A program made the position numbers and the translations under genes. The notes beneath the pieces are model-generated. The model ran no database searches and was not told where the DNA came from. It worked only from the letters and a program-made list of their open reading frames with translations. A DNA stretch of 64,000 bases from Psammoneis japonica. Its lineage: Eukaryota. Numbering within the stretch: position 1 is the first letter of the stretch; every line of letters starts with the position of its first letter. The stretch covers positions 1 to 64,000 of the forward strand of contig QPGO01000138.1 in assembly GCA_008632985.1 (NCBI GenBank). The letters run 5' to 3'. Of this stretch, positions 1-64,000 are shown one piece after another.

Positions 1-579
1 GTGTCGGAACAGAGTCAACCGCAAATCTGGACTTGCTGCGCACCATCGTTCCAATCTCTTTTTGAAAATCAATGTGCTGGCATTAGCTTCACCATCTTCT
101 CATTTTAGATTGACTGGCAAAACAGGTTCATGGATGATGATGGCATGCACGGTGATGGTGGACGGCACTGATTTTCGTTTCGCATCAACGAACCATCGCC
201 GCTGCTCGCCGTTAGCGTTCGACCCCATCTGGTGTCTGGTGTTCGCTTCGCATGCCGGTAGGGCCCTAGGACTAAATGCAACGTTTTTGGGGATGGATAA
301 AATGAATTCTCGTCACGAAAAATCGCGAAAAATAGGGAAAAACCGAGAAAAACGAAAATTTCGACATTTCATGCAACTCCTACTCTCTACCCTACTCTCT
401 AGAGAGTGAAAAACTCCCAAGCTGGAAGTGGGTGACGCCATCATCTGCCCGCCGCGGCGGCGCGGCGCGACAACAAGAGCAGAGTGGAGAGAGCATGGGA
501 GCAGCCGCGACAAGAAGCAACATCAAACACGTTGTTGCAATAACCACCCATCCAGTTTCTTTGTACTACAAGACCGCAC

Positions 580-1200
580 ATGTGCTCCGATCAAACCACC
601 ATGATGAACGGGAGCTACGATAATGGAAAGTCTCGCAGAGGCCGAGAATGCTGTGACCGAGTCAATCTCGTCGAGCATGCGAAGAACAATATTCCCGCAG
701 AGCATCTCGACGCTTCCACGACCGTTTGCACTTCAGTTTCTTCTCTGTGTTGGGCAATAAATGTGGCTTGTGGTACTATGGCCTCTGACATGTGCTCCAT
801 CATCACAGGCGGAATGGCTTTCTTGTCCACTACAGCTTCTGCCAACCGACAATTTGAATTGGGTCGTCAGGAGACGGAGTTGGTCGGAAGGAAGACGCAT
901 GTGCTTGGATTGAAGACGGAGTTGGGTCACTTGGAGATGAAGTTGGGTCGCTTGGAGACGAAGTTGGGATTTTCGCAGATCCGAGGTCTGGATGACGAAA
1001 TCGAGCAAACGGAATTGGAAATCGGGGAAACGAAAAATGAAATCAAAGACAAGAATAAAGAAATCTCAAAGGCAAACGAGACAGTGCAGCAGATATCTCG
1101 CGAGATGGAAGACCGCAAAGAGCGTATTTCATCAAAGTACAACACAAACAGGAATGAAGTTGCTGGAGCCAGTGACAACGACTACCACGCAGTTGTCTAG
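580..1200 (+). CDS. Hypothetical coiled-coil protein (206 aa)
   Basis: ATG-started ORF; C-terminal half is heptad E/K/L-rich (LKTELGH-LEMKLGR-LETKLGF, EIEQTELEIGETKNEIK); no recognisable family. Confidence 0.55.
   Translation: MCSDQTTMMNGSYDNGKSRRGRECCDRVNLVEHAKNNIPAEHLDASTTVCTSVSSLCWAINVACGTMASDMCSIITGGMAFLSTTASANRQFELGRQETELVGRKTHVLGLKTELGHLEMKLGRLETKLGFSQIRGLDDEIEQTELEIGETKNEIKDKNKEISKANETVQQISREMEDRKERISSKYNTNRNEVAGASDNDYHAVV
854..972 (+). repeat. Degenerate 21-nt tandem repeat encoding coiled-coil heptads
   Basis: Consecutive units ttgaagacggagttgggtcac / ttggagatgaagttgggtcgc / ttggagacgaagttgggattt. Confidence 0.7.
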
Positions 1201-2919
1201 GACGCGGCCAAAGGGGTGGGGCGCCACACCTTGCCGGTATTTTGCAAAGTAGTTTCCGATTTGCAGGGGTAGGTGGGCCAAAGTGTCAAGCATGCACTCA
1301 GTATCGCATCATGCATGTATTCAATCATTGCGTCCATTGCTATTTTGGATGCCTTTGCTGAAGAACATATACTCATAAAATAGCTATAGAATTACAGACC
1401 ACGACGGCTTTGCTTTTCGCCCATTTTATTGAATTGGGAGTGCTTCTTTTCACAAGTACGGGAACTCCACACTTTTAGATGCTCTACGCAAGTGTTATCA
1501 AGTAAGCGACGTAGAGCGTTGTGTTAGACATGTCGCTTCACGGTTCAACTGTTCTTCTCTGCACTGAGCCTCGGATTCAACCCCGTTCCATTCTACAATC
1601 ATTAGAAAGTCCAGCAGCCAACACTTTGCTGTTGGTCTACACTGCCAGATGCCAACATGGGAAGAATGTACTAATGCATTGCAACTGGGGTCACAAAATG
1701 AGAATGGGCACTGTCCAAGGTGCGAAGGCATTGATGATTCACCCACACACCCACACACACACAAGACACACAGACATGTGGGGGCAGGAGAGCAAAAGCA
1801 ATGAAAACTCAATTCAATCCACGCACAAGACAAGAAAGGCAACTTGATGTCAAAGACCCATGTGGTTGGATCATCCCCTACACTGACAATGCAATTCCCA
1901 GACAGATGAATCAAATCCATTCTTCCACAAACTTTCGGACTTCATGTGAATTTTGCAAGATGCTTTGCACCGGCAATCTTCCAGAGTTGTGCCATTTGAT
2001 CCCCCCTGACCCCAACACAAGATGGTCTTGGGCAGTCTCCATGTTTTTTGTTGCTTTGGCACTGCAGCTTGTTGGGAGATAAAAGCCAAGCTCTCAATGA
2101 AACACTTGCCACCGTGCAGATTTGCAATCTTCTTCTGTTCTTGTCCACAGACAAAAATCACTTGATCATTCCCCAACAATGCCTGGCAAGCACTGGGCCA
2201 GGCCCAGCAGAGGGATCACACAACCCCAAAGTCTAGGAACACAGCAAACAGAAGATGGCCAGACTCACAGCACATTTTCCATGTTGAAAAATGTCCAGGG
2301 GTTCTTGCCACCTGCCGTGTGGATTTCTGAGTCACGAACAGTGATTCGCGGGCCAAAAAATGATCTGAGATTTGTTTTTTCAACAACAAAACAACAACAC
2401 AGTGAAGAACAGGGCTTCATGGCACTGTTTGGATGCCATCATCTCAAGCATGGTGTCAACGACAGTTTTTGATGCTTTTGCATTGGCAGAGATTTCCTCA
2501 TGGAAATGCAGCACAATTGTGCACAGAAAATCAAAAAATCTTGCACTTGGGTGCACATTGTCACATGTCATTTTTCTCAACAAAACACTGCTCTTTGTCA
2601 GCATTTCTCAACAGCACAACCTCAACAACTGATCCTGTGCAGCAAAAAGCTGCTGTGTCATTGTGCCGTGCATTGCATCTGTGCTGCGCCAGCCACTGGA
2701 ACACCACCTTTTGAAAGCAATGCAGAGTGCAGAGCAATGAACAACTGAGATGGATGAGATCCAATCAGTTGCAAGAATTGGATCTGTCAAAACAAAGCCG
2801 CTCTCAACAAATTTTGTGCTGTCACCATGAGAAGGTTCCATCCAGCACCATCCGGGCAATCTGCTGAAATGTGCCATTTCAACGGAAATGAGCGAACCCC
2901 GGATGTGAGAGCTGTTGAG

Positions 2920-3790
2920 CAGTCTTGCACTGAGCCTTTCTTGAGGTTCTTGAAGTGGCAATCTTTGCTGTTTTTGACAATCAGGTGCATTGTCCACGTC
3001 TCAAATGCAGACTTCTTCATTTCTTTCTGCTCGGTTGCAGTTGCTGCAGCATGCTCTTTTGAGTTTTCAACAAAGCCATCAAGCAACTTGTCACCCAGTC
3101 CTTCCCTCATTGCATTGCATTGGTTCTTGAATCATGACAGACAGTCATTGATCGACTCTTGTTCTTGTTGCTTCACCTCCAATGGGTTCTTGAGCACCTT
3201 GGTCAACACACGGAATGGGTGTCGACCCATCACAGAGTCACACGTCAGGGTTTGGATCAGCTTCAATGGCTTGACAAGATTGTCCCTGATCTTGTCACAC
3301 ACAGGATCTGCCAGCACTCTCTGCCTCATCAGCTTCGTGCACAGCAGTCTTCAAGGAACACAGCAAACCCTCTGTTCTTGTTTTCTTCAAACTGTTTGAC
3401 CTTGCTTCAACAGTCTCCGAGCTCAGCCTTGCATTCACACTCAAGCTGTTTGTTCTCTTTTTCTGCTTCTGGTGATTCCTTGCTCAATGCAGACACTTTT
3501 GGTGTTGGTGTCTCACCTGAAAAATCCATGTGTTTCATGTCTTTGAGTGATTGCACCAGGTGCCTGCCTTGTTCACACTCTTTTTGAATGCAGCGCATGA
3601 TCTTGTTCTTCACATCTTCAAACGTTGCATTGCAAGAGTCACTGTGCATTGATGAAGGACATAACTTCAGTTCAGGGTCAAAGCTCCTGTTGCTGCACGT
3701 CTTCTTCTTCAATCCAGAAGACTTGTGACTCTTGTTGCCACTGCCTGCCTTGACCTTGACTTTGATCTTGGCCTTTCTTGTGCAGATTGT
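2920..3790 (-). mobile_element. Decayed gag of a diatom-type Ty1/copia (CoDi-like) LTR retrotransposon, truncated before pol
   Basis: Broken minus-strand frames ATFEDVKNKIMRCIQKECEQGRHLVQSLKDM / MRQRVLADPVCDKIRDNLVKPLKLIQTL..GRHPF..KQQEQESINDCLS / LGDKLLDGFVENSKEH..MKKSAFETWTMHLIVKNS resemble diatom copia gag once C/H are read as Y; recognised from memory, not searched. Confidence 0.7.
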
Positions 3791-4504
3791 TCAATCCTCT
3801 GCCACTCATTTGTGCAGGCCACTTGATTCCTCAATGAAGGATTGTAGACTTGATTCAGCAAGCTGCACCTTGCACGCTTGCAACTCTTCAGAGTGAATGT
3901 TGAACTGATGGGTCAATGGCGGCAAAAGGGAATCTTGCAAAGCTTCCTCCAATCTTGCTGTGCTCGTCCTGGCTGCTTGTGCAGCTGTGGTTTGCCCAGA
4001 AGGTTGGTCGACACAACTTTGCACACTGGATGGATTTGGTTTTAACAGACACTTCCCAGTGCCGATGACAACAGTTCACACACCAGATGATTCACTCCAA
4101 AGAGTGAGAATGTTTCGTTTTGGGGATGACAGTGTGATGACAAAGAATTTGTCATCATCAGAAGGTCCACGTCAGGAGCCAAAAATCCACCAACTTCAAT
4201 TCATTCTGGGTTCTCCAACACCCTCATTCCAGGTTCTCTAGCAACACCCGCACTTGGCTTGCTCTGACAGCATGAGATGAAAAAAAGGAACAGGAGCAAG
4301 AGACAATGAGCCAAATTGAGCTTTTCTCACTGTCACCTTGCTGTCATTCATTGTGTTTGGAACAGAAGCAGCTGGGCAGCACCACACATGTAAGATTGAT
4401 GATGGCCCAGATGAAAAACCCAGTTGCTGCTTGTCTGCAACACACAGCTTCATCTTTTGAGTGCGCTGCTGACAATGAGTTGATTGGCAGAATTGAAATT
4501 AAAT

Positions 4505-4602
4505 TCCAAGGCTGAGCCAAAATTTGTCAAGCTGGCAAAAGAGTGTGGACATTGGAGTCCAAGGCTGAACTGCAATTTGTCAAGTTGGCAAAGGAGTGTG
4601 GG
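4505..4602 (+). repeat. ~53-bp tandem duplication
   Basis: tccaaggctgagccaaaatttgtcaagctggcaaaagagtgtgg vs tccaaggctgaactgcaatttgtcaagttggcaaaggagtgtgg. Confidence 0.75.
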
Positions 4603-5149
4603 TCACAGTGGAGAAAAAAGGGCATCCAAGTGAATGACTTGTGCTGTGCATCAATTCAAAGCTGAAGATTTGACTTTCAGGTGGAGCCAAACAGGACAAG
4701 AACAGCAAAGCCATCAAGCCACCACTGCTGCTCTGTTAGACAGATTTGTGTTCTTCTGCACTCTTGGACTGACTCCAAGAATGACACAAAAGTGGTGACA
4801 GGCACTTGATTGAATTCAACTCCAGCGTTGAACAAATTGATCTGGAAAAACAAAATTGTGTTTTGCAAGTCAAGCCAAGAAGAATGGAGGCTCCAGAAAG
4901 TTGGGACCTTTTGATGCAATTGTGAGACATGATGGGGTCAACTCAATTGTGTGAAAACTGACATTGACAGCAAGACCTTTTGTCAAAATGTCATGTTTCT
5001 GCCAGGAGAACTCAAAATTTGTTGGTGCACAAGCACTCTGCCAAATCTAGAGCCAGTCTCTGTGTCATTGTCAATGCAAAAAAAGGGTGGAGTCACTGCC
5101 TTTGTGGAACCAACTCAAAACAAAGGGGGGTGCACATTGTTTGTGTGGG

Positions 5150-6010
5150 GGGTGGAAAAGAGGATGATCCTGTGTTCACCAAGAACCCTCAAGATCTGGA
5201 TGTGATTGAGTGACTCCCATTGCTTGATGGCATTGACAAGGACAAAGTTGCTGGACAATTGCCCAGACAAAAAGCATCTCAAGCATCATCTGTTCAGTGC
5301 AATGCCCACCATTGCAAGAACCCAGTGCTTTGTGGCAATGCAGCTCATGCCACCGGCAGTGTTTCTGGGCAAGGCATCAACTCGGCTCTCTCTTGCCGAT
5401 GCATCAGCCTTGTCTGCATGCCTCAACCCCTTCTGGTTGCAGCACGAACAAGGATCAAGGATCCATGGTCAAAGATGCAATCATGCAAGAAGCTCTCTTG
5501 GCACATTCTCAGTCCAAAGTTCCAGAAGGCAAGGCACCGTGGTGTGAGTTGTTCTTTGGCAATGAAAGCAGCACTCCTGTTGGAAAATGGATCTGCTCGG
5601 CGCTCGCCACCACTCAAGATGCCATTTTTCAAGGCAAGCCAGGAATTGGGCACATGCCTCTGCAAACACTCTTGGCATCTTTGTCGACACTGTTTTCTGA
5701 CACTGTTTTCTGACACCTGACGTGATCATGATGGAGACTTTGACACTGCATTTCCCACTCCGGAGGAACGGAATGAGTGCTTGATGAGTTTGCTCAAGCA
5801 ACGCACTGCATGACATGGGGTTGTTTGGAGGTTGAGGCAATCAATCCATGAGACATGCACTGTGCTGTGCTGCTGGAACAACAAGTTGGTTCCCTTGTTC
5901 GAACTGCTTTGTGCTCTTGATCCTTGATTCGCGCTAGAGCGGTTGCTTTCCTCAACCTCTTGCATTCGTCCTCATTGACGGAGTTCTCCAAGACAGATTG
6001 TCTTCCATTT
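5150..6010 (-). pseudogene. Decayed ORF of unknown family
   Basis: Protein-like minus-strand text (KMPRVFAEACAQFLACLEKWHLEWWRAP...LWTENVPRELLA*LHL*PWILDP) interrupted by TGA stops that could derive from CGA. Confidence 0.35.
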
Positions 6011-6265
6011 CAAAATCTTGCAATTAACAGTTGAAAAGCAGGGATTTGAAAAATCCATGCGGGTCTACAATGAGTAGAATTGCACAGTTACACTACGAGA
6101 ACAGATGCTTCGCTCCTTCTCACATAAAACTTTGTGGATCACTCTTATCAACCACATTCTCTCTCTAGTCAGCACCACTCTCCGCGGAGAGAGGTGATCA
6201 GAGTCGCTGAACCGTTGAGTTGAAACAGCCGAGAAACTGAAAAATAAAAAGAGTAACATATTACT

Positions 6266-6973
6266 TCATAGTTTTTGTGATTCAGCTTCGTGTTTTTTCA
6301 CCATCATTTCTTGATACGCTTCTCCTGTAAGCGCCATTCCACCTACAGCGATTAAAAATGGATCATTTTCTGGGTCATTGTCATTCGTGGAGGAGTCTTC
6401 ATGGACGGATTCGTTCTCTACGGATTCTTCCTCATTATTTTGTCTAGAGTTTTCTTGTTGTTCCCGGGCTAATTTTCGTTCCAGCGTCTTTCTTTCCCGG
6501 AGTCGCATTCGTCCTGATGATTCGTTTTCCGTACGAGTATGACCTTTCTCATTGGCTTCGTCGTCTGAGCAAGGAAGTGCTGGTTCCTTGCCACAAACCG
6601 CACACACTCGATAAATCTCGTTCCACTCATTGTTCTCGTCCTTGTTTGATTCCGCCGTCGCACAAGAATTATTGAGACCCCGTTTTGCTTTTTCGCTTGT
6701 TGTACACGACGTGCACAAGGTATGATAAGCTGCCTTTACTTTTCGTTCAAGACAGAGATTGCATTTGGAGGGTTGTGTCAGGGGCTTGTATTTGCGGTAC
6801 TTTTTTCTCCATTCAATCTTTTCGTGGCATCGACGACACACGTGTATGTTGGGTGAATTGAGAATGGCCTCGGTCTTTTTGGATTTGGGGTTGTGCTTGT
6901 AGGCAAACGTGTTTTGGTGTGCAGGGGCACGGCCTTTTTTCTTCTTCTTGGATGAAGCTTCTTGCTGGGGCAT
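6266..6973 (-). CDS. C9orf85/DUF2039-family protein
   Basis: AHQNTFAYKHNPKSKKT..VCRRCHEKIEWRKKYRKYKPL..KCNLC..KAAYHTLCTSC signature; ATG at 6973. Confidence 0.85.
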   Translation of the reverse strand: MPQQEASSKKKKKGRAPAHQNTFAYKHNPKSKKTEAILNSPNIHVCRRCHEKIEWRKKYRKYKPLTQPSKCNLCLERKVKAAYHTLCTSCTTSEKAKRGLNNSCATAESNKDENNEWNEIYRVCAVCGKEPALPCSDDEANEKGHTRTENESSGRMRLRERKTLERKLAREQQENSRQNNEEESVENESVHEDSSTNDNDPENDPFLIAVGGMALTGEAYQEMMVKKHEAESQKL

Positions 6974-7486
6974 GGTTGGAACAGTAAAAGAGCCTATGGG
7001 AACTGTGAACACACGAAGAGAGCAATGTTGTTATGTTGATCATTGATCATTGTCGGATGGGCGTTGTCGAGTTGGTCGCGTTGATCGTTGATTGGTCGGA
7101 GGGAACTTTGCAAACGAAAATAAAACGTACGACGACAGATCAAAGCATGGCCGCTTGTGTCTGATTGAAACCCATTTTTGAAATAAGGAATTGCAGATGG
7201 TCCATGCGGTCTTAGTAGTGTGCATTTTGTACGAAAAATTGAAACTTTTCAAATCATGGATTCCATTTGTCGAATTTCCCGCCACCTCCACGCAACATCA
7301 ACCAGCATCAACACTAGACTTACTACTGGTACCGGTACACTTGTAAATACAGTACCCACAACCCACAACACGCAACACAACAACGGAAAAGCAAGGCCAT
7401 TCTTTATTCCATCGTCATCGCGTTTTCCATTCATAACAACAACGCTTTAAGCTGTTGCGCCAAACATAATACGCGACACAACAACA

Positions 7487-7843
7487 ATGGTATTGGGACG
7501 TCAGGGTTTGAGACTAGAAGCATGGAAATTTGGTGTCTATCTAATCATTCCCATTACCGCATCAATGGCTTTCAACGATCCCGACGTGCAAAAGTATTGG
7601 GCCGACTATTTTCAGTTTCTCAAGTATCCCGCCAATCCCAACACGAATTTAAAGGAACAGTTTGAAGAATTACAAGCAAAACGAGAGAAGGAAAAGGAAC
7701 AGCGAAAGGAGTATATGAGTCAATTGAAAAAGTTACAAGAGTCGGCGCAGCAGTCGCGAGCAGCAGAGCAGCAAAGTAGTGACGCAAAAAAGAGCGGGGG
7801 TTGGGGTAGATGGTTTCGCTGGAGAGGAGTTTCTGATTCTTGA
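7487..7843 (+). CDS. Pet100-like cytochrome c oxidase assembly factor
   Basis: Small protein with N-terminal LEAWKFGVYLIIP..FNDP TM segment followed by charged coiled coil. Confidence 0.6.
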   Translation: MVLGRQGLRLEAWKFGVYLIIPITASMAFNDPDVQKYWADYFQFLKYPANPNTNLKEQFEELQAKREKEKEQRKEYMSQLKKLQESAQQSRAAEQQSSDAKKSGGWGRWFRWRGVSDS

Positions 7844-8000
7844 AAAGCTACCGTGTGGTTTCGAAATGTCATGCACGCACCAACTGCAATCATAGAACCT
7901 TTATCTATCCAATCCCAAGACGTTTAGAACTGCGGTATACTGGTTTATGATGTGTGTAAGAATCTAGATTTTTACTGGTATGAGTTTTTTGACGCGCTTA

Positions 8001-10206
8001 TTACATAAGCTTATCGGGATTGGCCATGATTTCGGCAAATTCCTTGAGGAACAAGGCAGCATCCGCTCCGTAGATTTGACGGTGATCGCAAGTGAGAGTA
8101 ACCGTCATTTTTTGAACCTTCTTCATGCCAAGCACTGACTGAGAGTCGGGAACAATAACCTCTTGCGTACCACCAATGGCAAGGATCCCACCCATTCCAG
8201 ATGGAAGGATGGCATCGAATTGAGTGACTCCAAACATTCCAAGGTTGGAAATTGTGAATGTACCCGAGGTGTACTCGTCCGGTGACAAACTGCCAGACTT
8301 GGCCTTGTCGACAAGTTCCTACAACAAGAGTAAGGGTTGCAGAGTGAGCAATTGGCGGCGTCAATAATAACCATGTTCCTCAGTCGTATTCAGTACAGCA
8401 ATTTATATAAACAAACGTACCTTCCAGTTCTCTCCCAATTCGAAAATACTTCTCTCGTTTGCGTATTTGAGAGTAGGGGTGATGAGACCGCCGTCAATGG
8501 CAACGGCCATGGCAATGTTGATGTCCTTGTTGTAGGTGAATCCTCCTTCTTGGTAAGAACTGTTAATGATTGGGAACTTCTCAATGGCAAGTGCGACAGC
8601 CTTGGCAAGCATGGCCGAAACAGTGACTCCCTTGGGCTTGACAGTTTGGTAGAGAGCATTGAACTTGTCCATTTCAACCTCGCGGCTGACACGGAACACG
8701 GGGGTGGTAAGAGTGGCCTCCATGTTGTTGCTGACCGCCCGTTGCATTCCCGTAAATTCAACCCGTCCCTCGGGCAACTCAACCACAGGGGCGCCGGCGG
8801 GGGCAGACCTCTTGCGTTCCACCTTCTTCTCGCCAGTAGCAATCTTGACATCATCGGCCGTCACACGGCCAAACTCTCCGGTTCCAACAATAGTGGCCAA
8901 ATCAATCTTGGCCTTCTTTGCCAAGGCACGGGCGCTGGGAGTGGCTGCAATGACACCGGGTGCCGGAGTCCAAGAGGGCTTGGCAGGAGCGGCGGGAGCG
9001 GCCTTTCCGGCTGCTGGGGCGGCACCGGAGGCAGCTCCTTCGACATCTGTCGCGGTAATACGACCATCAGGACCAGTGCCAGTAACAGTGCTGAGGTCGA
9101 CTCCCAATTGCTCTGCCTTTTTCTTAGCCAAAGGAGATGCGACGATACGGTCGCCAGATTTAGGAGCAGCCTTGGGTGTAACGGCAGCGGCTTTGGGTGC
9201 GGCAGCCGCAGCAGCTGGTGCAGCGGGAGCGGCGGCGGCGGGAGCAGGAGCTCCAGAAAGGGTGGCAGCGTAGGCCTGCAAAGCGGGGATATCTCCCTCG
9301 TTCTCAGCAATGAGTGCAACAGGAGCTCCAACAGCACCGCTGTCTCCTTCTTCGGTAATGATGGCAGCAAGGAATCCATCTTCGAACGCCTCAACGTCCA
9401 TGTCGGCCTTGTCACTCTCGACAACCATAATGGCCTCGCCAGCAGAGACAGGATCACCCTCGGCCTTGAGCCATGAAACAATCTTGCCCTCCTTCATTGT
9501 GGAGGAAAGGGCCGGCATATCGACCTGGCTAAAGTCGCAATCAGGTGCTGCGGCTGAAACAGAAGATCGTGACGAGATACGACATAAAAGTTTAGGGCAC
9601 TCGCAAAAGGACAACTTGTATAAATCAAATACAACGGTCTCAAGAAGTATCAGGCAAATTAAACTCACCTCCAGCTGCAGGCGCAGCAGCTTCAGCGGCT
9701 GGTGCCTCGGCGGCAGCAGGAGCAGCTCCGCTTCCCGCGACTCCAGCACTGGCAACCGCATCAATCTCGTCCTCGAGAGCAGCAACGAGTGCAACAACTT
9801 CACCTACGGGAGCAGATTCACCTTCTTCGGTGAGGATCTTTGCGAGGTATCCATCTTCAAAAGCTTCGACATCCATATCCGCCTTGTCACTCTCGACAAC
9901 CATGATGGCTTCTCCCGCTTCGATACTGTCACCCTCATTCTTGAGCCAAGACACAACACGTCCTTCCTTCATGGTGGACGACAGGGCCGGCATGGTGATC
10001 TCAATAGCCTCAGCGTTCAGTTGCGTCACAATTTGCTGCTTTCCCATGCTTGCTCTAGAATTGGCATGCCCAACGAATCCAACACGGCTTGGAGCATTGG
10101 AAACCGGAGCAACACCGAACGCATCGGAGTGAGAAACGCGATCAGTGAATACAACGGCAAGCAACGCCGTGCTAGCAACGAGGCGAGCTCCTCGAACAAA
10201 CTTCAT
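8001..10206 (-). CDS. pdhC: Plastid pyruvate dehydrogenase E2 (dihydrolipoamide acetyltransferase), two lipoyl domains; exons 10206-9669, 9553-8421, 8318-8001
   Basis: Two MPALSSTMKEG..VESDKADMDVE lipoyl domains, E3-binding motifs (ASPLAKK, ATPSAR), catalytic TFTISNLG and DHR; bipartite presequence (SDAFGV); in-frame GT-AG introns. Confidence 0.93.
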
Positions 10207-10552
10207 TTTGTACGTTGGTGGCAATTTTTTTATAATGATACGCCAGCAACAATGAAATGTGTGAAGACAGCGAGTCGAATGAGAAAGCTTGATACCAACA
10301 AAATAGACGACGACGTCGTTGTCGAGAAAAGGGTCGATGTCAAAAGTTTTGTGAGGTCATCAAACAGTCGCGTACGTGTTCAAAATATTAGGTATACGAT
10401 TCTGGATACATTTAATTAGCAGATTTGTGCGGTTCTCACATTTTGGAATTTTGATACCAGTTTCTACGTGAGCGCTACACCGAAAATAACGCGGGAAACA
10501 TCCAACCGAAGATTTTCTCACAACACGACGCCAATTATTGTCAACGTTCACC

Positions 10553-11359
10553 ATGAAGACTGCACTGCTTCTTTTCTCTGTGGCTTCGGCCAGTTCTACC
10601 ATTGTCTCGGCATTTGTGGCTCCCCAAGTTTCGACCCGAAATGCAAAGACCATGCTTTTTGAGGAAGCGGTGGCAACCGAGGAAGAAACCGATACCATGG
10701 GCGGACAAGCCATTTCTGACCTGACTTCGAGTTTGACCACCGTTTTCACGTCTGAGGATATTGACAAGATATTGCCTCACCGTTACCCATTTGCTCTTGT
10801 TGATAAAGTAGTCGAATACGAGGCAGGAAAGGTGCGTCTTTGAACTTAACATTCTTGTTAATTCTTCTCGAAAGCATCGCACGTGATCACTCATGCCGCT
10901 CCCTTTGCATCCACGCTAGCGTGCGGTTGGTATCAAGACCGTAACCAAGAACGAGCCACACTTTGAAGGCCACTTTCCCGATCGTCCCATCATGCCTGGT
11001 GTTATGCAAGTGGAAGCCTTGGCTCAGCTAGCTGGTATTGTCTGCCTTCAAATGGAGGGAGCTGAGCCAGGTGCGATCTTCTTCTTTGGAGGTGTCGATG
11101 GTGTCAAGTGGAAGAAGCCTGTCGTTCCAGGTGATGTGCTTGTCCTGGAGGTGGAAATCACCAAGTGGAGGGCTAAGTTTGGCATTGCCAAGGCCACAGG
11201 AAAGGCCTACGTCGACGGTGAAGTAGCAGCGGAGGTTAAAGAGATGTAAGTCTGCTGTGTTCGTGCGGCTTTGTCTCTTGTACAATCATCACCCGATTTT
11301 GTTACTAACAGCGCCCTTCCTGTCCCCACAAATGCAGGACTTTCGCACTCGCTAAATAA
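10553..11359 (+). CDS. fabZ: Plastid beta-hydroxyacyl-ACP dehydratase; exons 10553-10831, 10920-11245, 11338-11359
   Basis: [37 protein letters not shown] motifs; VSAFVAP plastid presequence; GT-AG introns restore frame. Confidence 0.93.
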
Positions 11360-11513
11360 GCTCATGCATCTTCCAATTCCACAACGAGCCTTCGTTCTAT
11401 CAGTTCTTGAATAAACCCTGATTCGTAGCTAGAGAATAAAGATATGCACCTCATTATAAACGACACTTTAACATTTTCTAATCCACAGACTATTATCTTT
11501 CTGCTTCCCATGA

Positions 11514-13534
<2,021 letters not shown>

Positions 13535-13901
13535 GTTGATTTTGTGGGGTGTTCGAACCGGTGAGCCGCAGAATCTTGTTGGTACTAAAATCACGTACAA
13601 GTCTACGAGGCGGGGAGGCCTTGCAGCCACACAAAAATCTTGTGACGTGAACGCGTGTTGTCTGTACGTTGTACGGTTTGGTTCGCGCGTTTGCTTTTCG
13701 CGCGTAGGTAACGGCCGGCCCACGAACCACGAACCACACGAAAATCGCTCGAAAAACAAAAATTCCCTCCAAAAGGAAAAGAAAACGACAACAGGAAGCG
13801 CAAACAGGCTAGCCGGACACCTCGTTGTGGGTTTAGTTGTTCTCTTTAGTACACAGTTATACTCTTGACTTTAAAAGGTGCAAAGAGGGGATTCAAAGAA
13901 A

Positions 13902-15634
13902 ATGTCGCCACCCAAGCGAGAACGGAAATCACGCGACCCTCCGTCGCCCAGGCCGGTTCTGGATCGGCTACAACTCATCAAGGCCTTGGAGGATGCGGAT
14001 ATTACTCTCAAGTCGGGTCAATTGGATCTCTTTTACCAGCTCCTGCACCGACAACACTACCCTCCTCTGAATAAGTTTGTTGAAACATATTACCAAAATG
14101 AAAAACGAGCAGGCGAAAACAACCCACCACCAAACACGAGCATGCCACTCAAGAACCCCGTCTCGGCCAGGAGAAAAAATACTGGAAAGCAGCTTCCTAA
14201 AAAGCTTTTGGATTTTCTCGTCGATCCAAAGAACGACTTTTGTACAATCACATCCAGTGTCGAGAGTCTTTGCGCCAGTGCCGACGGTACCACCACAAAA
14301 TTGTTGATTCGATTGCATGATGGACACGTGGTCGAATGCGTCATTATGAGATATGTCAATGACAAGAATAGTCGTGCTACACTCTGTGTCTCATCACAGG
14401 TGGGTTGCGCCATGGGTTGTACATTTTGCGCAACAGGAACCATGGGAATACGAGGCAATTTAAGTTGCGGAGAAATATTGGAACAACTGGTCCATGCGGG
14501 TCGCGTCTTGGCGCAGGACTCCGTGTCTGCGCAAAAGAATAAAGACCACCGTATTGTGAGAAATGTTGTATTCATGGGCATGGTGAGTTTGGTTTTGCAG
14601 GCTTGTTTGCTATGGCATGTAGAGTACTTGGGACTTACCTGAACCATTCTTTTCACGTCTTGAAGGGCGAACCACTCAACAATTACGCAAATGTCGTGGA
14701 AGCGTGTCGTAGTCTCATTGATCGAAAACGATGGAATCTTGCGCATGGACGAGTGACGGTATCGACGGTTGGTGTCACGCCCAAAATGAGAAACTTGACT
14801 CGTGACTTGCCCGAGGTGTCGCTTGCGCTGAGTCTGCATGCACCCAACCAAGAAATGAGAAGCGCCATTGTACCAGCGGCCAAGAATTATCCCATCCAAG
14901 GACTCATTGATGCACTTGACGCTCACATGATGGCTGGAACGAGTACTCAGAAGAACAAAAAAGATGCTCGTGTCAAGGCTAGCAAGAGAAAGCGAGCCAT
15001 GATTGAATATGTAATGCGTAAGTATGACTTGTCTGGCGATAATGTATGCAGCTTTGGTCGCTTTTGTCTCAACTCTTGATGTGTCTTTTTTGTAGTGGAG
15101 GGTGACACATCGTCTTTTGAATGTGCACATCAGCTGGGAAAGCTTTGCGAGAATCGACACTTGGTTGTCAACCTGATTCCATACAACCAGACAGACGTCA
15201 AGGACAAGTTAAAATGTCCCAGCGAGGAGCACATGAAGGAATTTCTTCGCATCGTATCAAGTTATGGAGCTTTCTGCACAATACGCCGAACCATGGGTGC
15301 CGATATCACTGGCGCATGCGGTCAGCTAGTTGTAAAACAAGAAAAGAAGGATGCTGTTCAAGGCACTGTGAAAGATATTGAAGATGGACCGTTCGTGACG
15401 ACTGCCACCTCTTCGCCGAATAACCGAGATCGAGGAATGAAGAATCCTGTGGGCGAGCAAGGCGGAGATTCCTCTTCTGCTCCTTCAGGAGATCGAGAAG
15501 ACGATCACAACATGGGTGCAAAGGACGGCAGCGCTTCAAAGTGGATACGACCCTTAGCGATTGCAACTTCTGTTGCCGCCTCTTGCTTCGTAATCTCGTC
15601 GCTTGTCTTGCTTCAACGAAGGCGTAGTCGATAA
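13902..15634 (+). CDS. rlmN: RlmN/Cfr-family radical SAM RNA methyltransferase; exons 13902-14582, 14666-15017, 15096-15634
   Basis: TLCVSSQVGCAMGCTFCATG (CxxxCxxC), NVVFMGMGEPL, VTVSTVG, LSLHAP, VNLIPYN, GADITGACGQL. Confidence 0.9.
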
Positions 15635-16072
15635 ATGCGTGGGAGCCCCTTTATAAACAAATTCTATATTGCTGAGTTATGAATTACTAAGATGTAGCGG
15701 AAGGTACAATACATTGGAGGCTAACAGTATCTCGGTTCGAGCCGAGCGCTAGCCGAGAAGAACTGTCAAAATTCATTGTGAGAATTCAAAATAGGATCAA
15801 CCGTAAAGCTAAACATGGGGGGTGCCGTACACACGAGTAGCTCCGAATTCAATTCCTGCCCAACCATTTACTGAAAAGTGTTGACCTTTGGCTTTTTAGC
15901 TTGATTCGTGTCTCTCGCACAAGAAAAAATGAAACTTTCAGCTTTTCGTTTCAATTTTTGTTCCTTTCTCACATGTCGTCGACGAAGCAGCTTCCGGGAA
16001 AGAATAAACGGTGATTCATCGTCGGCTAAAAGAAAGAGTACCAACGACAAATGTTATTCCTGACTAAAAATA

Positions 16073-16486
16073 TCAATTTGAGTCAATAGTCGAGGTTGAT
16101 ATTAACTTACATGAGCCGGCATCATCTTCGCTGTCGCTTTCTAATGAAATGGAAACGTGGTTCATTCGTGCTGTTGGCCTTGGCGGCTGCGGTGGATGGA
16201 TACGCGTCCCACTATCAATCTCTGTATCAGAGGTCGTGTTTGAAGATTGTGTTTGTTTGTTTGACTCTCCCTTCCTTTGCGCGTGTTTCGATACATCGCT
16301 CAATTGTAGTGCGTCCATCTCGTTGCGTCTGCTTACGTCCCCCATCATTGAGTGGTGAATCATGTTCTCCTGTTTTAGGTTTTCTACAAGAGCTTTGACC
16401 GTTGACCCACGGCACTGAGAGGCAGCGGCTCTATTATTTAATGAGGAGTCGTAATTTATTTGGGAAGGGAAAAGGTAAAGCTTCAT
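16073..16486 (-). CDS. Possible hypothetical protein
   Basis: Open frame from ATG at 16486; no motif recognised. Confidence 0.2.
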   Translation of the reverse strand: MKLYLFPSQINYDSSLNNRAAASQCRGSTVKALVENLKQENMIHHSMMGDVSRRNEMDALQLSDVSKHAQRKGESNKQTQSSNTTSDTEIDSGTRIHPPQPPRPTARMNHVSISLESDSEDDAGSCKLISTSTIDSN

Positions 16487-16979
16487 GCCGTTCGTCGTTG
16501 GGTCTGGGTGTCGTTTGATTAAAAAATGTGAGCAAAAATGTCGTTGCAGTCGTGACAAGCCGTTATCCCTAAGAAATGCAACATTTAAAAGGCTTTCGTG
16601 TACGATAAAAAATAATACTGCTGTGGGACTTGTATTCGAACGAACTATGGCCCTTCCTTTTGAATTCATATTTTATGCGCGTCGTTGAATAAGGATTATA
16701 GATAAATAAATGCATCATTAGTATATGCACAATTGAATAGACATTTTTTGTTGCTCTGATCCTTTGAATTTGAAAATTCAAAAACAAAAAGACATTCAAA
16801 TCAACGGGATCTCGTTTTCCTTTAGAAAGAGTGTTTCATGGTCGCGTGGTGTCTACAGTAGGTGTTGCTGCCAGTTTGACGAAGGGCTCTTCCTCTAGAC
16901 TGTATGGATAGTCTAGCTAGAGTCTCTCTATATTATAGATCTATATTAAAATTTCTCGTACCGTGTAATTCATTCCAGA

Positions 16980-19900
16980 CTAATGAGTTTGACTGTTGAC
17001 CTGCGACAACATCTCGAACCATTGCTTCAGAGCATCTCCTAATACCTCGGGCAACGACGTCATATCCTCGAGAACCATGTAGTACGGAAAGGGATAGTCG
17101 TCCATGAATTGTCTGACTTTGGGTTTGCCATTCTCGAAGGACACCTCCTTCATGTCAATGATGCTTTCTCTCTTTTGATCCTTGATCCGTCCTTCACCTT
17201 CCACAATAATCATCACAATAAGGATGGACCTTTCGGTCATTTCACGAATAAGTCTCCTCAATTCTGCTCGGCTGTCTCGCTCAATTCGACCATCGCTAAT
17301 CATGAAGACGAGCTGCATTGACGCATTGTTCGCATTGGATTCGAGTACCGACAAGGCGCTTTCGAGACAAAGGGCTGTGCGAGTGCGTTTTTGGTCGAAT
17401 CTGAAGTTTCGTACGAGGTTTGCGCCACTTTCTGGAGTAAAAACGTGACCAAAGGGATGGAGAAATCGCATGTCTTCGCCAAAACTTGCTACTCCCAGGT
17501 CACCTACTTCTAACTGGCTCATACCTACTGCAAGTGAGGCCATCGCCCTCAAAGCCATCTCTCCAGCACCACTGGCCTTCATACTCTCGGAATCATCGAC
17601 AGCTAGCATTACCCGGTAGTCACGCTTGGCGGGTTTTGTCCTTCGCAGCCATATCTTATCCTTCCTATAGCCGCTTGCCATGTACCCAATGACTCTCTTC
17701 ATATTGATTCTCTTGCCTGTTCGATAGTCTCCACGCAGCTTAGTAGCGACAAGTGGCTCCATCACTAGCCGGAGCTTTTCGCACAACCGCCTTGATAGGT
17801 TCTGCGTGTCCGACTGTATTTCAGACCAGCGTCTACGGTCATCTGCGGCTTCGGACAGAGATGTACTGACAGCATGCTCTTCTTCGGTCAGTTCTCCATG
17901 ATTGACTGATGCGTGCGGCAGCTCATCATCTCGTACTCGCAGTTGTGACATGTCGCTTACCACTCGATTCCCATTTGAGAGGTCCTCATCTTTTCCGTCT
18001 TGCGTATCGGTTGAGTCCGACCCGTTCATTTGTTCGTCAACCGCAACCTCTTCTTCTCCGTCTTCTTTTAGTCCGTCATCTATCTCTTTCTTGCCACGCA
18101 CTCCGCTCGATTTCATACCTTCCTGCATAGATTTTTTCTGCTCGCTATTTTCTGATTTGCTCGTGTTTTTCGAATCCGCTGCTTCCGTTGTAGAATCATC
18201 ATCGGTATCGTCGTCCATCTGCTCGAGCTCAATGGCCTGTTCCTCCTCGGCAGCACCCAGAACCTGCGAAGTACTATTCTGCTGTTCATTTGCGAACTCG
18301 TGCTCTCCAGAATTTGGCTGGTCTTCGTCCACAACACCATTATTTTCGTCGTCCATATTATCGGAATCTCCTCCGTTGTCATGGTTCATATTTAGTTTCT
18401 TTTGCCAAAACTTAGTCGCGTCCCCTGGATCGCGAAATGGGTTTGGCGCTTTGAAGGAACTCTCCGTTTCCTGCTTGCCTTCATTCTTCTCAGTAGATGC
18501 ATTCTGCACGCCTTCGCCGCCTTCTCCACCATCTATTCCTTGCCTTTGTTGACTCTGTGGTGCTTCACATCCATCTTCAGAATCTTCCCCTGCAGCTCCT
18601 TCGTTGGTATCGTTATGCGCTTCGTCTTCTTCTTGGGTCGCTCCTTCGGCAACTCTGTCTGCTCCATCATTTGCACGAACTCCGTGAGCCTCTTGTTGGG
18701 CCTTCGATTGATCCGGAGTGGCGGTATTCTCCAGGCTTTCTTTTCCTTCATCATTTTCATTGCCATCAACTTCATCCTCGTCCAAACCGTTTAGTGTCGT
18801 CGGTGCATCATCTGCCTTCAACTCTTCCTCGTTCGTGTCACTCTCGTCTCTATCGCCAGCGACGTCCGATCCTCCTTGCTCGCTATCGACCTCTGCTTCT
18901 GCTTGTTCTTCAGGTGACTGACTCTCCTCAGCCTTACTATCCAGATTGCCATCAATACTTTCGGCATCGCCTTCATTATCATCTTTATCAAGCTGCAAGT
19001 CATCGTCTAGATCCATTTCGGTTTCATCCTCTTCGTCGCCAAGATTTTCCTGGTCGTCTCTGACGTCTACTCCGTTAGCTCTGTCTTCGTAGTGGTCTTC
19101 GAAGTCGTCATTGACTTTGTTGTCGCCTTCATCTGTTATATGTTGCTCCTCTTCAAGATTGCTCTCGCCGTTTTGGTCAGCATCAACGTGTTCGCTATCC
19201 TCTGCAGCACTGTCTTTCTTGCCATCCACTTCATCTTCTTTTGTTCTGACCTCGTCCCCCGCTTCACCTTTCACGGCGCTGTCTTTCTCGAACTTTTCTT
19301 CGCTAGGATTTGTGTCGTCTTCGTCGTCACTCTCATTCCACATTCTCTCGTCGACAATTTCTTCATTTGGATCGTCACCATCACCCATCTCTCGATCGAG
19401 CTCCTCCTCATTCTCTTCATTCTCGTGACTATCATCCTTGTCATTTTCCGGAAGATCATACATGCTGCCGTCAAATTCCTGCTCCATCTCCATTCCCTGC
19501 TCGGCTTCCTCGTCGTTCAGCTTCTCTTGCTGATTTTGTACATGATCAGCCTTTTTTTCATCATCCCCTTTTAGCCCAAGCAGCTGTTCCTCGCTCTCAA
19601 GCTGGTCGGATACGTCCTTCTTTCCTTCTCCCTCTCCCATACCAGTTCCATTCTGATCGTCAGTGAAGTCCATGCCGCTCACATCGCCGTCTTCACCATT
19701 AGCTGCATCAGAAATCTTGTCATCACAGAATCCGCTAGCAACAAGTACGCGAAATAAACGAATCATAATATAATGCAATTTTGCCGTGCTCCGAAAAAGA
19801 TGTACATATTCGCCTATTCGCTCTACCACAGTCCGCATGAATTCGATTGTAAAATAGCGAAGATCGGAGCTCAACCGAACACAGCAAGTACGGACGTTGT

Positions 19901-22900
19901 CTGATATCGGATCTGTGTCGTGCAACTGCCATAAACAATCGCGGACTCGCACAAGAGCATCGTTTAAGCCTTCCAAACTTATTGATGCCCATTCCCGCAA
20001 TGCCTTGTTGTGACAGTCCAATATGCGTCCCGAGACGTCGCCATTATCACTCGAGGAGCCTCTGGTATTCTCTTCTTTGTCACTTCTGTCAAGTTCCTGA
20101 ACAGAAAGCAAAACTCTCTTTATGGTCGCAGAAGCAGCGTCCGCAAAACCAACAGCCGAAGCGTCCTTGGATTCATAAGTTGCTGGGTTATTTCTGACGG
20201 CGCAGGCCACAGCTGATTTTAGCGCCCGGTCGATTTCAGTGCTGCATATCCCAAAGATGTCTCTTGGCAAGCATCCTAGACGCACGCATGTTGCCTTGCA
20301 ATCCTGGACACGTTGCCTCACGTCTCCTAATACACGCCGAGCTTCCTCGACACACTTCAAGTCTCTCCACGTTACGACGTGGACAGATTCCGAGAAAGAA
20401 GTGAGAAGGCTCATGGATGACGCACACGACTCAATTATTGTTACAACGTCTTGCACTGCGCTCGCTTCTTCGCTATCTTCAACCAATGGCTTGACAGAGC
20501 GTAGAAGAAGTAGTAACTGCTGAAGATATTCTAGAGCAGTGGCGAAGTCGTTGTTGAAGTCTTTCAACGATGCTCGAAGAGACGACTGAAGCAAAGGCAA
20601 ACTATCACCGAGGTTCGCAAAGGACTGAAGTGTTTCCTGGAGGATATCGGCGTCCAAGAGAATCCTCGTGAGAGTACAACGCTGCTGACAAAGCAGGAGT
20701 AAACTGTGCTCACTGAAGCTTAACATCAGCTGCATTTCCCGCTGACTCATGTGTGAACTCCCGAAAGTCGAAATCTCAGACCGTAGACGACGGACTTCCA
20801 TTAAATTCCTCTGAAAATATTTCTCTCCGCCTTCTAGCTGTTTCTGCTCATCTCCGGAAAGAAGCCCTGAGGAGTCTTGGGGAAAGCTGGGAAGTTGCAG
20901 CAAGTGGAACATTTCTCGAATTTCCTTCGGTAAGGAAAACTTCGTTGTCACGTACCCCTGCTCTTTCAGGTGCTTAAAAAGATCAAACAGTGCTCGTTGC
21001 TTCATGGGCTTCGTTGTCTTGTCGGCCCTTAACGATTCAAGCCGATCAAAAATCCTCGAACACAAGCTCGACGTTAACTCCATACAGACCTGCGTTGACG
21101 ATTTCTTGCTTTCTCCGAGAATCGTGACCAACCTCTTGTAGAAATGCTTCATTCGATAGAGGTAACTTTGGTTGTTGGTATCGATTGCACTCGGAATAGT
21201 CCAGTCTCTAGTCGCATTTCTAGCTTTGTCCCTTTTCACAGGTGAAGGCGGGGAAATTCCTCGATCGCCGATTGGCGGAAACATCATTGCATGAGGAGGA
21301 ATTGAAGTGCAAGGATCAGACCCGTTGCCAGTCGAATCCGAATCCTTGCGCACCCCAAGGCAGCAATGCTTCTCAATGAGGTCGCCAACACTCAATTCAA
21401 GGACTGCGTCGTACTCACGCAAGAACTTCATCAGCTTTCGATGGTTTTTTTCGCTTGACTCCGCCAGTGAATAGTATGACTGCTCATCCCATTTTGCCAG
21501 TTTCACCTCATCCTTCAAGCGCTTCTCAATTGGATTTCGAAGCTCATCCTTTTTGCTTATGATAGGCGTCACAAACTGAGCGTAGTAGGACCAGAGCGAT
21601 AAAAGAGATCTTGAAACTTGAAGCCGCCGCATCTTGTCGACACCAGAACGGCTACAACTCGAGTGCATTTGGTGAAACAAGGATTTGACAAGGTTCAAGC
21701 GCTCGTTGAATTCGCCTATTACCGACGTCAACAAAAAAGCGTCAAGAACTTCTGTAAGCTCAACTGCCCATGGGTTACTACTGTCGTCGTGACTTGAATT
21801 TGAACGACATAAGCGCGGAACATTTGCCGGACAACCCTTCCACACCCAATCCGAGCACTGGCGCTGAAATGAAGACGAAGAAAAGGACTTCGTCCCTTCC
21901 AAAGCAGGGGATCCTATCTGCGGGTCCTTTTCCTGTAATAGAGCATACAACCTTCGGAAGTGTGTCCTCGCCTTCGCAACGTGAGATTTCTCACGCACAC
22001 TTAGCAAGCAATGCCAACTCTGTAGTTCGAGCTTACGCCAGGCAGCGACAACCGAGCTTACTTCCTGGAGAGGACGACCAAGTTTGACTCGATCACTTGC
22101 ATGCTGCTCCCAGTCCTGTGCTTTTCTCAGGATAAGCTCTAAGCCCGTCATAACCTTTCCGACGGGGACCAATGACAAATCCATCTTCATCACGTGCTCG
22201 GCGACTTGCCCTATAGCAATAAGCATGAAATTGCCGGGGAATGCGGTCAACAGTTGGGAGGTGCGTGCTACCAACCGTTGAAGAGGAACTGCTGCTCTAA
22301 GGACTTCCTGTGGATTAGGATCCTTGTGAAAGTCAACCATATCAGGCAACTCTTCGACGAATCGATTCTTCCATCCAGCACTAAGCGCCAGAGCCATCAC
22401 GTGAGCTCCCGATGTTTCATAACAGTGCTGATCCCTCGGTGTCCATTCTGCAGCTTCTCCAATCAGACATGCAGCGCTGTACATAATCTGAAATGCGCGG
22501 ATGCGAGACTTGTCGTTTGCATTTTCTCGAAGAGTAAACAGATCGCGATGTAAGTCACAAAGAGTAGATATTTGTTCTCGCGAAAGCGATCGATCGAAAG
22601 TACCACCATCTGTTTCTTTCGCAACCAAATCACTGGCTATGGGAGAGTCCGATTCACTTGTGCTGTCGTTGACGATATGAGAATATTCTCCCAAGTAATC
22701 CGGAAACTGATCGCGGTAGAGAAATTCTTCGTCGTCCTGGTCTTTCTGAGACACATTGTCAGAATCATCTATTCCTGTCAAGTCAATGATGGAGCGAAAT
22801 GCATTTTCACAAGAAAAAAAAGTGGCATCATTCATGCCACCTGAACGACAGCGCTTCTGAGTATCCAGCTGACACAGAGACGCAAACAAGAGATTTAATC

Positions 22901-25900
22901 GAACCCGCCAGTCATCCCTAGCACTCAAAAAGTTGGGACCAGCATTCCATCGACTGGAAAGATCCAGTACTCTTTCATCTTCAACAGAGGACAGGCTCCT
23001 CATAGGGAACGACAAAAGGTCGCCCAGCAAAATGTGTGTCGACAGCGGAATAGTGTTACCGCCAACCATCGATAATTCTGCAAGGCGACGAAGGCCACGC
23101 TGAATATTTCTCACTGCGTTATTGAAAGGGACAATGATATCCTCGTACGGTGCAAATCTCGACGACAGTTTCGAACAAAATGATACAGCTGTCTTCTGCC
23201 AATTGAATTCCCGATTCATAGCAGCATCGATGCCTCGAGAGCACGACTTCGCGCTCCGTAACGATTCAGCCAATGACAATATATCCCCGACATCACCAAA
23301 GGCTTTTACAAATCCTTTTATCTCTCGAAAAAGATCGACAAACGGTGGAGCACTAGCTTCTCGTCCGACAATTTTCTTCCTTTGTCGCGCGCGTTTTCCC
23401 ATAGCTAACTCAGCTTCATTAAGCAAAAACGCAGCATCCGCAGAGTTTGGGGAAAACGCTCCGTTTGACAACCCACTTTCCATTCGAATTGCAGCTAGTT
23501 TCGTACGAAGCTGCTGAAGGTACCGCTCTGTGTGAGCGACTTTCTCAGCTGGTCTCTGCCCAGGGTCTAGCGGTGAGCCAGGAACGAGAAGGTGAATCCC
23601 AACGAGCCCGACATAAATGTAGCACATAGCAGTATCCTTTACACGTTCGGCACCGCCGTAGTTCATGTCCCACAAACGACCCAGGCAAGAAAGCAGTTGA
23701 AAAGTAGCGCCGGACAGAATGTCTCGTTCAACCAACTTCGCGAACTCTCCAGCAAGACGTCTTGTTTGGGCCTCATCGATCTGCTTCATCAAGGATGGAT
23801 CCTCGAGGAACGAAAGCAAACGTGTCGCCATTTGATCCAGGGCATGACCGCCAAACGGTTTTACCATGCTAACAAATGCATAGTGAATTTCGTACAGAGA
23901 ATTCTCTCGTTCGTCTCGAAGCTCAAGCGCCGATAACTGACCCATTATATTTTTCCATTGCCATACCCGAGCACGATAATTCTCCAACGTTGATATTGTA
24001 GGAGTACTACCTCCTCCAAAGTATGAATACCCTGACGCCAGTAAACGGAGAATCGCCTTTGTTCTCACTGGTCGAGAAAGCCGCGTTTGCCAAGAATAGC
24101 CGGCAGACCGCTTTGTCCTAGAAGGTCTCCGACTGCTCTGCTCACTTTCGACACACCAGACACGAGGGAAAACGAGCTGCTCTGACACCATTGACAAGTC
24201 GTTGAAGCTATTACGCCATCTGTGAACTGACGCAGAATTCATCATCAATGGGAGGAGGCACCGGAGAAGAGAGGCGTATCAATGCGCCCATCTCCGTCAC
24301 ACGCCCACAGCAAGGTCTGGTAAGGCCTCAGATCTGCGACATCCCAAAGACTATCTTCAAGCGCGACTCTAATAAAAGTCTTGACCACAGGAAGCAAATC
24401 TTGAATTCTTTCAAAGAGACATTTTGAATCTACAGAAAGCGTCAAGGCCTTACAAATCTCACCGATAATTCTTCCTTCTTCCGAAACGCACCAGATTTGA
24501 GCTATCTGTGCAGTCTGTATGAAGGCAAAGCGGAGCAGCAATTTTCCAATCAAATCAGTCCCATATGAGGAACGGGGGCTTTCTGACAGCCCTTCTCTGA
24601 GCTGTTCCAGCTTTTCTATATCAAGCGCGTTCTCGACAGTGCGGATCTCGGAATCAATCATGATTGCGCTAACCTCTGTCTCAAAAGCACGCGCTTTCCG
24701 AATTAATTCTTCTTTGAACATGATGCGCGCAGCATCGCAATCATACAGGAGAGCGTCGTTACTATTTTCTGCTCGCACCTCATTGGTGGAAGACCATTGC
24801 GCCATGCACATCGCAGCAAGTAGCTCGCGTTTATCGTCACAGGTAATGAAAAGAGAAGGATGGCGTAACTCCACCAACTTCGAGAGTTCAACGGTTTCCG
24901 GGAATACAGAATCTTCTGGGTTATCGAACTCGCTGCCGCTTAGCGATGCCAGCGTGTAAGCCCGAGAGCAAACCCGAAGGCCGTTTATTGCAGACCAGCG
25001 ACAAGCTAGCGCAGGGGTGAGGGGACGCCCTCCTCGCTTCCAGAGGATGTCGAACGGGGAAAACCCCCCATAAGAAGTGCAATACTATGCGATCGACGTT
25101 TTCAACTAGTAAATCAAGCTCACGCTTCCGACTTGCAACCTTTGGTTCGCTGTTCACATTGGGAGAAGAGCCTTCAACTAATTTTGCAATCTTTTTCTTC
25201 AGCCACAGCCACACGACAACAAATCCTCCAATTCTGAACCCAAGGACGCCTTCTGATGGTTGCGCAACAAAACGACATTCGCTCAAGAACACCATAACCT
25301 ATCCCTGAACACGATGAGCTTGAGAAAATCGTCGTACGTGTTTTCGTCTGCGTCTCGTTCCTGGTTTATTTGGCTGGAAATAATCACGCCCCATTCATCC
25401 AAAGCTTGGAAGAAGGGGTACAGAATTGGTGTAACAGGGCAAGTCACCGATGCACGGTCTATAATCCTTCAAAAAGACACCTCGAAACCTGAATCGGACT
25501 TAAGGAATAGACGCCCATGACGTCTGGTCAACGTCGCGTGACTTTTCATATTGCATTTCTTCCGCGAGATGGTAGGGCAGGTGAAGCAAAGTGAGTATCT
25601 CAATGGTCTCCCGTTTTGCAGAGCTGATCTCTTCCATTCGATTGAAAGGGGGTATGTACGAACGACAGATTTCGCCGTTTGATTTTTGCGGCGCATTTTC
25701 TTTAAGTGAGATAACATCGATCGGAGATACGTCACAGACACATCATCGTATCCTTCCAAGGCATTGAAATGAACCAATCTCGACAAGCACTTTCGAGCGA
25801 AGAGCGCCAGTAGGCAAAGTTTCAACGACACAAACTCGTCTGTCTTGGCTGGAAGCTTTGAGTATATCTCGTCAAACCTTGTTGGCGGGTTCATGATACC

Positions 25901-28900
25901 GATAGAGTCCTCAGACAAAACGGTCTCGAAGCTGCGATTTCTTTCTGAAGCAAGTTTTATCAGTCGAGCTCCAAATAACGAATGAGAAGAAGTAGGTTTA
26001 AGCGCCCATGACCTTGTAATGTGGCATTCATTGACAAGCGGGCCAGTAGTCGCCAAAGCTGCCCTTTTTAAGGACAGTTCTGACATTCGTTCTCTAGCGC
26101 CGTTTTCGTCAAGTTCGTATGAAATTTGTGTCGACATACGCAAAGACTTTAAAGAAAGCCATCCCCGACGAAGAAGACTCGACGTTAAGTAGCCCAGTCT
26201 CATCATCCTCTGAGTCGAAGGAGTGTCTGCTGACGCCTCCTGCGATTCGAAGCATGCAGCATTGTGTAGTTTCAATATCTCACTAGCAAGTCGCGACAAG
26301 CGCAAGCCAGTGCTCCAGAGAACATCCAGGCTGTCGACTACAGCAGCCGACGGAATCAATCCACTTCTGGTATTTTGCAAAGAACCAAATTCAGATTCAC
26401 CAGGAGGAATCAATGCGATCTCAACGCAACGATTTCGCATGGCACGAGAAACTTCACCTGACACCGGGTCCATTGACAAGAATATCCTAAAGTCTGGATG
26501 AGGTTTGACCACACGCTGTCCTACATTGTCATCCGATGCGTCGTTTTCGTTCATGCTGCATTCTGCGAGCAAAAGCTCTCCACCTTGCTCCAACAGTGGA
26601 TTGAGACGATCCAAAACAGACGAAGGACAAAGATTCGCATTCTCGAGGAGAAGCCAGTCGCCATTAAGCATAGCAGTAACTAAGACACCGTCCACCCAAC
26701 GGAAATGATTCTCGCTTTGTCCATTCAACGAAGGTAGATGCTTCTCGGCCAAGTCTACGTCCCGAAGGAGCGACGATATCAAGGACGCACATGACGGTGC
26801 GAAGCTGCCGCTGGCTGCAATGGCATCGGACGAAAGGTGTAGAAACTGACGGCAGATCGCGAGCGATTGCTGCAAAGACGTTGGCAGATTCGCATAAGAG
26901 CTAGTTGCTACTTGGAACAAATAATAGCATTCATTGATGCGATCAAGAAGACGGAGCTGACGCGGATTCTCGACAAGAGACTCAGAAGCCGCTGCATAAA
27001 GTAAGTGAATGGAATCAAAAATACTTTTTCGGAGTTGTTCGCTGTCCACCTGCTCAAAGCTGCCTACCAATTCATTGACGTCTGATGCGGGCGTCAGTGC
27101 AACTTCGACCAGTCGGGCGTTGGTCAATTCAGCCAGACCCCTGAGAAGATTTGTCTTCCCACTAGTTGACGGACCAACGACAAGACAAGGCCAATTCATC
27201 CCAACGCAACGTGCCACTGTCTCCATCGGCTGATTGAGTACCCGTAGAATCGGTGTCTCAATCCCTGCACTCGGTACATCTGTCAGCAGTGCTGATGTTT
27301 GTCTTCTTGGCAACACGGCAGACCCGATAGTAACAGCCTCCTTGGTGATATGAAAATGAAAACCGACAGAGGAGGCCATCTCTACACCAAAACAGCTCTC
27401 GTAGCGCCTTCTCAAAAATTCTCGATCCTCTTTCGTTCGGAATCGTTGAAAATATAGGTCGCGAGCAAAGCGACTAATCATCTCCGAATCTTCCGAGCAA
27501 CCCGTCCTAGAGACTAGCTCGCACCAACGAAAGACATCACGCAGGTTGAATTCCCAGGGACTTCCAGCTGCCCCATACTCGTGATTCTCAACAACATCTT
27601 GGTGAACAGCATTGTTGAACTGAATCATCGACTTCACAATAGAGAGCGGGATAGAATCGAATCGGGAAGAAACAATACTGTGGAGGTCCTCTTGTGTATG
27701 TGGCTCTACATAAACCTTCGTAAATCGATTCAAAAAGGATTTTGGCAGCCCCTTTCGTCCACCACCTTGTGCCAATGGATTTTGGGCGGCAAACACTCTA
27801 AAGGTTGAGGGACAGCCAAAGCTCTGCCCGAGCTCAGGAATAAACACGCTTGCTCGATGATCAAGGCAGCTATTCAAGCCTTCCAGAACAGTTTGAGAAG
27901 CAAGATTCAGCTCATCAAGGAGCACCCAATCCCCGCGTTTGATAGCACGCAAAAGTGCTCCGTCACACCACTTGAACGTGGGCCCTACGGGTGCCCCAGA
28001 GCCCCCTTGATTCAGTTCAGTGTCGTTACTTCCGGTAACGCCATTACCACCACCATCTGGAAGAGGTAGGTCACTACCAAACAAGTCGGAAATATCCGTT
28101 TGTTCGGAAAGATTGATTCTAACAAGTTTGTGTCCAGATACTTCGGCAAGGGCGGAAATGAGGCTGTCAATGGAAACAAATGAATACACCGACGGTGAGC
28201 TTCATCAGAAGATACAAAAATCCAGATAGAAAAACCGACCTGGTTTTCCCTACTCCCGGGGAACCTTCCAGTAACAATGGCTTTTTGAGTTGCATAGCCC
28301 GCAGTACTCTCATCATGTTCACGGCAGTGGTTGGAGCATCAAAGTTGAATTCACACCGAGGGACAGGCTCTGATCCGAGAGGGATGCTGAAAGGGTGAAC
28401 ACAAAAATTGTCTTGAGTGACTGCATGACGAGTCGCCCTATACTCTTCACTTCCGAGAGAAGAAAGCTCAGCAGGGATTTGGCAGCTGATAAAATTGTTT
28501 GCACGATCTTTCGTTACGTCAGCATCCTCTCGCGATAGCGCCGTCCCAAGTCCTAGGCCATCGAGATGCATTAGGCATGCTCCGTGCCTATAAGCATCCC
28601 ATACACCCACGTCCGTATCTGAACCAACAACATCAACGATGAAACGCGCCCATGCAAGCACATCACGAAGCGAAAGAGCAAAATCAGTAAATGACGAAGA
28701 AGCATTATCGCATACTTCTCCGTTGAACCACTCGACATATTCCAGTATTTTCCGTCGAACGGCATCAAAGTATTCGGTATCAACACATTCAAAAGACACC
28801 CCTCCTACTCTCGAAGCAAGCGTCCATTCTAGGACTAAGTCTACATCTTGATGATCTGTAACAGCAGGAACCCATATTTCAGTGAATCGACTTCGCAGCG

Positions 28901-31900
28901 CCGGACTTAGCTCTCGCTTTCCAAAATCACCACCTGGGTTCATTGTTGCAAAAACTTGAAAATTCTCATCAGCTCGTACTATATGATGTTGTAGGTCATC
29001 CTCGCCCGCGCCATCATCACTCTTCTCAGCCAAAACAAGTGTACGAGATGGTTCTAAAACAGAATTCAATCTTTCCAAAACCGCATCATCCGCGAGGCTC
29101 ATTTCGTCCAAAAGGATCATTTTGCCATCTTTCATTGCCTGGACTAGCGGTCCATCAACCCACTCGAAGATTGCTGAGTACCTCACGTAAAGCCTTTCAA
29201 TCTCATTAACTCGCCTTTTCAGTGGAGCAATCGGTTTTTGAGCATGCGGAGAAGCAACGGAAGCACCAGTGGCCAGCTTTCTCCGTTTTGGAGTGTCGCC
29301 TTCTGTCCTCTTGTTTAACTGCGCGGTTTCAAAAGACTTCGACACCTGTCGAGTTAGCCGTATCATCGCCTCTACGTCCTCGTCCGTTACAGCGCATTCT
29401 CCCGTCGAAGCAATTGAATAATTGTTAATCGTTTGGCTATTCTCTCTGTTGCATGCCTCGGTTCTGTCACGGGATTTCGCGACAACTTCAGGAATTTCAA
29501 CACCCGGTCTGAGTGCCTCGTTTTCCAACAGATTTAGTAGTCCTACAACACGCGAAAGCATTTCGATGGCAATCAAGTTTCGACCGCGAACCGGACGAAG
29601 ACCTCCCAGAATGTCGGATGTTTCTGTCGTTGCATGGCAATTAATTGTAAGCAAGTCCATCTCAAAAACGGTGCTCAGCCACTGCACGACTGTTGTCTTC
29701 CCGCAACCGGTATCTGGTCATTTCAATGCAAAGCACAGCAGGTTAGTATGAATCCTTCAATTTACATTAAAAAAAACAAATGGTCAAAGAAACAGTCCAC
29801 ACCTCCAACCAGTAAAACCGGCTCTTTCTGCTTGACGCATCGCGAAACGAGAGTTAGCAGTCGCAGAAGAGACCTCGTTGGCGCCACAGACGCAGTTAGG
29901 TCGGACGATGGTGCTTCGCCTTTTCTGACTCGGTCCATGAGTGCCCGCGCTTCGCTAGATTCACCGTAATACAAATCATGGATATCAATAGAAACTTTCA
30001 AATATTTTTCAATCTCTTCTCGGACAATTGTGGTTTCCTCTGTAGTTCTCAGTCTCTCCGCTAATAACATGTAGCCTTCGTGTGCAAGCTCAAGTTTTGT
30101 GGTGGCCCTGCGTTCCGCCCATCGAAGCAAGTCACGAGGGGTGATAAGCCCGTCTTTACCAAGAAAGATGCCACTTTTACTCCGCCGATACCGTAATCCG
30201 TTCATCACTTTTACAAGAAGCTTCGCGTGAGACGGAGGGCATTCGCACCTAAGCTCTAAAATAGTCGAAAGTTCGTCAGCGGGAATGTCACCCATGTGCA
30301 ACTCTATGAAACGATTGCGGAAGGCGCGAGAGAGTGGCTTTCTGCCACCGTATACGCCACTTGGATTTTGCGTCGCAAACAAACGGAAGTTAACGTGAGG
30401 CTTGACGGTCTCATTTGTTTCTGGTAGGTACAGCTCTCTGTTGTCGTCAAGAAGGCGATTCAAAGCTTCGAGAACTTCACTCGGAGCCAAATTCAACTCA
30501 TCAAGGATGACCCAATGCCCCAGTCTCAAAGCACGAACAAGAATTCCATCACGAAAGGAAAGCGATCCACTCGAGTCAGCGGAGTAAGACCCTGTGTATT
30601 CCTGCACGTCAGTGTGCTCGTGATTGTTGATGCGAACACATCGGTGACCACAACGAGCCGCGAAGTATTCCACAAGAGTTGTTTTTCCAGCACTCGTTGG
30701 GCCTTCAAGAAGTATTGGCCATGGTCCTGACGCGACTGCTCGCGCTATTCTCTTCAAATGAATTGACATCGAAGGCGTTAAAACGAACTTTGAACCTCCA
30801 GGAACTGCTTTCTCAGCCCAATCTTTCGGTTCCAGAGGCCCCGCTTTGATCCAGAACGGCTTGACAAGAACGAATTTGGCGTCTTGGCTCCGCCCACCCG
30901 GTCTTCGCGAGGGACGATCGAGTTGTTCTTTTGTAAGGTCACCTCCTAAATCCTTCTGGAGTCTTTTTTGCACAAGTTTCGTTGACGCATCGTCGAGAGG
31001 ACCTTCAAATGAAACCTTGAAGCCTTCCAACATGGCCCGCTTTAGCGGAAAACGCTGTTGAAGGTATAGGTTCTTCGTAGCGGTCAACGCTCTACATAAT
31101 GTCCGCATTGTGTACCGCGGCTTCTGGCCTCCAGCATCTACAAGAGATTGTTCAGCAAGTTCTCGGCACCGAATATACACGTCCACAGCTGATATCGAAG
31201 CTTCACTGTACTCAGATGCATTGTTACTAGGCGAAACCACTCCATCAAGGTATTTAGTCGCCACCGCTCGCAACTCCATGGGGTCCAGCAGCTCATCGAC
31301 GTACAACTCTGTGAATCGAGACCGAATGCTCGCAGGGAGGTCCTTTTTGCCCGCGTCAGTGGCGGGATTCATAGCAGCAAACAACCGAAAATCGCGATGT
31401 CGTTTCAGAGCTTTTACATCCCCTCTCTCCGAAAGTGTCACGCTCCCAGAGGCATCATCCAGTAGACTACATAATCTTTGCAGAGTTTCCGACGACGCGA
31501 GATTTATTTCATCTAGCAGGACCCTGAGAAAAACTAAAATAGTCAGTACAAAGCAAACCATGCAAAATTGACCGACACGTTTCCTACCCACCATTTCCCA
31601 TGCTGAAGAGCATCAACAAGAGCACCTTCCGTAAACGCAAAAGCAAGGCCAGAATCTGCGGCTAGTCGTTGCTGCTCAAAATGTTCAGACAAGGACTGAA
31701 AATGTTTCCAATCATCCAAGCTAGTAACATCCCCTCCACCCCGTTGGGAAGGAGATTGCTGCATTTCTTTCACCTAACGACAAGAAGACGAAAACGTGAG
31801 AGACAATCGTGCAAAAACACAATGAGTGGGTCTCTATTCCTACCTTTTTCACGCCCAACTTTGCTGCTTTTCGGAAAGACTGTGACAACCTCTTCCACTG

Positions 31901-34500
31901 ACTCTTTTCATGAGCGCTGGCAACGTAGCGCAAGAAATCGGAGTTTTGTTTTCTTGAAAATGTTGAAACAAACAAATCGACAAAGCTTAGGTAAATTTTC
32001 TGAGCAATGTGCTTGATTTCCAGCGGGCGGTAGCCGCCCAACAAATCTGTAGAGTCCGTTTGGAGCGACAGATTCTGCACAATCAATTCCCGATCCGTAC
32101 ATTTTGCAAGCTGCTGCGTGACATAGGTTTTGCCAAGACCAGTTTCTCCTACCAGCAACACGGGTTCATTTTGCCGGACGCAAACGCCAATGGATTCCAT
32201 CAAACGAAGGGAATGGTTGGTAGGCACAAATTCTGGCTTTCTGGGTTAGTACTTCTGATGTTGCGTTTTGTATTCTCGCTCGTCCGACTTCTGTATAATC
32301 CACCCCAACGGTAATGGCTGGACTCCGACTGCTCATGTACCGTACAGCAAAATCGGCAGTAATTCCCCACAATGGAGCGGCAACATCCGTCACAAATTCC
32401 AGTCGCTCGCTCGACGAAAAGGAGCCCGCAAAGATATCTACACTTTCCGCCAGACAGAGGGCCCGCTGGGTTTCCGTGGCATATGTGACGCCCTGTTCAA
32501 ATGTCACAGTCGTTTTTATCCGAGAAAGAAGCTTCATAAAGTCTCTTACCGAAGCTGTTCTGCCTCCCGAGGAACCGAGGTGAATGGCACTCACAGTTTG
32601 CGCCTCCTTGTCATTGTCATCATGGCTTCATCATCATTATCATCTTGTTGCTCCTTGTGAGCGTCAGGTATTCTCCCGCTCTTGTCCAGAGCTTGAAAGA
32701 TATCGAGTGCAGCACCAAGGACCGATTCTGGCAGCATGGGATACAGAGCCTGAGACACATCACGAAGCTCCGAGAACGGCAGAGGGTCCACATGAACTTT
32801 TCTCCACACGTCGTGATTCAAAATCTTTCGGTTGCAGTCCCGAAACGCACGACCGAAAGTTGCGGCCCTGCTTCTTCTTATTCTTGTCCAAAGCAGCAGC
32901 CTCGGTGGTGGTGACTAGGGTGGCAAAGATTCGAAAATTGGCATGACACCGTTCCACCTTGCCACCTCCAAGCGGCAAGAGTCGTTCTTCCAAGAGTTGA
33001 ACCAACGCTGCTTGAATCTCCATGGGTACCGTATCCAAATCTTCCAACAAGACCCACTTGCCCATGCGCACGGCTCGTGTCAATGCCCCGGGTTGCCATG
33101 TGAATTGTCCCGGAATGTCCGTGGTGGTGTAGGAACCAATGAGCGTTTTGCTATCCGTTTCTTCATCGACATGCAGCTCGAGCAAATCGTCATTTCATTA
33201 TTTGAGGATACTTGATGATGATTCAAGGCGGAACAATACCGAGCGAGTTCACGAACAAGACTGGATTTGCCAGACCCTTGTGGACCGCAAATGAGAATGG
33301 GCGGAGGGTACGGGTCCTCGGAAAGCGCAGCACCCAAAAGCGCCAGATTTCGGGCTGTGGTGGGTGTCAAAATCATGTCGGGACGAGAAGAATCCTTGTT
33401 GATGCTTTGCAATGATGATTCTTTGGCGTTTGCACGGACCAGTGGCTCGCGCCGTACAAGAAGAATTCCCTCTCCCACATGAACCAGCGAGTGGTGAAGC
33501 GGGACAGCGGCTCGCACCTGCGTCAAGGATGGAAGTGGAATCCTGTCTTGTTTGTTATGGAATAGAGTGCAAAACCCATTGACTTGTCCATACTGTATGT
33601 CTTCCTCCTCCTCCGATAGTATCCAGGGATGTAACTCCCAAGGAACCATGGTTTCGCTCACGTGGAGCTTTTCCAAGAAATTGCAAAAGGTAACGGGAGA
33701 AAAGCCACGCAAGTGTGCAATGGCACGCGCCGCATGCCACTTGGTCGCGTCTCGTACATCAAACGGACGTTCGGCCCAACTTTGAGACTCCACTGCTGTT
33801 TCTTGGTCGTCATTCGCGTCCTTCATGATTGTATCATCGTCATCTTGTTTCCAACAAAGCATTTCATACAATTGACTCCAACTCCACCAACGTGATGCAA
33901 TGGTCTTGTTCTCACCACGATTGGCAAAAAAGGCGCAAATTTTGTGAGACGCTTCTGCCAAGAGTAAATTGGCTTGATGGATGGAAATGTTGGAAGTTGG
34001 CTTGTTGTACTCGAGTGGCGATGACGTATTAGAAAAGGAATCAAACAAGGCCGTCACGAGGGGCGTCAATTGTGGAGCAATCGGTAACCAAGTGGCAAAG
34101 AGCAAAAACGCCGACGTACGTTCTTCCGACACTAAAGAACAACACGAGCCCCCACATCCAAGGCAATCGGTGCCATGATTCGAAGAATGGAGCGGAGATA
34201 ATCGGTTCGGGTTCGGAGTCGAGTGACATGAGGGGCTTTTAACAGCGACGGCTCATTATCTTCGTCGTCAATCTCCATGTTGTCGTTCTCACTTTGCGAT
34301 AATTCTTTGAGAACACTCGTCACGGGCAAGCCAAGAATCTGGGGATGACAAGCCTTTAACAGACTCTTGCTAATGGTTTCAATCAACTGCTCGGCTGTAT
34401 TATTCATCGTCACATGTTGTTGTTCGTCTGCAATCGCTTCAATCGCCGCAGAGATGCGACAAAGATACGGCAGGAGCGCGTCGTCTTCATCAGCGTCCAT
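16980..34500 (-). CDS. MDN1: Midasin (Rea1) AAA+ ATPase for 60S ribosome maturation; several short introns and several apparent frameshifts
   Basis: Six Walker A motifs (GPQGSGKS, GETGLGKT, GPTSAGKT, a split G..GCGKT, GSPGVGKT, GPSTSGKT) with LLDE(L/I)NLA motifs, long linker, D/E-rich region, C-terminal MIDAS/VWA (GKRINMKRVI..KDKIWLRRTKP..VDDSESM). Confidence 0.95.
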
Positions 34501-34713
34501 TGTGTGCTCTACAGTGTATCGTCCTCCAACAAGGAGTTTGATTTTGTGACAAGGACTTTAAATGATGGTTTCTCTTGATGCCTCGCTGTGAATGGTCGTC
34601 TGTGGTGATTTTAGACAATGATGAAAGCATCAGAACAAACAGTGCGATGTGCTGGGTGCGATGGATCAAAGAAAAATTCCAAAAACGAAATGAAAAATCA
34701 CTGGTTGCAGTTT

Positions 34714-34728
34714 GCGCGAATTTCGCGC
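34714..34728. promoter_or_regulatory. CG-rich palindrome upstream of midasin
   Basis: gcgcgaa-t-ttcgcgc about 215 nt upstream of the ATG; includes TTTCGCGC (E2F-like). Confidence 0.25.
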
Positions 34729-34849
34729 GGGGAGCGCAGGCATGACAGACGTAGCAAAATCTGCTGAGACAAACCGAGTGGGGAGAGGCAGCAACAACAC
34801 TACACACGGAGCGCTTGGACCGTCGACCAGAAGTTTTTATTTTTAGCCA

Positions 34850-35690
34850 CAATGTTTTTGAACTGGAGTGGCTTGTGTTGCGTGCATGGGGCCAACAACA
34901 AGAACTGTGCGAGGTGGGGAGGGGGGGGGGTTGACGAGCCCGCTCCTCATTCTCAGAGCAAAGGAGGAAAAAACCAGAGGGGAGCTGCCAGCTCCTGCAC
35001 CAGAGGAGAGAAGGTGTGTGCTGGGTGTCTCTGCTGAGACATGTGTGTGCTCTGGATGCTCTCTCTGGAGTTGATCACAGTGGGGGCATGGACAAAACAG
35101 AGAGTGTGGGGGGCTTGGACCCAACCATCCTTTGGAGCGCACTTGTTGTCCTTGAAAACAGCACACAGAAGAAGTTGTGGCAGCAAAAATGGGACACTTC
35201 AGCCAGGCTCTCTGTCAACACAAAAGATTCTCTTTGCTGTCATGCTTTGGCCAGGCTCTCTGTCAATGCAAAAGATTCACACTTTGCTGCTGTCATCTGT
35301 CAAGCCCGCTCCCATCCCCAGGTGACGCTCGTTTGCCTCGGGTTCAGACAAACCACTGACCCACGATCCATCATCGACAGTCATTGAATGTCTGGAGTTG
35401 CACTTCTCTGCACATTTGCAGAGCGCAACGACAAAGCAAGAGATGTGAGACAAAAAGTTCATCACTCTGCACATCCTGTGATGTCCATGTGCGCGCGTGA
35501 CAAGGCCTCGCCTGTCAGTCTCCGTCACTTTGTTGATTTGTGTGTTGTGCTTGCTGCCTGTGTGAAACACACTGGATTCAGTTGGTTTGTTTCAGATTTT
35601 GAAGAGAATTGAGAAGAGAAAAAAAGTGGAGCCGGCTCCGCATGACAGTCGAGTTTTTCACACCAGCGCCGCAAAAAAAGGGACCCTCAC
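34850..35690. other. Hypermutated repeat island B
   Basis: TA essentially absent and CG reduced; internal duplication ccaggctctctgtcaa(ca/tg)caaaagattc at ~35203 and ~35251. Confidence 0.7.
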
Positions 35691-36177
35691 GCAAGAGAGG
35701 AAACAAACGATCTGAACTGACCAATGGCGCTCATTGAGAACAAAATGGCAAATGAAAATCGAAACAGCGGTCGGCATTCAGCTGAGAAGCTTCTGGAGCA
35801 AAGCCAACAACCGCCCCCATCAACGACAAGACATCGAAACCAGCACATGTGGAGAACGACGGAAAAAGACACACCACAACAAACGGAGTGCTGCACATCG
35901 TGCTCTCGATGATAATGTTGCACTTAGCACCTTCATAAATGCCGCATCATCTCATACATCATTGTCAACTTCATTCTCGATTCTTGATGATTCTTGAATC
36001 CCGCAAATCCCAAATCCCGGAAATCATCATCATGCGCGATGGCTGTCGCGCACGACATTCCGTGCCTCTCCGTCAACCGCGACCCAAAACGAAACAAAGA
36101 AGGCACGACGCGACTCCTCCCTCCATCCACGACTGCAACTGACAAGCTTCATCATCTCCGTCGTCACATCGGAACCG

Positions 36178-37142
36178 ATGGCTCACCCTTTCACCAACAA
36201 GCACGCATGGGAAGCAAGGGGCGGTGATGCTGGAAACGTGGTGATTCTTACAAGGGGCGGAGTCTCGACGACAGAGGTCAAAATGTCAAAGCCCACCGCG
36301 GAAGCACCAGCAGCTGTTGATTCATTCGCAGGCGCACGCAAAAAGCACAAAATTTCAATCGTGGATCCCATGAACCGATTCAATTCCATGTCTCATGAGG
36401 AGCAGATCGCATCCTTGCCATTTTGTCTTGTTGACAAAGAATTGACGCTGGAAGAGTTCCACGCTCAATGTGATGCTCTCGAAGGCAGCGGGTGCTCTCG
36501 CTGTGAGTTTCGAGACGGTGGTGCCTAGATTTACGAGGCACCACTTGCTCTACATGATGACGCGCGGGAGAAGTTATTGTTGAGCTTGTTAGGCAGATGG
36601 GCGATCGTAGTAGAGATTTCAAGGTCTCGGCAAGCCCCAGGTGCGATAACAATGATGCCAACTGGTCCTTTGAGCCGGATGGATCGCTGAGAATTCGCGG
36701 TTTTCGTCCAGGACCCAACCATGTTGATGCTGCTGACAGCTTAGGAAACCGATGGCCAAATCTCATTGTTGAAATAGCACATTCAGAGACTGAAGAGCAC
36801 GTTCGTGCTAAAGCTTTGGCTTGGTTAGACACAGCTGAGAACCCAGAACATGGTGTTCAACAGGTGATTGTCATAAAGATTGGATATACGGTGCGTGGAG
36901 ATGGCCACAGGACAATGAAAGCTTGGCGGTATGAGCGTGGCGCAGATATCAACCCGGTGCAGGAAATGGAGTTTGGAAACCACGGTCCGAACAACGGGGC
37001 CACTCTACCTGGATCTCCCGGGATGCAGCTCCATGTCCCCATTAGGTCCTTGTACCTCCCGCTTCCACCGCCTGATGAATTGGGCGAAACACTGGATCTT
37101 GATTTATTTTACATTCGGAAAGTGATCGAGGAAGCATTTTAG
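36178..37142 (+). pseudogene. Uma2-like PD-(D/E)xK restriction-endonuclease-fold gene, disrupted (TAG at 36526-36528, frameshift ~36565)
   Basis: EFRDGGA*IYEAPLALHDDA..GEVIVEL, EPDGSL, WPNLIVEIAHSET..VRAKALAWL, VIVIKI match the Uma2-family pattern. Confidence 0.65.
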
Positions 37143-37234
37143 ATGGGCATTTCTAATCTTATGTGCTTTAATCCCGGTGCCGGATGCCTTGTCCGAGCTT
37201 TTCTGTTCCCGGAATGAAAGTGACATCCACATTC

Positions 37235-37660
37235 TTTGCCATGACTCTTTCTCGTCAACGTAGCCCTATCTCTAGCTTGTATTTATGATGTGTGTATTGT
37301 GTGCTGGCAGCAGAGCATGTCCCTCTCTCTTGTGTTATTATATCCATATGATACGGTGCTGAGCGTTAACTGATTCAATCATTGCCAATACTTGATAAAT
37401 GCCCCTCAAGGATGTATCAGGTTCAGCAATGCAAAGCGTGTTTTACTCGTAAAAGAACATCCATGTAAATTTTTATCCTTTTTTGCCACCGCTTTCTCGT
37501 CAACATATCGCCTTTACAGTATCTATGATTTGTGTATTATATTCCGGTACAGTAGCAGAGCCCTTTCTTGATACGGCACCGAGTTATAGCTAGTTCAATC
37601 ATCGTCAATGATGCTGCATCTCTTGGGGATGCGTCTTGTGTGAGAATGCTACCGGTACAT
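37235..37660 (+). repeat. Diverged tandem duplication (copies starting ~37235 and ~37481)
   Basis: Shared tttgcca..ctttctcgtcaac, tatgat.tgtgtatt, agcagagc, tgatacgg, ttcaatcat blocks. Confidence 0.65.
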
Positions 37661-37911
37661 TGTTACCTCTTCATACCTGTTGTAAGAGGAACAAGCACAG
37701 AATCATTGGCTGTTGCAGCCACGATCGAAGAAAGAGTTAGTCGCAAGTTGAGTGTATGAATTCTTCAGAGGGGGGACGCCATTCTAGAACAACTCAACTC
37801 CAACTTCTTGAAGCTACACTACTGAACACAAAAAGAAGAGTATAAATTTGACATCATTGGCGCTACTACGTATATGGCACAGCTTAAATGCGTACCATAC
37901 CAATAATCGTG

Positions 37912-38988
37912 TCATCTTGTATCCATATCTAAAGTCCGCCCCCACGTTCGATCAAATTCATCCGCAGCTCCCTCACCTTCTGGCAGGACCCTGGCACCAA
38001 AGTTATACAAGAGTGCTTCTTTCCACTGCACCTCATTGGTAATATGAAGCACAGAGTCATCCACCAGTGAAGTTTGTCTGTTGGTAGAATCTTCGTCCTC
38101 CGTGTCGCTCTCCATGCCATTCACGTCCAGCCATCGACCCCCGCCTTGAGTCCGTCTGAGCCGCATGCGTGGAAGAGGCAGTCGGCGCTTTGGGATTCGA
38201 AACGACGTGTACAGTCCCCAACAGCTCTCCATTAAAAAGCCCCAATTGTTGGGATACCGGCTCACAACATAGGTGGGCACGTCACGGCCTCCAACCGAAA
38301 AACGAATATACGCTCCTCGGGGACGAGCCGGAAAGTCCATGGCGTGGGACAAATACCTCCACGTCATGGCCACTGGAGGGTCCACCAAGAAGCCGACATC
38401 AAAAGACGGAGTCGTAAGTTTAGCTTCTTCTACTACTTCTTCGTCATCATCCTTGCTTTTTTCTTCTTCTTCCACATATTGCTTGACGGTACCGTCCTTG
38501 AGAAACACCATACGCCGAGCTTCGCGTCCGTTCCACCACGGATCCCACAGGGTCCAATCGGGACCGGCGCTTTCCTTAAAGCGAAAGGACCATACTGTGC
38601 CCGTCTTGGAGATGGGATCGTAGCACAATTCTTCAAAAGTCACTTCTTGTCGTTGCCGAGCATCCATCAAACTCAGTTGGTACGCCATCATGCTACTCGC
38701 ATGACCTTGTGCTTGCGGACAGACATGAATCTTATCGGACCATAGCACTCGACACAAATGAGACCACCCCGCCTCATTGAGGGATGCGAGTCGACAAAAG
38801 CGTTTGTTTACTTGACGCATTCTTGCCAGAGACGTGGCATCCAAAAAGCTGGTGCAGGCGCACAGCAACTCATCCGGAAGTCTCGACACGATATCGAATT
38901 TGGGGGTGGGAAGGGTTCCAATCATTTCGACAAAGAGCCGCTTTCCCCGTAAAGGACGTTGAGCAACAATGACCTTGTCGCCTTGCAT
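37912..38988 (-). CDS. F-box protein
   Basis: N-terminal DIVSRLPDELLCACTSFLDATSLARMRQVNKRFCRLA..W F-box; intact 358-aa ORF. Confidence 0.8.
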   Translation of the reverse strand: MQGDKVIVAQRPLRGKRLFVEMIGTLPTPKFDIVSRLPDELLCACTSFLDATSLARMRQVNKRFCRLASLNEAGWSHLCRVLWSDKIHVCPQAQGHASSMMAYQLSLMDARQRQEVTFEELCYDPISKTGTVWSFRFKESAGPDWTLWDPWWNGREARRMVFLKDGTVKQYVEEEEKSKDDDEEVVEEAKLTTPSFDVGFLVDPPVAMTWRYLSHAMDFPARPRGAYIRFSVGGRDVPTYVVSRYPNNWGFLMESCWGLYTSFRIPKRRLPLPRMRLRRTQGGGRWLDVNGMESDTEDEDSTNRQTSLVDDSVLHITNEVQWKEALLYNFGARVLPEGEGAADEFDRTWGRTLDMDTR

Positions 38989-39615
38989 AACTTTTTTAAA
39001 CTATATACCTTGATTGTACGAGTGTGACAACGTCTTTTTGCTTTTGCAAATGTTCTTTCCTACACCCAATATAAAAGGGAGGTTCGCGTGTTGTTGTGTG
39101 CTTTTTTTTTTTTTTCTGTCAAGTGGTTGGAGTTGCGATCCGCAGTCAGGCGCGCGTTTTTGCGACACCACCACGACCAACGTACGTACAAATCTACGTA
39201 AAAGCTACGTTGGTACTACGTTGCGTTGAAATCCTACAGGACACGTTGCGTTGTTGGGTTTCCATGTTCAACTTGATTGGACTCATTCGACTATTGCTAG
39301 TAATCGATTCATTCGACTACGATCCGTTCCTATGCGCGATCTTTTGCGTGCACAAAAAGCGCGGGAAAGGAGTGTGAGAAAACGCCAAGTGGAATATCCG
39401 CGACTGAAGACGAGAGGAAGTTACGTGTTTCACACATCACAAAACACAAAGAGACGCCCTTCAAGTTGATGGATTATACTGTGTATTGGTGGATTCCAAT
39501 CCCTCGGTATTTGCTCGTCGACACCTCTTTGTGTTTGTGGGAGCTCTTTGTTGAAAAGAAAACGAGAGTGACACTCACTCCGTCGATATAGAAAAAAAAA
39601 CCAGAATCATAAATC

Positions 39616-40560
39616 ATGTTGGCATCATGGCTTGCTTGCCTCTGCAGCGTTGCAGCAATGAGCACGTCAAATGCTGCAACCTTTGTGGGACGACGTCCTC
39701 TTTCACTCATCTCATTCAAACATAAGAAAAGACTATTATCGAACAATGCGATACTATTGGATATTCGAGGCGGTGCGGACAGCCATGACAAGAGATATTA
39801 CAGCAATGATTACTACGGCAATGACGGCAGCAGACGGGGCGATTATTATTATAGCGACCGCCGAGGATACTACAATAACGACGAGGATGATGATGACAGA
39901 GGAGGATACTACGATGACAGAGACAAGAAAAGTAGTAGTAGCTATGGCTACCAGGACGACGATGGACGCAATGATTACTATGGATACCAGCGGGACGACA
40001 ATGAAGGACGAACAAGACCGGGCGACTACTATGACGATGGGTATAGCAGCAAACGCGACTATTACGATGACAGAGGTTCGAGTGGTGGTGGAGGACCTCC
40101 AGGTATGCCATCTATTATTCGCAACGGCAACAAACGCGTTGGTTTCTCCCTGCTAGGATTGGGCGCCATGTTTACCATGATGGGAATCACGTCCTTTTTC
40201 AATAAAAACCTACTCCGCCTTGGCAATTTATTTTTTGTGGCTGGCGTCCCCATGACAATTGGCCCTGGCCGAACGGCGGGGTACTTTTTCCAACCCAAAA
40301 AGGCTCGAGCCACGGGTTGTTTGGCGTTTGGAATTCTTTTGGTGTTTTTTGGTCACCCCGTGATTGGCATGGCACTCGAGATATTTGGACTCATGAATCT
40401 GTTTGGAAACATGTTCCCCTTGGCCATGGCCATGTTGCGACAAATGCCAGTGGTGGGAAATCTCCTTCCGAGTGGGTCCCGTCGAACGCCAACAAGACCA
40501 AGGGAGAATTATTACGATGACTACGGCGGGGATGGTGGTGGCCCAGACAAGTACTACTAG
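39616..40560 (+). CDS. GOT1: Got1/Sft2-family vesicle transport membrane protein with signal peptide and Y/D/G/R-rich N-terminal extension
   Basis: KRVGFSLLGLGAMFTMMG..FFNKNLLRLGNLFFVAG..IGPGRT..FF..KKARAT..EIFGLMNLFGNMFP..LRQMPVVG. Confidence 0.85.
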   Translation: MLASWLACLCSVAAMSTSNAATFVGRRPLSLISFKHKKRLLSNNAILLDIRGGADSHDKRYYSNDYYGNDGSRRGDYYYSDRRGYYNNDEDDDDRGGYYDDRDKKSSSSYGYQDDDGRNDYYGYQRDDNEGRTRPGDYYDDGYSSKRDYYDDRGSSGGGGPPGMPSIIRNGNKRVGFSLLGLGAMFTMMGITSFFNKNLLRLGNLFFVAGVPMTIGPGRTAGYFFQPKKARATGCLAFGILLVFFGHPVIGMALEIFGLMNLFGNMFPLAMAMLRQMPVVGNLLPSGSRRTPTRPRENYYDDYGGDGGGPDKYY

Positions 40561-41101
40561 CTAGTTTAAATAAAAAAGCCATCTATGCTTGACTCATCAT
40601 CGACTTTAATGCCTGTCGTCGTTTTCCGTTGTTGTCAATTACTATTGTCGCTTCGTGCAACGCTTGGAGCTTGAGTTCCACCGAGATGCGCTTTGCCATT
40701 GTAATTTTTCCTACTCTGGAGTTTCCACACTGCCATAGAAAGTCCCCAACAGCATCTCATAAGAAGCTTACACTACCGGTAGTGCGAAACCGGCGGTATC
40801 TTCTTGATTAGAACATTTCATTCACTACCCTAGCTACTTTTACTCATTATCATGGGTGCCAATCATCTTCACAACCTTTTAGGCCTAAGACTTTAGGACT
40901 GCATGTTTTGCAGCTTTTCTACTGACGGCGAAAGGACCTTCTTCGAGCTCTGGTTTTGAAGACTTCGTACCGTAGCGACCTTGGGATTTCTTTTTCGGAT
41001 TATTTCGGAGGGAAGCGAGAAGCGAGACTTGACAATGATGTACAGTACCTCTAGAAACTGGGACGTATTAGCCGCAGTCCATCAAAGAGCAATTTTCGAA
41101 A

Positions 41102-42547
41102 ATGCATTCCGAGTCTCTTTCAGTCATTCTTGAGAAAAGAACGATTGGAAAATGCAACCGACACGTGTTTCAACAGCAACTCGCATCGCTTCGGCAAGAC
41201 AATCTGGAATTGCTGCAAGAACCACAGATTGAATCGGTCCACAAGAGTGGTGTGACGGCACTCGATATAGATCGTGGAGAAGATCGTTTTCTTTTGGCGG
41301 GAGGTCAGGATGCCGTGATTAGCATTTACGATTTGAGTCCGTGGGGATCGGAACACTTTTTGCGGCGAGAAAATAATAATGATCAGCTGAATCGTGCTGC
41401 TTCTAGACAATACTTGAAGTCCATACACAAGCCTGTGGCACAGTCGCTTCGAATGGCCATGGATAGCAGTGATGACCCAAACCAGGTTCCATCTGGTCAT
41501 TCCCACTCGATTGTTGCGGCTCAATGGTATCCGGTCGACACGGGTGCGTTTGTTTCTGCATCCGCAGAGGGATCCATAATGGTGTGGGACACAAACACAA
41601 TGACACCCGTTGTACGATGGAGGCCCTTTGAGACGTGTCGATGCTTTCATATATCTCCAGAAAGTGGTGGTGGTGGCCAGTCCTCCTCCTTGTTGGCTGT
41701 AGGTTCTGAACGTTCTTCCAATGTAAAGCTGCTTGATTTGCGATCCGGTGCGTCGGCTCATTCTCTGGTGGGACACGGCAGTGGAATAACAGTAACACAA
41801 TGGTCTGCTACGTGTTCGACGGTTTTTGCAAGCGGTGGGATCGACGGGAGTATTCGATTGTGGGACATTCGAAAGTCGGGTGCAAATGCTTGTTTAGCCA
41901 TTTTGGATCGGGATGCTCATGCTGACTTTACCAAATCAAGACGGTACACTGGATGCTATTCACACCTTGTTGGAAACACAAACAAGGAAAAGTCTCGCAT
42001 TGCGCGATCTACAAGTGCTACCCTGGCTCCCAACAACTATCGTCTGGCTCAATCCAAGTCTGCTGTTGCTCATGGGGGAGCAGTTTCGGCGCTGGCGTTT
42101 ACTCCCGACGGACACNTCGCTCGTTAGTGCTGGCAGAGATGGAAATTTACAACAGTGGGATTTACGGACGGGATGGCTGGTACCCACTCAGTTCTCATCC
42201 GGATCACACCGACCGGCGGTGAGCAAGGACCGAAAGTTCCCTTGGTTGTTTTACAATCGACGGGACGCAAGACGACAGTTTGTGTCGGTTATGGACAGCG
42301 ACTCTTGGAGTATTCACTGCAACGAGGAGGCAATGCGGTTCAAGTATTGGAGGGGCACATGCACAGTGTCACGTCTATTGCCACTCAGAACGGTTGGATG
42401 CGTATGATTTCTGCTGCATATGATGGTATGATTTTGGTTTGGGGTCGTAAAAAGAATCGCAAGAGGCGTCCGCTTGTTGTCGCCAATGGACAATCTCGGC
42501 CAAAACGTGCTCGAGACGAAACTCTGGAGGATCGTGACAATTGGTGA
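41102..42547 (+). CDS. ERCC8: ERCC8/CSA (Rad28)-like WD40 protein; frameshifts at the N (42116) and near 42240
   Basis: EDRFLLAGG.D..ISIYDL, QWYPVDTGAFVS, VWDTNTM, LLDLRSGASAHSLVGH, IRLWDIRKS, AHGGAV. Confidence 0.8.
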
Positions 42548-42983
42548 CCAATGGGCGGCCAGTCTTGTTCTTCAAAAACATTGTTCACATTCGAGAACAA
42601 AGTGCTCATAGTGTTTCCATCGCGTTGAAGAGGGCGCACAGAATTTTCACTTCCCCGCTGCCTTCTGCTTCAAATAATGATGGTGGATTACTGTTAGGCT
42701 GGCACTTGAAGACCTTGAAGAAGCAAACTATTTTGTTGATAGAGTTGATTAATTCTCCTGCGTTTCGCTTCTTCAAAAGACGCAAGTCTTGCGATTCTAT
42801 GATTGCGTCGAGTTTGAGACGATGGGAAAGGCATACGGATAAGATCTCAATGACGCGCTTCTCGTAAATGTGTTTATTTGCCCAGTGAAAGTAGCCACTA
42901 TAGACGTCCCTGTAATTTCATACCGTAGAATCGACCGAATGCTTCAAACCCTTTTATATTTTATATATAATAATAATAAAAGA

Positions 42984-44234
42984 CTATTCGCTAGGGTGCT
43001 CCGGCAGTACTTGCTCTTGACAGTACAGCCACAAAGCATACAGGTTCAACAGCACAGCTTCAGCAGGCCACAAGGCTGAAACGGGAACTCCAGCTCGAAT
43101 GCAAAGCGCCACGACATCGTTTTGAAGCAGTTGCAATCCGATAGCAAAGTGATCATCCGACAAGGTATCATGCGATAAGAAATACAGCGTCGTTCTCGAC
43201 GAGGAGTTGTCCTCGGCAAGAACGACACGTGTCGCGTGATTGAGTCGTTGCTGGACCAAGGAGGGTTCCATCGAAGTTGGTGCAATGTGCTCTTCCTCCA
43301 AAACACCACCCGTCGCTCGTGCCAACGCCTGCTTTGCTGACCTACCCCACGTTGTTGTTGTGCTCATGAGAGATTTCAGTGAAGACGTTGACGAGGAGCC
43401 AATCGGTGCGCGTTCCTTCTTCTCGGACTTTGCCAAGGGATTTTCAGGTGGCTTTACCGTATCAACAATATCACTGCCATTGTTCGGATTCCCGCTAGGC
43501 TGTAACAATATTGGATGAGGAAGAATAATTCCCAAGCAACGGGCCACAACACAAGTCAACGATGCAACCAGACGTAGAGCTGATAGGAGCTCTTCTGGTG
43601 GCAAGACAACATAGAGCTCCTGACCTGCATGAGGGAGAGGCAATCCTCCAATTTTTCCAATACCACGAGGTCGACGTTCACGACGATTGCGACTCGATTC
43701 TGTTGCGTCATTGTTTTCGGTTCCTACATCAAGACGATGTATTGAAAATGCGTGACACGCCCACCGGAACCGGGATATTCTGACTTGTTCTGTAGTTTGT
43801 AAAATAGTTGCAGCCAAAGCGCCGGTAGCAGGGTCGCATAGAGACTGCTGGAGTCTCTGTAGGTGGTGTCTAGGAAGTGATGGTTTGTCCTGTTGAGCTC
43901 GTCGTTCATCGTTGTCAACTACTTGCGACGCAATTCGAACCGCAAGAGTTCCACACTCCTGCCGTAGCTTTGTAACTTTCTCTCTCAGTCGGTGCGCCTC
44001 TGCGGATAGTTCAGAAATATTTTCTTCGGGCTTTACTTGACGTAATCGCTCAGAACAAAATTCGTGTGCCTCGTTCTTTTCTAACAAGGCCTGGTGTCGG
44101 AGCTGTACGCGTGACAGCAACGCTTGATCAACACATGAGGGACAAAGCACGGTTGACGAGGCTGAAGAGTGCTGCTGCGGTTGCCGAACGCCGCGACACG
44201 AACATTCACGAGAACTTTTCGTACCCAAACTCAT
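42984..44234 (-). CDS. ATG14/UVRAG(Vps38)-like PI3K complex subunit
   Basis: N-terminal Cys motif (CSC..LCPSC), coiled coil, IGGLPLP, SALRLVASLTCVVARCLGIILPHPI, FAIGLQLLQNDVVALC. Confidence 0.65.
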   Translation of the reverse strand: MSLGTKSSRECSCRGVRQPQQHSSASSTVLCPSCVDQALLSRVQLRHQALLEKNEAHEFCSERLRQVKPEENISELSAEAHRLREKVTKLRQECGTLAVRIASQVVDNDERRAQQDKPSLPRHHLQRLQQSLCDPATGALAATILQTTEQVRISRFRWACHAFSIHRLDVGTENNDATESSRNRRERRPRGIGKIGGLPLPHAGQELYVVLPPEELLSALRLVASLTCVVARCLGIILPHPILLQPSGNPNNGSDIVDTVKPPENPLAKSEKKERAPIGSSSTSSLKSLMSTTTTWGRSAKQALARATGGVLEEEHIAPTSMEPSLVQQRLNHATRVVLAEDNSSSRTTLYFLSHDTLSDDHFAIGLQLLQNDVVALCIRAGVPVSALWPAEAVLLNLYALWLYCQEQVLPEHPSE

Positions 44235-45045
44235 TTTCAAAAAATAGAAATACTCTGTCAAAGGTAGGGCCAAAGGTATTTATGGTCTCAACACAGTACA
44301 GTACATGAACTATGACAGCAATCGTATGGCAGCAGAGTTTTCACAGCAGCGCAGACGGCATATTCAAGCACATTGAACATGGTCGGATCCGACGTTCCAC
44401 GACGCGACGTTCCGAACGAACAAACCTGCGCGCGCCGCGCGAGTGTGCAACGCTTTTGAGTCGTGGGCCGGGAGCGAGAGTCGTCGTCGCAATGCACGAC
44501 TCGACTGACGACGCAAGACTTGCAACGATCACCGATGGATGTTGGAATGGATGGTGTGGATGGGATCCAGGATCTAAATCGCGACGCCAAAAAAAACAAT
44601 GCTTGTACTTGCCACTGCACTCAGTGGAGCACTTTAGTGCAAGAACAACAAATGATGAAAACAGAGAAACATGAAGCTGCTGCTGCCACAAGTTGTCAGA
44701 GCCCCCCCCCCAAGGAAGGAAATTTTGCGTCAAGAAAGCGCACACCAAAGCTCTGCAACCTTGCAAGGTGCTGTCAAGACCATGGGCTGCAGTGTTTTTG
44801 GTTGAGCTTCATAACAGTGGGGAGGGCACTCTTGAAACAAATCATGGTGTCGCAGTTTTCAGCAGAGTGAAAAAGCACACGGCAGCTCTCGAGCCTCCCT
44901 GCTGCTTGACACAGCCAGCGCCGCTCTGTCTGGCAAAGCTGCATGCTTTTCCACAGAGCATTTCCAATTGACATGCATCAAACAGTCAATCTAGAGATCA
45001 AATCTGTCTGTGTGCTTTTCTGGGTGTGCCAGTCGTGTCCAAGAG

Positions 45046-45664
45046 CTTGGTTTGGTTTTGCCGCGGGATTCCCCAAAATTCCCCGGGATTGCCACAAGCA
45101 TGATTTCCCAAGGAATCACCATGAATTGCGCTTTGTCACATGCCCATCCCACACATGAACAAAAAATTGTGCATTGGGAATTCCCCGTGCTTCCCTCTCA
45201 TGCATTTCCACACCTTCTGCGTGCCGGGACGCTTGTGTGCAGATCCACACTTTTTTTCCTTCTTGTGTCGTGCGGCCCCAAATGCAAACAACAAGTGCTC
45301 CAGAGCAAAGGATGGGGCACAAATGGAGCTGCATGTGAGCAATGCCAATGTGCGTGATTTAATGGTGAAGTTTGTTCTTCCCTTGCTCTGCCACAAGGGG
45401 CCGTTTTGTGTGTCGATTTGTCGATGCATCCGTCATGGTCGTTGCCCGGCTGGGATGAAAACAAGAAAAAAGCACACCAGCCTAACCCAAATCAAACGGG
45501 AATTGCCGCAATGCACTTGTTTTTTGTTGCCCTCCCCAAGCCCTTTTAGTCATTCCTTCCTGCCAAATTGCCCTCATTTCCCGGGTGTTCCCCAAAAGGG
45601 TGAGGCAATTCCCCCTTGCCCTTGCCATTTTGGGGAATCCCCAAATGGACAAAACCAAACCAAG
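45046..45664. mobile_element. Non-autonomous TIR DNA transposon (MITE-like, 619 bp) with target-site duplication
   Basis: Perfect 15-bp TIR cttggtttggttttg (45046-45060) / caaaaccaaaccaag (45650-45664), second 15-bp inverted block gggattccccaaaat; flanking direct repeat tccaagag at 45038-45045 and 45665-45672. Confidence 0.8.
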
Positions 45665-45799
45665 TCCAAGAGCAAGCACTTCTTGTTTTGTGTGCTGCAG
45701 AGCAGCCCCCTGCCTTTTCTCAAGGGCTGCTTGTGCAGGACATGAGTTCACTTGGAGTTTGATGCTTTTGCAACCATCTGTTTCTGCCATTTGGGAAAA

Positions 45800-47700
45800 G
45801 CCCTCAAAACAAACAAGAAAAGAAGTTCTTCAGCAGCGCAGCTGAGGCACCAGAGAGCAGTCCTTTGCAGAAGCCATGCCTCAGAAAAGAAATTGCAAGA
45901 AATGTGAGCTGGCAAACCTGCCAACGTTCTGCTTCAAACTGAAAAGGGTGTGAATCTTGCAAAATGTGACATGGTGTGGTTTGAAATGACAATGTTCAGC
46001 ACCGCTGCACTTTCATTGGGAAAGGGATGCTGTGTTGATTGGGGTGTGCAAAGGCAGACAACTTCCTCCATGACATCCTGCATTTTGCACCCCCAAATCC
46101 TTGCTTCATTGACCCCCTGGAGAAGGACACTGACAGTGTTGCTCTTCAAGAAAAAAACCAGTTGAGTGTGCCACAGAAGATGCAAACCATGCATTGGGGG
46201 CACAGATGCTGATGGCACAGATCCAAAGAAGCTCTCACTGGCTTTCCTCCAGTTTCCTTTGACAGTGAATCTCAGCATTCAATGTGCTTGGCTGCCCCAT
46301 CAGTCTGCACAATTTTGCTGGAGATGTGAAGATGACGTTGCTGCTTGAAGAGCTTGAAGAAGTGCAATGTTTTTTGTTGACTGTCTGTGATCGTGCACTT
46401 TGCTCATGCAAGCAAGGGATGCAAGACTCATCATTGAAATGACGGGGAGTCAAGAAGAGACCTTCACAAATGTGCTTCTAGACAGCATTCGCCTGTTGAA
46501 GCATGTGGCAGCTCCACAATCAAGCCATGCTTGATTTGTTCAACAAGCCAAGGTCTGTTTTCACGAGCTTACAAATTCAATGGAGTTGCGGTGCCACTGT
46601 GCAAACCTGTTCCCGGCCATTCCATCTTTGCAAGAGATTGACAACAGCTCAAAGAATTGGCACACAACAAGTCAATGAAAAGTGCACACACTTGTTTTGC
46701 TTCACAAATTCATCTCCTCCTCACACAACTGGCACTCTGCCTTGAGAAACTCAGGGTGCATCAGCGCAAATTGTTGAAGCAGCAAGAGTTTTTTCAGAGG
46801 ATGCCTCAGCAACCACCCATTGCCTCGGTCTTGACCAAACTTGTTTTCACAATCTTGGGCATCTTCCATTGACAATGGAGCATCCAAGAGCAGTGTGATG
46901 GGATTGCCTTTCTGAAAACAGCACCCAGGTGGCCATCCACAAAGCTTGGACTCACATTGAATGCCTTCCCCATCATGAGCCAACTTTTTGATTTGCCTCA
47001 TGGTTTGTCCTGAGTTGTCCTTGCAGACTCCATCATGTTTCAAAAGAAATTCCTGCATGAAAAAGGGAAAATTTGAGCTGATGATGACTGAGAAAGCAAG
47101 TGTGCAATGACTGCATGCCTTCATCTTGAACAAACAGTGATCAACAACACTTTTGCCAAAGTTTTGCTGCAAGGATTTCTTCTGTTCCTTGAAGAGGTCC
47201 CAATCTTCTCATTTCAAGGTGCTTGACCTCCTGCTTTTTCATTGCCTTGGCTCCTCCTCCTCTTCAATGATGGAAAAGATTCCTTGGTGTTCTGGGAGAC
47301 ATGTTTTGAATCATCATCATTGTCAAATGACAGCCAGATGAGAGACTCACTGTTCTTCTGGAGCCACCACTTTGATTTACAACTTGTTTCAGGTTCGATT
47401 GTCCTGGGATGCTTTTTCTTTGTTGGTGTCAGCTGTGGCCCCCCGATTGGTTCCAGGCCCAAACTCTTCAAGTGTTGTTCATTTTGTGCAATCCAAACAC
47501 AAGTCGTTGCTTCTCACATTCACTGAGTTCATGCTGATCCATCTCATTGTTGATGTCCTCAAAACACTTGTTCTCTGTCTCTCTGAGTGTCTCTGTCACA
47601 ATGATTTGACAGAAAGGAGGGCATTGCCACTCAAGGGAGGGCACAATCCAGTTCATCAGCAGAAAAGGCTGATGTTGGTGAGAGTGGAGAGAGAGAGAGA
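45800..47700 (-). pseudogene. Large decayed ORF of unknown family (possibly TE-associated)
   Basis: Consecutive protein-like minus-strand fragments (47471-47214, 47172-46702, 46453-46235, 46278-45934), Tyr-free and C/H-rich. Confidence 0.35.
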
Positions 47701-47712
47701 GAAAGAGAGAGA
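47686..47712 (+). repeat. (GA)n microsatellite
   Basis: ggagagagagagagagaaagagagaga. Confidence 0.8.
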
Positions 47713-48675
47713 ATTTTGTCACAAATTAAAAATGCACTCCCAACTCCCAACCAACACAAATGTCATTTTCTCCTGCCAACATCATGACTCTCATCTCAAT
47801 GCAACAGCCAGCAACAAACACAAAACTGGGAGTGCAGAAGTGGCCACGTGTCCCCCATGTTGCTGGTGGGTGCACGTGAGGCTGTCTTGGACATTGTCCA
47901 CAATGCAAACATGGTGGAAGGCTCAAGGTCAATGACACACACCCCAACTTGGTTTTCTGCCCAGCAGGGCACTGTGTTGGTGAGCTGCCAGCTGACCTGT
48001 CCACTTTGTTGCTTTGCAGCAGAAGTCTGTGTGCATCAGCTGATGGCCCTTTTAGCTTGTTGCATTGCACAGATCTTCAACCTCACTCCCAGGCATTGCA
48101 AGCAGCTTTGCTGTCACACTCTCACTGACTGTGGGTGTTCATGCTGGGAGATTCATTTGAAGTGGGTGGAGTGCAGCACACATGGCTGTTTGTGTGCTCA
48201 AAACATGCACCGGCTCTCACAAACTTGCTGAGTTGTTGTCAGAGATCAATTTCACACATGGCTTGAGGCAGGCACAAACAAAAGCTTGTTTGCACAGGAC
48301 ATCAGAGAAGAAGATGAAGCTTCTGGTGGAAAGCAGCCATGTGTGGCCCACTGAGTGACCAGAGCACATTGGACAAATGAGTGGGTGCATTTCTGAGCAT
48401 GTGGCTCTAAACACTCTGGCCCTGATTGTGGGGCAAAATGTCTTGTGCCAGCCTTTGATGATGCCACCAACAAATGAGTGCAAAACATTGCAGCAGAGCA
48501 TTGGTGCACAAGCAACTGCATCCCCACGGCTTGCTCCTGGGCCAGCTTTTGCTTGAACAAACTTTTAAGCAAGGGCACTTGTGGCTCACATTTCAAAGAA
48601 AGCAAAGAGTGGAGGACTCTGCTTTGCTGCAATGGGCACTCTCTCATTGTTTTTTTTAGAACTCTTGCATCTTCT

Positions 48676-48755
48676 TGCTGGTTTGGCCATGGCAACAGCA
48701 TTGCTTGCCATGTGTCCTGTTTTGTTGCTGGTTTGGCCATGACAACAGCATTGCT
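48676..48755 (+). repeat. Short tandem duplication
   Basis: ttgctggtttggccatg(g/a)caacagcattgct twice. Confidence 0.75.
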
Positions 48756-50954
48756 CTCTTCCCGTTTGTGTGGTGCACATGTTCAAACCATGGCTTTTGC
48801 AAACATTTGGCTGCTCCTGCTGGTTGGTGCCACACCTGCTGCCAAAAAAACCCATGCTGGGTCAATCTTGCTTTGTTTGGCAAGGTCTTTCAGCAAGCAC
48901 TCAAGGATGTTAATTTCTCATTTTCTCCAAAAACTCATGCTGAGTCATTTGGAGCAGATTTGGTGCAAATTCTGCTGCATTTTTGGGGAAGGTGAATGAT
49001 TGAAATGAACTCTTGTGTGAAGAAAGGGGGGCAAAGCACTGGCACTTTGTGCAGACAATGGGGTTTGAGGTGGAAATGTGGCCATTGAAGTGTGTCCACC
49101 CACTTGGTCATTTCACAGTCATGTCCTGCAAAACCTCCCTGATCACAGCTGTTTGTGGCAAGATGTGGTGCCAGAGGCATTTGGACAAAGTGGTGTGATG
49201 TGGGCAAAAATTGGGTGCCCCACACCAGGACCCAACAGAAACAGGTGCTGATTGCCACATGCAATGCACTGGCATTGAAGCATGGCTCTTGGCAAAACAA
49301 GGAGTTGCTGCAGATTCCTTGCCACCACCTTGGCTTGGCCACAATCCTGATGACATGTCACAGTGCACAGCCACCAAATGGTCCAAACAATCACCAACAC
49401 ATGAACATGTCTGACACACAGAGCATGTGCTGCAGCATGTTGCTCACAATCCTCTCCTCAACTCATGTGCTCTTTTGACATTGCATCTTTTGTGGAGCTG
49501 CAATGTTGACAATTGACAACATCAACACAAGGTGAAAATCCAAAGCCATTGATGCAGGTGCAGCTTGTTTGTTGTTTTTTAACCCCACATTTTTTCAATG
49601 CCCAACTGACCAGTGTTTTGCCTTCTCTTTCACTTGGATCCCCCAGGCATCAGCCTTGCTTGTGTGGAGCTCTGCTTGAGAAATGAGGAGCGCAGCATCA
49701 TGTTGAAACTCTCAATCTTTGAGACATCTCTCTTGACACAGATTCTTTGGAAATGGCTGCATCTCTTTTGGGAGACAGGCACAAAAGAGTTGACTCATGT
49801 TCAACAATCCATTGCCAGAGTTGTCAACTCACTCTTGACAAATGACAACCTTGGGTGCCATGTGTTGGAGAGGTTTCACAACAACCTGCCCTGTGTCATT
49901 GGCAAGATGCTGAAGGATTGCTTCATCCCAAGCATCTTGTTGCCTTGCAAACTCAGTCCAAAGATCTGCTGCTTTCCTTGCAGCCACACCACATGGTGCA
50001 TCTTGTGGCCACACCCATTCTTTGCCAGCATGGCAGCAAGTTTTGGGAGCTCACACTTGCAAGTTTTGCCATGCAACAACAACTTGCTCTCACTGTCATG
50101 TGCATCTGTGTGGCTCTTGCTGGTTGTGGGTTTAGAGGCTTTGATGTTGTTGGGGCACAGATCAAACCTGGGTGGACCCACCACTGGGCCATTGTCATCC
50201 TCATGTCAATGCCCCCCTCTGGCACAAACGCTGAGGGCATCATTTCTTTCCTCAGCACAGGAGCACTTGGTTGTTGGCTCACCCACATCTTTGCAGTGCT
50301 CCTCTGCTTGCTTCTTTGCTGTCATCATGACCATGATGGCAATTTGTGGGTTTCCATTTTGCAGGTCCTCCTCCTCCTCCTTCTCCCATTGCTTGCCTCA
50401 CACATTGAGCTTTGCACTTTGATGCAGCCCGGCCTTTCTCTGCCTTTTTGTGAGTGCTGAGTTTCTTCATTGTCTTTGATGTAAGTGCAAATGCAAGACA
50501 TGTGGCAATTGATTGTGTGTTGTGGCAACACTGAGCACCTTGAGTTGCAAGAGCAGAGAGGGGTTGCTCAGACCCCATGTTGGCCAAGACATTGTCAGCA
50601 CTGCCTGTTTAAAAAGCAATGCTTGTCTTCACATGCAGAGCAGCTGTGATTGCAATCAAACTTTGGCCAGGGTCTTGCAAGCCAAATGAGACATCCTCAG
50701 TGGACAGCTGAGTGTGCAGCGAACCACTGGCACACACAGCAATTGCGCTTCTGTCTGGAAGCCCAAAGAGCATGAGCTGTTTTTTTTTTTTTTTCATGGA
50801 AATGGTGCAAATCCTCCTCCACATGTGCACTCTGCAGGAGTTTGCACTTGCCAAGCAAAACTGGCAAAGTTGCTTCACCACCCATGAATGACAGCACTCT
50901 GCTCAACAAACAAGTTGCACCATGTGTGGCACCTGCACTCAACATGAATCACTG

Positions 50955-51560
50955 CCTGTCTGCCCATCTCTCTTTGCTTGGCATTGGCAATCATTGCATG
51001 GAATTGACTCCAAGTGGGGCTTTCTAAAGTGGTGAGAAAAAAGAAGAGTGAAACCTGACTGGAAAAGGAAGCAAGAAGCAGACAACTCTGGCAAGAAGCA
51101 AAGCATTTGCTGCTTTGGACAAGCTCAGAGGAAAGCAAAGAAGTGGAGCTCAGACACAAAGATGAGGCAACAAAACAGAAAGACATGCCCTTGCAAGCCA
51201 CTGCAAAGATTGCAAGCAATCCACACCACAACATTGTCACCTGGTCAAGCTTGCCTGTCATTTTTCACAAGGATCCCATGGTTTTGAAGCAAGCAACAGT
51301 TGCAGGCAATTTTCCATTTGCCAGCCACAAGTTTTGAAATCAGCCCTTTAAAAGGTGTCACCAGACACTTTTGAGAACTGTTGATTGGCTGCACTCAAGG
51401 CCTGTGAAAGGGACCTTTTGATGGAAAGAATTTCAGAGAGTCTTTTGTGGACATCCAAGGGTGATCACACACCCCTTCTCCTCCAACAAGCAGATGATTT
51501 TTTTCAGTTGTTTGCCCTGCCTGAGTCATTTGCAAACAAGATTTTTGGCACACCTTGGGA
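50955..51560 (+). pseudogene. Hypermutated, internally deleted paralog of the adjacent 52.3-kb gene
   Basis: Collinear with 52262-52770 (e.g. KDEATKQKDMPLQA..KDPMVLKQATVAGN..AALKACERDLL vs KDEVTKQKDASLQA..KDPMVLKQATVAGN..AALKACERDLL). Confidence 0.85.
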
Positions 51561-52355
51561 TGCACTTTGACTTTGTGAACAAGGATGCTGTGCCGCTCAA
51601 AAGTGTCTTGTTCTCTGTGCAAAGACAACAGCATCTGTGTCTCAATCACGACTGTCCTTCACTCTTTTGCAGCACACGAGTGTCTTGGGCAAAACAATCA
51701 TCTCTGGCAGATGTCTTTTTTTCTTAAAGCAGCCACAAGTTGCACTGCCTTGTTGCTGCATTGGGTGCTTCAGGACCACACAGCAGCAAACACACAACAG
51801 CTCTCCAGGAAGGCAGGCAGGCGCCCAAGTTTCGCACAAGTGCTGCCCTTTTTGCAGCCACCCCCAGCACACAGTGGCACATGGCACAGAGGGGCAGTGT
51901 CCTCAAACCAGCAGACTTCAAGCCCAGCCACTCTCTACGGCAGAAGGGTTACACGCCATAATTGTTGGCACAGCGAGCACCAACCGCAATTGTGGCGCTG
52001 ATCCGTCCTCTCTCGATTTTCACAAAAATGCTGCAAATCTGTCCAAATCCGCTTAACCGTGCCACTTTCGACGCGACCTGACAGATGGCCAGACTGTCAT
52101 ACTACCGGTGCCGGCCGTGCGTGCCGGGCGGTAAGAAGCTCCCGCGCGCGCTGAGCGCGCGACATTCCGTTGCTTTCTGATTTGAGATTCCAGATTTTTG
52201 TCGTTGTTTTCGAGTTGTTCTCATGCCACTTATTTCCCTAACCACTAAACTGCTGCAATCGTTGCTGCCCCATCTCATCCTTGCTTCACATCCGCAATTG
52301 GCTGTTTGGAATTGACTCAGAGCGGGGCGTTCTAGAACGGCGAGAAAAAACAAGA

Positions 52356-54106
52356 ATGCAACCCGACAAGAAGAGGAAGCGAGTGGACGACGACTCTGGC
52401 AAGGAGCAAAGCCGTTCGCCATCAGCATCTACTCACGAGCTCGAAGACTTGCTCAGGCAGAAGGAAGACGAGCTCAGAAGGAAAGAAGAGGAGCTTAAAC
52501 TCAAAGATGAGGTGACAAAGCAGAAAGACGCATCCTTACAAGCCGCCGTGAAGATCATATGTGATCCATCCCCTCGTCATTTTTCCTGGTCCGACTGGCC
52601 TGTCGTTTTGCGTAAGGACCCCATGGTTCTGAAGCAAGCGACAGTGGCAGGCAATGCATCAGTTTTTCGATCAAACGTTTCAAAATCAGTTCTTCAGAAG
52701 GTGTTGCCAGACATGCTTGAGAACCATCGATCGGCTGCGCTCAAAGCCTGTGAAAGGGATCTCTTGAAATGGGAAGAAGTGAATCCCACTGCGGATGAAT
52801 GGCGCGAATCGATGCCTTTATCCGTGAAGGCGTTGAGGCATGGCATGGTGGGAGACATTGCCGATGTGCCCCTCTTGACGAATCCAATTTTGGCCAATGC
52901 GTTGAAGGAAGGAAAAGTGGAGTGGAATCGCATTCCAGCGCGTTTGCAAAATGACGCAGAATTCTGTTGCCTCGTGCTTGACCCGAATGGAAACCATGAT
53001 GTTGAAAACTATGACTGTCGCCATTTTTCGTACGGGTCCAGTTTTCACAATGTTGTGATGAACATTTTTGACCGTTTTCCTTGCCTTTCTCAAGATCGCC
53101 AGGTTTGGGAAAATGTTTTAAGCTCTTGTTCAACTGCCGTTCTTGGTCTTTTCCAGGAAGAGCGCTTGCCACCCTTTCGGGATCTTGTGGAACGCGCCTG
53201 CGATGAGAATTGCGATCTAATTGAGTGCATTGATCAGACATCATTTGAGGATGTCGTTCAGATGGTGACAAACAAAGATTCAAACTGCCTCTTCCGTGCG
53301 TCTGCAGAGTTCATTGAGTCGCATCAGGACTTCGTGACCGAAAAGCTCAATGACGTGCACATTCATGATGTTGGTCGGGAAGACAAGGACATCCGCAGCC
53401 GACGTTGTGGGATCGAATTTCTTCAAATGAACATTGAAGTGTTCGCAGGGCGGATTCCAACAGACATGTGGAATGGGGATTTTGGGGCGTCGTGGCTTCT
53501 TAAGGGGCTTCCAATCTTACCACCACATCCAGTCGAATGGAAAAGAGACCATGAGAAGCTCTTGCTGGCAGTGAGGAACTGCCCAGTTTATGATTGGATC
53601 GTGAGATCGCTGCGTTTAGCCCCCGAGCAACTCAGGGGTAGTTCCGACTTTATCAAGGAAGTGATGGAAAGCAACCAATGTCTTTTTGAAGTTGCTTTGG
53701 ATAATTTGCGGAGTGGCGATTACAAATTGGCTATTTGGGCAATGGGTGACCCATGTTTTTTCCGCAAGTGGTCAGAGTCCACACGGAGATGGCAAGAACG
53801 TTCATCCATCTGGGCACGACTCCTTTGTTGACGGCAGAGAGATTTGGAGAATGCCTGAGTCGCGCTAAAGAGGAAACAGAAGCTCAAGAGAAATTTGAGA
53901 GAGAATTCGTAGGGGCGGCTTCTGTTGATGCCGAGCTGAGAAGGATGCCGAGAGATGTTCTAACGATCATAGAGGATTTCGCGGGGATTGCCAATGGCGA
54001 ACCTCTCCGCAACATTCGGAAAACAGTGAAGCTCATTGACGAGATGAAAGCCGCTGCTGCCGCGAACCAAGGCCGTGGTGACACGACGAGAGCGGTTGCT
54101 TCGTAA
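52356..54106 (+). CDS. Lineage-specific DUF4116-like repeat protein; frameshift around 53750-53830
   Basis: Long ORF with repeats such as IPARLQNDAEF, PVEWKRDHEKLLLAV, APEQLRGSSDFIKEVM; C-terminus continues in ORF 53753-54106; ATG at 52356. Confidence 0.55.
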
Positions 54107-54599
54107 TTCGCAGATGTTGTGCCACAGGGGGAACCAGTGCAGTGCTCGTTGTACAAAGCATTTGATTTTGTAGCGGAAGCCCACTTGCACCGATGATTCA
54201 ACAAAATAAAGCATTGCTTTTTGTGTGTCCTTTTTGCCAGTTCAATGCACCTCCCTTGCTCTTCGAATGCATCCAACACTGGCAGAATGCCGCACGACTC
54301 CAGCCGAGTGAATGGCACTTTAAACCAAAAGGCGATGCATCTCGCGCCATGCGATTTCCCATGTGAGCATTTCTCTTTCGAACAACCCATTCGATCGCGC
54401 AAGCAATTGGCCGTCAAATGCAACGAACGAAAAGCAGGCAAGCAGCCAACGCAGAACTGTTCGGATGTTTTCGGGGTGAAGATGCACCCGCACCGAAGAA
54501 ATTGTACATCTCGTCATTCAACTTAAAGTGTCTTTGCCCTGCATCCTCTGGGGGGAACAACCGCCGCATCTCTCACTTCAGCCCTTCTCTCACGCATCG

Positions 54600-57500
54600 G
54601 GACTTTCACCAAATGCTGGATCTCTCATTTCAGCCCTTCCCTCACGCATCAGCTTGCACCGAATCATGTTCTTGGACATGGTCCAAAACAAGCTGCCCCA
54701 TGCAAACAAAGTCAGACAGTTCCAGATGCACCTGTGCAGACAACCTTGTACAGCACATTCCACTTGTTGGTTCTTTAACTGCCAGCATGCACATGTTGTG
54801 CTGTTGCAACATGTGTTGCTGAAGATTGGACACAACAGCAATGTTTTGTGTTGGCAGACCAATGTTGATCATAAACTCCTCCATCTGCTCTGGGGCTAAC
54901 AAAGACACATTCCACAATTCAAAAGTCCACTGGTGACTTTGTGGGACACACTGGCAATGCCATCTTTGCTCTCAGGCACCAACGCATGGCATGCAGATGC
55001 CCTTTGGCTCAGCTGTGTGCTTGGGGTGGCTGCATGATGGCTGCAGAAATTGACATTGGGCACCTCTGCTTTGATCATCCTCAGCACCCCTGTTGTCAGA
55101 ACATCTAGATCACAGACATTGATGACAACCTGGATCAGTTGAAGAAAAGACAGTTGGCTTCTGACATGACTCACTGAGTGCAACACATTGGGAAAGAAAT
55201 TTCTCTTTGCAGTGAATCATTTGGTTTGCACAATTTGTCATTTGGTGTCAGTGGGTGCCTGTTGTCATGCAAGTTTTGCAGTTTGCACTGTGCCACAGCA
55301 TCCCACAGCCATTGCAGCTCACCAAGGCAAGTGCATTGAATGGTGCAGGAAGCCCAGAGGATTTCCTTTTGGCAACATTGACTTGCCAGCTCAGTGCTCA
55401 CTCCAAACAGTCACCATCACTGCACTCAGTGCTCACATGTGTGTTGACCTGCACTGAGTCAGCTGAATGCCTGCACTGTGAGTGGCAGCAAGAGGAGAGG
55501 CAGCAGGAGCAAAACAGCCAAGGCCAATGATGTTGCAGTCTTCTCAGAGGTGACAAGAGCCAAAGCAGGTGCTCCAACAAGAACAAGATCATGACCAAAA
55601 CAAAAAGCACTTTCAGCCTGAAACAATGGAGTTTTGTCATTCATCAATGAAAAGCAACTCTTGAAATGCAGCATTCAACGGCTTCAAGAAAAAGGTTTTT
55701 TGATGCACACTGAAGGAAGATTGCCAAGGCATGCATTTGGCAAGGTCTTTGGACATGAAATGCAAGGATTTTGGTGCTGAGAAGGACCAAGATGATCACC
55801 ACTGGTGCAGAAAAGGAACATGACCAAGGCATGCATTTGGTGAGGTCATGCTGACATGTGGTTTTTGCCGGAACAATGACCAGCAATGACAAAGCAGTCC
55901 TGGAAACCACATGAGAGCCTCCAAGGGCAAGGCAAAACACGCAAGTGACAGCTGCACAGAGTCTTGCAAGAAACAAATGATCAGCGTTGGTCAAGCTTTG
56001 CCAAGGGCAGTCTGCAAAGGATGACACCTGGCAACCCAATCACCATTGATGGCTGTTCCATTGCTGGTGGATTTTCCAATTTTCCAGTTTTGGTGATGTG
56101 GTGCAAAAATGGATTTCCATGTGGTTTTGCATGTGCAGCTTTGCACGAGGATTTGCACTGAGTTTCATGGTGATCTCTTTTGTTGCACACACCTGCTCTA
56201 GCTGGAGTGCACACTCTGAGCTCAAAGCTGAAAAAAACCCAAACAGCTCTTTTGTTCTGTGCATCAATCAATGCAACACAATGGGTGCTCAAGGTGGCAG
56301 TGTGGTCCTCCACAGCATTGCCTCCTTTTCCATTGCAAATGTTCTAAATGCTGCAAAGCATCTGTTGGAGGTTTGGCAATGCGGTGGTCTGCCAGCCATT
56401 GCTGGTGTTGACTCCAGTTGGATTGGTCTGAGGGGGCTTGCTCCTTTGGCGGCAACATTGTTGCACACCCTGGGCCAGGTGTCACATCACTTGTGAATGC
56501 CAGTGTTCATGCAACAATGGTGTTTGACCCCAAGACTTGTCATCATGCAAAAGTTGCATCAATCAAGCAGGCTGGGGAGAGGGAGACGGCTTGTGCAGCA
56601 AAAGCCCAGAGTGCCGTGCATGGCTTGAAACCTCAGAGATCACCTCACAACTGTGGAAACCAGATGTTGTGGAGGCGTGTTGGGTGCATTCATTGGAAAG
56701 CAGAAAACTCTCCAATCAAAAGTTAAAGCTTGTGAAACACAAGGATCAAAGAAGCTTCCTCCAGACTTTCACTTGCTTGTCATCAAGGAAGCACCTCAAT
56801 TGCAGCCATCAAACTCAGTTCTTTGCATGACAGGAGACTTCCAGGCAGATTCAGTTGCTGTTTTGCAACTCAGTTTGTCACTGTGAAGCACAGATTGTGA
56901 TGGGAAATGACTCAGAATTTTCTTTCATTTGTGAAGAGCGGTTCTGATGTGATTTCTCCATTCTCCTTGTGCTCTCCTTTGTCACCTGCTTCTCTGGCCC
57001 TGCCCTCTCTGGGGCAGGTCTTCAGGGGGGGGGGGCAAGGGCTTGAATGTCCAACTCACGGAGGGCGTTGAGCTTTGGTGGAGTGGGCAATGAAGCTGAG
57101 CCACATGTGGACATTGATCATGCAGAGCTTGAGGAAGCTGTTTCCCCAGACCCAGGTGCTCCTTTTGCTGCTCTTTTGTCTTTGGCATGTGGCAACCAGG
57201 ACTGGGCTCCATGAGTCAGCAACTTTGTTGTGACAGGAGATGATGAGGGAGCACCCCCCAAGGTGTTTCTGAAACAAGGGCAGAAGACACATTTCCTTTT
57301 TTCTGATGCACCCAGCAATGACTGCAGCATCATCATGGTCAAAAATTTGACAGACTTGTGGGCCCTTTGTCATGATGGTGGTGTGATGCATGAAGCATTG
57401 CAGGCAGGCAAAGGCCAGATGTTGTGTCTGTGGCAAAGTCTCTGCCAGCCATGCATGTGCAGCTGTGATTTCAATCCCTTTCAACAATCAACAGCTCCAG

Positions 57501-59170
57501 TCATTTGACTTCTGCTTTGCACCAACATGTCAAAGCATGCTTGGAAGAGAATGTCCAGGGAGAGCAAAGTTTCAAACAAGCAAAAGTTGTCAGAGATCCC
57601 TGTGTCTAAGCAGGAATGACATGATCCACTGAGACCCCTCCCCCCAATGGGAGAATCGTGACCCCAGTGAGTCTGGGCACACTGTTTTGCTGGTGAACAG
57701 TGCAGTGGTGTGTTGTTGCTGCCACCTGGCATGCAGGAGGGACAATGGCATCCACTCAATGTGTCTGCCAAATGCCAGAAAAACAAAATCCGTGCAACAT
57801 TCTTGGTGAGCATGTCGCTGCAGTTGGCAGAGCAATGTCGTTGGGGTCCATGGACAAGAGAAATGGACCGGGAGTCTTCCAGAATGTTTTGGTGTTGCAG
57901 CATTGTTCCAAAGACAAGGACAATTTGCTGGGAGTTGCAAGGGCAGTTCCCACAACTTGGGCATCTGGGGAAGGAGTGGGAGCAGATGAGAGGTGGCAAG
58001 GCCATCAGCAACAGCATCCAATGTGGAAGTGATGCATTCCGTCACTGCAGGACTTGGATCCAATGGAGTGGGAGCCATGGTTGCAGCCAGAGAAGGCATG
58101 GATGAATGATGTGTTCTCCGAGTTCCTTCTGGACCCCAGCAACTGCACAATGAGCAGCTTCTGACACATTGGCAGCTGTTTTAATGTGACCGGCCGCCTG
58201 CACCTGGGCAGCATCATTCTGAGAGATAAGTTTTGGGCTTGGAGGCCGTCCAGTTGATTCCCAAGTGCATCCACGAGACGGTCCTTTGCAATGAATCTTG
58301 CCTCAATGCTGGTGGCGGATGATGGGACCGCAGCTGAGGAAGTCAAAGAATTCATGGTGACATTCTCACAGTCTTCGAGGATGTCTGTCATGGCAGTTGC
58401 AACAGCGAGACCATTCTGAATTGTTTGCTCAGCGGCCATCATGGTGGTGTCCAGAGCCGGGCAAGAGTGAAATCTGAGTCATCTGCCTGTTGTCTCACAT
58501 TGGTTTTTTAATGCAAGCCTGGAACTTTTTTGTGTGGATCGACATGGTCGCCCACAGCACGGATGGCATCCGAGGCAGCATGTTCCCCAATCAATTGGTC
58601 CATTCAGCCACAAAGGATGCCACAATGGAGTGAGTGGTGGTCGTTGTGGTGCAGATGCATTCAAGCATTGCAGCATCCACAGCTTTGTAGACTGGGACAA
58701 TTTTCTTGTCCAGAGCCGCAAGAAATTGAGCATCTCATGATGCCAGAGCTTTGTTCACCGCATTGCCGGCAAGGGCAATGGCTTCAGTTGCAGAGCAGCT
58801 TCCAGCAAGCGTGGCGGCAAGCGAGGTGGCGCCGTTTGCACTGGTTGCTCTGATGTGGAGTCTGCCGGAGGCATCGGAGGGGGTGTCACTCCCTCTTCTG
58901 GAGCTGCATCAGGTGCCTCAGGAGTTGCTTCAGCCTCAACAGCATCCTCTGCCATTGGATGCGCATGAGAGGTGTCTTGGTGGCCTCGACCGTTTTGGCA
59001 GAGCAGTCAGGTGATGGGGGATTGCGGCCGCTGCAGGTGGGGCAGTGACCACTGGAGTGCCATCGGCCAACTTTGGTGAGAGGGTGGCCTGAAGGGACGA
59101 CAGAGCAGCCCACCACAAGGACGCCATTTTCGAACAAGTGCTGTTGACAGGCGCCATGGTGTTGGACAAT
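54600..59170. other. Hypermutated repeat island D containing decayed ORFs of unknown family
   Basis: Very few TA, CG-poor core, protein-like minus-strand fragments at ~54230-55200 and ~58000-59160. Confidence 0.8.
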
Positions 59171-59500
59171 GAAAATAAAAGTCGTTGCCACAATGCGACG
59201 CCATAGAGAACGACGGACAAACGATGTGACGTGTGAAGACATACAGACAGTACGGTGTCAGAGTCGCTACCGGTATCGCGTAGGTACTGGTACAGGCTTT
59301 ACGGGCATTTCTGTTCACGTTGTGCGTAGTTTGCTTTTTGTGAAGAAGGCAGACGAGTAAACGAGTAACGAAGTGTAGTCTAACGCGAGCACAACATCAC
59401 GTCGAACAAGCTGATAGGCCCTACGACCTGTTGATTGAACAAAACAAAGCAAAGCGAGTCGTCCACAACGTTGGGCAACAAACAAATCCTCCCATCAACC

Positions 59501-62500
59501 ATGAATGAAAATTCTAGCCCAGTCACTCCACAACGGGCCAACGGTCGGCCGATAAACGCGGTCAGTGGAAAGAAGCGAAATGCTGAAGCAGCGACACTCG
59601 ATGATGCGTTGCTGTGTGCTTCCCCCGGTGCTCAGCCTCGTAGTCCTGGCACGACGGATCTCATTCATTATGAAAGAACGAGAGCACAAGACGAAGCATC
59701 GAACCCTCCTCATTTTGAATCCGACAGTAGTAGTGCTCGACGTGAATCTGGGTTTTCGGGGGGAGTTGACGAAGCGTCGAGCGTTCAAAGAGACAGTGTC
59801 GATGGGGTCGCGTTGACTGAGGAATTTTCGACGCCGCTTGTTGGGAAACACGGCCACTATTGGTGGACGAGGTACCGTGCAGTATTGAACGCGGATAATT
59901 GGAGCAAACTCGCAAATGAGTTGAAGGTCACGCCCCATATGAGGACGTCGTGGTGCCGGAGCCACCTCCTTTGATTGAAGAGAGAGCTACAATCGACGAC
60001 GTTCCGTTGCCGGGGTCACCTGTGAATGAAAGTTTTGACGAAGATGCGCTGCTTACTGCTGACAATCTCAGTTCTGAAGACAAAGTTATCTACGATTGTC
60101 TACCGAATGAAGACATGAAGAATCACTACCTGCGCGGCAAGCTGCGAGAGATGCGTCAAAGGAAGGTTGCGGAGCAAAAAGCTGAGATTGCAGAGCATCA
60201 AAGGAAGATTGCAGAGCATCAAAGGAAGGTTGCAGAGCAAAAAGCTGAGCGAGAGTTGCATCAAAGGAAGGTTGCAGAGCGAAAAGCTGAGCTAGGGATG
60301 CATCAAAGGAAGATTGAGAAGCGCCTCGTTGAAATCACGGTGGTAGCAAATAGTGTTGAGACGTCGCTACTTGCATTGTCATCCCTTTCGCAAGCCGAAG
60401 GGACAGTGGCCAGAGATACAAAGGATGCAGAAGAAACACTCAAGAAACGGGGAATTAAGCAAAGTCAAGCTGAGGAGTTTGTGAAGGATGCTGACCCAAT
60501 CGTACAGGAGCCAGCATCGCTCTCCGAAACGTACAATTCGATTTTGGAAAATGAAAGAGAGTTCTCAAGCACTTTTGACCGAGAATCATTGAAGCGCTTT
60601 GATGACAAAAAACAAAACCCGCTGCTTCGACTGAGCAATGCTTATGCTGCGGCTGTAAAGTCGACTACGAATTTCACGAAACGACAGGAGTCACATGGCG
60701 ATTTGGAAGGATACAAGATGCGTATTGAGAAGACTGTCAACAAGCTGCAGACTGAATTCAAAAAAGCAAGAGAAAATTGTGAACATGATCCTTCCTTCGA
60801 AGCGGATCTTGTGTTCCCTGGTCCAACCAGCCAAGAAGTTCATGGCGTCCAGCCAGTGTTCAAAGCGCTCCTCGAAGCCATCGGTGACTGTTGTCAAGTG
60901 GCGTATGATGGTAAGACGCATCCGTCCTCGCCACCGATCATTGGTGTATCGGAACAAAAGGAGTTGTATGGAAATGAGAAGCGACGAGGGCGTCGCTGTG
61001 ATATTACGGTTTGGAAACGTGGGAGACACGTTGTTGTACTTCTGGATGGTTTCATGGAGGTGACGTTCGAGATCAAGCCGGGACAGCGTATTGACAAGAC
61101 AGTGCTGGACATGCTGCGCGAAGGAAAAGACCAAGATCTCAGCCACGTAGCCAAGGCGCTACTACATTGCTTGCGCTTCGCAGATGGTGCAGGTGTTCCG
61201 TCGCATGCAACGTCCATAACTGGTTCGCTAAGTCACATCGAGATCATCCAACTCTGTGTAGTTGATCCAGGGAAACCAACCTCTCGCGTCGAGCTACGCT
61301 CATCCGGACCATTACCACTTTTGCCAAAAGATTGTTTTTGCAAATGGTTTGATTCAGATAATTCGCGGCACTCAGAGGCCGTTGATACCATGGCGAACCT
61401 TTTGTACGGAAAGGACGACAACGGCTTGGACGAAAAAGGTATTCCACTTGGCATCAAGGCTCTCTATACAATGATGATGTGCCCTCGTCGTGAGCTCATT
61501 GGTCCCAATTGGGAAAAAGTCTCGGGTTCGCTTGGCGAACTACTTGGTACCGGTACGTTTGGCATGGTCTTTGCTGTCAACGGAAGTGATGATGCTGTAG
61601 TCAAATTGGCCAAGCCCTCCCTATCTCGCTACATCAAACGGGAAGCCGTAATTTTGAAGCTGTTATCGTCATGTGACGATAGACCAAATAGTGTAGGGCT
61701 ACCTCACTTCATTGCATGTGGGCTAATGGAGGTAAATGTTGGGGGCGTGGCGTTTCAGTTACCCGCACTTGCAATGCAACCACGGTGTCAAAACATCTAC
61801 AGCGTATGCTCCGGTTGGTCAGACGAAAAGCGCTTCAGTGTCCTGAAGAAAATCCATAATGGCATTTTGAGTGCTCTGGGCTTTATCCACAAGCAGCATA
61901 ACATTTGCCACCGTGATGTCAATGACGCAAACATCCTTTTGCGTTATCACCCGGAGACTGATGAATGGAGTGCTGTACTGGTTGACTTCAGCGTTGCCGG
62001 CCCGATGTACGAGAATGTCAAGGGCTTTGTAGGCACTCCGACGTTCACTCATCGTGAAGTGCATAAGAATTCCGAATGGATATCTGCCCCACAGTATGAC
62101 GATACAAACCTTGGTTTCACATTAATTGTGATTCTTGAGGGTGGCGTCGTTCCTTGGAAGGGTTTGAGTGACAAGGGCCCACAGAAGGGCACTGATGTGT
62201 ATGATAAGCGAATTGAACAGGCGAACCTTTGTTTGCAGGAGAATGTACAGAACAAGAAACTGGACGCCGATCTAGCGAAGTGCATCAAGGATCTGTTCCT
62301 GAAGGATAAGGAAAAGTTTCGAAGTGCTTGTGGCTGCAAAAAAACACAATGCAGAGGCGGCCGTTGCAGCTGCAGTAATACCGAAAACGGTTGCTCCATT
62401 TTGTGCGCTTGTTGTTATGACAAGCAGAAGGCGGCTTTCTCCTGTTTAGGCAAGCACAATGGTCCGCAGAAGGGGAGCGTCGACGACGTCAAGTTTGATG

Positions 62501-62541
62501 CCCCTATCGGAAGGATTACAGCTGCTGACCAGCAAATTTAG
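59501..62541 (+). CDS. Multidomain Ser/Thr protein kinase (coiled coil + possible REase-fold domain + kinase + Cys-rich tail); apparent 1-nt frameshift near 59935
   Basis: LLGTGTFGMVF, VVKL, ICHRDVNDANILL, LVDFSVAG, FVGTPTF; upstream RCDITVW..TFEIKPG; tail CGCKKTQCRGGRCSC..CSILCAC. Confidence 0.8.
60155..60317 (+). repeat. 21-nt-period tandem repeats encoding heptads (HQRKIAE/HQRKVAE/QKAE)
   Basis: Repeated catcaaaggaag(a/g)ttgcagag and caaaaagctgag units. Confidence 0.8.
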
Positions 62542-62799
62542 GTCCTCGAACTTTGCGGTAGACATACTCGTAGTGACAATTACAACAAGAAGTCTTCAAA
62601 GATGTAACGCTTATTACTATGACTTTTCTGAAGTTGCCTTTGTGCCCTAAATGGGGTAAACTGGTCACGCTGTCAGAGACTAGATAGTCACTCGATGTGT
62701 TCGAATTCTTCTTGCAGCGCCCCGCTCTGCGAAAAAGTAGAAGTTGATGGCACAGTGCTGCTATCCGGCCCACCATAGTGAAGTCTACAGTAGCTCCTC

Positions 62800-64000
62800 T
62801 TATTTTTGATCTATTTCTTTTTGTTTCTGCTTTTGAGCTTTCTTCTTGACAGCATTGAGCTGACCCAAAAGAGTATTGGCCTTTACAAATCGGCCCCTGC
62901 GATCATGCAGCTGTCGTTGCTTGTTGTTTGCTGTGTGATAGATTAAATGTTTGGAAAAGTGCTCTGGCTCCAAGACAAGGATTCTTTGCAAACCACACGA
63001 ATGCTTTGATTGTGCCAACTGAAGACCTCCGGACCACCACTCTACATTTCGTAAATCTAAACCGTCATACCCATAGTGTGGTGCATCATACGGTGGAAGG
63101 AATCCTCCCGAACATTCTTCGGTGTGCCATCGCCATATTTGCTCTCGACTCGCCATCCACCCACCCTGATTGTTTATAAACTTGGGAGTGTGCCCCGGTG
63201 GTCGATTCGCAAGGTCGGTAAAGGCTGTGCCTGCCCAGTAGTCTCCAATAATTTTATCTCGGTCAATGTTAAATAGAGTGGGGCCCGTCTGAAAGGCGAC
63301 CCAATCAAGCCACGACGGCTTGGGCATTTCTCTAACTCCCAATGCAATGATATCCGTCTCCCACAAAAAGAGCTTGTCAGATAAGGAGCGTTCTGGTAAA
63401 TGCGGTTTCACTGTTTGGTTAGAGACATGGCAGCATGTTTCGGGATTGACATGCTTTGGAACCAGCGTTCCGTTTGAAGTGAAATTCAGATCTACTGGTA
63501 CAGGTGCAAGCCGTTCTTGGGTACCAAACTTTTCCTCATCCAACAGTGATTCGACTCGTATGAATCCAGGAATCAAACGACCCAGTTGTTGTTTTCGCAG
63601 TGACCCATAAAACCCAGTATTCAAATCCGATTTCGAGCCTCCCGCCGGCGCGGGTTCGTCGGAAGCCTCCTCTCGAAGCCTCGAAATTTCGTTGCTTACT
63701 TTCATAAAGTATGCTACATGCTCTCCCTTGATGAGCATGTCATCTTCAAATACCACAAAGAAATCATAGTCTAAGAACTTGTCCTTGATTACAAACCGGT
63801 GCTGCCGTGCTAGGGATCGTGCAAGAGGAACAACCTTGTCCTTCAATTTTTGTCGGCCCCAATCTCGCGCCAAGGGTATGGCATCGTTCCATACTTCAAA
63901 TCCTACAGAAGATGGTAGTCCTTCTCGAATCAATGCCAGTCGTTCTGGTTGGAGAGTATATCCGAGAACCATGTAGACATCTACATGATAATTGTATGGA
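62800..64000 (-). CDS. Uncharacterised protein, possibly glycosyltransferase-like; 5' end outside the window
   Basis: 390+ aa open frame with YDFFVVFEDDMLI (DxD-like), PGFIRVE, GGWMASREQI, HLIYHTANNK. Confidence 0.6.
   Translation of the reverse strand, partial: PYNYHVDVYMVLGYTLQPERLALIREGLPSSVGFEVWNDAIPLARDWGRQKLKDKVVPLARSLARQHRFVIKDKFLDYDFFVVFEDDMLIKGEHVAYFMKVSNEISRLREEASDEPAPAGGSKSDLNTGFYGSLRKQQLGRLIPGFIRVESLLDEEKFGTQERLAPVPVDLNFTSNGTLVPKHVNPETCCHVSNQTVKPHLPERSLSDKLFLWETDIIALGVREMPKPSWLDWVAFQTGPTLFNIDRDKIIGDYWAGTAFTDLANRPPGHTPKFINNQGGWMASREQIWRWHTEECSGGFLPPYDAPHYGYDGLDLRNVEWWSGGLQLAQSKHSCGLQRILVLEPEHFSKHLIYHTANNKQRQLHDRRGRFVKANTLLGQLNAVKKKAQKQKQKEIDQK

Follow-up and report, generated by a model that had tools for sequence, protein, structure and literature searches.

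To our knowledge, the known DNA-level mutators of selfish or silenced DNA are all cytosine-based (RIP, methyl-CpG decay and AID/APOBEC). In RIP of Neurospora and other fungi, C>T changes at CpA make TpA, the product is AT-rich DNA with stop codons, and the mutations are strand-coordinated within one round. The domains described here from the diatom Psammoneis japonica resemble this system in their dinucleotide-specific transitions on both strands, multi-kb extent including duplicated DNA, near saturation, leakage over a few hundred bp into the flanks and, apparently, later cytosine methylation. However, they lose TpA instead of gaining it, their base composition is that of the background (G+C 0.483 in the TA-poor islands versus 0.482), no stop codons can be created, and the strand coordination of RIP is absent. 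Fungal RIP as such was rejected, since a fall of TA with a rise of CA/TG at constant G+C is its opposite. A C5-methyltransferase fold could not produce T>C or A>G. Diatom DNMT4 enzymes are described as related to RID and, in the words of that paper, of unknown function (PMC9998398).

Methyl-CpG decay, which is symmetric, unclustered and free of flank preference, explains, in part of the domains, the conversion of CG to TG/CA, one half of the pattern, but it cannot account for the loss of TA, which follows a flank rule of its own, reaches further and does not depend on CG loss. VSP repair depletes CTAG in enterobacteria, a mild, genome-wide effect on a single pentanucleotide. It likewise turns a TA-containing word into CA/TG forms through a repair bias, but in the diatom islands CTAG survives particularly well, making up 8 of the 52 TA sites left. 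A-to-I deaminases, including ADAR, fungal mRNA editing, TadA/ADAT and engineered editors, share with the domains the A>G change and the preference for a 5′ U or T, whereas the natural enzymes act on RNA and the diatom signature sits in DNA; engineered TadA is the only one with DNA activity that we know of. The motif listed for TadA/ADAT2 (PMC10661471), the edited A followed by CG, places a C after the edited A and is compatible with T-A-Y. The hot spot listed for ADAR is UAG (PMC10661471); ADAR hyper-editing is contradicted, TAG and TAA being the surviving contexts here. An edited RNA intermediate would leave changes confined to one strand and grouped in clusters; this too was rejected, as TG equals CA and the changes are unclustered. 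In dinoflagellates, 5hmU is made by a TET/JBP homologue, mostly on repeats, and aids TE silencing, and earlier work cited there found thymine to be replaced preferentially in TA and TC (PMC11572971). This 5hmU (TET/JBP)/base J system would resemble the diatom domains in that it modifies thymine on repeats and TEs, reportedly with T in TpA and TpC preferred; it is an epigenetic mark of another lineage and not a mutator, and TA depletion is not reported as far as that account goes (PMC11572971).

TA-poor domains in the window

The sequence basis was one 64-kb window, i.e., the whole stretch of DNA analysed, of P. japonica contig QPGO01000138.1; two metagenome scans added nothing to it. Two-state segmentation gave three TA-poor domains (Table 1), the third consisting of islands 3 and 4 plus the partly depleted DNA separating them. 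CG-poor segments were called only at 1585-5899, which almost matches domain 1, and at the two places listed within domain 3; each is nested in a TA-poor domain to within ~90 bp. Domain 2 was not called CG-poor because of its CG content (Table 1), and its right part (35.9-36.5 kb) extends into ORF 35998-36528, which adjoins a Uma2-like ORF (36561-37142) with normal TA. The initial annotation of this DNA had described four islands; TA scarcity is real in them, while the segmentation shows a wider TA-poor state arranged in three domains. Its counts were reproduced identically, with no TA and 22 CG at 2236-3661, 21 TA and 58 CG at 44641-51900, and neither TA nor CG at 48913-49579 inside island 3.

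Table 1. Coordinates of features in the 64-kb window
Feature	Position	Strand	Remarks
TA-poor domain 1 (island 1)	1673..6024	.	12 TA in 4352 bp; CG 13.1 per kb
Island 1 segment of old duplication	3307..4389	+	pairs with 54982-55970, minus strand
TA-poor domain 2 (island 2)	34845..36525	.	5 TA in 1681 bp; CG 47.6 per kb
TA-poor domain 3	44362..59175	.	unbroken 14.8 kb, 78 TA; segmentation
CG-poor segment, island 3, in domain 3	44586..51937	.	58 CG, 24 TA in 7352 bp
MITE-like insertion in island 3, 619 bp	45046..45664	+	TIRs, TSD, depth
Degenerate copy of P0001 5′ part	50956..51430	+	paralogue of 52262-52776; alignment
Early-stage region, TA loss without CG loss	52000..54520	.	TA 14.7, CG 60.7 per kb
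P0001, open 529-codon ORF	52242..53831	+	weak DUF4116 match, under Pfam cut-off
CG-poor segment, island 4 core, in domain 3	54661..58190	.	21 CG, 10 TA in 3530 bp
Island 4 partner of 3307-4389	54982..55970	-	R/Y-alphabet alignment

The longest runs without TA were 2234-3662 (1428 bp), 55106-56199 (1093 bp) and 34844-35913 (1069 bp). With TA as dense as in the background (0.035 per bp), a stretch of 1426 bp would lack it with a probability of ~2e-22. In 500-bp windows, the observed/expected ratios (o/e) of TA, CG and TG+CA were 0-0.09, 0-0.3 and 1.5-2.1 in the islands, compared with ~0.5, ~1.0 and ~1.1 outside them, and TA o/e of the whole window was 0.39. As the annotation had stated, AA and AT stay abundant (1.02 and 0.89 times background) with TG/CA in excess, and the neighbouring genes are TA-normal, the Tyr-rich Got1 ORF (39613-40560; PF04178, E 1.7e-8) having 51.7 TA per kb and 8.5% Tyr.

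Contigs assembled from public reads (run X1; depth ~57-68) span the islands and show the same TA-poor sequence; one of 3,910 bp corresponds to 45635-49544 with 3 differences. The TA scarcity is therefore not an artefact of the GCA_008632985.1 assembly (X1 may be the source sample).

Mass balance, strands and flanking bases of the TA loss

The pyrimidine-purine (YpR) total was 0.2366 in the islands and 0.2369 in the background (0.2348 ± 0.0055 in 21 background windows of 4.5 kb), and the summed loss of CG and TA (0.0755) was matched by the summed gain of CA and TG (0.0751). TA stood at one tenth of its background level; CA had risen 1.49-fold and TG 1.57-fold. Thus, island TA and CG have been turned into TG/CA, and the composition is not foreign. 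When 83% CG conversion and 92% TA conversion were applied to background DNA, which is mostly coding, the simulated CA/TG frequency was 0.1119 versus 0.1118 observed, and the trinucleotide correlation was r = 0.970, compared with 0.895 for CG conversion only and 0.712 for untreated background. Residual misfit was seen for GC (0.0715 versus 0.0586 simulated) and AT (0.0556 versus 0.0651); AA/TT was 0.0853 in the island cores, 0.0836 simulated and 0.0796 in the background. Conversion of CG only left TA at 0.0364 and gave CA/TG of 0.095, and methyl-CpG decay as the whole cause was rejected on these figures. A second process besides 5mC deamination, stripping TA by transitions as the annotation had proposed, is supported by the mass balance, the simulation fit and the paralogue pair described below. 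The loss of TA in the domains is ~92-97% complete, and all other A:T contexts are spared.

TG and CA were close in number in each of islands 1-4 (470/506, 146/167, 814/827 and 523/523), in agreement with the suggested action on both strands. Runs tests of the four islands gave z of -0.98, -2.82, -1.01 and +0.68, with a window chi2 p of 0.15. The TA process strikes both strands equally, one strand per event, without clustering.

Survival of TA in the islands was 0.5% for RTAY, 3.6% for RTAR/YTAY and 33% for YTAR. YTAR accounted for 35 and RTAY for 2 of the 52 survivors, versus 242 and 464 of the 1497 background TA (chi2 70.7, p 3e-15 across flank classes); the order is thus reversed in the background, where RTAY is commoner. 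The 3′ neighbours of A among survivors were A 53, G 32, C 11 and T 8, and TAT was lost as well as TAC. CG survival was 20-24% in every flank class, i.e., CG decay shows no flank effect. TA loss is ~5-7 times faster at 5′-R-T-A-3′ than at Y-T-A, and T>C at R-T-A is the same event as A>G at 5′-T-A-Y-3′ on the opposite strand. From the R-T-A preference, with RTAR converted to RCAR, an asymmetry of RCAR over RTGR was predicted and then observed: the gains in the islands were 14.78 and 4.90 per kb, and RCAR/RTGR-type counts were 1179/748 in the islands versus 1714/1466 in the background (Fisher p 3.4e-7). The direction was the same in all five island pieces (two at p<0.001, one at p=0.03), the ratio of RCAR+YTGY over RTGR+YCAY in island 1 being 1.67 (p 3.6e-4). 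This flank signature is what is new here beyond the TA scarcity itself.

In genes, GTA makes up 18% of 536 GTN codons and CTA 13% of 574 CTN codons, versus 0.9% of 1993 GTN and 1.6% of 2369 CTN trinucleotides in the islands. TA o/e was 0.56 at codon boundaries and 0.58 in the other non-island DNA (17.9 kb), four-fold degenerate sites also falling within ~0.56-0.58, and the domain edges are sharp. The loss is therefore regional, as had been proposed.

Duplicated copies and the order of TA and CG loss

In the 2.5-kb early-stage region (Table 1), ~58% of TA is gone with the same flank gradient, and CG is intact (background ~58 per kb). Its TA comprise 5 RTAY, 20 RTAR+YTAY and 12 YTAR (chi2 9.4, p 0.009 versus background), corresponding, from background densities, to survival of ~18%, ~41% and ~81%. 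A second place where TA is gone and CG kept is 35.9-36.5 kb. Loss of CG in the CG-poor segments is 75-92%; it proceeds to TG/CA on both strands, as in methyl-CpG decay. The TA floor is equal in islands with 77% and with 92% CG loss, which would fit a burst or an equilibrium and not simple continuous decay. The TA process is separate from methyl-CpG decay and ahead of it, because the TA-poor domains are wider and an ORF-bearing region is TA-depleted but CG-full. The coupling of CG loss with TA loss that the annotation implied thus fails in one direction.

The ORF in question, P0001, has 13.2 TA per kb versus ~30-36 in other genes, normal CG and 0.8% Tyr, and read depth indicates several copies of its region. 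In a weak comparison with its sole protein homologue, P0002, P0001 has one His and one Cys at the nine aligned Tyr positions of P0002. The degenerate copy of its 5′ part in island 3 is 70-75% identical to the paralogue when all four bases are told apart and 91% identical once they are reduced to purine/pyrimidine (R/Y), with 90 transitions, 32 transversions and 9 CA<->TG double differences. At 21 of 26 CG sites and 5 of 6 TA sites of the gene, the island copy has TG/CA; one opposite site has TA in the island copy and CA in the gene copy. The direction of change may be read from this single pair with its 6 TA sites.

The older duplication between islands 1 and 4 (Table 1) has a robust core at 3521-4104 versus 55203-55772, and its R/Y-alphabet score was 137 versus at most 44 in 3 shuffles. 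Its 945 aligned positions include 580 identical ones, 250 transitions and 115 transversions, with many indels. Comparison of reads with the window gave copy or haplotype variants at 196 places; among the 40 differences listed, 6 are adjacent CA<->TG doubles and 4 are TA<->CA/TG. The six listed doubles all lie within 52787-54795, the CG-intact region and its right edge, and therefore indicate independent TA loss after duplication. Read depth is raised across 52-55.7 kb; most of island 3 is single-copy by depth at 90% likeness or more.

The MITE-like element has TIRs at 45046-45084 and 45627-45664, and an intact 8-bp target-site duplication (TCCAAGAG) flanks both ends. Its read depth is ~1400 versus a baseline of ~60 (about 20-fold), with loose ends at 45046 and 45664. 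It contains 3 TA, all YTAR (o/e 0.08), and 20 CG (o/e 0.52), and none of its 7 variants listed touches TA. Since this is a young, high-copy element, its TA poverty may be family-level, inherited rather than acquired in place. Young elements natively free of TA had been named as evidence against in-place mutation, and the MITE goes part of the way towards that, being poor in TA with CG partly kept. The view of the islands as TE/repeat DNA also stands only in part. Repeats occupy parts of them (the island 1/4 duplication, the pseudogene fragment, the raised depth at 52-55.7 kb and the MITE), but no TE families came up in islands 1, 3 and 4 when all six frames were scanned with Pfam (heavy mutation may hide domains), and no LTR or TIR pairs were found in the islands even in R/Y space, the MITE excepted.

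Candidate mechanisms and implications

That multi-kb diatom domains undergo a DNA-level, dinucleotide-specific transition process, TpA to CpA/TpG, is in our judgement an evenly balanced proposition; the affected domains are gene-free and partly duplicated, and their DNA is probably silenced. In such a process, TpA would become CpA or TpG, one strand per event and on either strand, with R-T-A favoured, by an enzymatic step that may be aimed at a chromatin or repeat state, i.e., a RIP-like logic with inverted chemistry. Stop codons would never be generated; Tyr codons would be erased together with TAA/TAG stops and signals that contain TA, and methylation and CpG decay would come after TA loss. 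For the chemistry we would first guess, with a probability of about one third, a TadA/ADAT-like enzyme that deaminates DNA adenine to hypoxanthine within TAY, whichever strand carries it. U33 directly precedes A34 in tRNA, and the TAY context partly fits the TadA/ADAT2 motif; in most eukaryotic ADAT targets A34 is followed by a purine, which counts against an ADAT-like enzyme, and we know of no natural DNA adenine deaminase of such a kind. No candidate enzyme gene was found within the 64-kb window.

Thymine might be attacked instead, TET/JBP-type hydroxylation at TpA giving 5hmU/5fU that mispairs with G or is misrepaired (T>C); we consider this unlikely. T>C at R-T-A is an equally good reading of the signature, the islands have slightly less TC than simulated (0.0611 versus 0.0688), and the dinoflagellate TET/JBP homologue is described as making 5hmU with TA/TC thymine preferred (PMC11572971). 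However, the CC gain is small (0.0517 versus 0.0491), and near-complete TA loss would demand very high mutagenicity because 5hmU mostly pairs with A. No TET/JBP-type enzyme or such thymine base is known to us in diatoms. A side effect of repair, either C:G-biased T:G-mismatch repair at TpA or error-prone patches after 5mC deamination (polymerase eta), would agree with the shared location of TA loss and CpG decay in most affected DNA and with transitions only, unclustered on both strands; yet TA is lost with CG intact in the early-stage region and at 35.9-36.5 kb, so that deamination-triggered repair is not required, and this explanation seems quite improbable. The polymerase eta WA motif takes in AA, and AA is not depleted relative to the simulation; WA mutagenesis by this polymerase (A>G at TA and AA) was rejected, AA/TT being higher in the islands than in the background. 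VSP-like repair is opposed by TA standing at 3% of expectation, far past the VSP effect, and by the survival of its target CTAG.

An equally low probability is given to element families that were TA-poor at insertion, through their replication cycle or a foreign origin, with only CpG decay in place. The MITE, at ~20-fold depth with an intact TSD and no TA among its listed variants, is in line with this, but both the mass balance and the simulation take the genome's own background as their starting point, 5 of the 6 TA of a host ORF are gone from its paralogue in the island, the doubles among the listed differences imply TA loss after duplication, and the loss extends into DNA beside island 2, part of an ORF included; TG = CA without strand bias also speaks against an RNA intermediate. 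It is very doubtful that TA>CA/TG is merely a general neutral mutation bias, visible only where selection is absent: although the whole window is TA-poor, also outside the islands, and the islands are its only large gene-free stretches, four-fold sites, codon boundaries and the 17.9 kb of non-island DNA keep their TA, 13-18% of CTN/GTN codons end in A, the flank preference of the background is opposite (RTAY > YTAR), and the domain edges are sharp. Mutation accumulation in another species, P. tricornutum, is described as GC>AT-biased with CG/CC/TG as mutagenic contexts and, as far as that account goes, without a TA effect (PMC6604790). Miscalling of modified bases as TG/CA is scarcely credible as the source of the pattern. 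Modified bases bias nanopore consensus, and neither the assembly nor run X1 has a recorded platform, but the k-mer contigs are independent and nearly identical to the assembly, ORFs are degenerate, the old paralogues differ also by transversions and many indels, and an open ORF that is TA-poor yet CG-normal fits real evolution and not miscalling.

A literature search found no account of regional TpA-to-TG/CA conversion of this kind, and the domains may therefore be the trace of a hitherto unknown mode of mutation in silenced DNA. It is possible, and we suggest it tentatively, that diatoms, or at least this species, have an unrecognised genome-defence mutator that recognises silenced or duplicated DNA and makes A:T to G:C changes at TpA on both strands. 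If true, such a defence mutator would be without natural precedent as a DNA-level editor of adenine (or thymine) and would be the chemical mirror image of RIP, with elements inactivated before methylation. Regional A:T>G:C removal of TpA would need an enzymology other than the cytosine-based one, namely a natural deaminase of adenine in DNA or a thymine modification that is mutagenic, and natural TpA-directed A>G on double-stranded chromatin would, if true, be of interest to base-editor builders. As no stops are made and two of three are removed, mutated copies keep long ORFs and may mislead gene prediction. The Tyr-poor, Cys/His-rich 529-codon P0001 is an example of such an ORF. If the process is real, TA-free stretches, an excess of RCAR/YTGY and surviving TA as YTAR would together provide a new signature for silenced diatom DNA.

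TA-poor islands and conversion to TG and CA

In 500-bp windows, four islands (islands 1 to 4, at approximately 1.5-6.1, 34.9-35.7, 44.6-51.9, and 54.6-59.2 kb) showed observed/expected (o/e) ratios of 0-0.09 for TA, 0-0.3 for CG, and 1.5-2.1 for TG+CA; in the rest of the window the values were approximately 0.5, 1.0, and 1.1, respectively. The dinucleotide counts of the initial annotation were reproduced exactly: no TA in 2236-3661, 21 TA in 44641-51900, and neither TA nor CG in 48913-49579. At background density, a 1426-bp run without TA has a probability of approximately 2e-22. All of these values come from one 64-kb window, with expectations derived from a mostly coding background. Two-state segmentation, run separately for TA and CG, placed the CG-poor segments inside the TA-poor domains, except that the first begins 88 bp earlier (see table). 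The TA-poor sequence was also present in reads; an independently built contig from run X1, a public read set that may represent the source sample and whose platform is not on record, covered 45635-49544 (3,910 bp) with 3 differences, at a depth of approximately 57-68.

Features of the window
Feature	Position	Strand	Remarks
TA-poor domain	1673-6024		two-state segmentation
TA-poor domain	34845-36525		two-state segmentation
TA-poor domain, continuous	44362-59175		two-state segmentation
CG-poor segment	1585-5899		two-state segmentation
CG-poor segment	44586-51937		two-state segmentation
CG-poor segment	54661-58190		two-state segmentation
MITE-like element, 619 bp	45046-45664		within island 3; TIRs of ~35 bp at 45046-45084 and 45627-45664
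P0001, open 529-codon ORF	52242-53831	+	DUF4116 match weak, below Pfam cut-off
Midasin gene	16980-31612	-	five consecutive long ORFs (2432, 279, 910, 516, and 616 aa)
Tandem duplication in PDH-E2 ORF	9305-9518 / 9780-9993
Internal repeat, short, in kinase ORF	60139-60316
WD40 ORF	41072-42127		one N in the assembly at 42116

The islands are converted sequence and not of foreign composition. Their base composition equals that of the background, as does the total of pyrimidine-purine (YpR) steps (0.2366 vs 0.2369; 0.2348 ± 0.0055 in 21 background windows of 4.5 kb), and relative to the background the losses of CG (0.0439) and TA (0.0316) are balanced by the gains of CA (0.0363) and TG (0.0388). 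Foreign DNA was rejected on this mass balance with host composition. Selection against stop codons was also rejected, since TGA is abundant and each frame of the islands holds 32-78 stops. When 83% of CG and 92% of TA in the window's own background were changed at random into TG or CA, the simulated CA/TG frequency was 0.1119 (observed, 0.1118), and trinucleotides correlated with those of the island cores at 0.712 for unmutated sequence, 0.895 with CG conversion alone, and 0.970 with both. The misfit lay in the GC dinucleotide (0.0715 vs 0.0586 simulated) and AT (0.0556 vs 0.0651); in the cores 2000-6000, 45000-51900, and 54700-58900, GpC was approximately 22% above and ApT approximately 15% below the simulation, with the same RpY total. 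This residual could reflect another ancestral composition or an additional, weaker A:T>G:C flux acting on RpY steps.

The direction of change is taken from the mass balance and one paralogue pair. Segment 50956-51430 of island 3 duplicates, in degenerate form, the start of a neighbouring ORF (52262-52776), with 70-75% identity in the four-letter and 91% in the purine/pyrimidine (R/Y) alphabet, and 90 transitions and 32 transversions between the two. None of the 26 CG of the ORF copy was retained in the island copy, 21 being TG/CA there, and 5 of 6 TA had likewise become TG/CA. At nine sites CA was aligned with TG; a single site ran counter, with TA in the island copy and CA in the ORF. Islands 1 and 4 have an old inverted duplication in common (R/Y score of 137 vs ≤44 in 3 shuffles), in which 945 aligned positions showed 250 transitions, 115 transversions, and 37 discordant CA/TG sites. 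Both comparisons agree with conversion. Four-letter self-BLAST of the window detected the island 3/ORF paralogy, three short repeats outside the islands, and nothing else; searches in the R/Y alphabet added one match between islands 1 and 4 and no LTR or TIR pair.

Flanking bases and regional restriction of TA loss

Fifty-two TA survived in the islands, 35 of them in YTAR (TTAA, 14; CTAA/TTAG, 13; CTAG, 8) and 2 in RTAY, compared with 242 YTAR and 464 RTAY among the 1497 TA of the background (chi2 = 70.7, p = 3e-15).

Density and survival of TA by flanking bases (R, purine; Y, pyrimidine)
Class	Islands (per kb)	Background (per kb)	Survival
RTAY	0.06	11.29	0.5%
RTAR/YTAY	0.35	9.61	3.6%
YTAR	1.94	5.89	33%

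The three survival values fit independent hits on two strands, with a rate approximately 5-fold higher, by our own arithmetic on flank-class survival, when a purine precedes T, which on the other strand is a pyrimidine after A (R-T-A = T-A-Y). Survival of CG was 20-24% in all flank classes. This flank rule, which is new here, sets the TA process apart from CpG decay. From the R-T-A preference it was predicted that RTAR should become RCAR rather than RTGR; the gains were 14.78/kb for RCAR and 4.90/kb for RTGR. The ratio of RCAR+YTGY to RTGR+YCAY was 1179/748 in the islands and 1714/1466 in the background (Fisher p = 3.4e-7); it was 1.39-2.88 in all five island pieces and significant by itself in three (I1, 3.6e-4; I3b, 5.3e-5; I3a, 0.03).

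As the initial annotation had proposed, both strands were hit, TG and CA being about equal in each island. The two were randomly interleaved (runs z of -0.98, -2.82, -1.01, and +0.68 in the four islands; window chi2 p = 0.15), and other A:T contexts were spared (AA/TT 0.0853 vs 0.0836 simulated).

Its proposal of a region-targeted process was likewise borne out: TA loss is limited to the domains, and four-fold degenerate sites and codon boundaries elsewhere keep TA. Among the codons of 13 long non-island ORFs, GTA made up 18% of 536 GTN and CTA 13% of 574 CTN, with a codon-boundary TA o/e of 0.56, and TA o/e was 0.58 in the other 17.9 kb of non-island DNA. The corresponding trinucleotides in the islands were 0.9% of 1993 GTN and 1.6% of 2369 CTN. 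A general neutral bias therefore fails as an explanation, since genes and other non-island DNA keep TA. For another diatom species, P. tricornutum, the accessible part of a mutation accumulation study reports a GC>AT bias, mutagenic CG, CC, and TG contexts, and no TA effect (PMC6604790).

Genes, repeats, and TA loss without CG loss

The window is eukaryotic, with genes for midasin, ATG14, an F-box protein, a kinase, Got1, and PDH-E2. All named relatives of PDH-E2 (Chaetoceros, Seminavis, Cylindrotheca, Ditylum, Attheya, and Amphora; 67-83% identity) are diatoms, and the window is therefore from a diatom. The corresponding search with midasin yielded no taxon. The E3-binding domain of this ORF matches Pfam in two stretches. 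The midasin ORFs are split by short introns or frame changes, and the 910-aa ORF was the one checked against Pfam. In a metagenome scan, a midasin fragment matched 52 pattern stretches, with no relative among them, and the MITE terminal-repeat pattern gave no match.

The islands had been taken as TE/repeat DNA. One MITE, the duplications, and raised read depth support this assignment in part; otherwise no TE family, LTR, or TIR pair was found. In islands 1, 3, and 4, six-frame Pfam scans that treated stops as X gave no family apart from one sub-threshold Ig C1-set match in island 1. Read depth was approximately 1400 over 45068-46135 and 130-270 over 52.0-55.7 kb (baseline, approximately 57-68). 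The MITE, at approximately 20 times the baseline, has an intact 8-bp target-site duplication (TCCAAGAG), of the kind made by hAT elements, and the X1 contigs part exactly at both its ends. It keeps CG (o/e 0.52) and has 3 TA (o/e 0.08), all YTAR; among the copy variants listed, none of 7 was a TA change. TA poverty is thus a property of the MITE family. To this extent the counter-case raised in the initial annotation, that young elements are natively TA-free, holds: the MITE is TA-poor at family level with its CG kept.

The X1 contigs differed from the window at 196 places, 151 of them transitions. The 40 differences listed include 6 adjacent CA<->TG doubles, 10 with CG, 4 TA<->CA/TG, 10 other transitions, and 4 transversions. 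All six doubles lie at 52787-54795, in the CG-intact region and its right edge, and their position where CG is kept points to independent TA loss in separate copies. The four TA<->CA/TG sites (44810, 46934, 53227, and 54750) may be polymorphisms of the TA process between haplotypes; at three of them the variant depth equals the total depth, so that the reads differ from the assembly itself.

Region 52000-54520, in which P0001 lies, had 60.7 CG/kb (background, approximately 58) and 14.7 TA/kb. Its TA counts (RTAY, 5; RTAR+YTAY, 20; YTAR, 12) correspond to survivals, scaled from the background, of approximately 18%, 41%, and 81%, and their flank distribution differs from the background (chi2 = 9.4, p = 0.009). 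This is the island gradient at a lower dose, and TA loss apparently precedes CG loss. Island 2 is similar (5 TA in 1681 bp; CG 47.6/kb), and its TA-poor state extends into ORF 35998-36528. This ORF, CG-rich and without TA, lies upstream of ORF 36561-37142 (+), which adjoins the TA-poor domain and matches Uma2 (putative restriction endonuclease fold) weakly, below threshold. The TA floor was alike in the three fully depleted islands (2.6-2.9/kb), where CG loss ranged from approximately 77% to 92%; the equal floor points to a burst, an equilibrium, or a process that limits itself.

Candidate mechanisms and known systems

The change is a single-strand, symmetric, TpA-specific transition with R-T-A/T-A-Y preference, confined to domains, independent of CpG decay, and close to saturation. 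TA is lost first, so the process must run faster than methyl-CpG decay, and its specificity looks very high, as 92-97% of TA has gone with AA, AT, and the remaining A:T contexts unchanged. Such a process would be enzymatic and steered by chromatin or repeat state, and adenine deamination to hypoxanthine would be the simplest chemistry for A:T>G:C. In the tRNA target of ADAT, U33 precedes A34. The T-A-Y context is compatible with the TadA/ADAT motif, for which the accessible text of one source gives C after the edited A; the same text gives UAG as the ADAR hot spot (PMC10661471), and the island context is opposite to this, TAG and TAA being the survivors. Strand symmetry excludes an edited RNA intermediate, and ADAR-edited retrotranscripts were rejected on this symmetry together with the UAG survivors. 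The main rival to adenine deamination is a modified T at TpA; a dinoflagellate TET/JBP enzyme, as described in the part of the paper available, places 5hmU on repeats with preference for T in TA and TC (PMC11572971). Repair-based routes fit poorly: AA shows no loss, CTAG is among the survivors, and TA disappears also from DNA with intact CG. Polymerase eta was rejected on the first of these grounds.

Full-text searches turned up no report of TpA-specific depletion or of A:T>G:C repeat hypermutation in diatoms or other algae, and matches on dinucleotide terms were all to fungal RIP. By term search, the classic diatom retrotransposon paper (Maumus et al. 2009; PMC2806351) did not contain the terms dinucleotide, deamination, hypermutat, RIP, or TpA. 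The TA process resembles RIP in being regional and dinucleotide-specific, in acting on both strands, in leaking into flanks, and probably in later methylation. It differs in that RIP is C>T at CpA with TpA gain and AT enrichment, and the islands fail all three. Diatom DNMT4 enzymes are described, in the text available, as RID relatives whose function is unknown (PMC9998398); their fold offers no route to TA>CA/TG chemistry. We place the TA process among the regional forms of point-mutation decay that affect silenced or duplicated DNA. An enzymatic system of a categorically new kind is a serious possibility, on balance doubtful.

P0001, the ORF between islands 3 and 4, contains 0.8% Tyr, 3.8% Cys, and 2.5% His (other ORFs mostly 1.3-2.6% Tyr), and has one homologue, at 35% identity, among 5.8 billion proteins. 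At the 9 aligned Tyr positions of this homologue, P0001 keeps 1 and has 1 His and 1 Cys, a weak hint. TA>CA/TG turns TAA into TGA or CAA, TAG into TGG or CAG, and Tyr into Cys or His, and as a class it cannot create stop codons; the open frame of P0001 is therefore no evidence of function. Gene predictors would call P0001 a gene; it is perhaps a copy at an early stage of mutation, open solely because TA>CA/TG makes no stops.

Follow-up and report, generated by a model that had tools for sequence, protein, structure and literature searches.

Flanking bases and the survival of TpA in TpA-depleted tracts of a diatom DNA window

Erasure of TpA by a mutator acting in repeats has been described once so far, in a distant alga and without an enzyme (Mettrop et al., bioRxiv 10.64898/2026.01.13.699255). 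In this alga, Bigelowiella natans, TpA-restricted hypermutation affects integrated giant-virus and virophage DNA, and 231 de novo mutations are listed from propagated lines; the main text of the preprint gives no flanking-base preference (bioRxiv 10.64898/2026.01.13.699255). In the 64,000-base stretch of diatom DNA analysed here (the window), TpA is likewise lost with a matching gain of TpG and CpA, in sharply bounded tracts that are non-host-like or repeated. As far as the main text of the preprint goes, the two systems share A:T>G:C transitions limited to TpA, which yield TpG and CpA on the two strands, and a localisation in particular non-host-like DNA, where TpA depletion is left behind. 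They differ in lineage and in targets, which in the diatom are old repeat or non-genic tracts, an inverted-repeat element and a member of a gene family. Furthermore, CpG decay joins the erasure in three of the five diatom tracts, and mutation is known here from sequence alone. Whereas TpA hypermutation itself is already described in Bigelowiella, the flank rule of TA erasure is new.

In tRNA, U33 precedes A34, the substrate of TadA/ADAT, and early TadA base editors have a YAC preference. In Neurospora and other ascomycetes, RIP converts CpA to TpA, with an increase in TA and AT content, while DNA polymerase eta makes errors at WA motifs, which include AA, in somatic hypermutation. The favoured context is given as 5'-ACG for TadA and ADAT2-ADAT3 and as 5'-UAG for ADARs (Table 1 of PMC10661471), and the same source describes ADARs as metazoan. 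In unicellular eukaryotes, AMT1/MT-A70 is described as placing symmetric 6mA at ApT, as a transcription-linked mark (PMC7145601).

Two-state segmentation on TA density delimited five TA-poor tracts in the 64,000-base window (Table), with a total length of 19.5 kb and 62 TA remaining. TA density is 3-6 per kb in the tracts and 22-44 per kb outside. The boundaries are sharp, TA density being back to 38 per kb at most 250 bases from the edge, and no gradient of the context bias described below was seen beyond the edges in the background of the window. Base composition is unchanged in the tracts, at 48% G+C, and only two dinucleotides are depleted, namely TA, with an observed/expected ratio of 0.05 in the tracts and 0.53 outside, and CG, with ratios of 0.31 and 1.0. 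The ratio of CA is 1.75 in the tracts against 1.18 outside, and that of TG is 1.70 against 1.11. CpG decay accompanies TA loss in three tracts, and TA was lost with normal CG in the other two. According to contig depth in one DNA run, portions of the tracts are multi-copy and positions 46002-49336 are at single-copy depth. A Pfam search with 109 open frames of at least 80 residues from four tract regions (1900-6100, 34800-36100, 44600-51950 and 54300-59000) gave no convincing match, the single match having an E of 0.009, and metagenome scans with the inverted-repeat pattern of the 619-base element gave 0 matches.

Table. Positions of the TA-poor tracts and of the elements associated with them in the window.
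Feature	Positions	Strand	Remarks
TA-poor, CpG-poor tract	1673..6024		12 TA and 57 CG in 4352 bases; YTAR 7/12
TA-poor, near-normal-CpG tract	34845..36525		5 TA and 80 CG in 1681 bases; YTAR 1/5
TA-poor, mostly CpG-poor tract	44362..51935		encloses interval 44641-51900; 24 TA and 89 CG in 7574 bases; 3.2 TA per kb vs ~35 in genic DNA; YTAR 19/24
619-base element	45046..45664		terminal inverted repeats, 8-9 base target duplication; insertion within tract 44362..51935; CpG-rich; just 3 TA, YTAR 3/3; 12-26 contigs match at single positions (DNA run)
Heavily mutated fragment	50955..51420	+	paralogous to start of frame 52242-53831; blastn 69.7% identity over 511 columns
Open frame, multi-copy gene family	52242..53831	+	less mutated partner of fragment 50955..51420
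TA-poor, normal-CpG tract	52614..53500	+	within open frame 52242-53831; 5 TA and 49 CG in 887 bases; YTAR 2/5
TA-poor, CpG-poor tract	54208..59175		16 TA and 84 CG in 4968 bases; YTAR 11/16

The restriction of the loss to TA and CG argues against both DNA polymerase eta and ApT methylation, in agreement with the original prediction for this DNA, which had disfavoured the two. Polymerase eta also generates A>G at an A after T, but A after A is not lost here, the ratio of AA/TT being 1.24-1.27 in the tracts (1.24 for AA) against 1.18 outside. AMT1/MT-A70, as described, similarly acts on adenine within an A/T dinucleotide that is its own complement. However, its target is ApT and not TpA, and its mark is no mutator. 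A premutagenic 6mA at ApT would act on the A of ApT, which is barely altered here (0.85 in the tracts against 0.92 outside), in contrast to TA. Like the present process, RIP riddles repeated DNA with dinucleotide-specific transitions in sharply bounded tracts, but the diatom tracts lose TA, gain CA and TG and keep their G+C content, which is not the pattern of RIP.

The interval 44641-51900 (7260 bases) contains 21 TA where base composition predicts ~497, in the contexts TTAA (8), TTAG (4), CTAA (3), CTAG (2), TTAC (2), ATAA (1) and GTAA (1). The original prediction rested on a manual count that had put about 17 of these in YTAR (Y, pyrimidine; R, purine), and that count proved exact: 17 of the 21 are YTAR, 4 have TAY on one strand (hereafter one-sided) and none is RTAY. 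For 17 of 21, the binomial p is 1.2e-7 if a share of 0.25 is expected and 1.5e-10 if the share is the 0.165 of genic DNA. The over-representation of YTAR recurs outside the tract that encloses this interval, at 21 of 38 TA in the other four (p 5.7e-8 against the genic share), with 18 of 28 in the two other large CpG-poor tracts and a non-significant 3 of 10 in the two small CpG-normal tracts. Altogether, the tracts hold 40 YTAR, 17 one-sided and 5 RTAY sites (n=62), against 266, 856 and 485 in the genic background of the same window (n=1607; YTAR 16.5%), and the two distributions differ strongly (chi2 92.5, p 8e-21). The evidence base is these 62 surviving sites, in 19.5 kb of tract from a single window.

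YTAR is itself depleted, as had been claimed, to 0.34 of its genic density, and apparent survival falls to 0.045 in one-sided contexts and to 0.024 at RTAY. When all NTAN contexts are tabulated in tracts against genic DNA, survival is 0.63 for TTAA, 0.27 for CTAA/TTAG, 0.24 for CTAG, 0.01 for ATAC/GTAT and 0 for ATAT. Contexts with TAY on both strands survive at 0.01-0.07, against the 0.24 of CTAG. Similarly, the density of trinucleotides in the CpG-poor cores, relative to genic DNA, is 0.01 for TAT, 0.03 for TAC, 0.11 for TAG and 0.19 for TAA. A lower loss rate at YTAR than in other TA contexts is well supported.

Neither newly created TA nor the flanking composition in the tracts accounts for this survivor bias. 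If TA arose from neighbouring dinucleotides, 24% would be YTAR (chi2 54-59, p <= 1.4e-12). When every pyrimidine-purine step of the tracts is considered, its flanks, whose purine or pyrimidine class is unalterable by TA->TG/CA transitions, are Y..R in 23.7% of cases (binomial p 1e-11). It is extremely unlikely that the bias was inherited from source DNA rich in TTAA, CTAG and TTAG. The starting sequence of the tracts is indeed represented by a stand-in, genic DNA, in which TAA and TAG are under-represented as stop codons; however, the flanks untouched by conversion show just the above share of Y..R, TTAA outlives ATAT by a factor far beyond any plausible difference in composition, and the same bias would be required in five unrelated tracts. 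The present TAs could also be thought of as new arrivals, produced by a context-biased process (e.g., C>T at CAR) after erasure had ended. No dinucleotide steps are commoner in the tracts than TG and CA, one transition from either yields TA, and some contigs have CA where the window reads TA, for example at 45547 (contigs matched at 80% likeness differ at 688 places, and among the 40 listed the TA events do not suffice for a spectrum). Yet a context-neutral inflow predicts 24% YTAR against the 65% seen, and an inflow of TAR on the mutated strand only would make YTAR about as common as one-sided sites and leave no RTAY, against the 40, 17 and 5 seen. Flank-dependent removal would still be needed at steady state, and we consider this origin very unlikely. 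Selection retaining stop codons on both strands was rejected as implausible at 3 TA per kb without detectable coding capacity.

In a per-strand additive model of the loss, the fitted rates are k(TAA) 0.29, k(TAG) 0.92, k(TAC) 2.06 and k(TAT) 2.55, which ranks the contexts as TAT >= TAC >> TAG > TAA. The four-rate model is strongly preferred to a single rate (likelihood-ratio statistic 79.9, p 3e-17), and a purine/pyrimidine model (69.2) exceeds a model of A against the rest (51.3). The +2 position adds 41.2 to the likelihood-ratio statistic (p 6e-9), A at this position being protective. Survival that is lowest at RTAY (0.024) and highest at YTAR (0.34) could also be left by palindromic recognition of double-stranded RTAY, for instance by an adenine methyltransferase of the restriction-modification type whose methylated A is premutagenic. 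However, one-sided survival (0.045) lies near that of RTAY and far from that of YTAR, additive half-sites predicting 0.06, and both the graded differences among A, G, C and T at +1 and the strand-biased products at one-sided sites count against such recognition, which is quite improbable. The additive contributions of the strands, together with one-sided products on the TAY-predicted strand, point to a local reading of a single strand rather than to a palindromic four-base site.

Because survival reflects the sum of the rates of both strands, the survivors fit a target A in TAY and a target A in RTA alike, and the orientation must come from the products. YTGY and RCAR outnumber YCAY and RTGR by 1325 to 887 in the tracts, against 1875 to 1593 in the background (Fisher p 1.6e-5), and the difference per 500-base bin is 11.8 in tracts and 3.0 in background (Mann-Whitney p 1.3e-7). 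At one-sided sites, TGY/RCA products exceed CAY/TGR products by a net 317, for an estimated TA loss of 330. If the tracts are assumed to have started with the composition of the window's genic DNA, alpha comes to 0.98 (0.81-1.16), and to 0.91 (0.74-1.08) once the CpG asymmetry, estimated from CpG survivors, is removed; it drops to 0.70 if the starting TA is doubled. The TAY-predicted sign is seen in all four one-sided contexts, with confidence intervals for the individual contexts that nearly reach zero. A confounder of the product test is CpG decay, which occurs in the same tracts and also feeds TG and CA: across tract bins the favoured products follow CpG loss (slope -0.43, p 5e-5; -0.06 for the disfavoured products), and CpG loss has a mild TCG preference of its own. 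In six CpG-rich tract bins, where TA loss acts alone, the asymmetry does not stand out (3.8 +/- 3.7 against 3.0 in background). As a strand test, TG-minus-CA skew is not larger in tracts (sd 1.2) than in background (sd 1.3), and no evident pattern emerges among the 19 survivors located in skewed bins.

Self-comparison of the window yielded one paralog pair only, formed by the mutated fragment and the open frame that follows it (tblastn E 1.5e-27). Four events could be polarised in this pair, one of them the loss of a YTAR site, and the two one-sided events both run in the TAY-predicted direction. Among the paralog changes listed in the original prediction, TTAC>TTGC and GTAA>ACAA were found in this pair, whereas TTAT>TTGT and GTAG>GCAG were not located there. 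The open frame has a weak DUF4116 match and a summed contig depth of 190-270, compared with ~57 in single-copy parts. The protein of 52356-53828 has just two homologues, at ~40% identity, which are too distant for ancestral codons to be deduced, and none of 146 pattern matches to relatives of the 52242-53831 protein in metagenome scans was confirmed.

According to a mirrored rule, the A in R-T-A would be preferentially mutated and its 3' neighbour would be irrelevant. Such a rule predicts identical survivors, since the rates of the two strands sum, and the CpG-rich bins are free of product asymmetry in either direction. However, it predicts an excess of YCAY/RTGR, whereas YTGY/RCAR is in excess, with the opposite sign in four of four one-sided contexts; none of 1000 bootstraps gives an alpha of 0.5 or below, and two of two one-sided paralog events run against it. 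This rule is improbable, and an orientation with the target A in TAY is moderately supported. The lower loss of YTAR and the TGY/RCA excess partly support the earlier claim of a TAY target, though not its reliance on the survivors, which a mirrored rule fits equally well.

The reading that we, on balance, lean towards is that of a TA-erasing activity with a preference for TAY on one strand, acting on repeat-derived or non-genic tracts, likely by adenine deamination. The five tracts would be repeat-derived or otherwise non-genic DNA after TpA-to-TpG/CpA erasure, three of them being also CpG-decayed. The mutating activity would read beyond the dinucleotide: an A after T would be lost fastest before a pyrimidine, with TAT at least equal to TAC, several times more slowly before a G and most slowly before an A, and an A two bases downstream would give further protection. 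The longest-lived TA would consequently be TAR on both strands, at best T-Y-T-A-R-A. As to chemistry, the likeliest candidate would be an enzyme that deaminates adenine in DNA, with a preference for T at -1 and for a pyrimidine at +1, the resulting hypoxanthine then being read as G. We infer that the chemistry is deamination and that the bias originates at the lesion step rather than in repair. If lesions were instead equal at every TA, with hypoxanthine or the G:T mismatch better removed before purines, all survivor and product results would be equally compatible, as the sequence records the net outcome only. This origin is less economical solely in needing a second context-reading step, no data speaking against it, and it seems unlikely to us.

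The fingerprint TAT >= TAC >> TAG > TAA, with A at +2 protective, provides a concrete handle on the enzyme of a TAY-preferring deamination, and makes ADAR-like, Pol eta-like and ApT-methylation routes less likely. ADARs also produce A>G with U/T before the target A, and clustered hyper-editing of repeats. However, their 3' preference is opposite, TAG being protected here (k 0.92 against 2.06 for TAC and 2.55 for TAT), and the DNA mutated in the diatom includes, beyond retroelements, an inverted-repeat element and a gene fragment. TadA/ADAT, as far as the tabulated context goes, would share with the present activity an A-to-I reaction giving A>G, T/U before the target A, an accepted C after it and the reading of a single strand. 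T/U directly 5' of A corresponds to the observation that TA alone is lost among A-containing dinucleotides. The proposal of an activity closer to TadA holds only in part: T lies at -1 and TAC is a good target, but TAT is at least as good (k 2.55 against 2.06), and the substrate would here be chromosomal DNA. A G at +2, as in A-C-G, is not scorable, because TACG is rewritten by CpG decay. It is conceivable, albeit doubtful, that diatoms possess an adenine deaminase acting on DNA, which might be derived from TadA/ADAT2 and would serve as a genome-defence mutator that prefers T-A-Y and not-A at +2. If so, the flank fingerprint would be a deaminase signature that singles out the enzyme among candidates and tells whether one process operates in both the diatom and Bigelowiella, and it would bring to light an adenine editor that acts naturally on chromosomal DNA.

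The flank rule explains why the TAs remaining in the tracts are TTAA, CTAG and TTAG, and it bears on the dating and recognition of mutated repeats. One context, GTAC, outlives the per-strand model, with 4 sites seen against 0.9 fitted (background without positions 1-1672, an effect of a few percent).

The TA dinucleotides that survive in the TA-poor tracts, where TA has been rewritten to TG or CA, lie mostly in YTAR, the context that reads TAR on both strands. In positions 44641-51900, on which the original prediction was formulated, its manual count of 21 TA is exact: 17 are YTAR (8 TTAA, 4 TTAG, 3 CTAA and 2 CTAG), four are one-sided, i.e., TAY on one strand (2 TTAC, 1 ATAA and 1 GTAA), and none is RTAY, which is TAY on both. 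YTAR accounts for 21 of the 38 TA in the four tracts outside this interval (p = 5.7e-8 if the genic share, 0.165, is expected, and 6.6e-5 if 0.25 is), with 18/28 in the other two large, CpG-poor tracts and a non-significant 3/10 in the two small, CpG-normal ones. Over all tracts, YTAR, one-sided and RTAY sites number 40, 17 and 5 of 62, versus 266, 856 and 485 of 1607 in the genic background (chi2 92.5, p = 8e-21); more than 400 bases inward of the tract edges, they number 32, 13 and 3. These 62 sites confirm the YTAR survivor bias and replicate it inside the window, and tabulation of NTAN in tracts versus genic DNA of this window gave the unequal loss that had been anticipated, YTAR being lost least.

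Tracts were defined by two-state segmentation of the window on TA density, which assigned 19,462 bases to five tracts and 44,538 to the background. The genes of this eukaryotic, diatom-like window include a midasin-type AAA ATPase, an ATG14-like protein, a 2-oxoacid dehydrogenase E2 and a kinase. At 1-kb resolution, it contains blocks with TA at 0.01-0.09 of expectation, CG at 0.02-0.4 and TG+CA up to 1.6-2.0. Only TA (0.05 versus 0.53 in the background) and CG (0.31 versus 1.0) are depleted in the tracts, while CA and TG are increased and AA, AT and the other dinucleotides are unchanged; the base composition equals that of the background because the TA and CG losses cancel out. Two tracts lost TA with near-normal CpG (34845-36525 and 52614-53500), hence TA erasure can occur without CpG decay, from which it appears separable and than which it is probably faster. 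No convincing Pfam match was found among 109 open frames (80 residues or more) of four scanned tract regions.

Tracts and other features of the window
Feature	Positions	CpG	TA	Remarks
Tract	1673-6024	poor
Tract	34845-36525	near normal, 48 per kb	3.0 per kb
Tract	44362-51935	mostly poor
Tract	52614-53500	normal, 55 per kb	5.6 per kb	inside intact open frame
Tract	54208-59175	poor
Inverted-repeat element	45046-45664	rich	3 sites, all YTAR	619 bases; terminal inverted repeats, 8-9 base target duplication
Midasin-type AAA ATPase gene	16980-31612			minus strand; very large, several long open frames; normal-composition DNA between tracts

Three null explanations of the YTAR share failed. The genic background predicts 16.5% YTAR, new TA arising from all neighbouring tract dinucleotides predicts 24% with transition weights from 1 to 10 (chi2 54-59, p <= 1.4e-12), and the flank make-up of all pyrimidine-purine steps in the tracts is 23.7% Y..R (binomial p = 1e-11). 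Since all conversions are transitions, converting a neighbouring TA or CG cannot alter the purine/pyrimidine class of a flank, which makes the YTAR/RTAY classification robust.

The ranking of contexts is described by an additive model, with the rate of each strand depending on the base 3′ of its A (likelihood-ratio statistic 79.9 against a single rate, p = 3e-17). Grouping the +1 bases into purines and pyrimidines (69.2) gives a far better fit than setting A against the rest (51.3), so that the rule is one of TAR versus TAY, beyond TTA/TAA alone; among purines at +1, A is more protective than G. The pyrimidine to purine rate ratio is about 4 if decay is pure and about 8 if inflow and removal are at steady state. 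In the CpG-poor cores, trinucleotide densities relative to genic DNA are 0.01 for TAT, 0.03 for TAC, 0.11 for TAG and 0.19 for TAA. The survival of one-sided sites, 0.045, is close to that of RTAY and far from that of YTAR, which makes recognition of a palindromic double-stranded site a poorer fit. Adding the +2 base, a dependence absent from the original prediction, improves the fit of the additive model by 41.2 (3 df, p = 6e-9). Half-sites with a purine at +1 carry A at +2 in 56/97 cases in tracts versus 444/1382 in the background, which places the survivor motif near T-Y-T-A-R-A; derived from the whole data set, the +2 effect is without an independent replicate. GTAC was seen four times (44606, 53031, 54505 and 54749) versus 0.9 fitted by the additive model, with the background counted without segment 1-1672; three of these sites are no more than about 550 bases from a tract edge, whereas the remaining one is in the open frame at 52242-53831.

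Apparent survival of TA contexts (tract density relative to genic density) and rates k of the additive model (bootstrap intervals, background counted without segment 1-1672)
Context	Survival	k	95% interval
TTAA	0.63
CTAA/TTAG	0.27
CTAG	0.24
ATAA/TTAT	0.08
GTAC	0.07
GTAA/TTAC	0.06
CTAC/GTAG	0.03
ATAG/CTAT	0.01
ATAC/GTAT	0.01
ATAT	0
TAA		0.29	0.05-0.53
TAG		0.92	0.61-1.24
TAC		2.06	1.66-2.66
TAT		2.55	2.0-3.44

Because survival reflects the summed rates of both strands, preferential mutation of the A in T-A-Y (the TAY rule) and of the A in R-T-A (the mirror rule) leave the same survivors and are distinguished by their products alone. At YTAY and RTAR sites, the TAY rule yields YTGY and RCAR, and the mirror rule YCAY and RTGR. 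TAY-favoured products outnumber the others by 1325:887 in tracts, compared with 1875:1593 in background DNA (Fisher's test, p = 1.6e-5), and the difference per 500-base bin is 11.8 versus 3.0 (Mann-Whitney p = 1.3e-7). All four one-sided contexts, in a split into six independent flank contexts, have the TAY-predicted sign; in two of the four, A..G/C..T and C..C/G..G, the CpG asymmetry, taken from CpG survivors, has the opposite sign. With the background counted without segment 1-1672, predictions from the survivor-derived rates correlate with the product differences (r = 0.87) and reduce the residual sum of squares from 32,851 to 9,125, and to 4,611 when CpG asymmetry is added. The net excess in the TAY direction is 317, where TA loss from the one-sided contexts is estimated at 330. 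The corresponding orientation measure, alpha, is 0.98 (0.81-1.16), or 0.91 (0.74-1.08) with the CpG part subtracted, assuming a genic starting composition (0.70 if the original TA was doubled), and alpha <= 0.5 occurred in 0/1000 bootstraps.

CpG decay yields the same TG and CA products as TA erasure, with a flank bias of its own. Among tract bins, the favoured products increase as CpG is lost (a slope of -0.43 on retained CG, p = 5e-5), unlike the disfavoured ones (-0.06). In the six CpG-rich tract bins, the product difference is only 3.8 +/- 3.7 versus 3.0 in the background, a value compatible with no asymmetry and also with the expected asymmetry, about 1.5 standard errors away. No strand-skewed tracts usable for orientation were found in the window. 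Of the predicted TAY target, the survivor bias stands, and TAY is the orientation best supported by the products but is not yet secure. Among the 107 CpG survivors in the CpG-poor cores of tracts 1673-6024, 44362-51935 and 54208-59175, loss is fastest for C in TCG (k 1.45 versus 0.70-0.97; likelihood-ratio statistic 15.7, p = 0.0013). Survival relative to genic density is 0.05 for TCGA and 0.36 for CCGG, and no purine/pyrimidine class bias was found (p = 0.40). Together with the TA target, this indicates that a 5′ T is favoured for changes of both C and A, which may reflect a shared activity or be coincidental.

Directly comparable events were few and came from one paralog pair, in which a mutated fragment (50955-51420) aligns with the start of a gene copy (52242-52790). 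At the six aligned sites where the gene copy has TA, the fragment has CA (three), TG (one), TT (one) and TA (one). Both one-sided events, TTAC>TTGC and GTAA>ACAA, follow the TAY rule, and both kinds of change had been listed for paralogs in the original prediction; a YTAR site was lost too (TTAA>TCAG). The open frame at 52242-53831 is intact, partly TA-erased and a gene-family member with a weak DUF4116 match, adjoined by the fragment, a heavily mutated remnant of a second member. Summed contig depth over the open frame is 3-5 times the baseline in one DNA run. A search for homologues of the 52356-53828 protein gave only two, both distant, and a metagenome scan confirmed no relatives of the 52242-53831 protein.

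These patterns are best explained by a strand-reading activity that turns A into a G-pairing base at T-A-Y, with the half-sites of the two strands acting additively and with repeats and their neighbourhood as the target DNA. Adenine deamination to hypoxanthine is the most economical chemistry. Attack on T in R-T-A, the same event when read from the other strand, is equally allowed, and a flank bias arising in repair instead of at the lesion is also allowed. RIP runs in the opposite direction to TA erasure. The Pol eta motif is WA, and AMT1 methylates ApT (PMC7145601); with AA and AT unchanged in the tracts, both are disfavoured, as predicted. In a review table, the preferred contexts are 5′-UAG for ADAR1 and ADAR2 and 5′-ACG for TadA/ADAT2 (PMC10661471). 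The tract ranking contradicts the +1 preference of ADAR and agrees only in part with that of TadA/ADAT2. A link to a TadA-type enzyme may be considered a lead.

The closest known system is found in Bigelowiella natans, where hypermutation of integrated viral DNA is restricted to TpA, with 231 de novo TpA mutations listed, and where adenine deamination to hypoxanthine was likewise proposed (bioRxiv 10.64898/2026.01.13.699255). The main text of that preprint describes the dinucleotide only and lacks the words "context", "trinucleotide", "tetranucleotide" and "flanking". The literature matches listed contain no description of TpA hypermutation of transposable elements in diatoms. What is new here is the flank fingerprint and not the TpA-erasing process itself; based on 62 sites, it adds a property to a kind of mutator that was described only very recently.

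The inverted-repeat element sits in an already mutated tract. Between 12 and 26 contigs of one run match single places within it, which indicates that it is multi-copy, and its family would suit a polarised mutation spectrum; a metagenome scan with its inverted-repeat pattern gave no matches. Elsewhere in the main tract, positions 46002-49336 have single-copy depth (68-78 versus a baseline of about 57, one DNA run), and TA erasure there is as complete as in multi-copy parts, implying either that current repetition is not needed or that the copies are more than 20% diverged.

Follow-up and report, generated by a model that had tools for sequence, protein, structure and literature searches.

Next to a DUF4116-family gene in the pennate diatom Psammoneis japonica lies a stretch that resembles its 5' part and is almost devoid of CG and TA dinucleotides. 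The locus raises the question of which process removed these dinucleotides and what determines where it acts. We analyzed a window of 64,000 nucleotides (contig QPGO01000138.1, positions 1 to 64,000, forward strand). The reading that we consider probable is that this stretch is a 5' fragment, old and dead, that stems from the adjacent gene or from a close paralogue and lies in a 7.3-kb block subject to two context-specific, strand-symmetric transition processes that act block-wide.

The gene, its surroundings and the fragment are as follows.

50947..51430, forward strand: decayed partial copy (leader and codons 1-141 of the neighboring gene), delimited by blastn and local alignment
51950..52355, no strand: CG-rich stretch upstream of the gene (CG o/e 1.22, TA o/e 0.43), whose left edge is the right border of the converted domain
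52257..52778, forward strand: counterpart of the copy in the live gene (codons 1-141 and some 100 nt of leader), which keeps 28 CG and has 6 TA
52356..54106, forward strand: DUF4116-family gene of about 583 codons (CG o/e 0.95, TA o/e 0.21)

A preliminary description of this DNA had taken 50955-51430 to be collinear with 52262-52770. This is borne out by two blastn matches (52478-52767 with 51133-51421, 74.6% over 291, E 5e-55; 52269-52412 with 50963-51104, 76.4% over 144, E 3e-25), which a transition-tolerant local alignment merges into one same-strand correspondence of 52257-52778 with 50947-51430; the four word pairs quoted in the description are all present at their positions. The alignment has 475 columns, 365 of them identical (76.8%), with 81 transitions and 29 transversions, and the copy is shorter than the gene by a net 38-nt deletion. 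Its start codon has changed from ATG to GTG, and it contains two in-frame stops and several indels. Compared codon by codon, 18 positions are gapped, and 45 changes are non-synonymous against 18 that are synonymous. Given its homology to the parent and the lost reading frame, 50947-51430 is a partial (unprocessed) pseudogene. A purine/pyrimidine dot plot of both strands revealed no further duplicated part of the gene in the window. Capture of the copy by a mobile element was considered and rejected, as its surroundings contain just a 28-nt imperfect inverted repeat and a single weak family of direct repeats.

The gene had been described as intact. In the window itself, the open reading frame 52356-53831 is cut short by a 1-nt break at 53816 relative to homologues; the single contig of run X1 covering this position has an additional C that puts the reading back in frame as far as 54106, and the next 95 codons match, in the other frame, residues 471-563 of homologue P0002. 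An intron near 53816 was rejected as the cause, since no suitable GT..AG was found by eye and the 1-nt X1 difference explains the frame change. The Pfam score of the gene for PF13475 (DUF4116) is 23.2 bits (E 5e-5) against a cut-off of 24.9, and its homologues P0001 and P0002 bear precomputed PF13475 hits. Matching representatives number 56 at E <= 1e-3 and 14 at E <= 1e-30. A search of the ESM Atlas yielded no usable hit.

The pair carries a clear dinucleotide signature. The gene part has 28 CG, 6 TA, 33 TG and 41 CA, and the corresponding numbers in the copy are 0, 2, 44 and 54. The 24 gene CGs that could be aligned appear in the copy as CA (12), TG (7) or another dinucleotide (5), so that 19/24 became CA or TG; the aligned TAs, a small sample of six, became CA in three cases and TG in two, and one is unchanged (5/6 converted). 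These counts agree with the earlier claim that the differences include both CG to CA/TG and TA to TG/CA changes. Conversions of the two orientations (15 CA, 9 TG) occur along the copy. Their clustering was tested as a sign of processive single-strand action, and a hand count gave 11 runs of CA-type and TG-type changes where about 12 are expected, which, at this small n, is no signal. The portrayal of the two copies as a before/after pair was overstated: the signature accounts for only about 40% of the 110 differences, and the other approximately 60% are ordinary old divergence, so the copy is not a clean "after" state. At non-YR sites the pair differs by 12.3% transitions, which are direction-symmetric, and 4.2% transversions. 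Taken alone, the pair is modest evidence, with some 30 informative signature sites against a background of old divergence.

The direction of change was examined with outgroup proteins. Arginine is found at R86, R105 and R125 in 6/9, 8/9 and 9/9 of them, respectively, which makes the CG of these three CGN codons ancestral, in line with the direction proposed earlier. When amino-acid changes were polarized with all nine outgroup proteins, 24 were assigned to the copy and 8 to the gene, with 13 uninformative (p 0.007), and with two outgroups the numbers were 16 and 4. An equal spread of changes between the copies, which had been named as contrary to the proposal, is thus not seen; purifying selection on the gene is expected to give the same skew, and the 24 versus 8 asymmetry does not prove unequal mutation.

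The signature extends far beyond the copy, as shown by the composition of the surrounding DNA.

44600..51950, no strand: CG/TA-free domain of 7.3 kb that holds the copy (CG 58, TA 23, TG 814, CA 819; pyrimidine-purine steps sum to 0.235, as in normal DNA)
45068..46135, no strand: high-copy repeat within this first domain, where contig depths add up to about 1330-1430 (baseline 56-68)
54650..59150, no strand: second CG/TA-free domain, on the far side of the gene island; CG partly recovers from about 58000, and TA is near 0 to 59150

Domain-wide, the o/e values of just four dinucleotides shift strongly: CG from 1.00 to 0.15, TA from 0.54 to 0.04, CA from 1.17 to 1.83 and TG from 1.11 to 1.78. 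The sum of the pyrimidine-purine steps is 0.235-0.241 in the domains and 0.233-0.246 in normal DNA, and this constancy, together with nearly equal TG and CA, is what a pure two-strand conversion of CG and TA to TG and CA predicts. The domains begin and end abruptly, within about 100-200 bp, and the borders at about 44600 and about 51950 differ from the ends of the duplicate. The 0.48-kb fragment lies inside the 7.3-kb domain, and its unique, non-homologous flanks are converted equally. The converted flanks and the unrelated borders uphold the earlier suggestion of targeting by domain rather than by pairing; nothing points to duplication as the trigger, and the accompanying claim that the process hits duplicated genes is not sustained. 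The gene/pseudogene pair can be viewed as a small natural experiment, which sets the direction of change (CG and TA came first) and shows a sharp-bordered block as the target unit.

Of 256 segments of 250 bp, 175 show a normal composition, both dinucleotides are missing in 52, only TA in 28 and only CG in a single borderline one; the 80 TA-low segments are grouped in a few blocks. Among the stretches lacking TA only are the gene island, the segment 35300-36500 and the high-copy repeat. CG loss never reaches beyond TA loss, and this suggests two processes. A Pfam search of the 148 open reading frames of at least 70 aa gave no match at the cut-off and two weak sub-threshold matches, taken as chance. 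The identified content of the blocks consists only of the host-gene fragment and the unclassified high-copy repeat, and no repeats joining the converted blocks were found within the window.

In the mechanism that we propose, the two processes would turn nearly every CpG and TpA of a block into TpG or CpA, and their target would be the block as a whole, not the duplicate in its own right. Between the two blocks, an island of 2.7 kb contains the live gene, which has kept its CpGs and would have lost part of its TpAs where selection tolerates this. CpG would be lost because 5-methylcytosine is deaminated in a domain that is silent and methylated. Loss of TpA may reflect a TpA-specific hypermutation that is faster or reaches further, similar in kind to that known from Bigelowiella natans, which could proceed by adenine deamination or else by a thymine modification that mispairs with G.

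The gene had been said to have largely escaped, and this holds for CG (28 kept, o/e 0.87 in the aligned part) but not for TA. Its TA o/e of 0.21 is below that of all 145 control windows (median 0.53). GTA is used for 0/37 valines in the gene and 27/139 in midasin, and GTG for 20/37 and 30/139, respectively; TA-ending codons for Leu, Ile and Val amount to 7/106 in the gene versus 94/457 in midasin (p 4e-4). TTA itself is not depleted in the gene (5/19 of TTA plus TTG, compared with 24/83 in midasin), and tyrosine loss to His or Cys was examined there and was uninformative.

The retained CGs could also be a matter of age rather than protection. The island, at about 52010-55750, would then have arisen recently, by duplication or insertion, within an old block of converted DNA. 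Only the fast TA process would have had time to act on it, and the fragment at 51 kb would be the relic of an older copy. The X1 depth is raised precisely over 52010-55747 (131-271 versus a baseline of 56-68), indicating further close copies or alleles, and this extra depth means that the island might be younger than the surrounding domain. Its TA-poor, CG-normal composition fits such an account, as does the same TA-first pattern in the high-copy repeat 45068-46135, where TA is already about 0 and CG still occurs 1-7 times per 100 bp; in 52787-54795, close copies differ from each other by CA<->TG double changes, which imply that TA or CG was resolved recently and independently. Nevertheless, we judge this account unlikely: the gene is conserved against nine outgroups, the stretch upstream of it is CG-rich with normal TA, and the extra depth may come from alleles or from paralogues elsewhere. 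It is in any case compatible with domain targeting and differs only on why the gene retains its CGs. A mutation process triggered by pairing, like repeat-induced point mutation (RIP) of fungi, would have targeted the duplicate as a repeat of the gene, or the whole block as a repeat of DNA elsewhere. Like RIP, the process seen here inactivates duplicated sequence by transitions only, beside intact genes; RIP can leak into flanks, and repeated DNA is present (a depth of about 1400 versus about 60 at 45068-46135, and 2-4 times the baseline in the gene island). However, RIP mutates both members of a repeat pair and extends no further than the near flank of the repeated segment, whereas here the partner copy is not CG-mutated (28 CG, o/e 0.87, versus 0 in the copy) and the 7.3-kb converted block is 15 times as long as the 0.48-kb duplicate, with 46136-48805 at single-copy baseline depth and no repeats connecting the converted blocks within the window. 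The dinucleotide outcome is also the opposite. RIP changes C to T mainly at CpA, giving TpA, so that TpA is enriched, and in the domain TpA is erased instead of created (o/e 0.04) and CpA rises to 1.83. A RIP-like origin thus appears distinctly improbable.

A further account would be that the pseudogene decayed neutrally under CpG methylation alone, its TA deficit being compositional or selective and not mutational. With 16.5% divergence at non-YR sites the copies are old, and full CpG loss at such an age needs no special mechanism. As in methylation-driven CpG decay, CG has become TG or CA on both strands (CG o/e 0.15 in the domain), and the loss is limited to non-genic blocks beside CpG-normal genes. 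That process, however, leaves the TA loss unexplained: TA o/e is 0.04 versus 0.54, the gain of TG and CA equals the combined loss of CG and TA, 5/6 aligned TAs are converted, and CG is normal in the TA-only stretches. By a rough estimate, the per-base rate of TA loss would have to be about 15 times as high as for other transitions. We therefore regard CpG decay alone as very hard to credit and favor two block-wide processes.

The closest known case is the TpA-only hypermutation of integrated viral DNA in B. natans. According to a 2026 preprint (Mettrop et al., bioRxiv 10.64898/2026.01.13.699255), it proceeds at about 6e-7 per site per generation, about 1000-fold above background, and its clusters are defined by a Rho TpA of at most 0.43 and a Rho CpA+TpG of at least 1.52; the spectrum contains almost no G/C>A/T changes, and the term CpG is absent from that text. 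The two cases share the conversion of TpA to TpG or CpA on both strands (5/6 aligned TAs here, and TG close to CA in the domain) and the occurrence of discrete TpA-poor, CpA+TpG-rich clusters, whose thresholds the blocks of the window clear by a wide margin. The differences are that the host is a pennate diatom, i.e., a stramenopile, and not a chlorarachniophyte; that conversion of CG to TG/CA pervades most of these blocks just as much, in contrast to the almost exclusively A/T>G/C changes of B. natans; and that no viral or transposon domain is recognizable in the blocks at the Pfam cut-off, the single identifiable target being a host-gene fragment. With regard to the CpG process, DNMT5a-dependent DNA methylation is described in Phaeodactylum (PMC9998398). 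In the open-access PMC and bioRxiv literature, we found no description of joint CpG and TpA conversion, or of TpA hypermutation, in diatoms.

A wider reading, which we put forward tentatively and at somewhat less than an even chance, is that this pennate diatom has a domain-targeted, irreversible defense by DNA erasure. It would combine a fast arm converting TpA to TpG/CpA, of the kind found in the rhizarian Bigelowiella, which would then be common across the SAR supergroup and no chlorarachniophyte oddity, with a slower arm converting CpG to TpG/CpA. Silenced DNA would end up without a palindromic pyrimidine-purine step, and the TA arm would spill onto live multi-copy host genes, reshaping their codon usage. 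If the TA arm is the Bigelowiella process, its range extends to diatoms, which are major primary producers of the ocean, and it is shown paired with CpG erasure and on host-derived sequence besides viral inserts. In a culturable diatom it can be tested if the borders coincide with those of chromatin or methylation, if TA is lost before CG, and which enzyme is responsible.

Two other sources of the signature were rejected. A sequencing or assembly artifact is contradicted by independent X1 contigs, which over 0.5-3.9 kb depart from the converted DNA at no more than 0-3 positions, and RNA-level (ADAR-like) editing of a retroelement transcript by the strand symmetry of the conversions (TG 814 versus CA 819). 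At positions 45479 and 45601 in the high-copy repeat, most family contigs have CG and the window has CA or TG, and among the 34 listed variants between the window and related X1 contigs, 20 are interchanges of CG, TA, TG and CA, including six adjacent CA<->TG double changes.

A composition scan in 500-bp windows split the sequence into sharply bounded states. Normal DNA has an observed/expected ratio (o/e) of about 1.0 for CG and about 0.54 for TA. Three blocks of converted DNA have CG 0.15, TA 0.04, CA 1.83 and TG 1.78:

about 1600-5950, converted block
about 44600-51950, converted block
about 54650-59150, converted block

The other twelve dinucleotides shift far less (at most about 0.2 in o/e). 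The four pyrimidine-purine (YR) steps sum to the same value in converted (0.235-0.241) and normal DNA (0.233-0.246), and TG and CA are equally frequent within blocks (814 versus 819, 385 versus 382, and 445 versus 480). This is the end state expected if CG and TA are changed to TG and CA by transitions on either strand. The changes are strand-symmetric, context-specific and confined to the blocks, whose borders are 100-200 bp wide. The block at 1600-5950 has the same composition (51 CG, 11 TA, 445 TG and 480 CA) and no detectable similarity to the other two. Contigs of X1, a DNA sequencing run that is the sole read source covering the stretch, show just 0-3 differences from the converted DNA over 0.5-3.9 kb, a near-perfect match that excludes an assembly artefact.

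The window derives from the nuclear genome of an intron-poor eukaryote, and one of its genes is:

16980-31612, minus strand, midasin gene

Other genes encode a 2-oxoacid dehydrogenase E2, ATG14, an F-box protein, a WD40 protein and a kinase. The best named matches of a 616-aa midasin piece are from Cylindrotheca (68%), Pseudo-nitzschia (66%) and Phaeodactylum (64%), which identifies the host as a pennate diatom.

A 2.7-kb island between two blocks carries a DUF4116-family gene (52356-54106, plus strand), represented in the window by:

52356-53831, plus strand, open reading frame of 491 aa with a sub-threshold DUF4116 match (23.2 bits; cut-off, 24.9)

A word search found 2 relatives and an exhaustive search 56 representatives at E <= 1e-3 (14 at <= 1e-30). 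Because Pfam, word and exhaustive homologue searches with the gene returned no mobile-element domain, calling it a non-TE gene is reasonable. Its full-length relatives have 530-580 aa, and homologues extend ~90 residues beyond the end of the reading frame. A different frame (53819-54103) encodes the missing tail, which matches residues 471-563 of a homologue, P0002 (E 3e-8); relative to homologues, the gene has a 1-nt frame break at 53816. The sole X1 contig covering this position has one extra C behind it, which joins both frames and keeps the frame open to 54106. Given this extra C and the tail homology, the gene is probably whole in the organism, with about 583 codons to 54106, and the break reflects an assembly error or else a difference between paralogues.

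When 52000-54600 was compared with the window by blastn, two collinear matches were found:

52478-52767 with 51133-51421, same strand, 74.6%, E 5e-55
52269-52412 with 50963-51104, same strand, 76.4%, E 3e-25

A transition-tolerant local alignment merged them (52257-52778 versus 50947-51430; 475 aligned columns, 365 identical (76.8%), 81 transitions and 29 transversions), with the upstream copy having lost a net 38 nt relative to the gene. The collinearity noticed in the preliminary description was thus borne out, and its four quoted word pairs were all located in the window. A purine/pyrimidine dot plot of both strands, blind to transitions, revealed no further gene parts elsewhere in the window. 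The copy comprises a ~100-nt leader and codons 1-141 only, with GTG where the gene has its ATG start, stops at Gln114 and Arg125, 18 gapped codons, and 45 non-synonymous and 18 synonymous codon differences; judged by its reading frame, it is a dead fragment.

The gene part has 28 CG and 6 TA, and the copy 0 and 2. At the 24 gene CGs aligned without gaps, the copy reads CA (12), TG (7) or something else (5); the 6 aligned TAs became CA (3) or TG (2), and 1 was kept. TG in one sequence faces CA in the other at 8 further steps. Transitions affect 24.1% of positions inside YR steps (45/187) versus 12.3% of all other sites (32/260), where neither direction predominates (T>C 9, C>T 8, G>A 8, A>G 7); for transversions, the values are 9.6% and 4.2%. 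From these rates, the CG/TA/TG/CA process accounts for about 40% of the 110 differences, and the rest is what an old duplicate accumulates by ordinary divergence. Presented as direct before/after evidence, the two copies are useful as such but blurred by that divergence, and the finding is real and informative, yet weaker than that heading suggests.

Two outgroup proteins side with the gene only at 16 of the 45 amino-acid differences and with the copy only at 4, leaving 25 uninformative; with nine outgroups, 24 are gene-like, 8 copy-like and 13 uninformative (binomial p 0.007). Arg is found in 6/9 outgroups at Arg86 (CGT; CAC in the copy), in 8/9 at Arg105 (CGA; CAG) and in 9/9 at Arg125 (CGA; TGA), so CG, and not TG or CA, is ancestral at these three codons. 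Changes are not spread equally between the two (24 on the copy versus 8 on the gene), but selection on a live gene gives the same asymmetry, which therefore does not prove unequal mutation.

The gene was said to have largely escaped. This holds for CG (o/e 0.95, normal) but not for TA (0.21), which falls below the minimum (0.34; median 0.53) of 145 overlapping 1750-bp control windows and below ten other coding stretches (0.37-0.80). TA-ending Leu/Ile/Val codons make up 7/106 in the gene versus 94/457 in midasin (p 4e-4); GTA occurs in 0/37 versus 27/139 and GTG in 20/37 versus 30/139. TTA depletion was not seen in the codon count, so TA loss in the gene is partial. Of the 250-bp windows (256 in all), 175 are normal, both CG and TA are lacking in 52, TA alone in 28, and CG alone in just one borderline case. 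TA loss thus either proceeds faster or reaches further than CG loss, and the processes can be separated. The clearest TA-only state is:

35300-36500, TA-only stretch, CG 0.97, TA 0.07

Around it (34900-36500), TA is about 0 throughout and CG is lost at 35000-35300 only; open reading frames there had no Pfam matches. Other TA-only stretches are the gene island, the third block's inner edge and a repeat inside the second block:

45068-46135, very high-copy repeat, TA near 0, CG partly kept

Summed X1 contig depth is about 1330-1430 over this repeat, compared with a baseline of 56-68 over much of the blocks and 131-271 (2-4 times baseline) over 52010-55747. Several contigs have 60-360-nt skips in 52096-52257 and 55224-55752; the gene island and its right flank are present in this data set as additional close copies or divergent alleles. 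At 45479 and 45601, where the window reads CA and TG, respectively, most contigs of the repeat family carry CG. Window and X1 differ at 196 single letters, of which 40 rows (34 events) are listed. Among the events listed, 20 are interchanges among CG, TA, TG and CA. Of these 20, 6 are adjacent CA<->TG double changes; CG is present in the window only in 6 and in the other copy only in 4, and TA in 1 and 3, respectively. Such adjacent differences between near-identical copies are expected where a single ancestral CG or TA was resolved independently in each; at 52787-8, the outgroups' invariant Thr145 would fit an ancestral CCT-ACT.

The copy (0.48 kb) lies well inside its 7.3-kb block. The non-homologous DNA on either side of it (50500-50946 and 51431-51900) is converted to the same degree. 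On the right, the block ends at about 51950, 520 bp past the copy and bordering a CG-rich stretch that lies upstream of the gene. This anatomy supports the proposal that a domain, and not pairing of the duplicated segment, would be the target. RIP-like mutation triggered by pairing is unlikely, as the partner gene keeps its CGs, the block is far longer than the repeat, part of it has single-copy depth, and its dinucleotides have shifted in the direction opposite to RIP. Plain CpG decay beside an unrelated TA deficit conflicts with the matched gain of TG and CA and with the TA-only stretches. The gene island may instead be younger than the surrounding block, which fits a TA-first order and still implies block-wise action.

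CpG loss would most simply be put down to 5-methylcytosine deaminating in DNA that is silent and methylated. In Phaeodactylum, also a pennate diatom, loss of DNMT5a is reported to abolish methylation and to lift the repression of young transposable elements (PMC9998398). TA loss of ~93%, versus ~9% transitions per non-YR base in one lineage, needs by rough estimate a ~15-fold TA-specific excess, so ordinary decay does not explain it. The only described counterpart that we found is in Bigelowiella natans, where a preprint reports that A>G and T>C changes, all at TpA, made up 230/231 mutations in two integrated viral regions of mutation-accumulation lines, at a rate of ~6e-7 per site per generation. 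It also describes 124 TpA-poor, CpA+TpG-rich genomic clusters and proposes an ADAT2-like deaminase; it reports no CpG effect, and a word count found no mention of CpG in it (10.64898/2026.01.13.699255). Conjecturally, oxidised thymine mispairing with G could give the same symmetric outcome. In searches of open-access PMC and bioRxiv, no diatom paper turned up that describes TpA hypermutation or the erasure of CpG and TpA together. New here is that a TpA signature resembling that of B. natans is seen in a stramenopile, where it goes together with CpG erasure and is recorded in a fragment of a host gene.

Minor features were also observed. A 320-nt internal duplication (9199-9518 and 9674-9993; 69.6% identity) lies around the E2 acyltransferase reading frame (8403-9803), its second member extending ~190 nt past the frame's end; it looks ordinary and may reflect repeated lipoyl or E3-binding domains. 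The assembly has one N at 42116, within the region of the WD40 reading frame, and the N-terminal part of the kinase reading frame (60144-60323) contains short tandem internal repeats (63-105-nt offsets, 76-85% identity).
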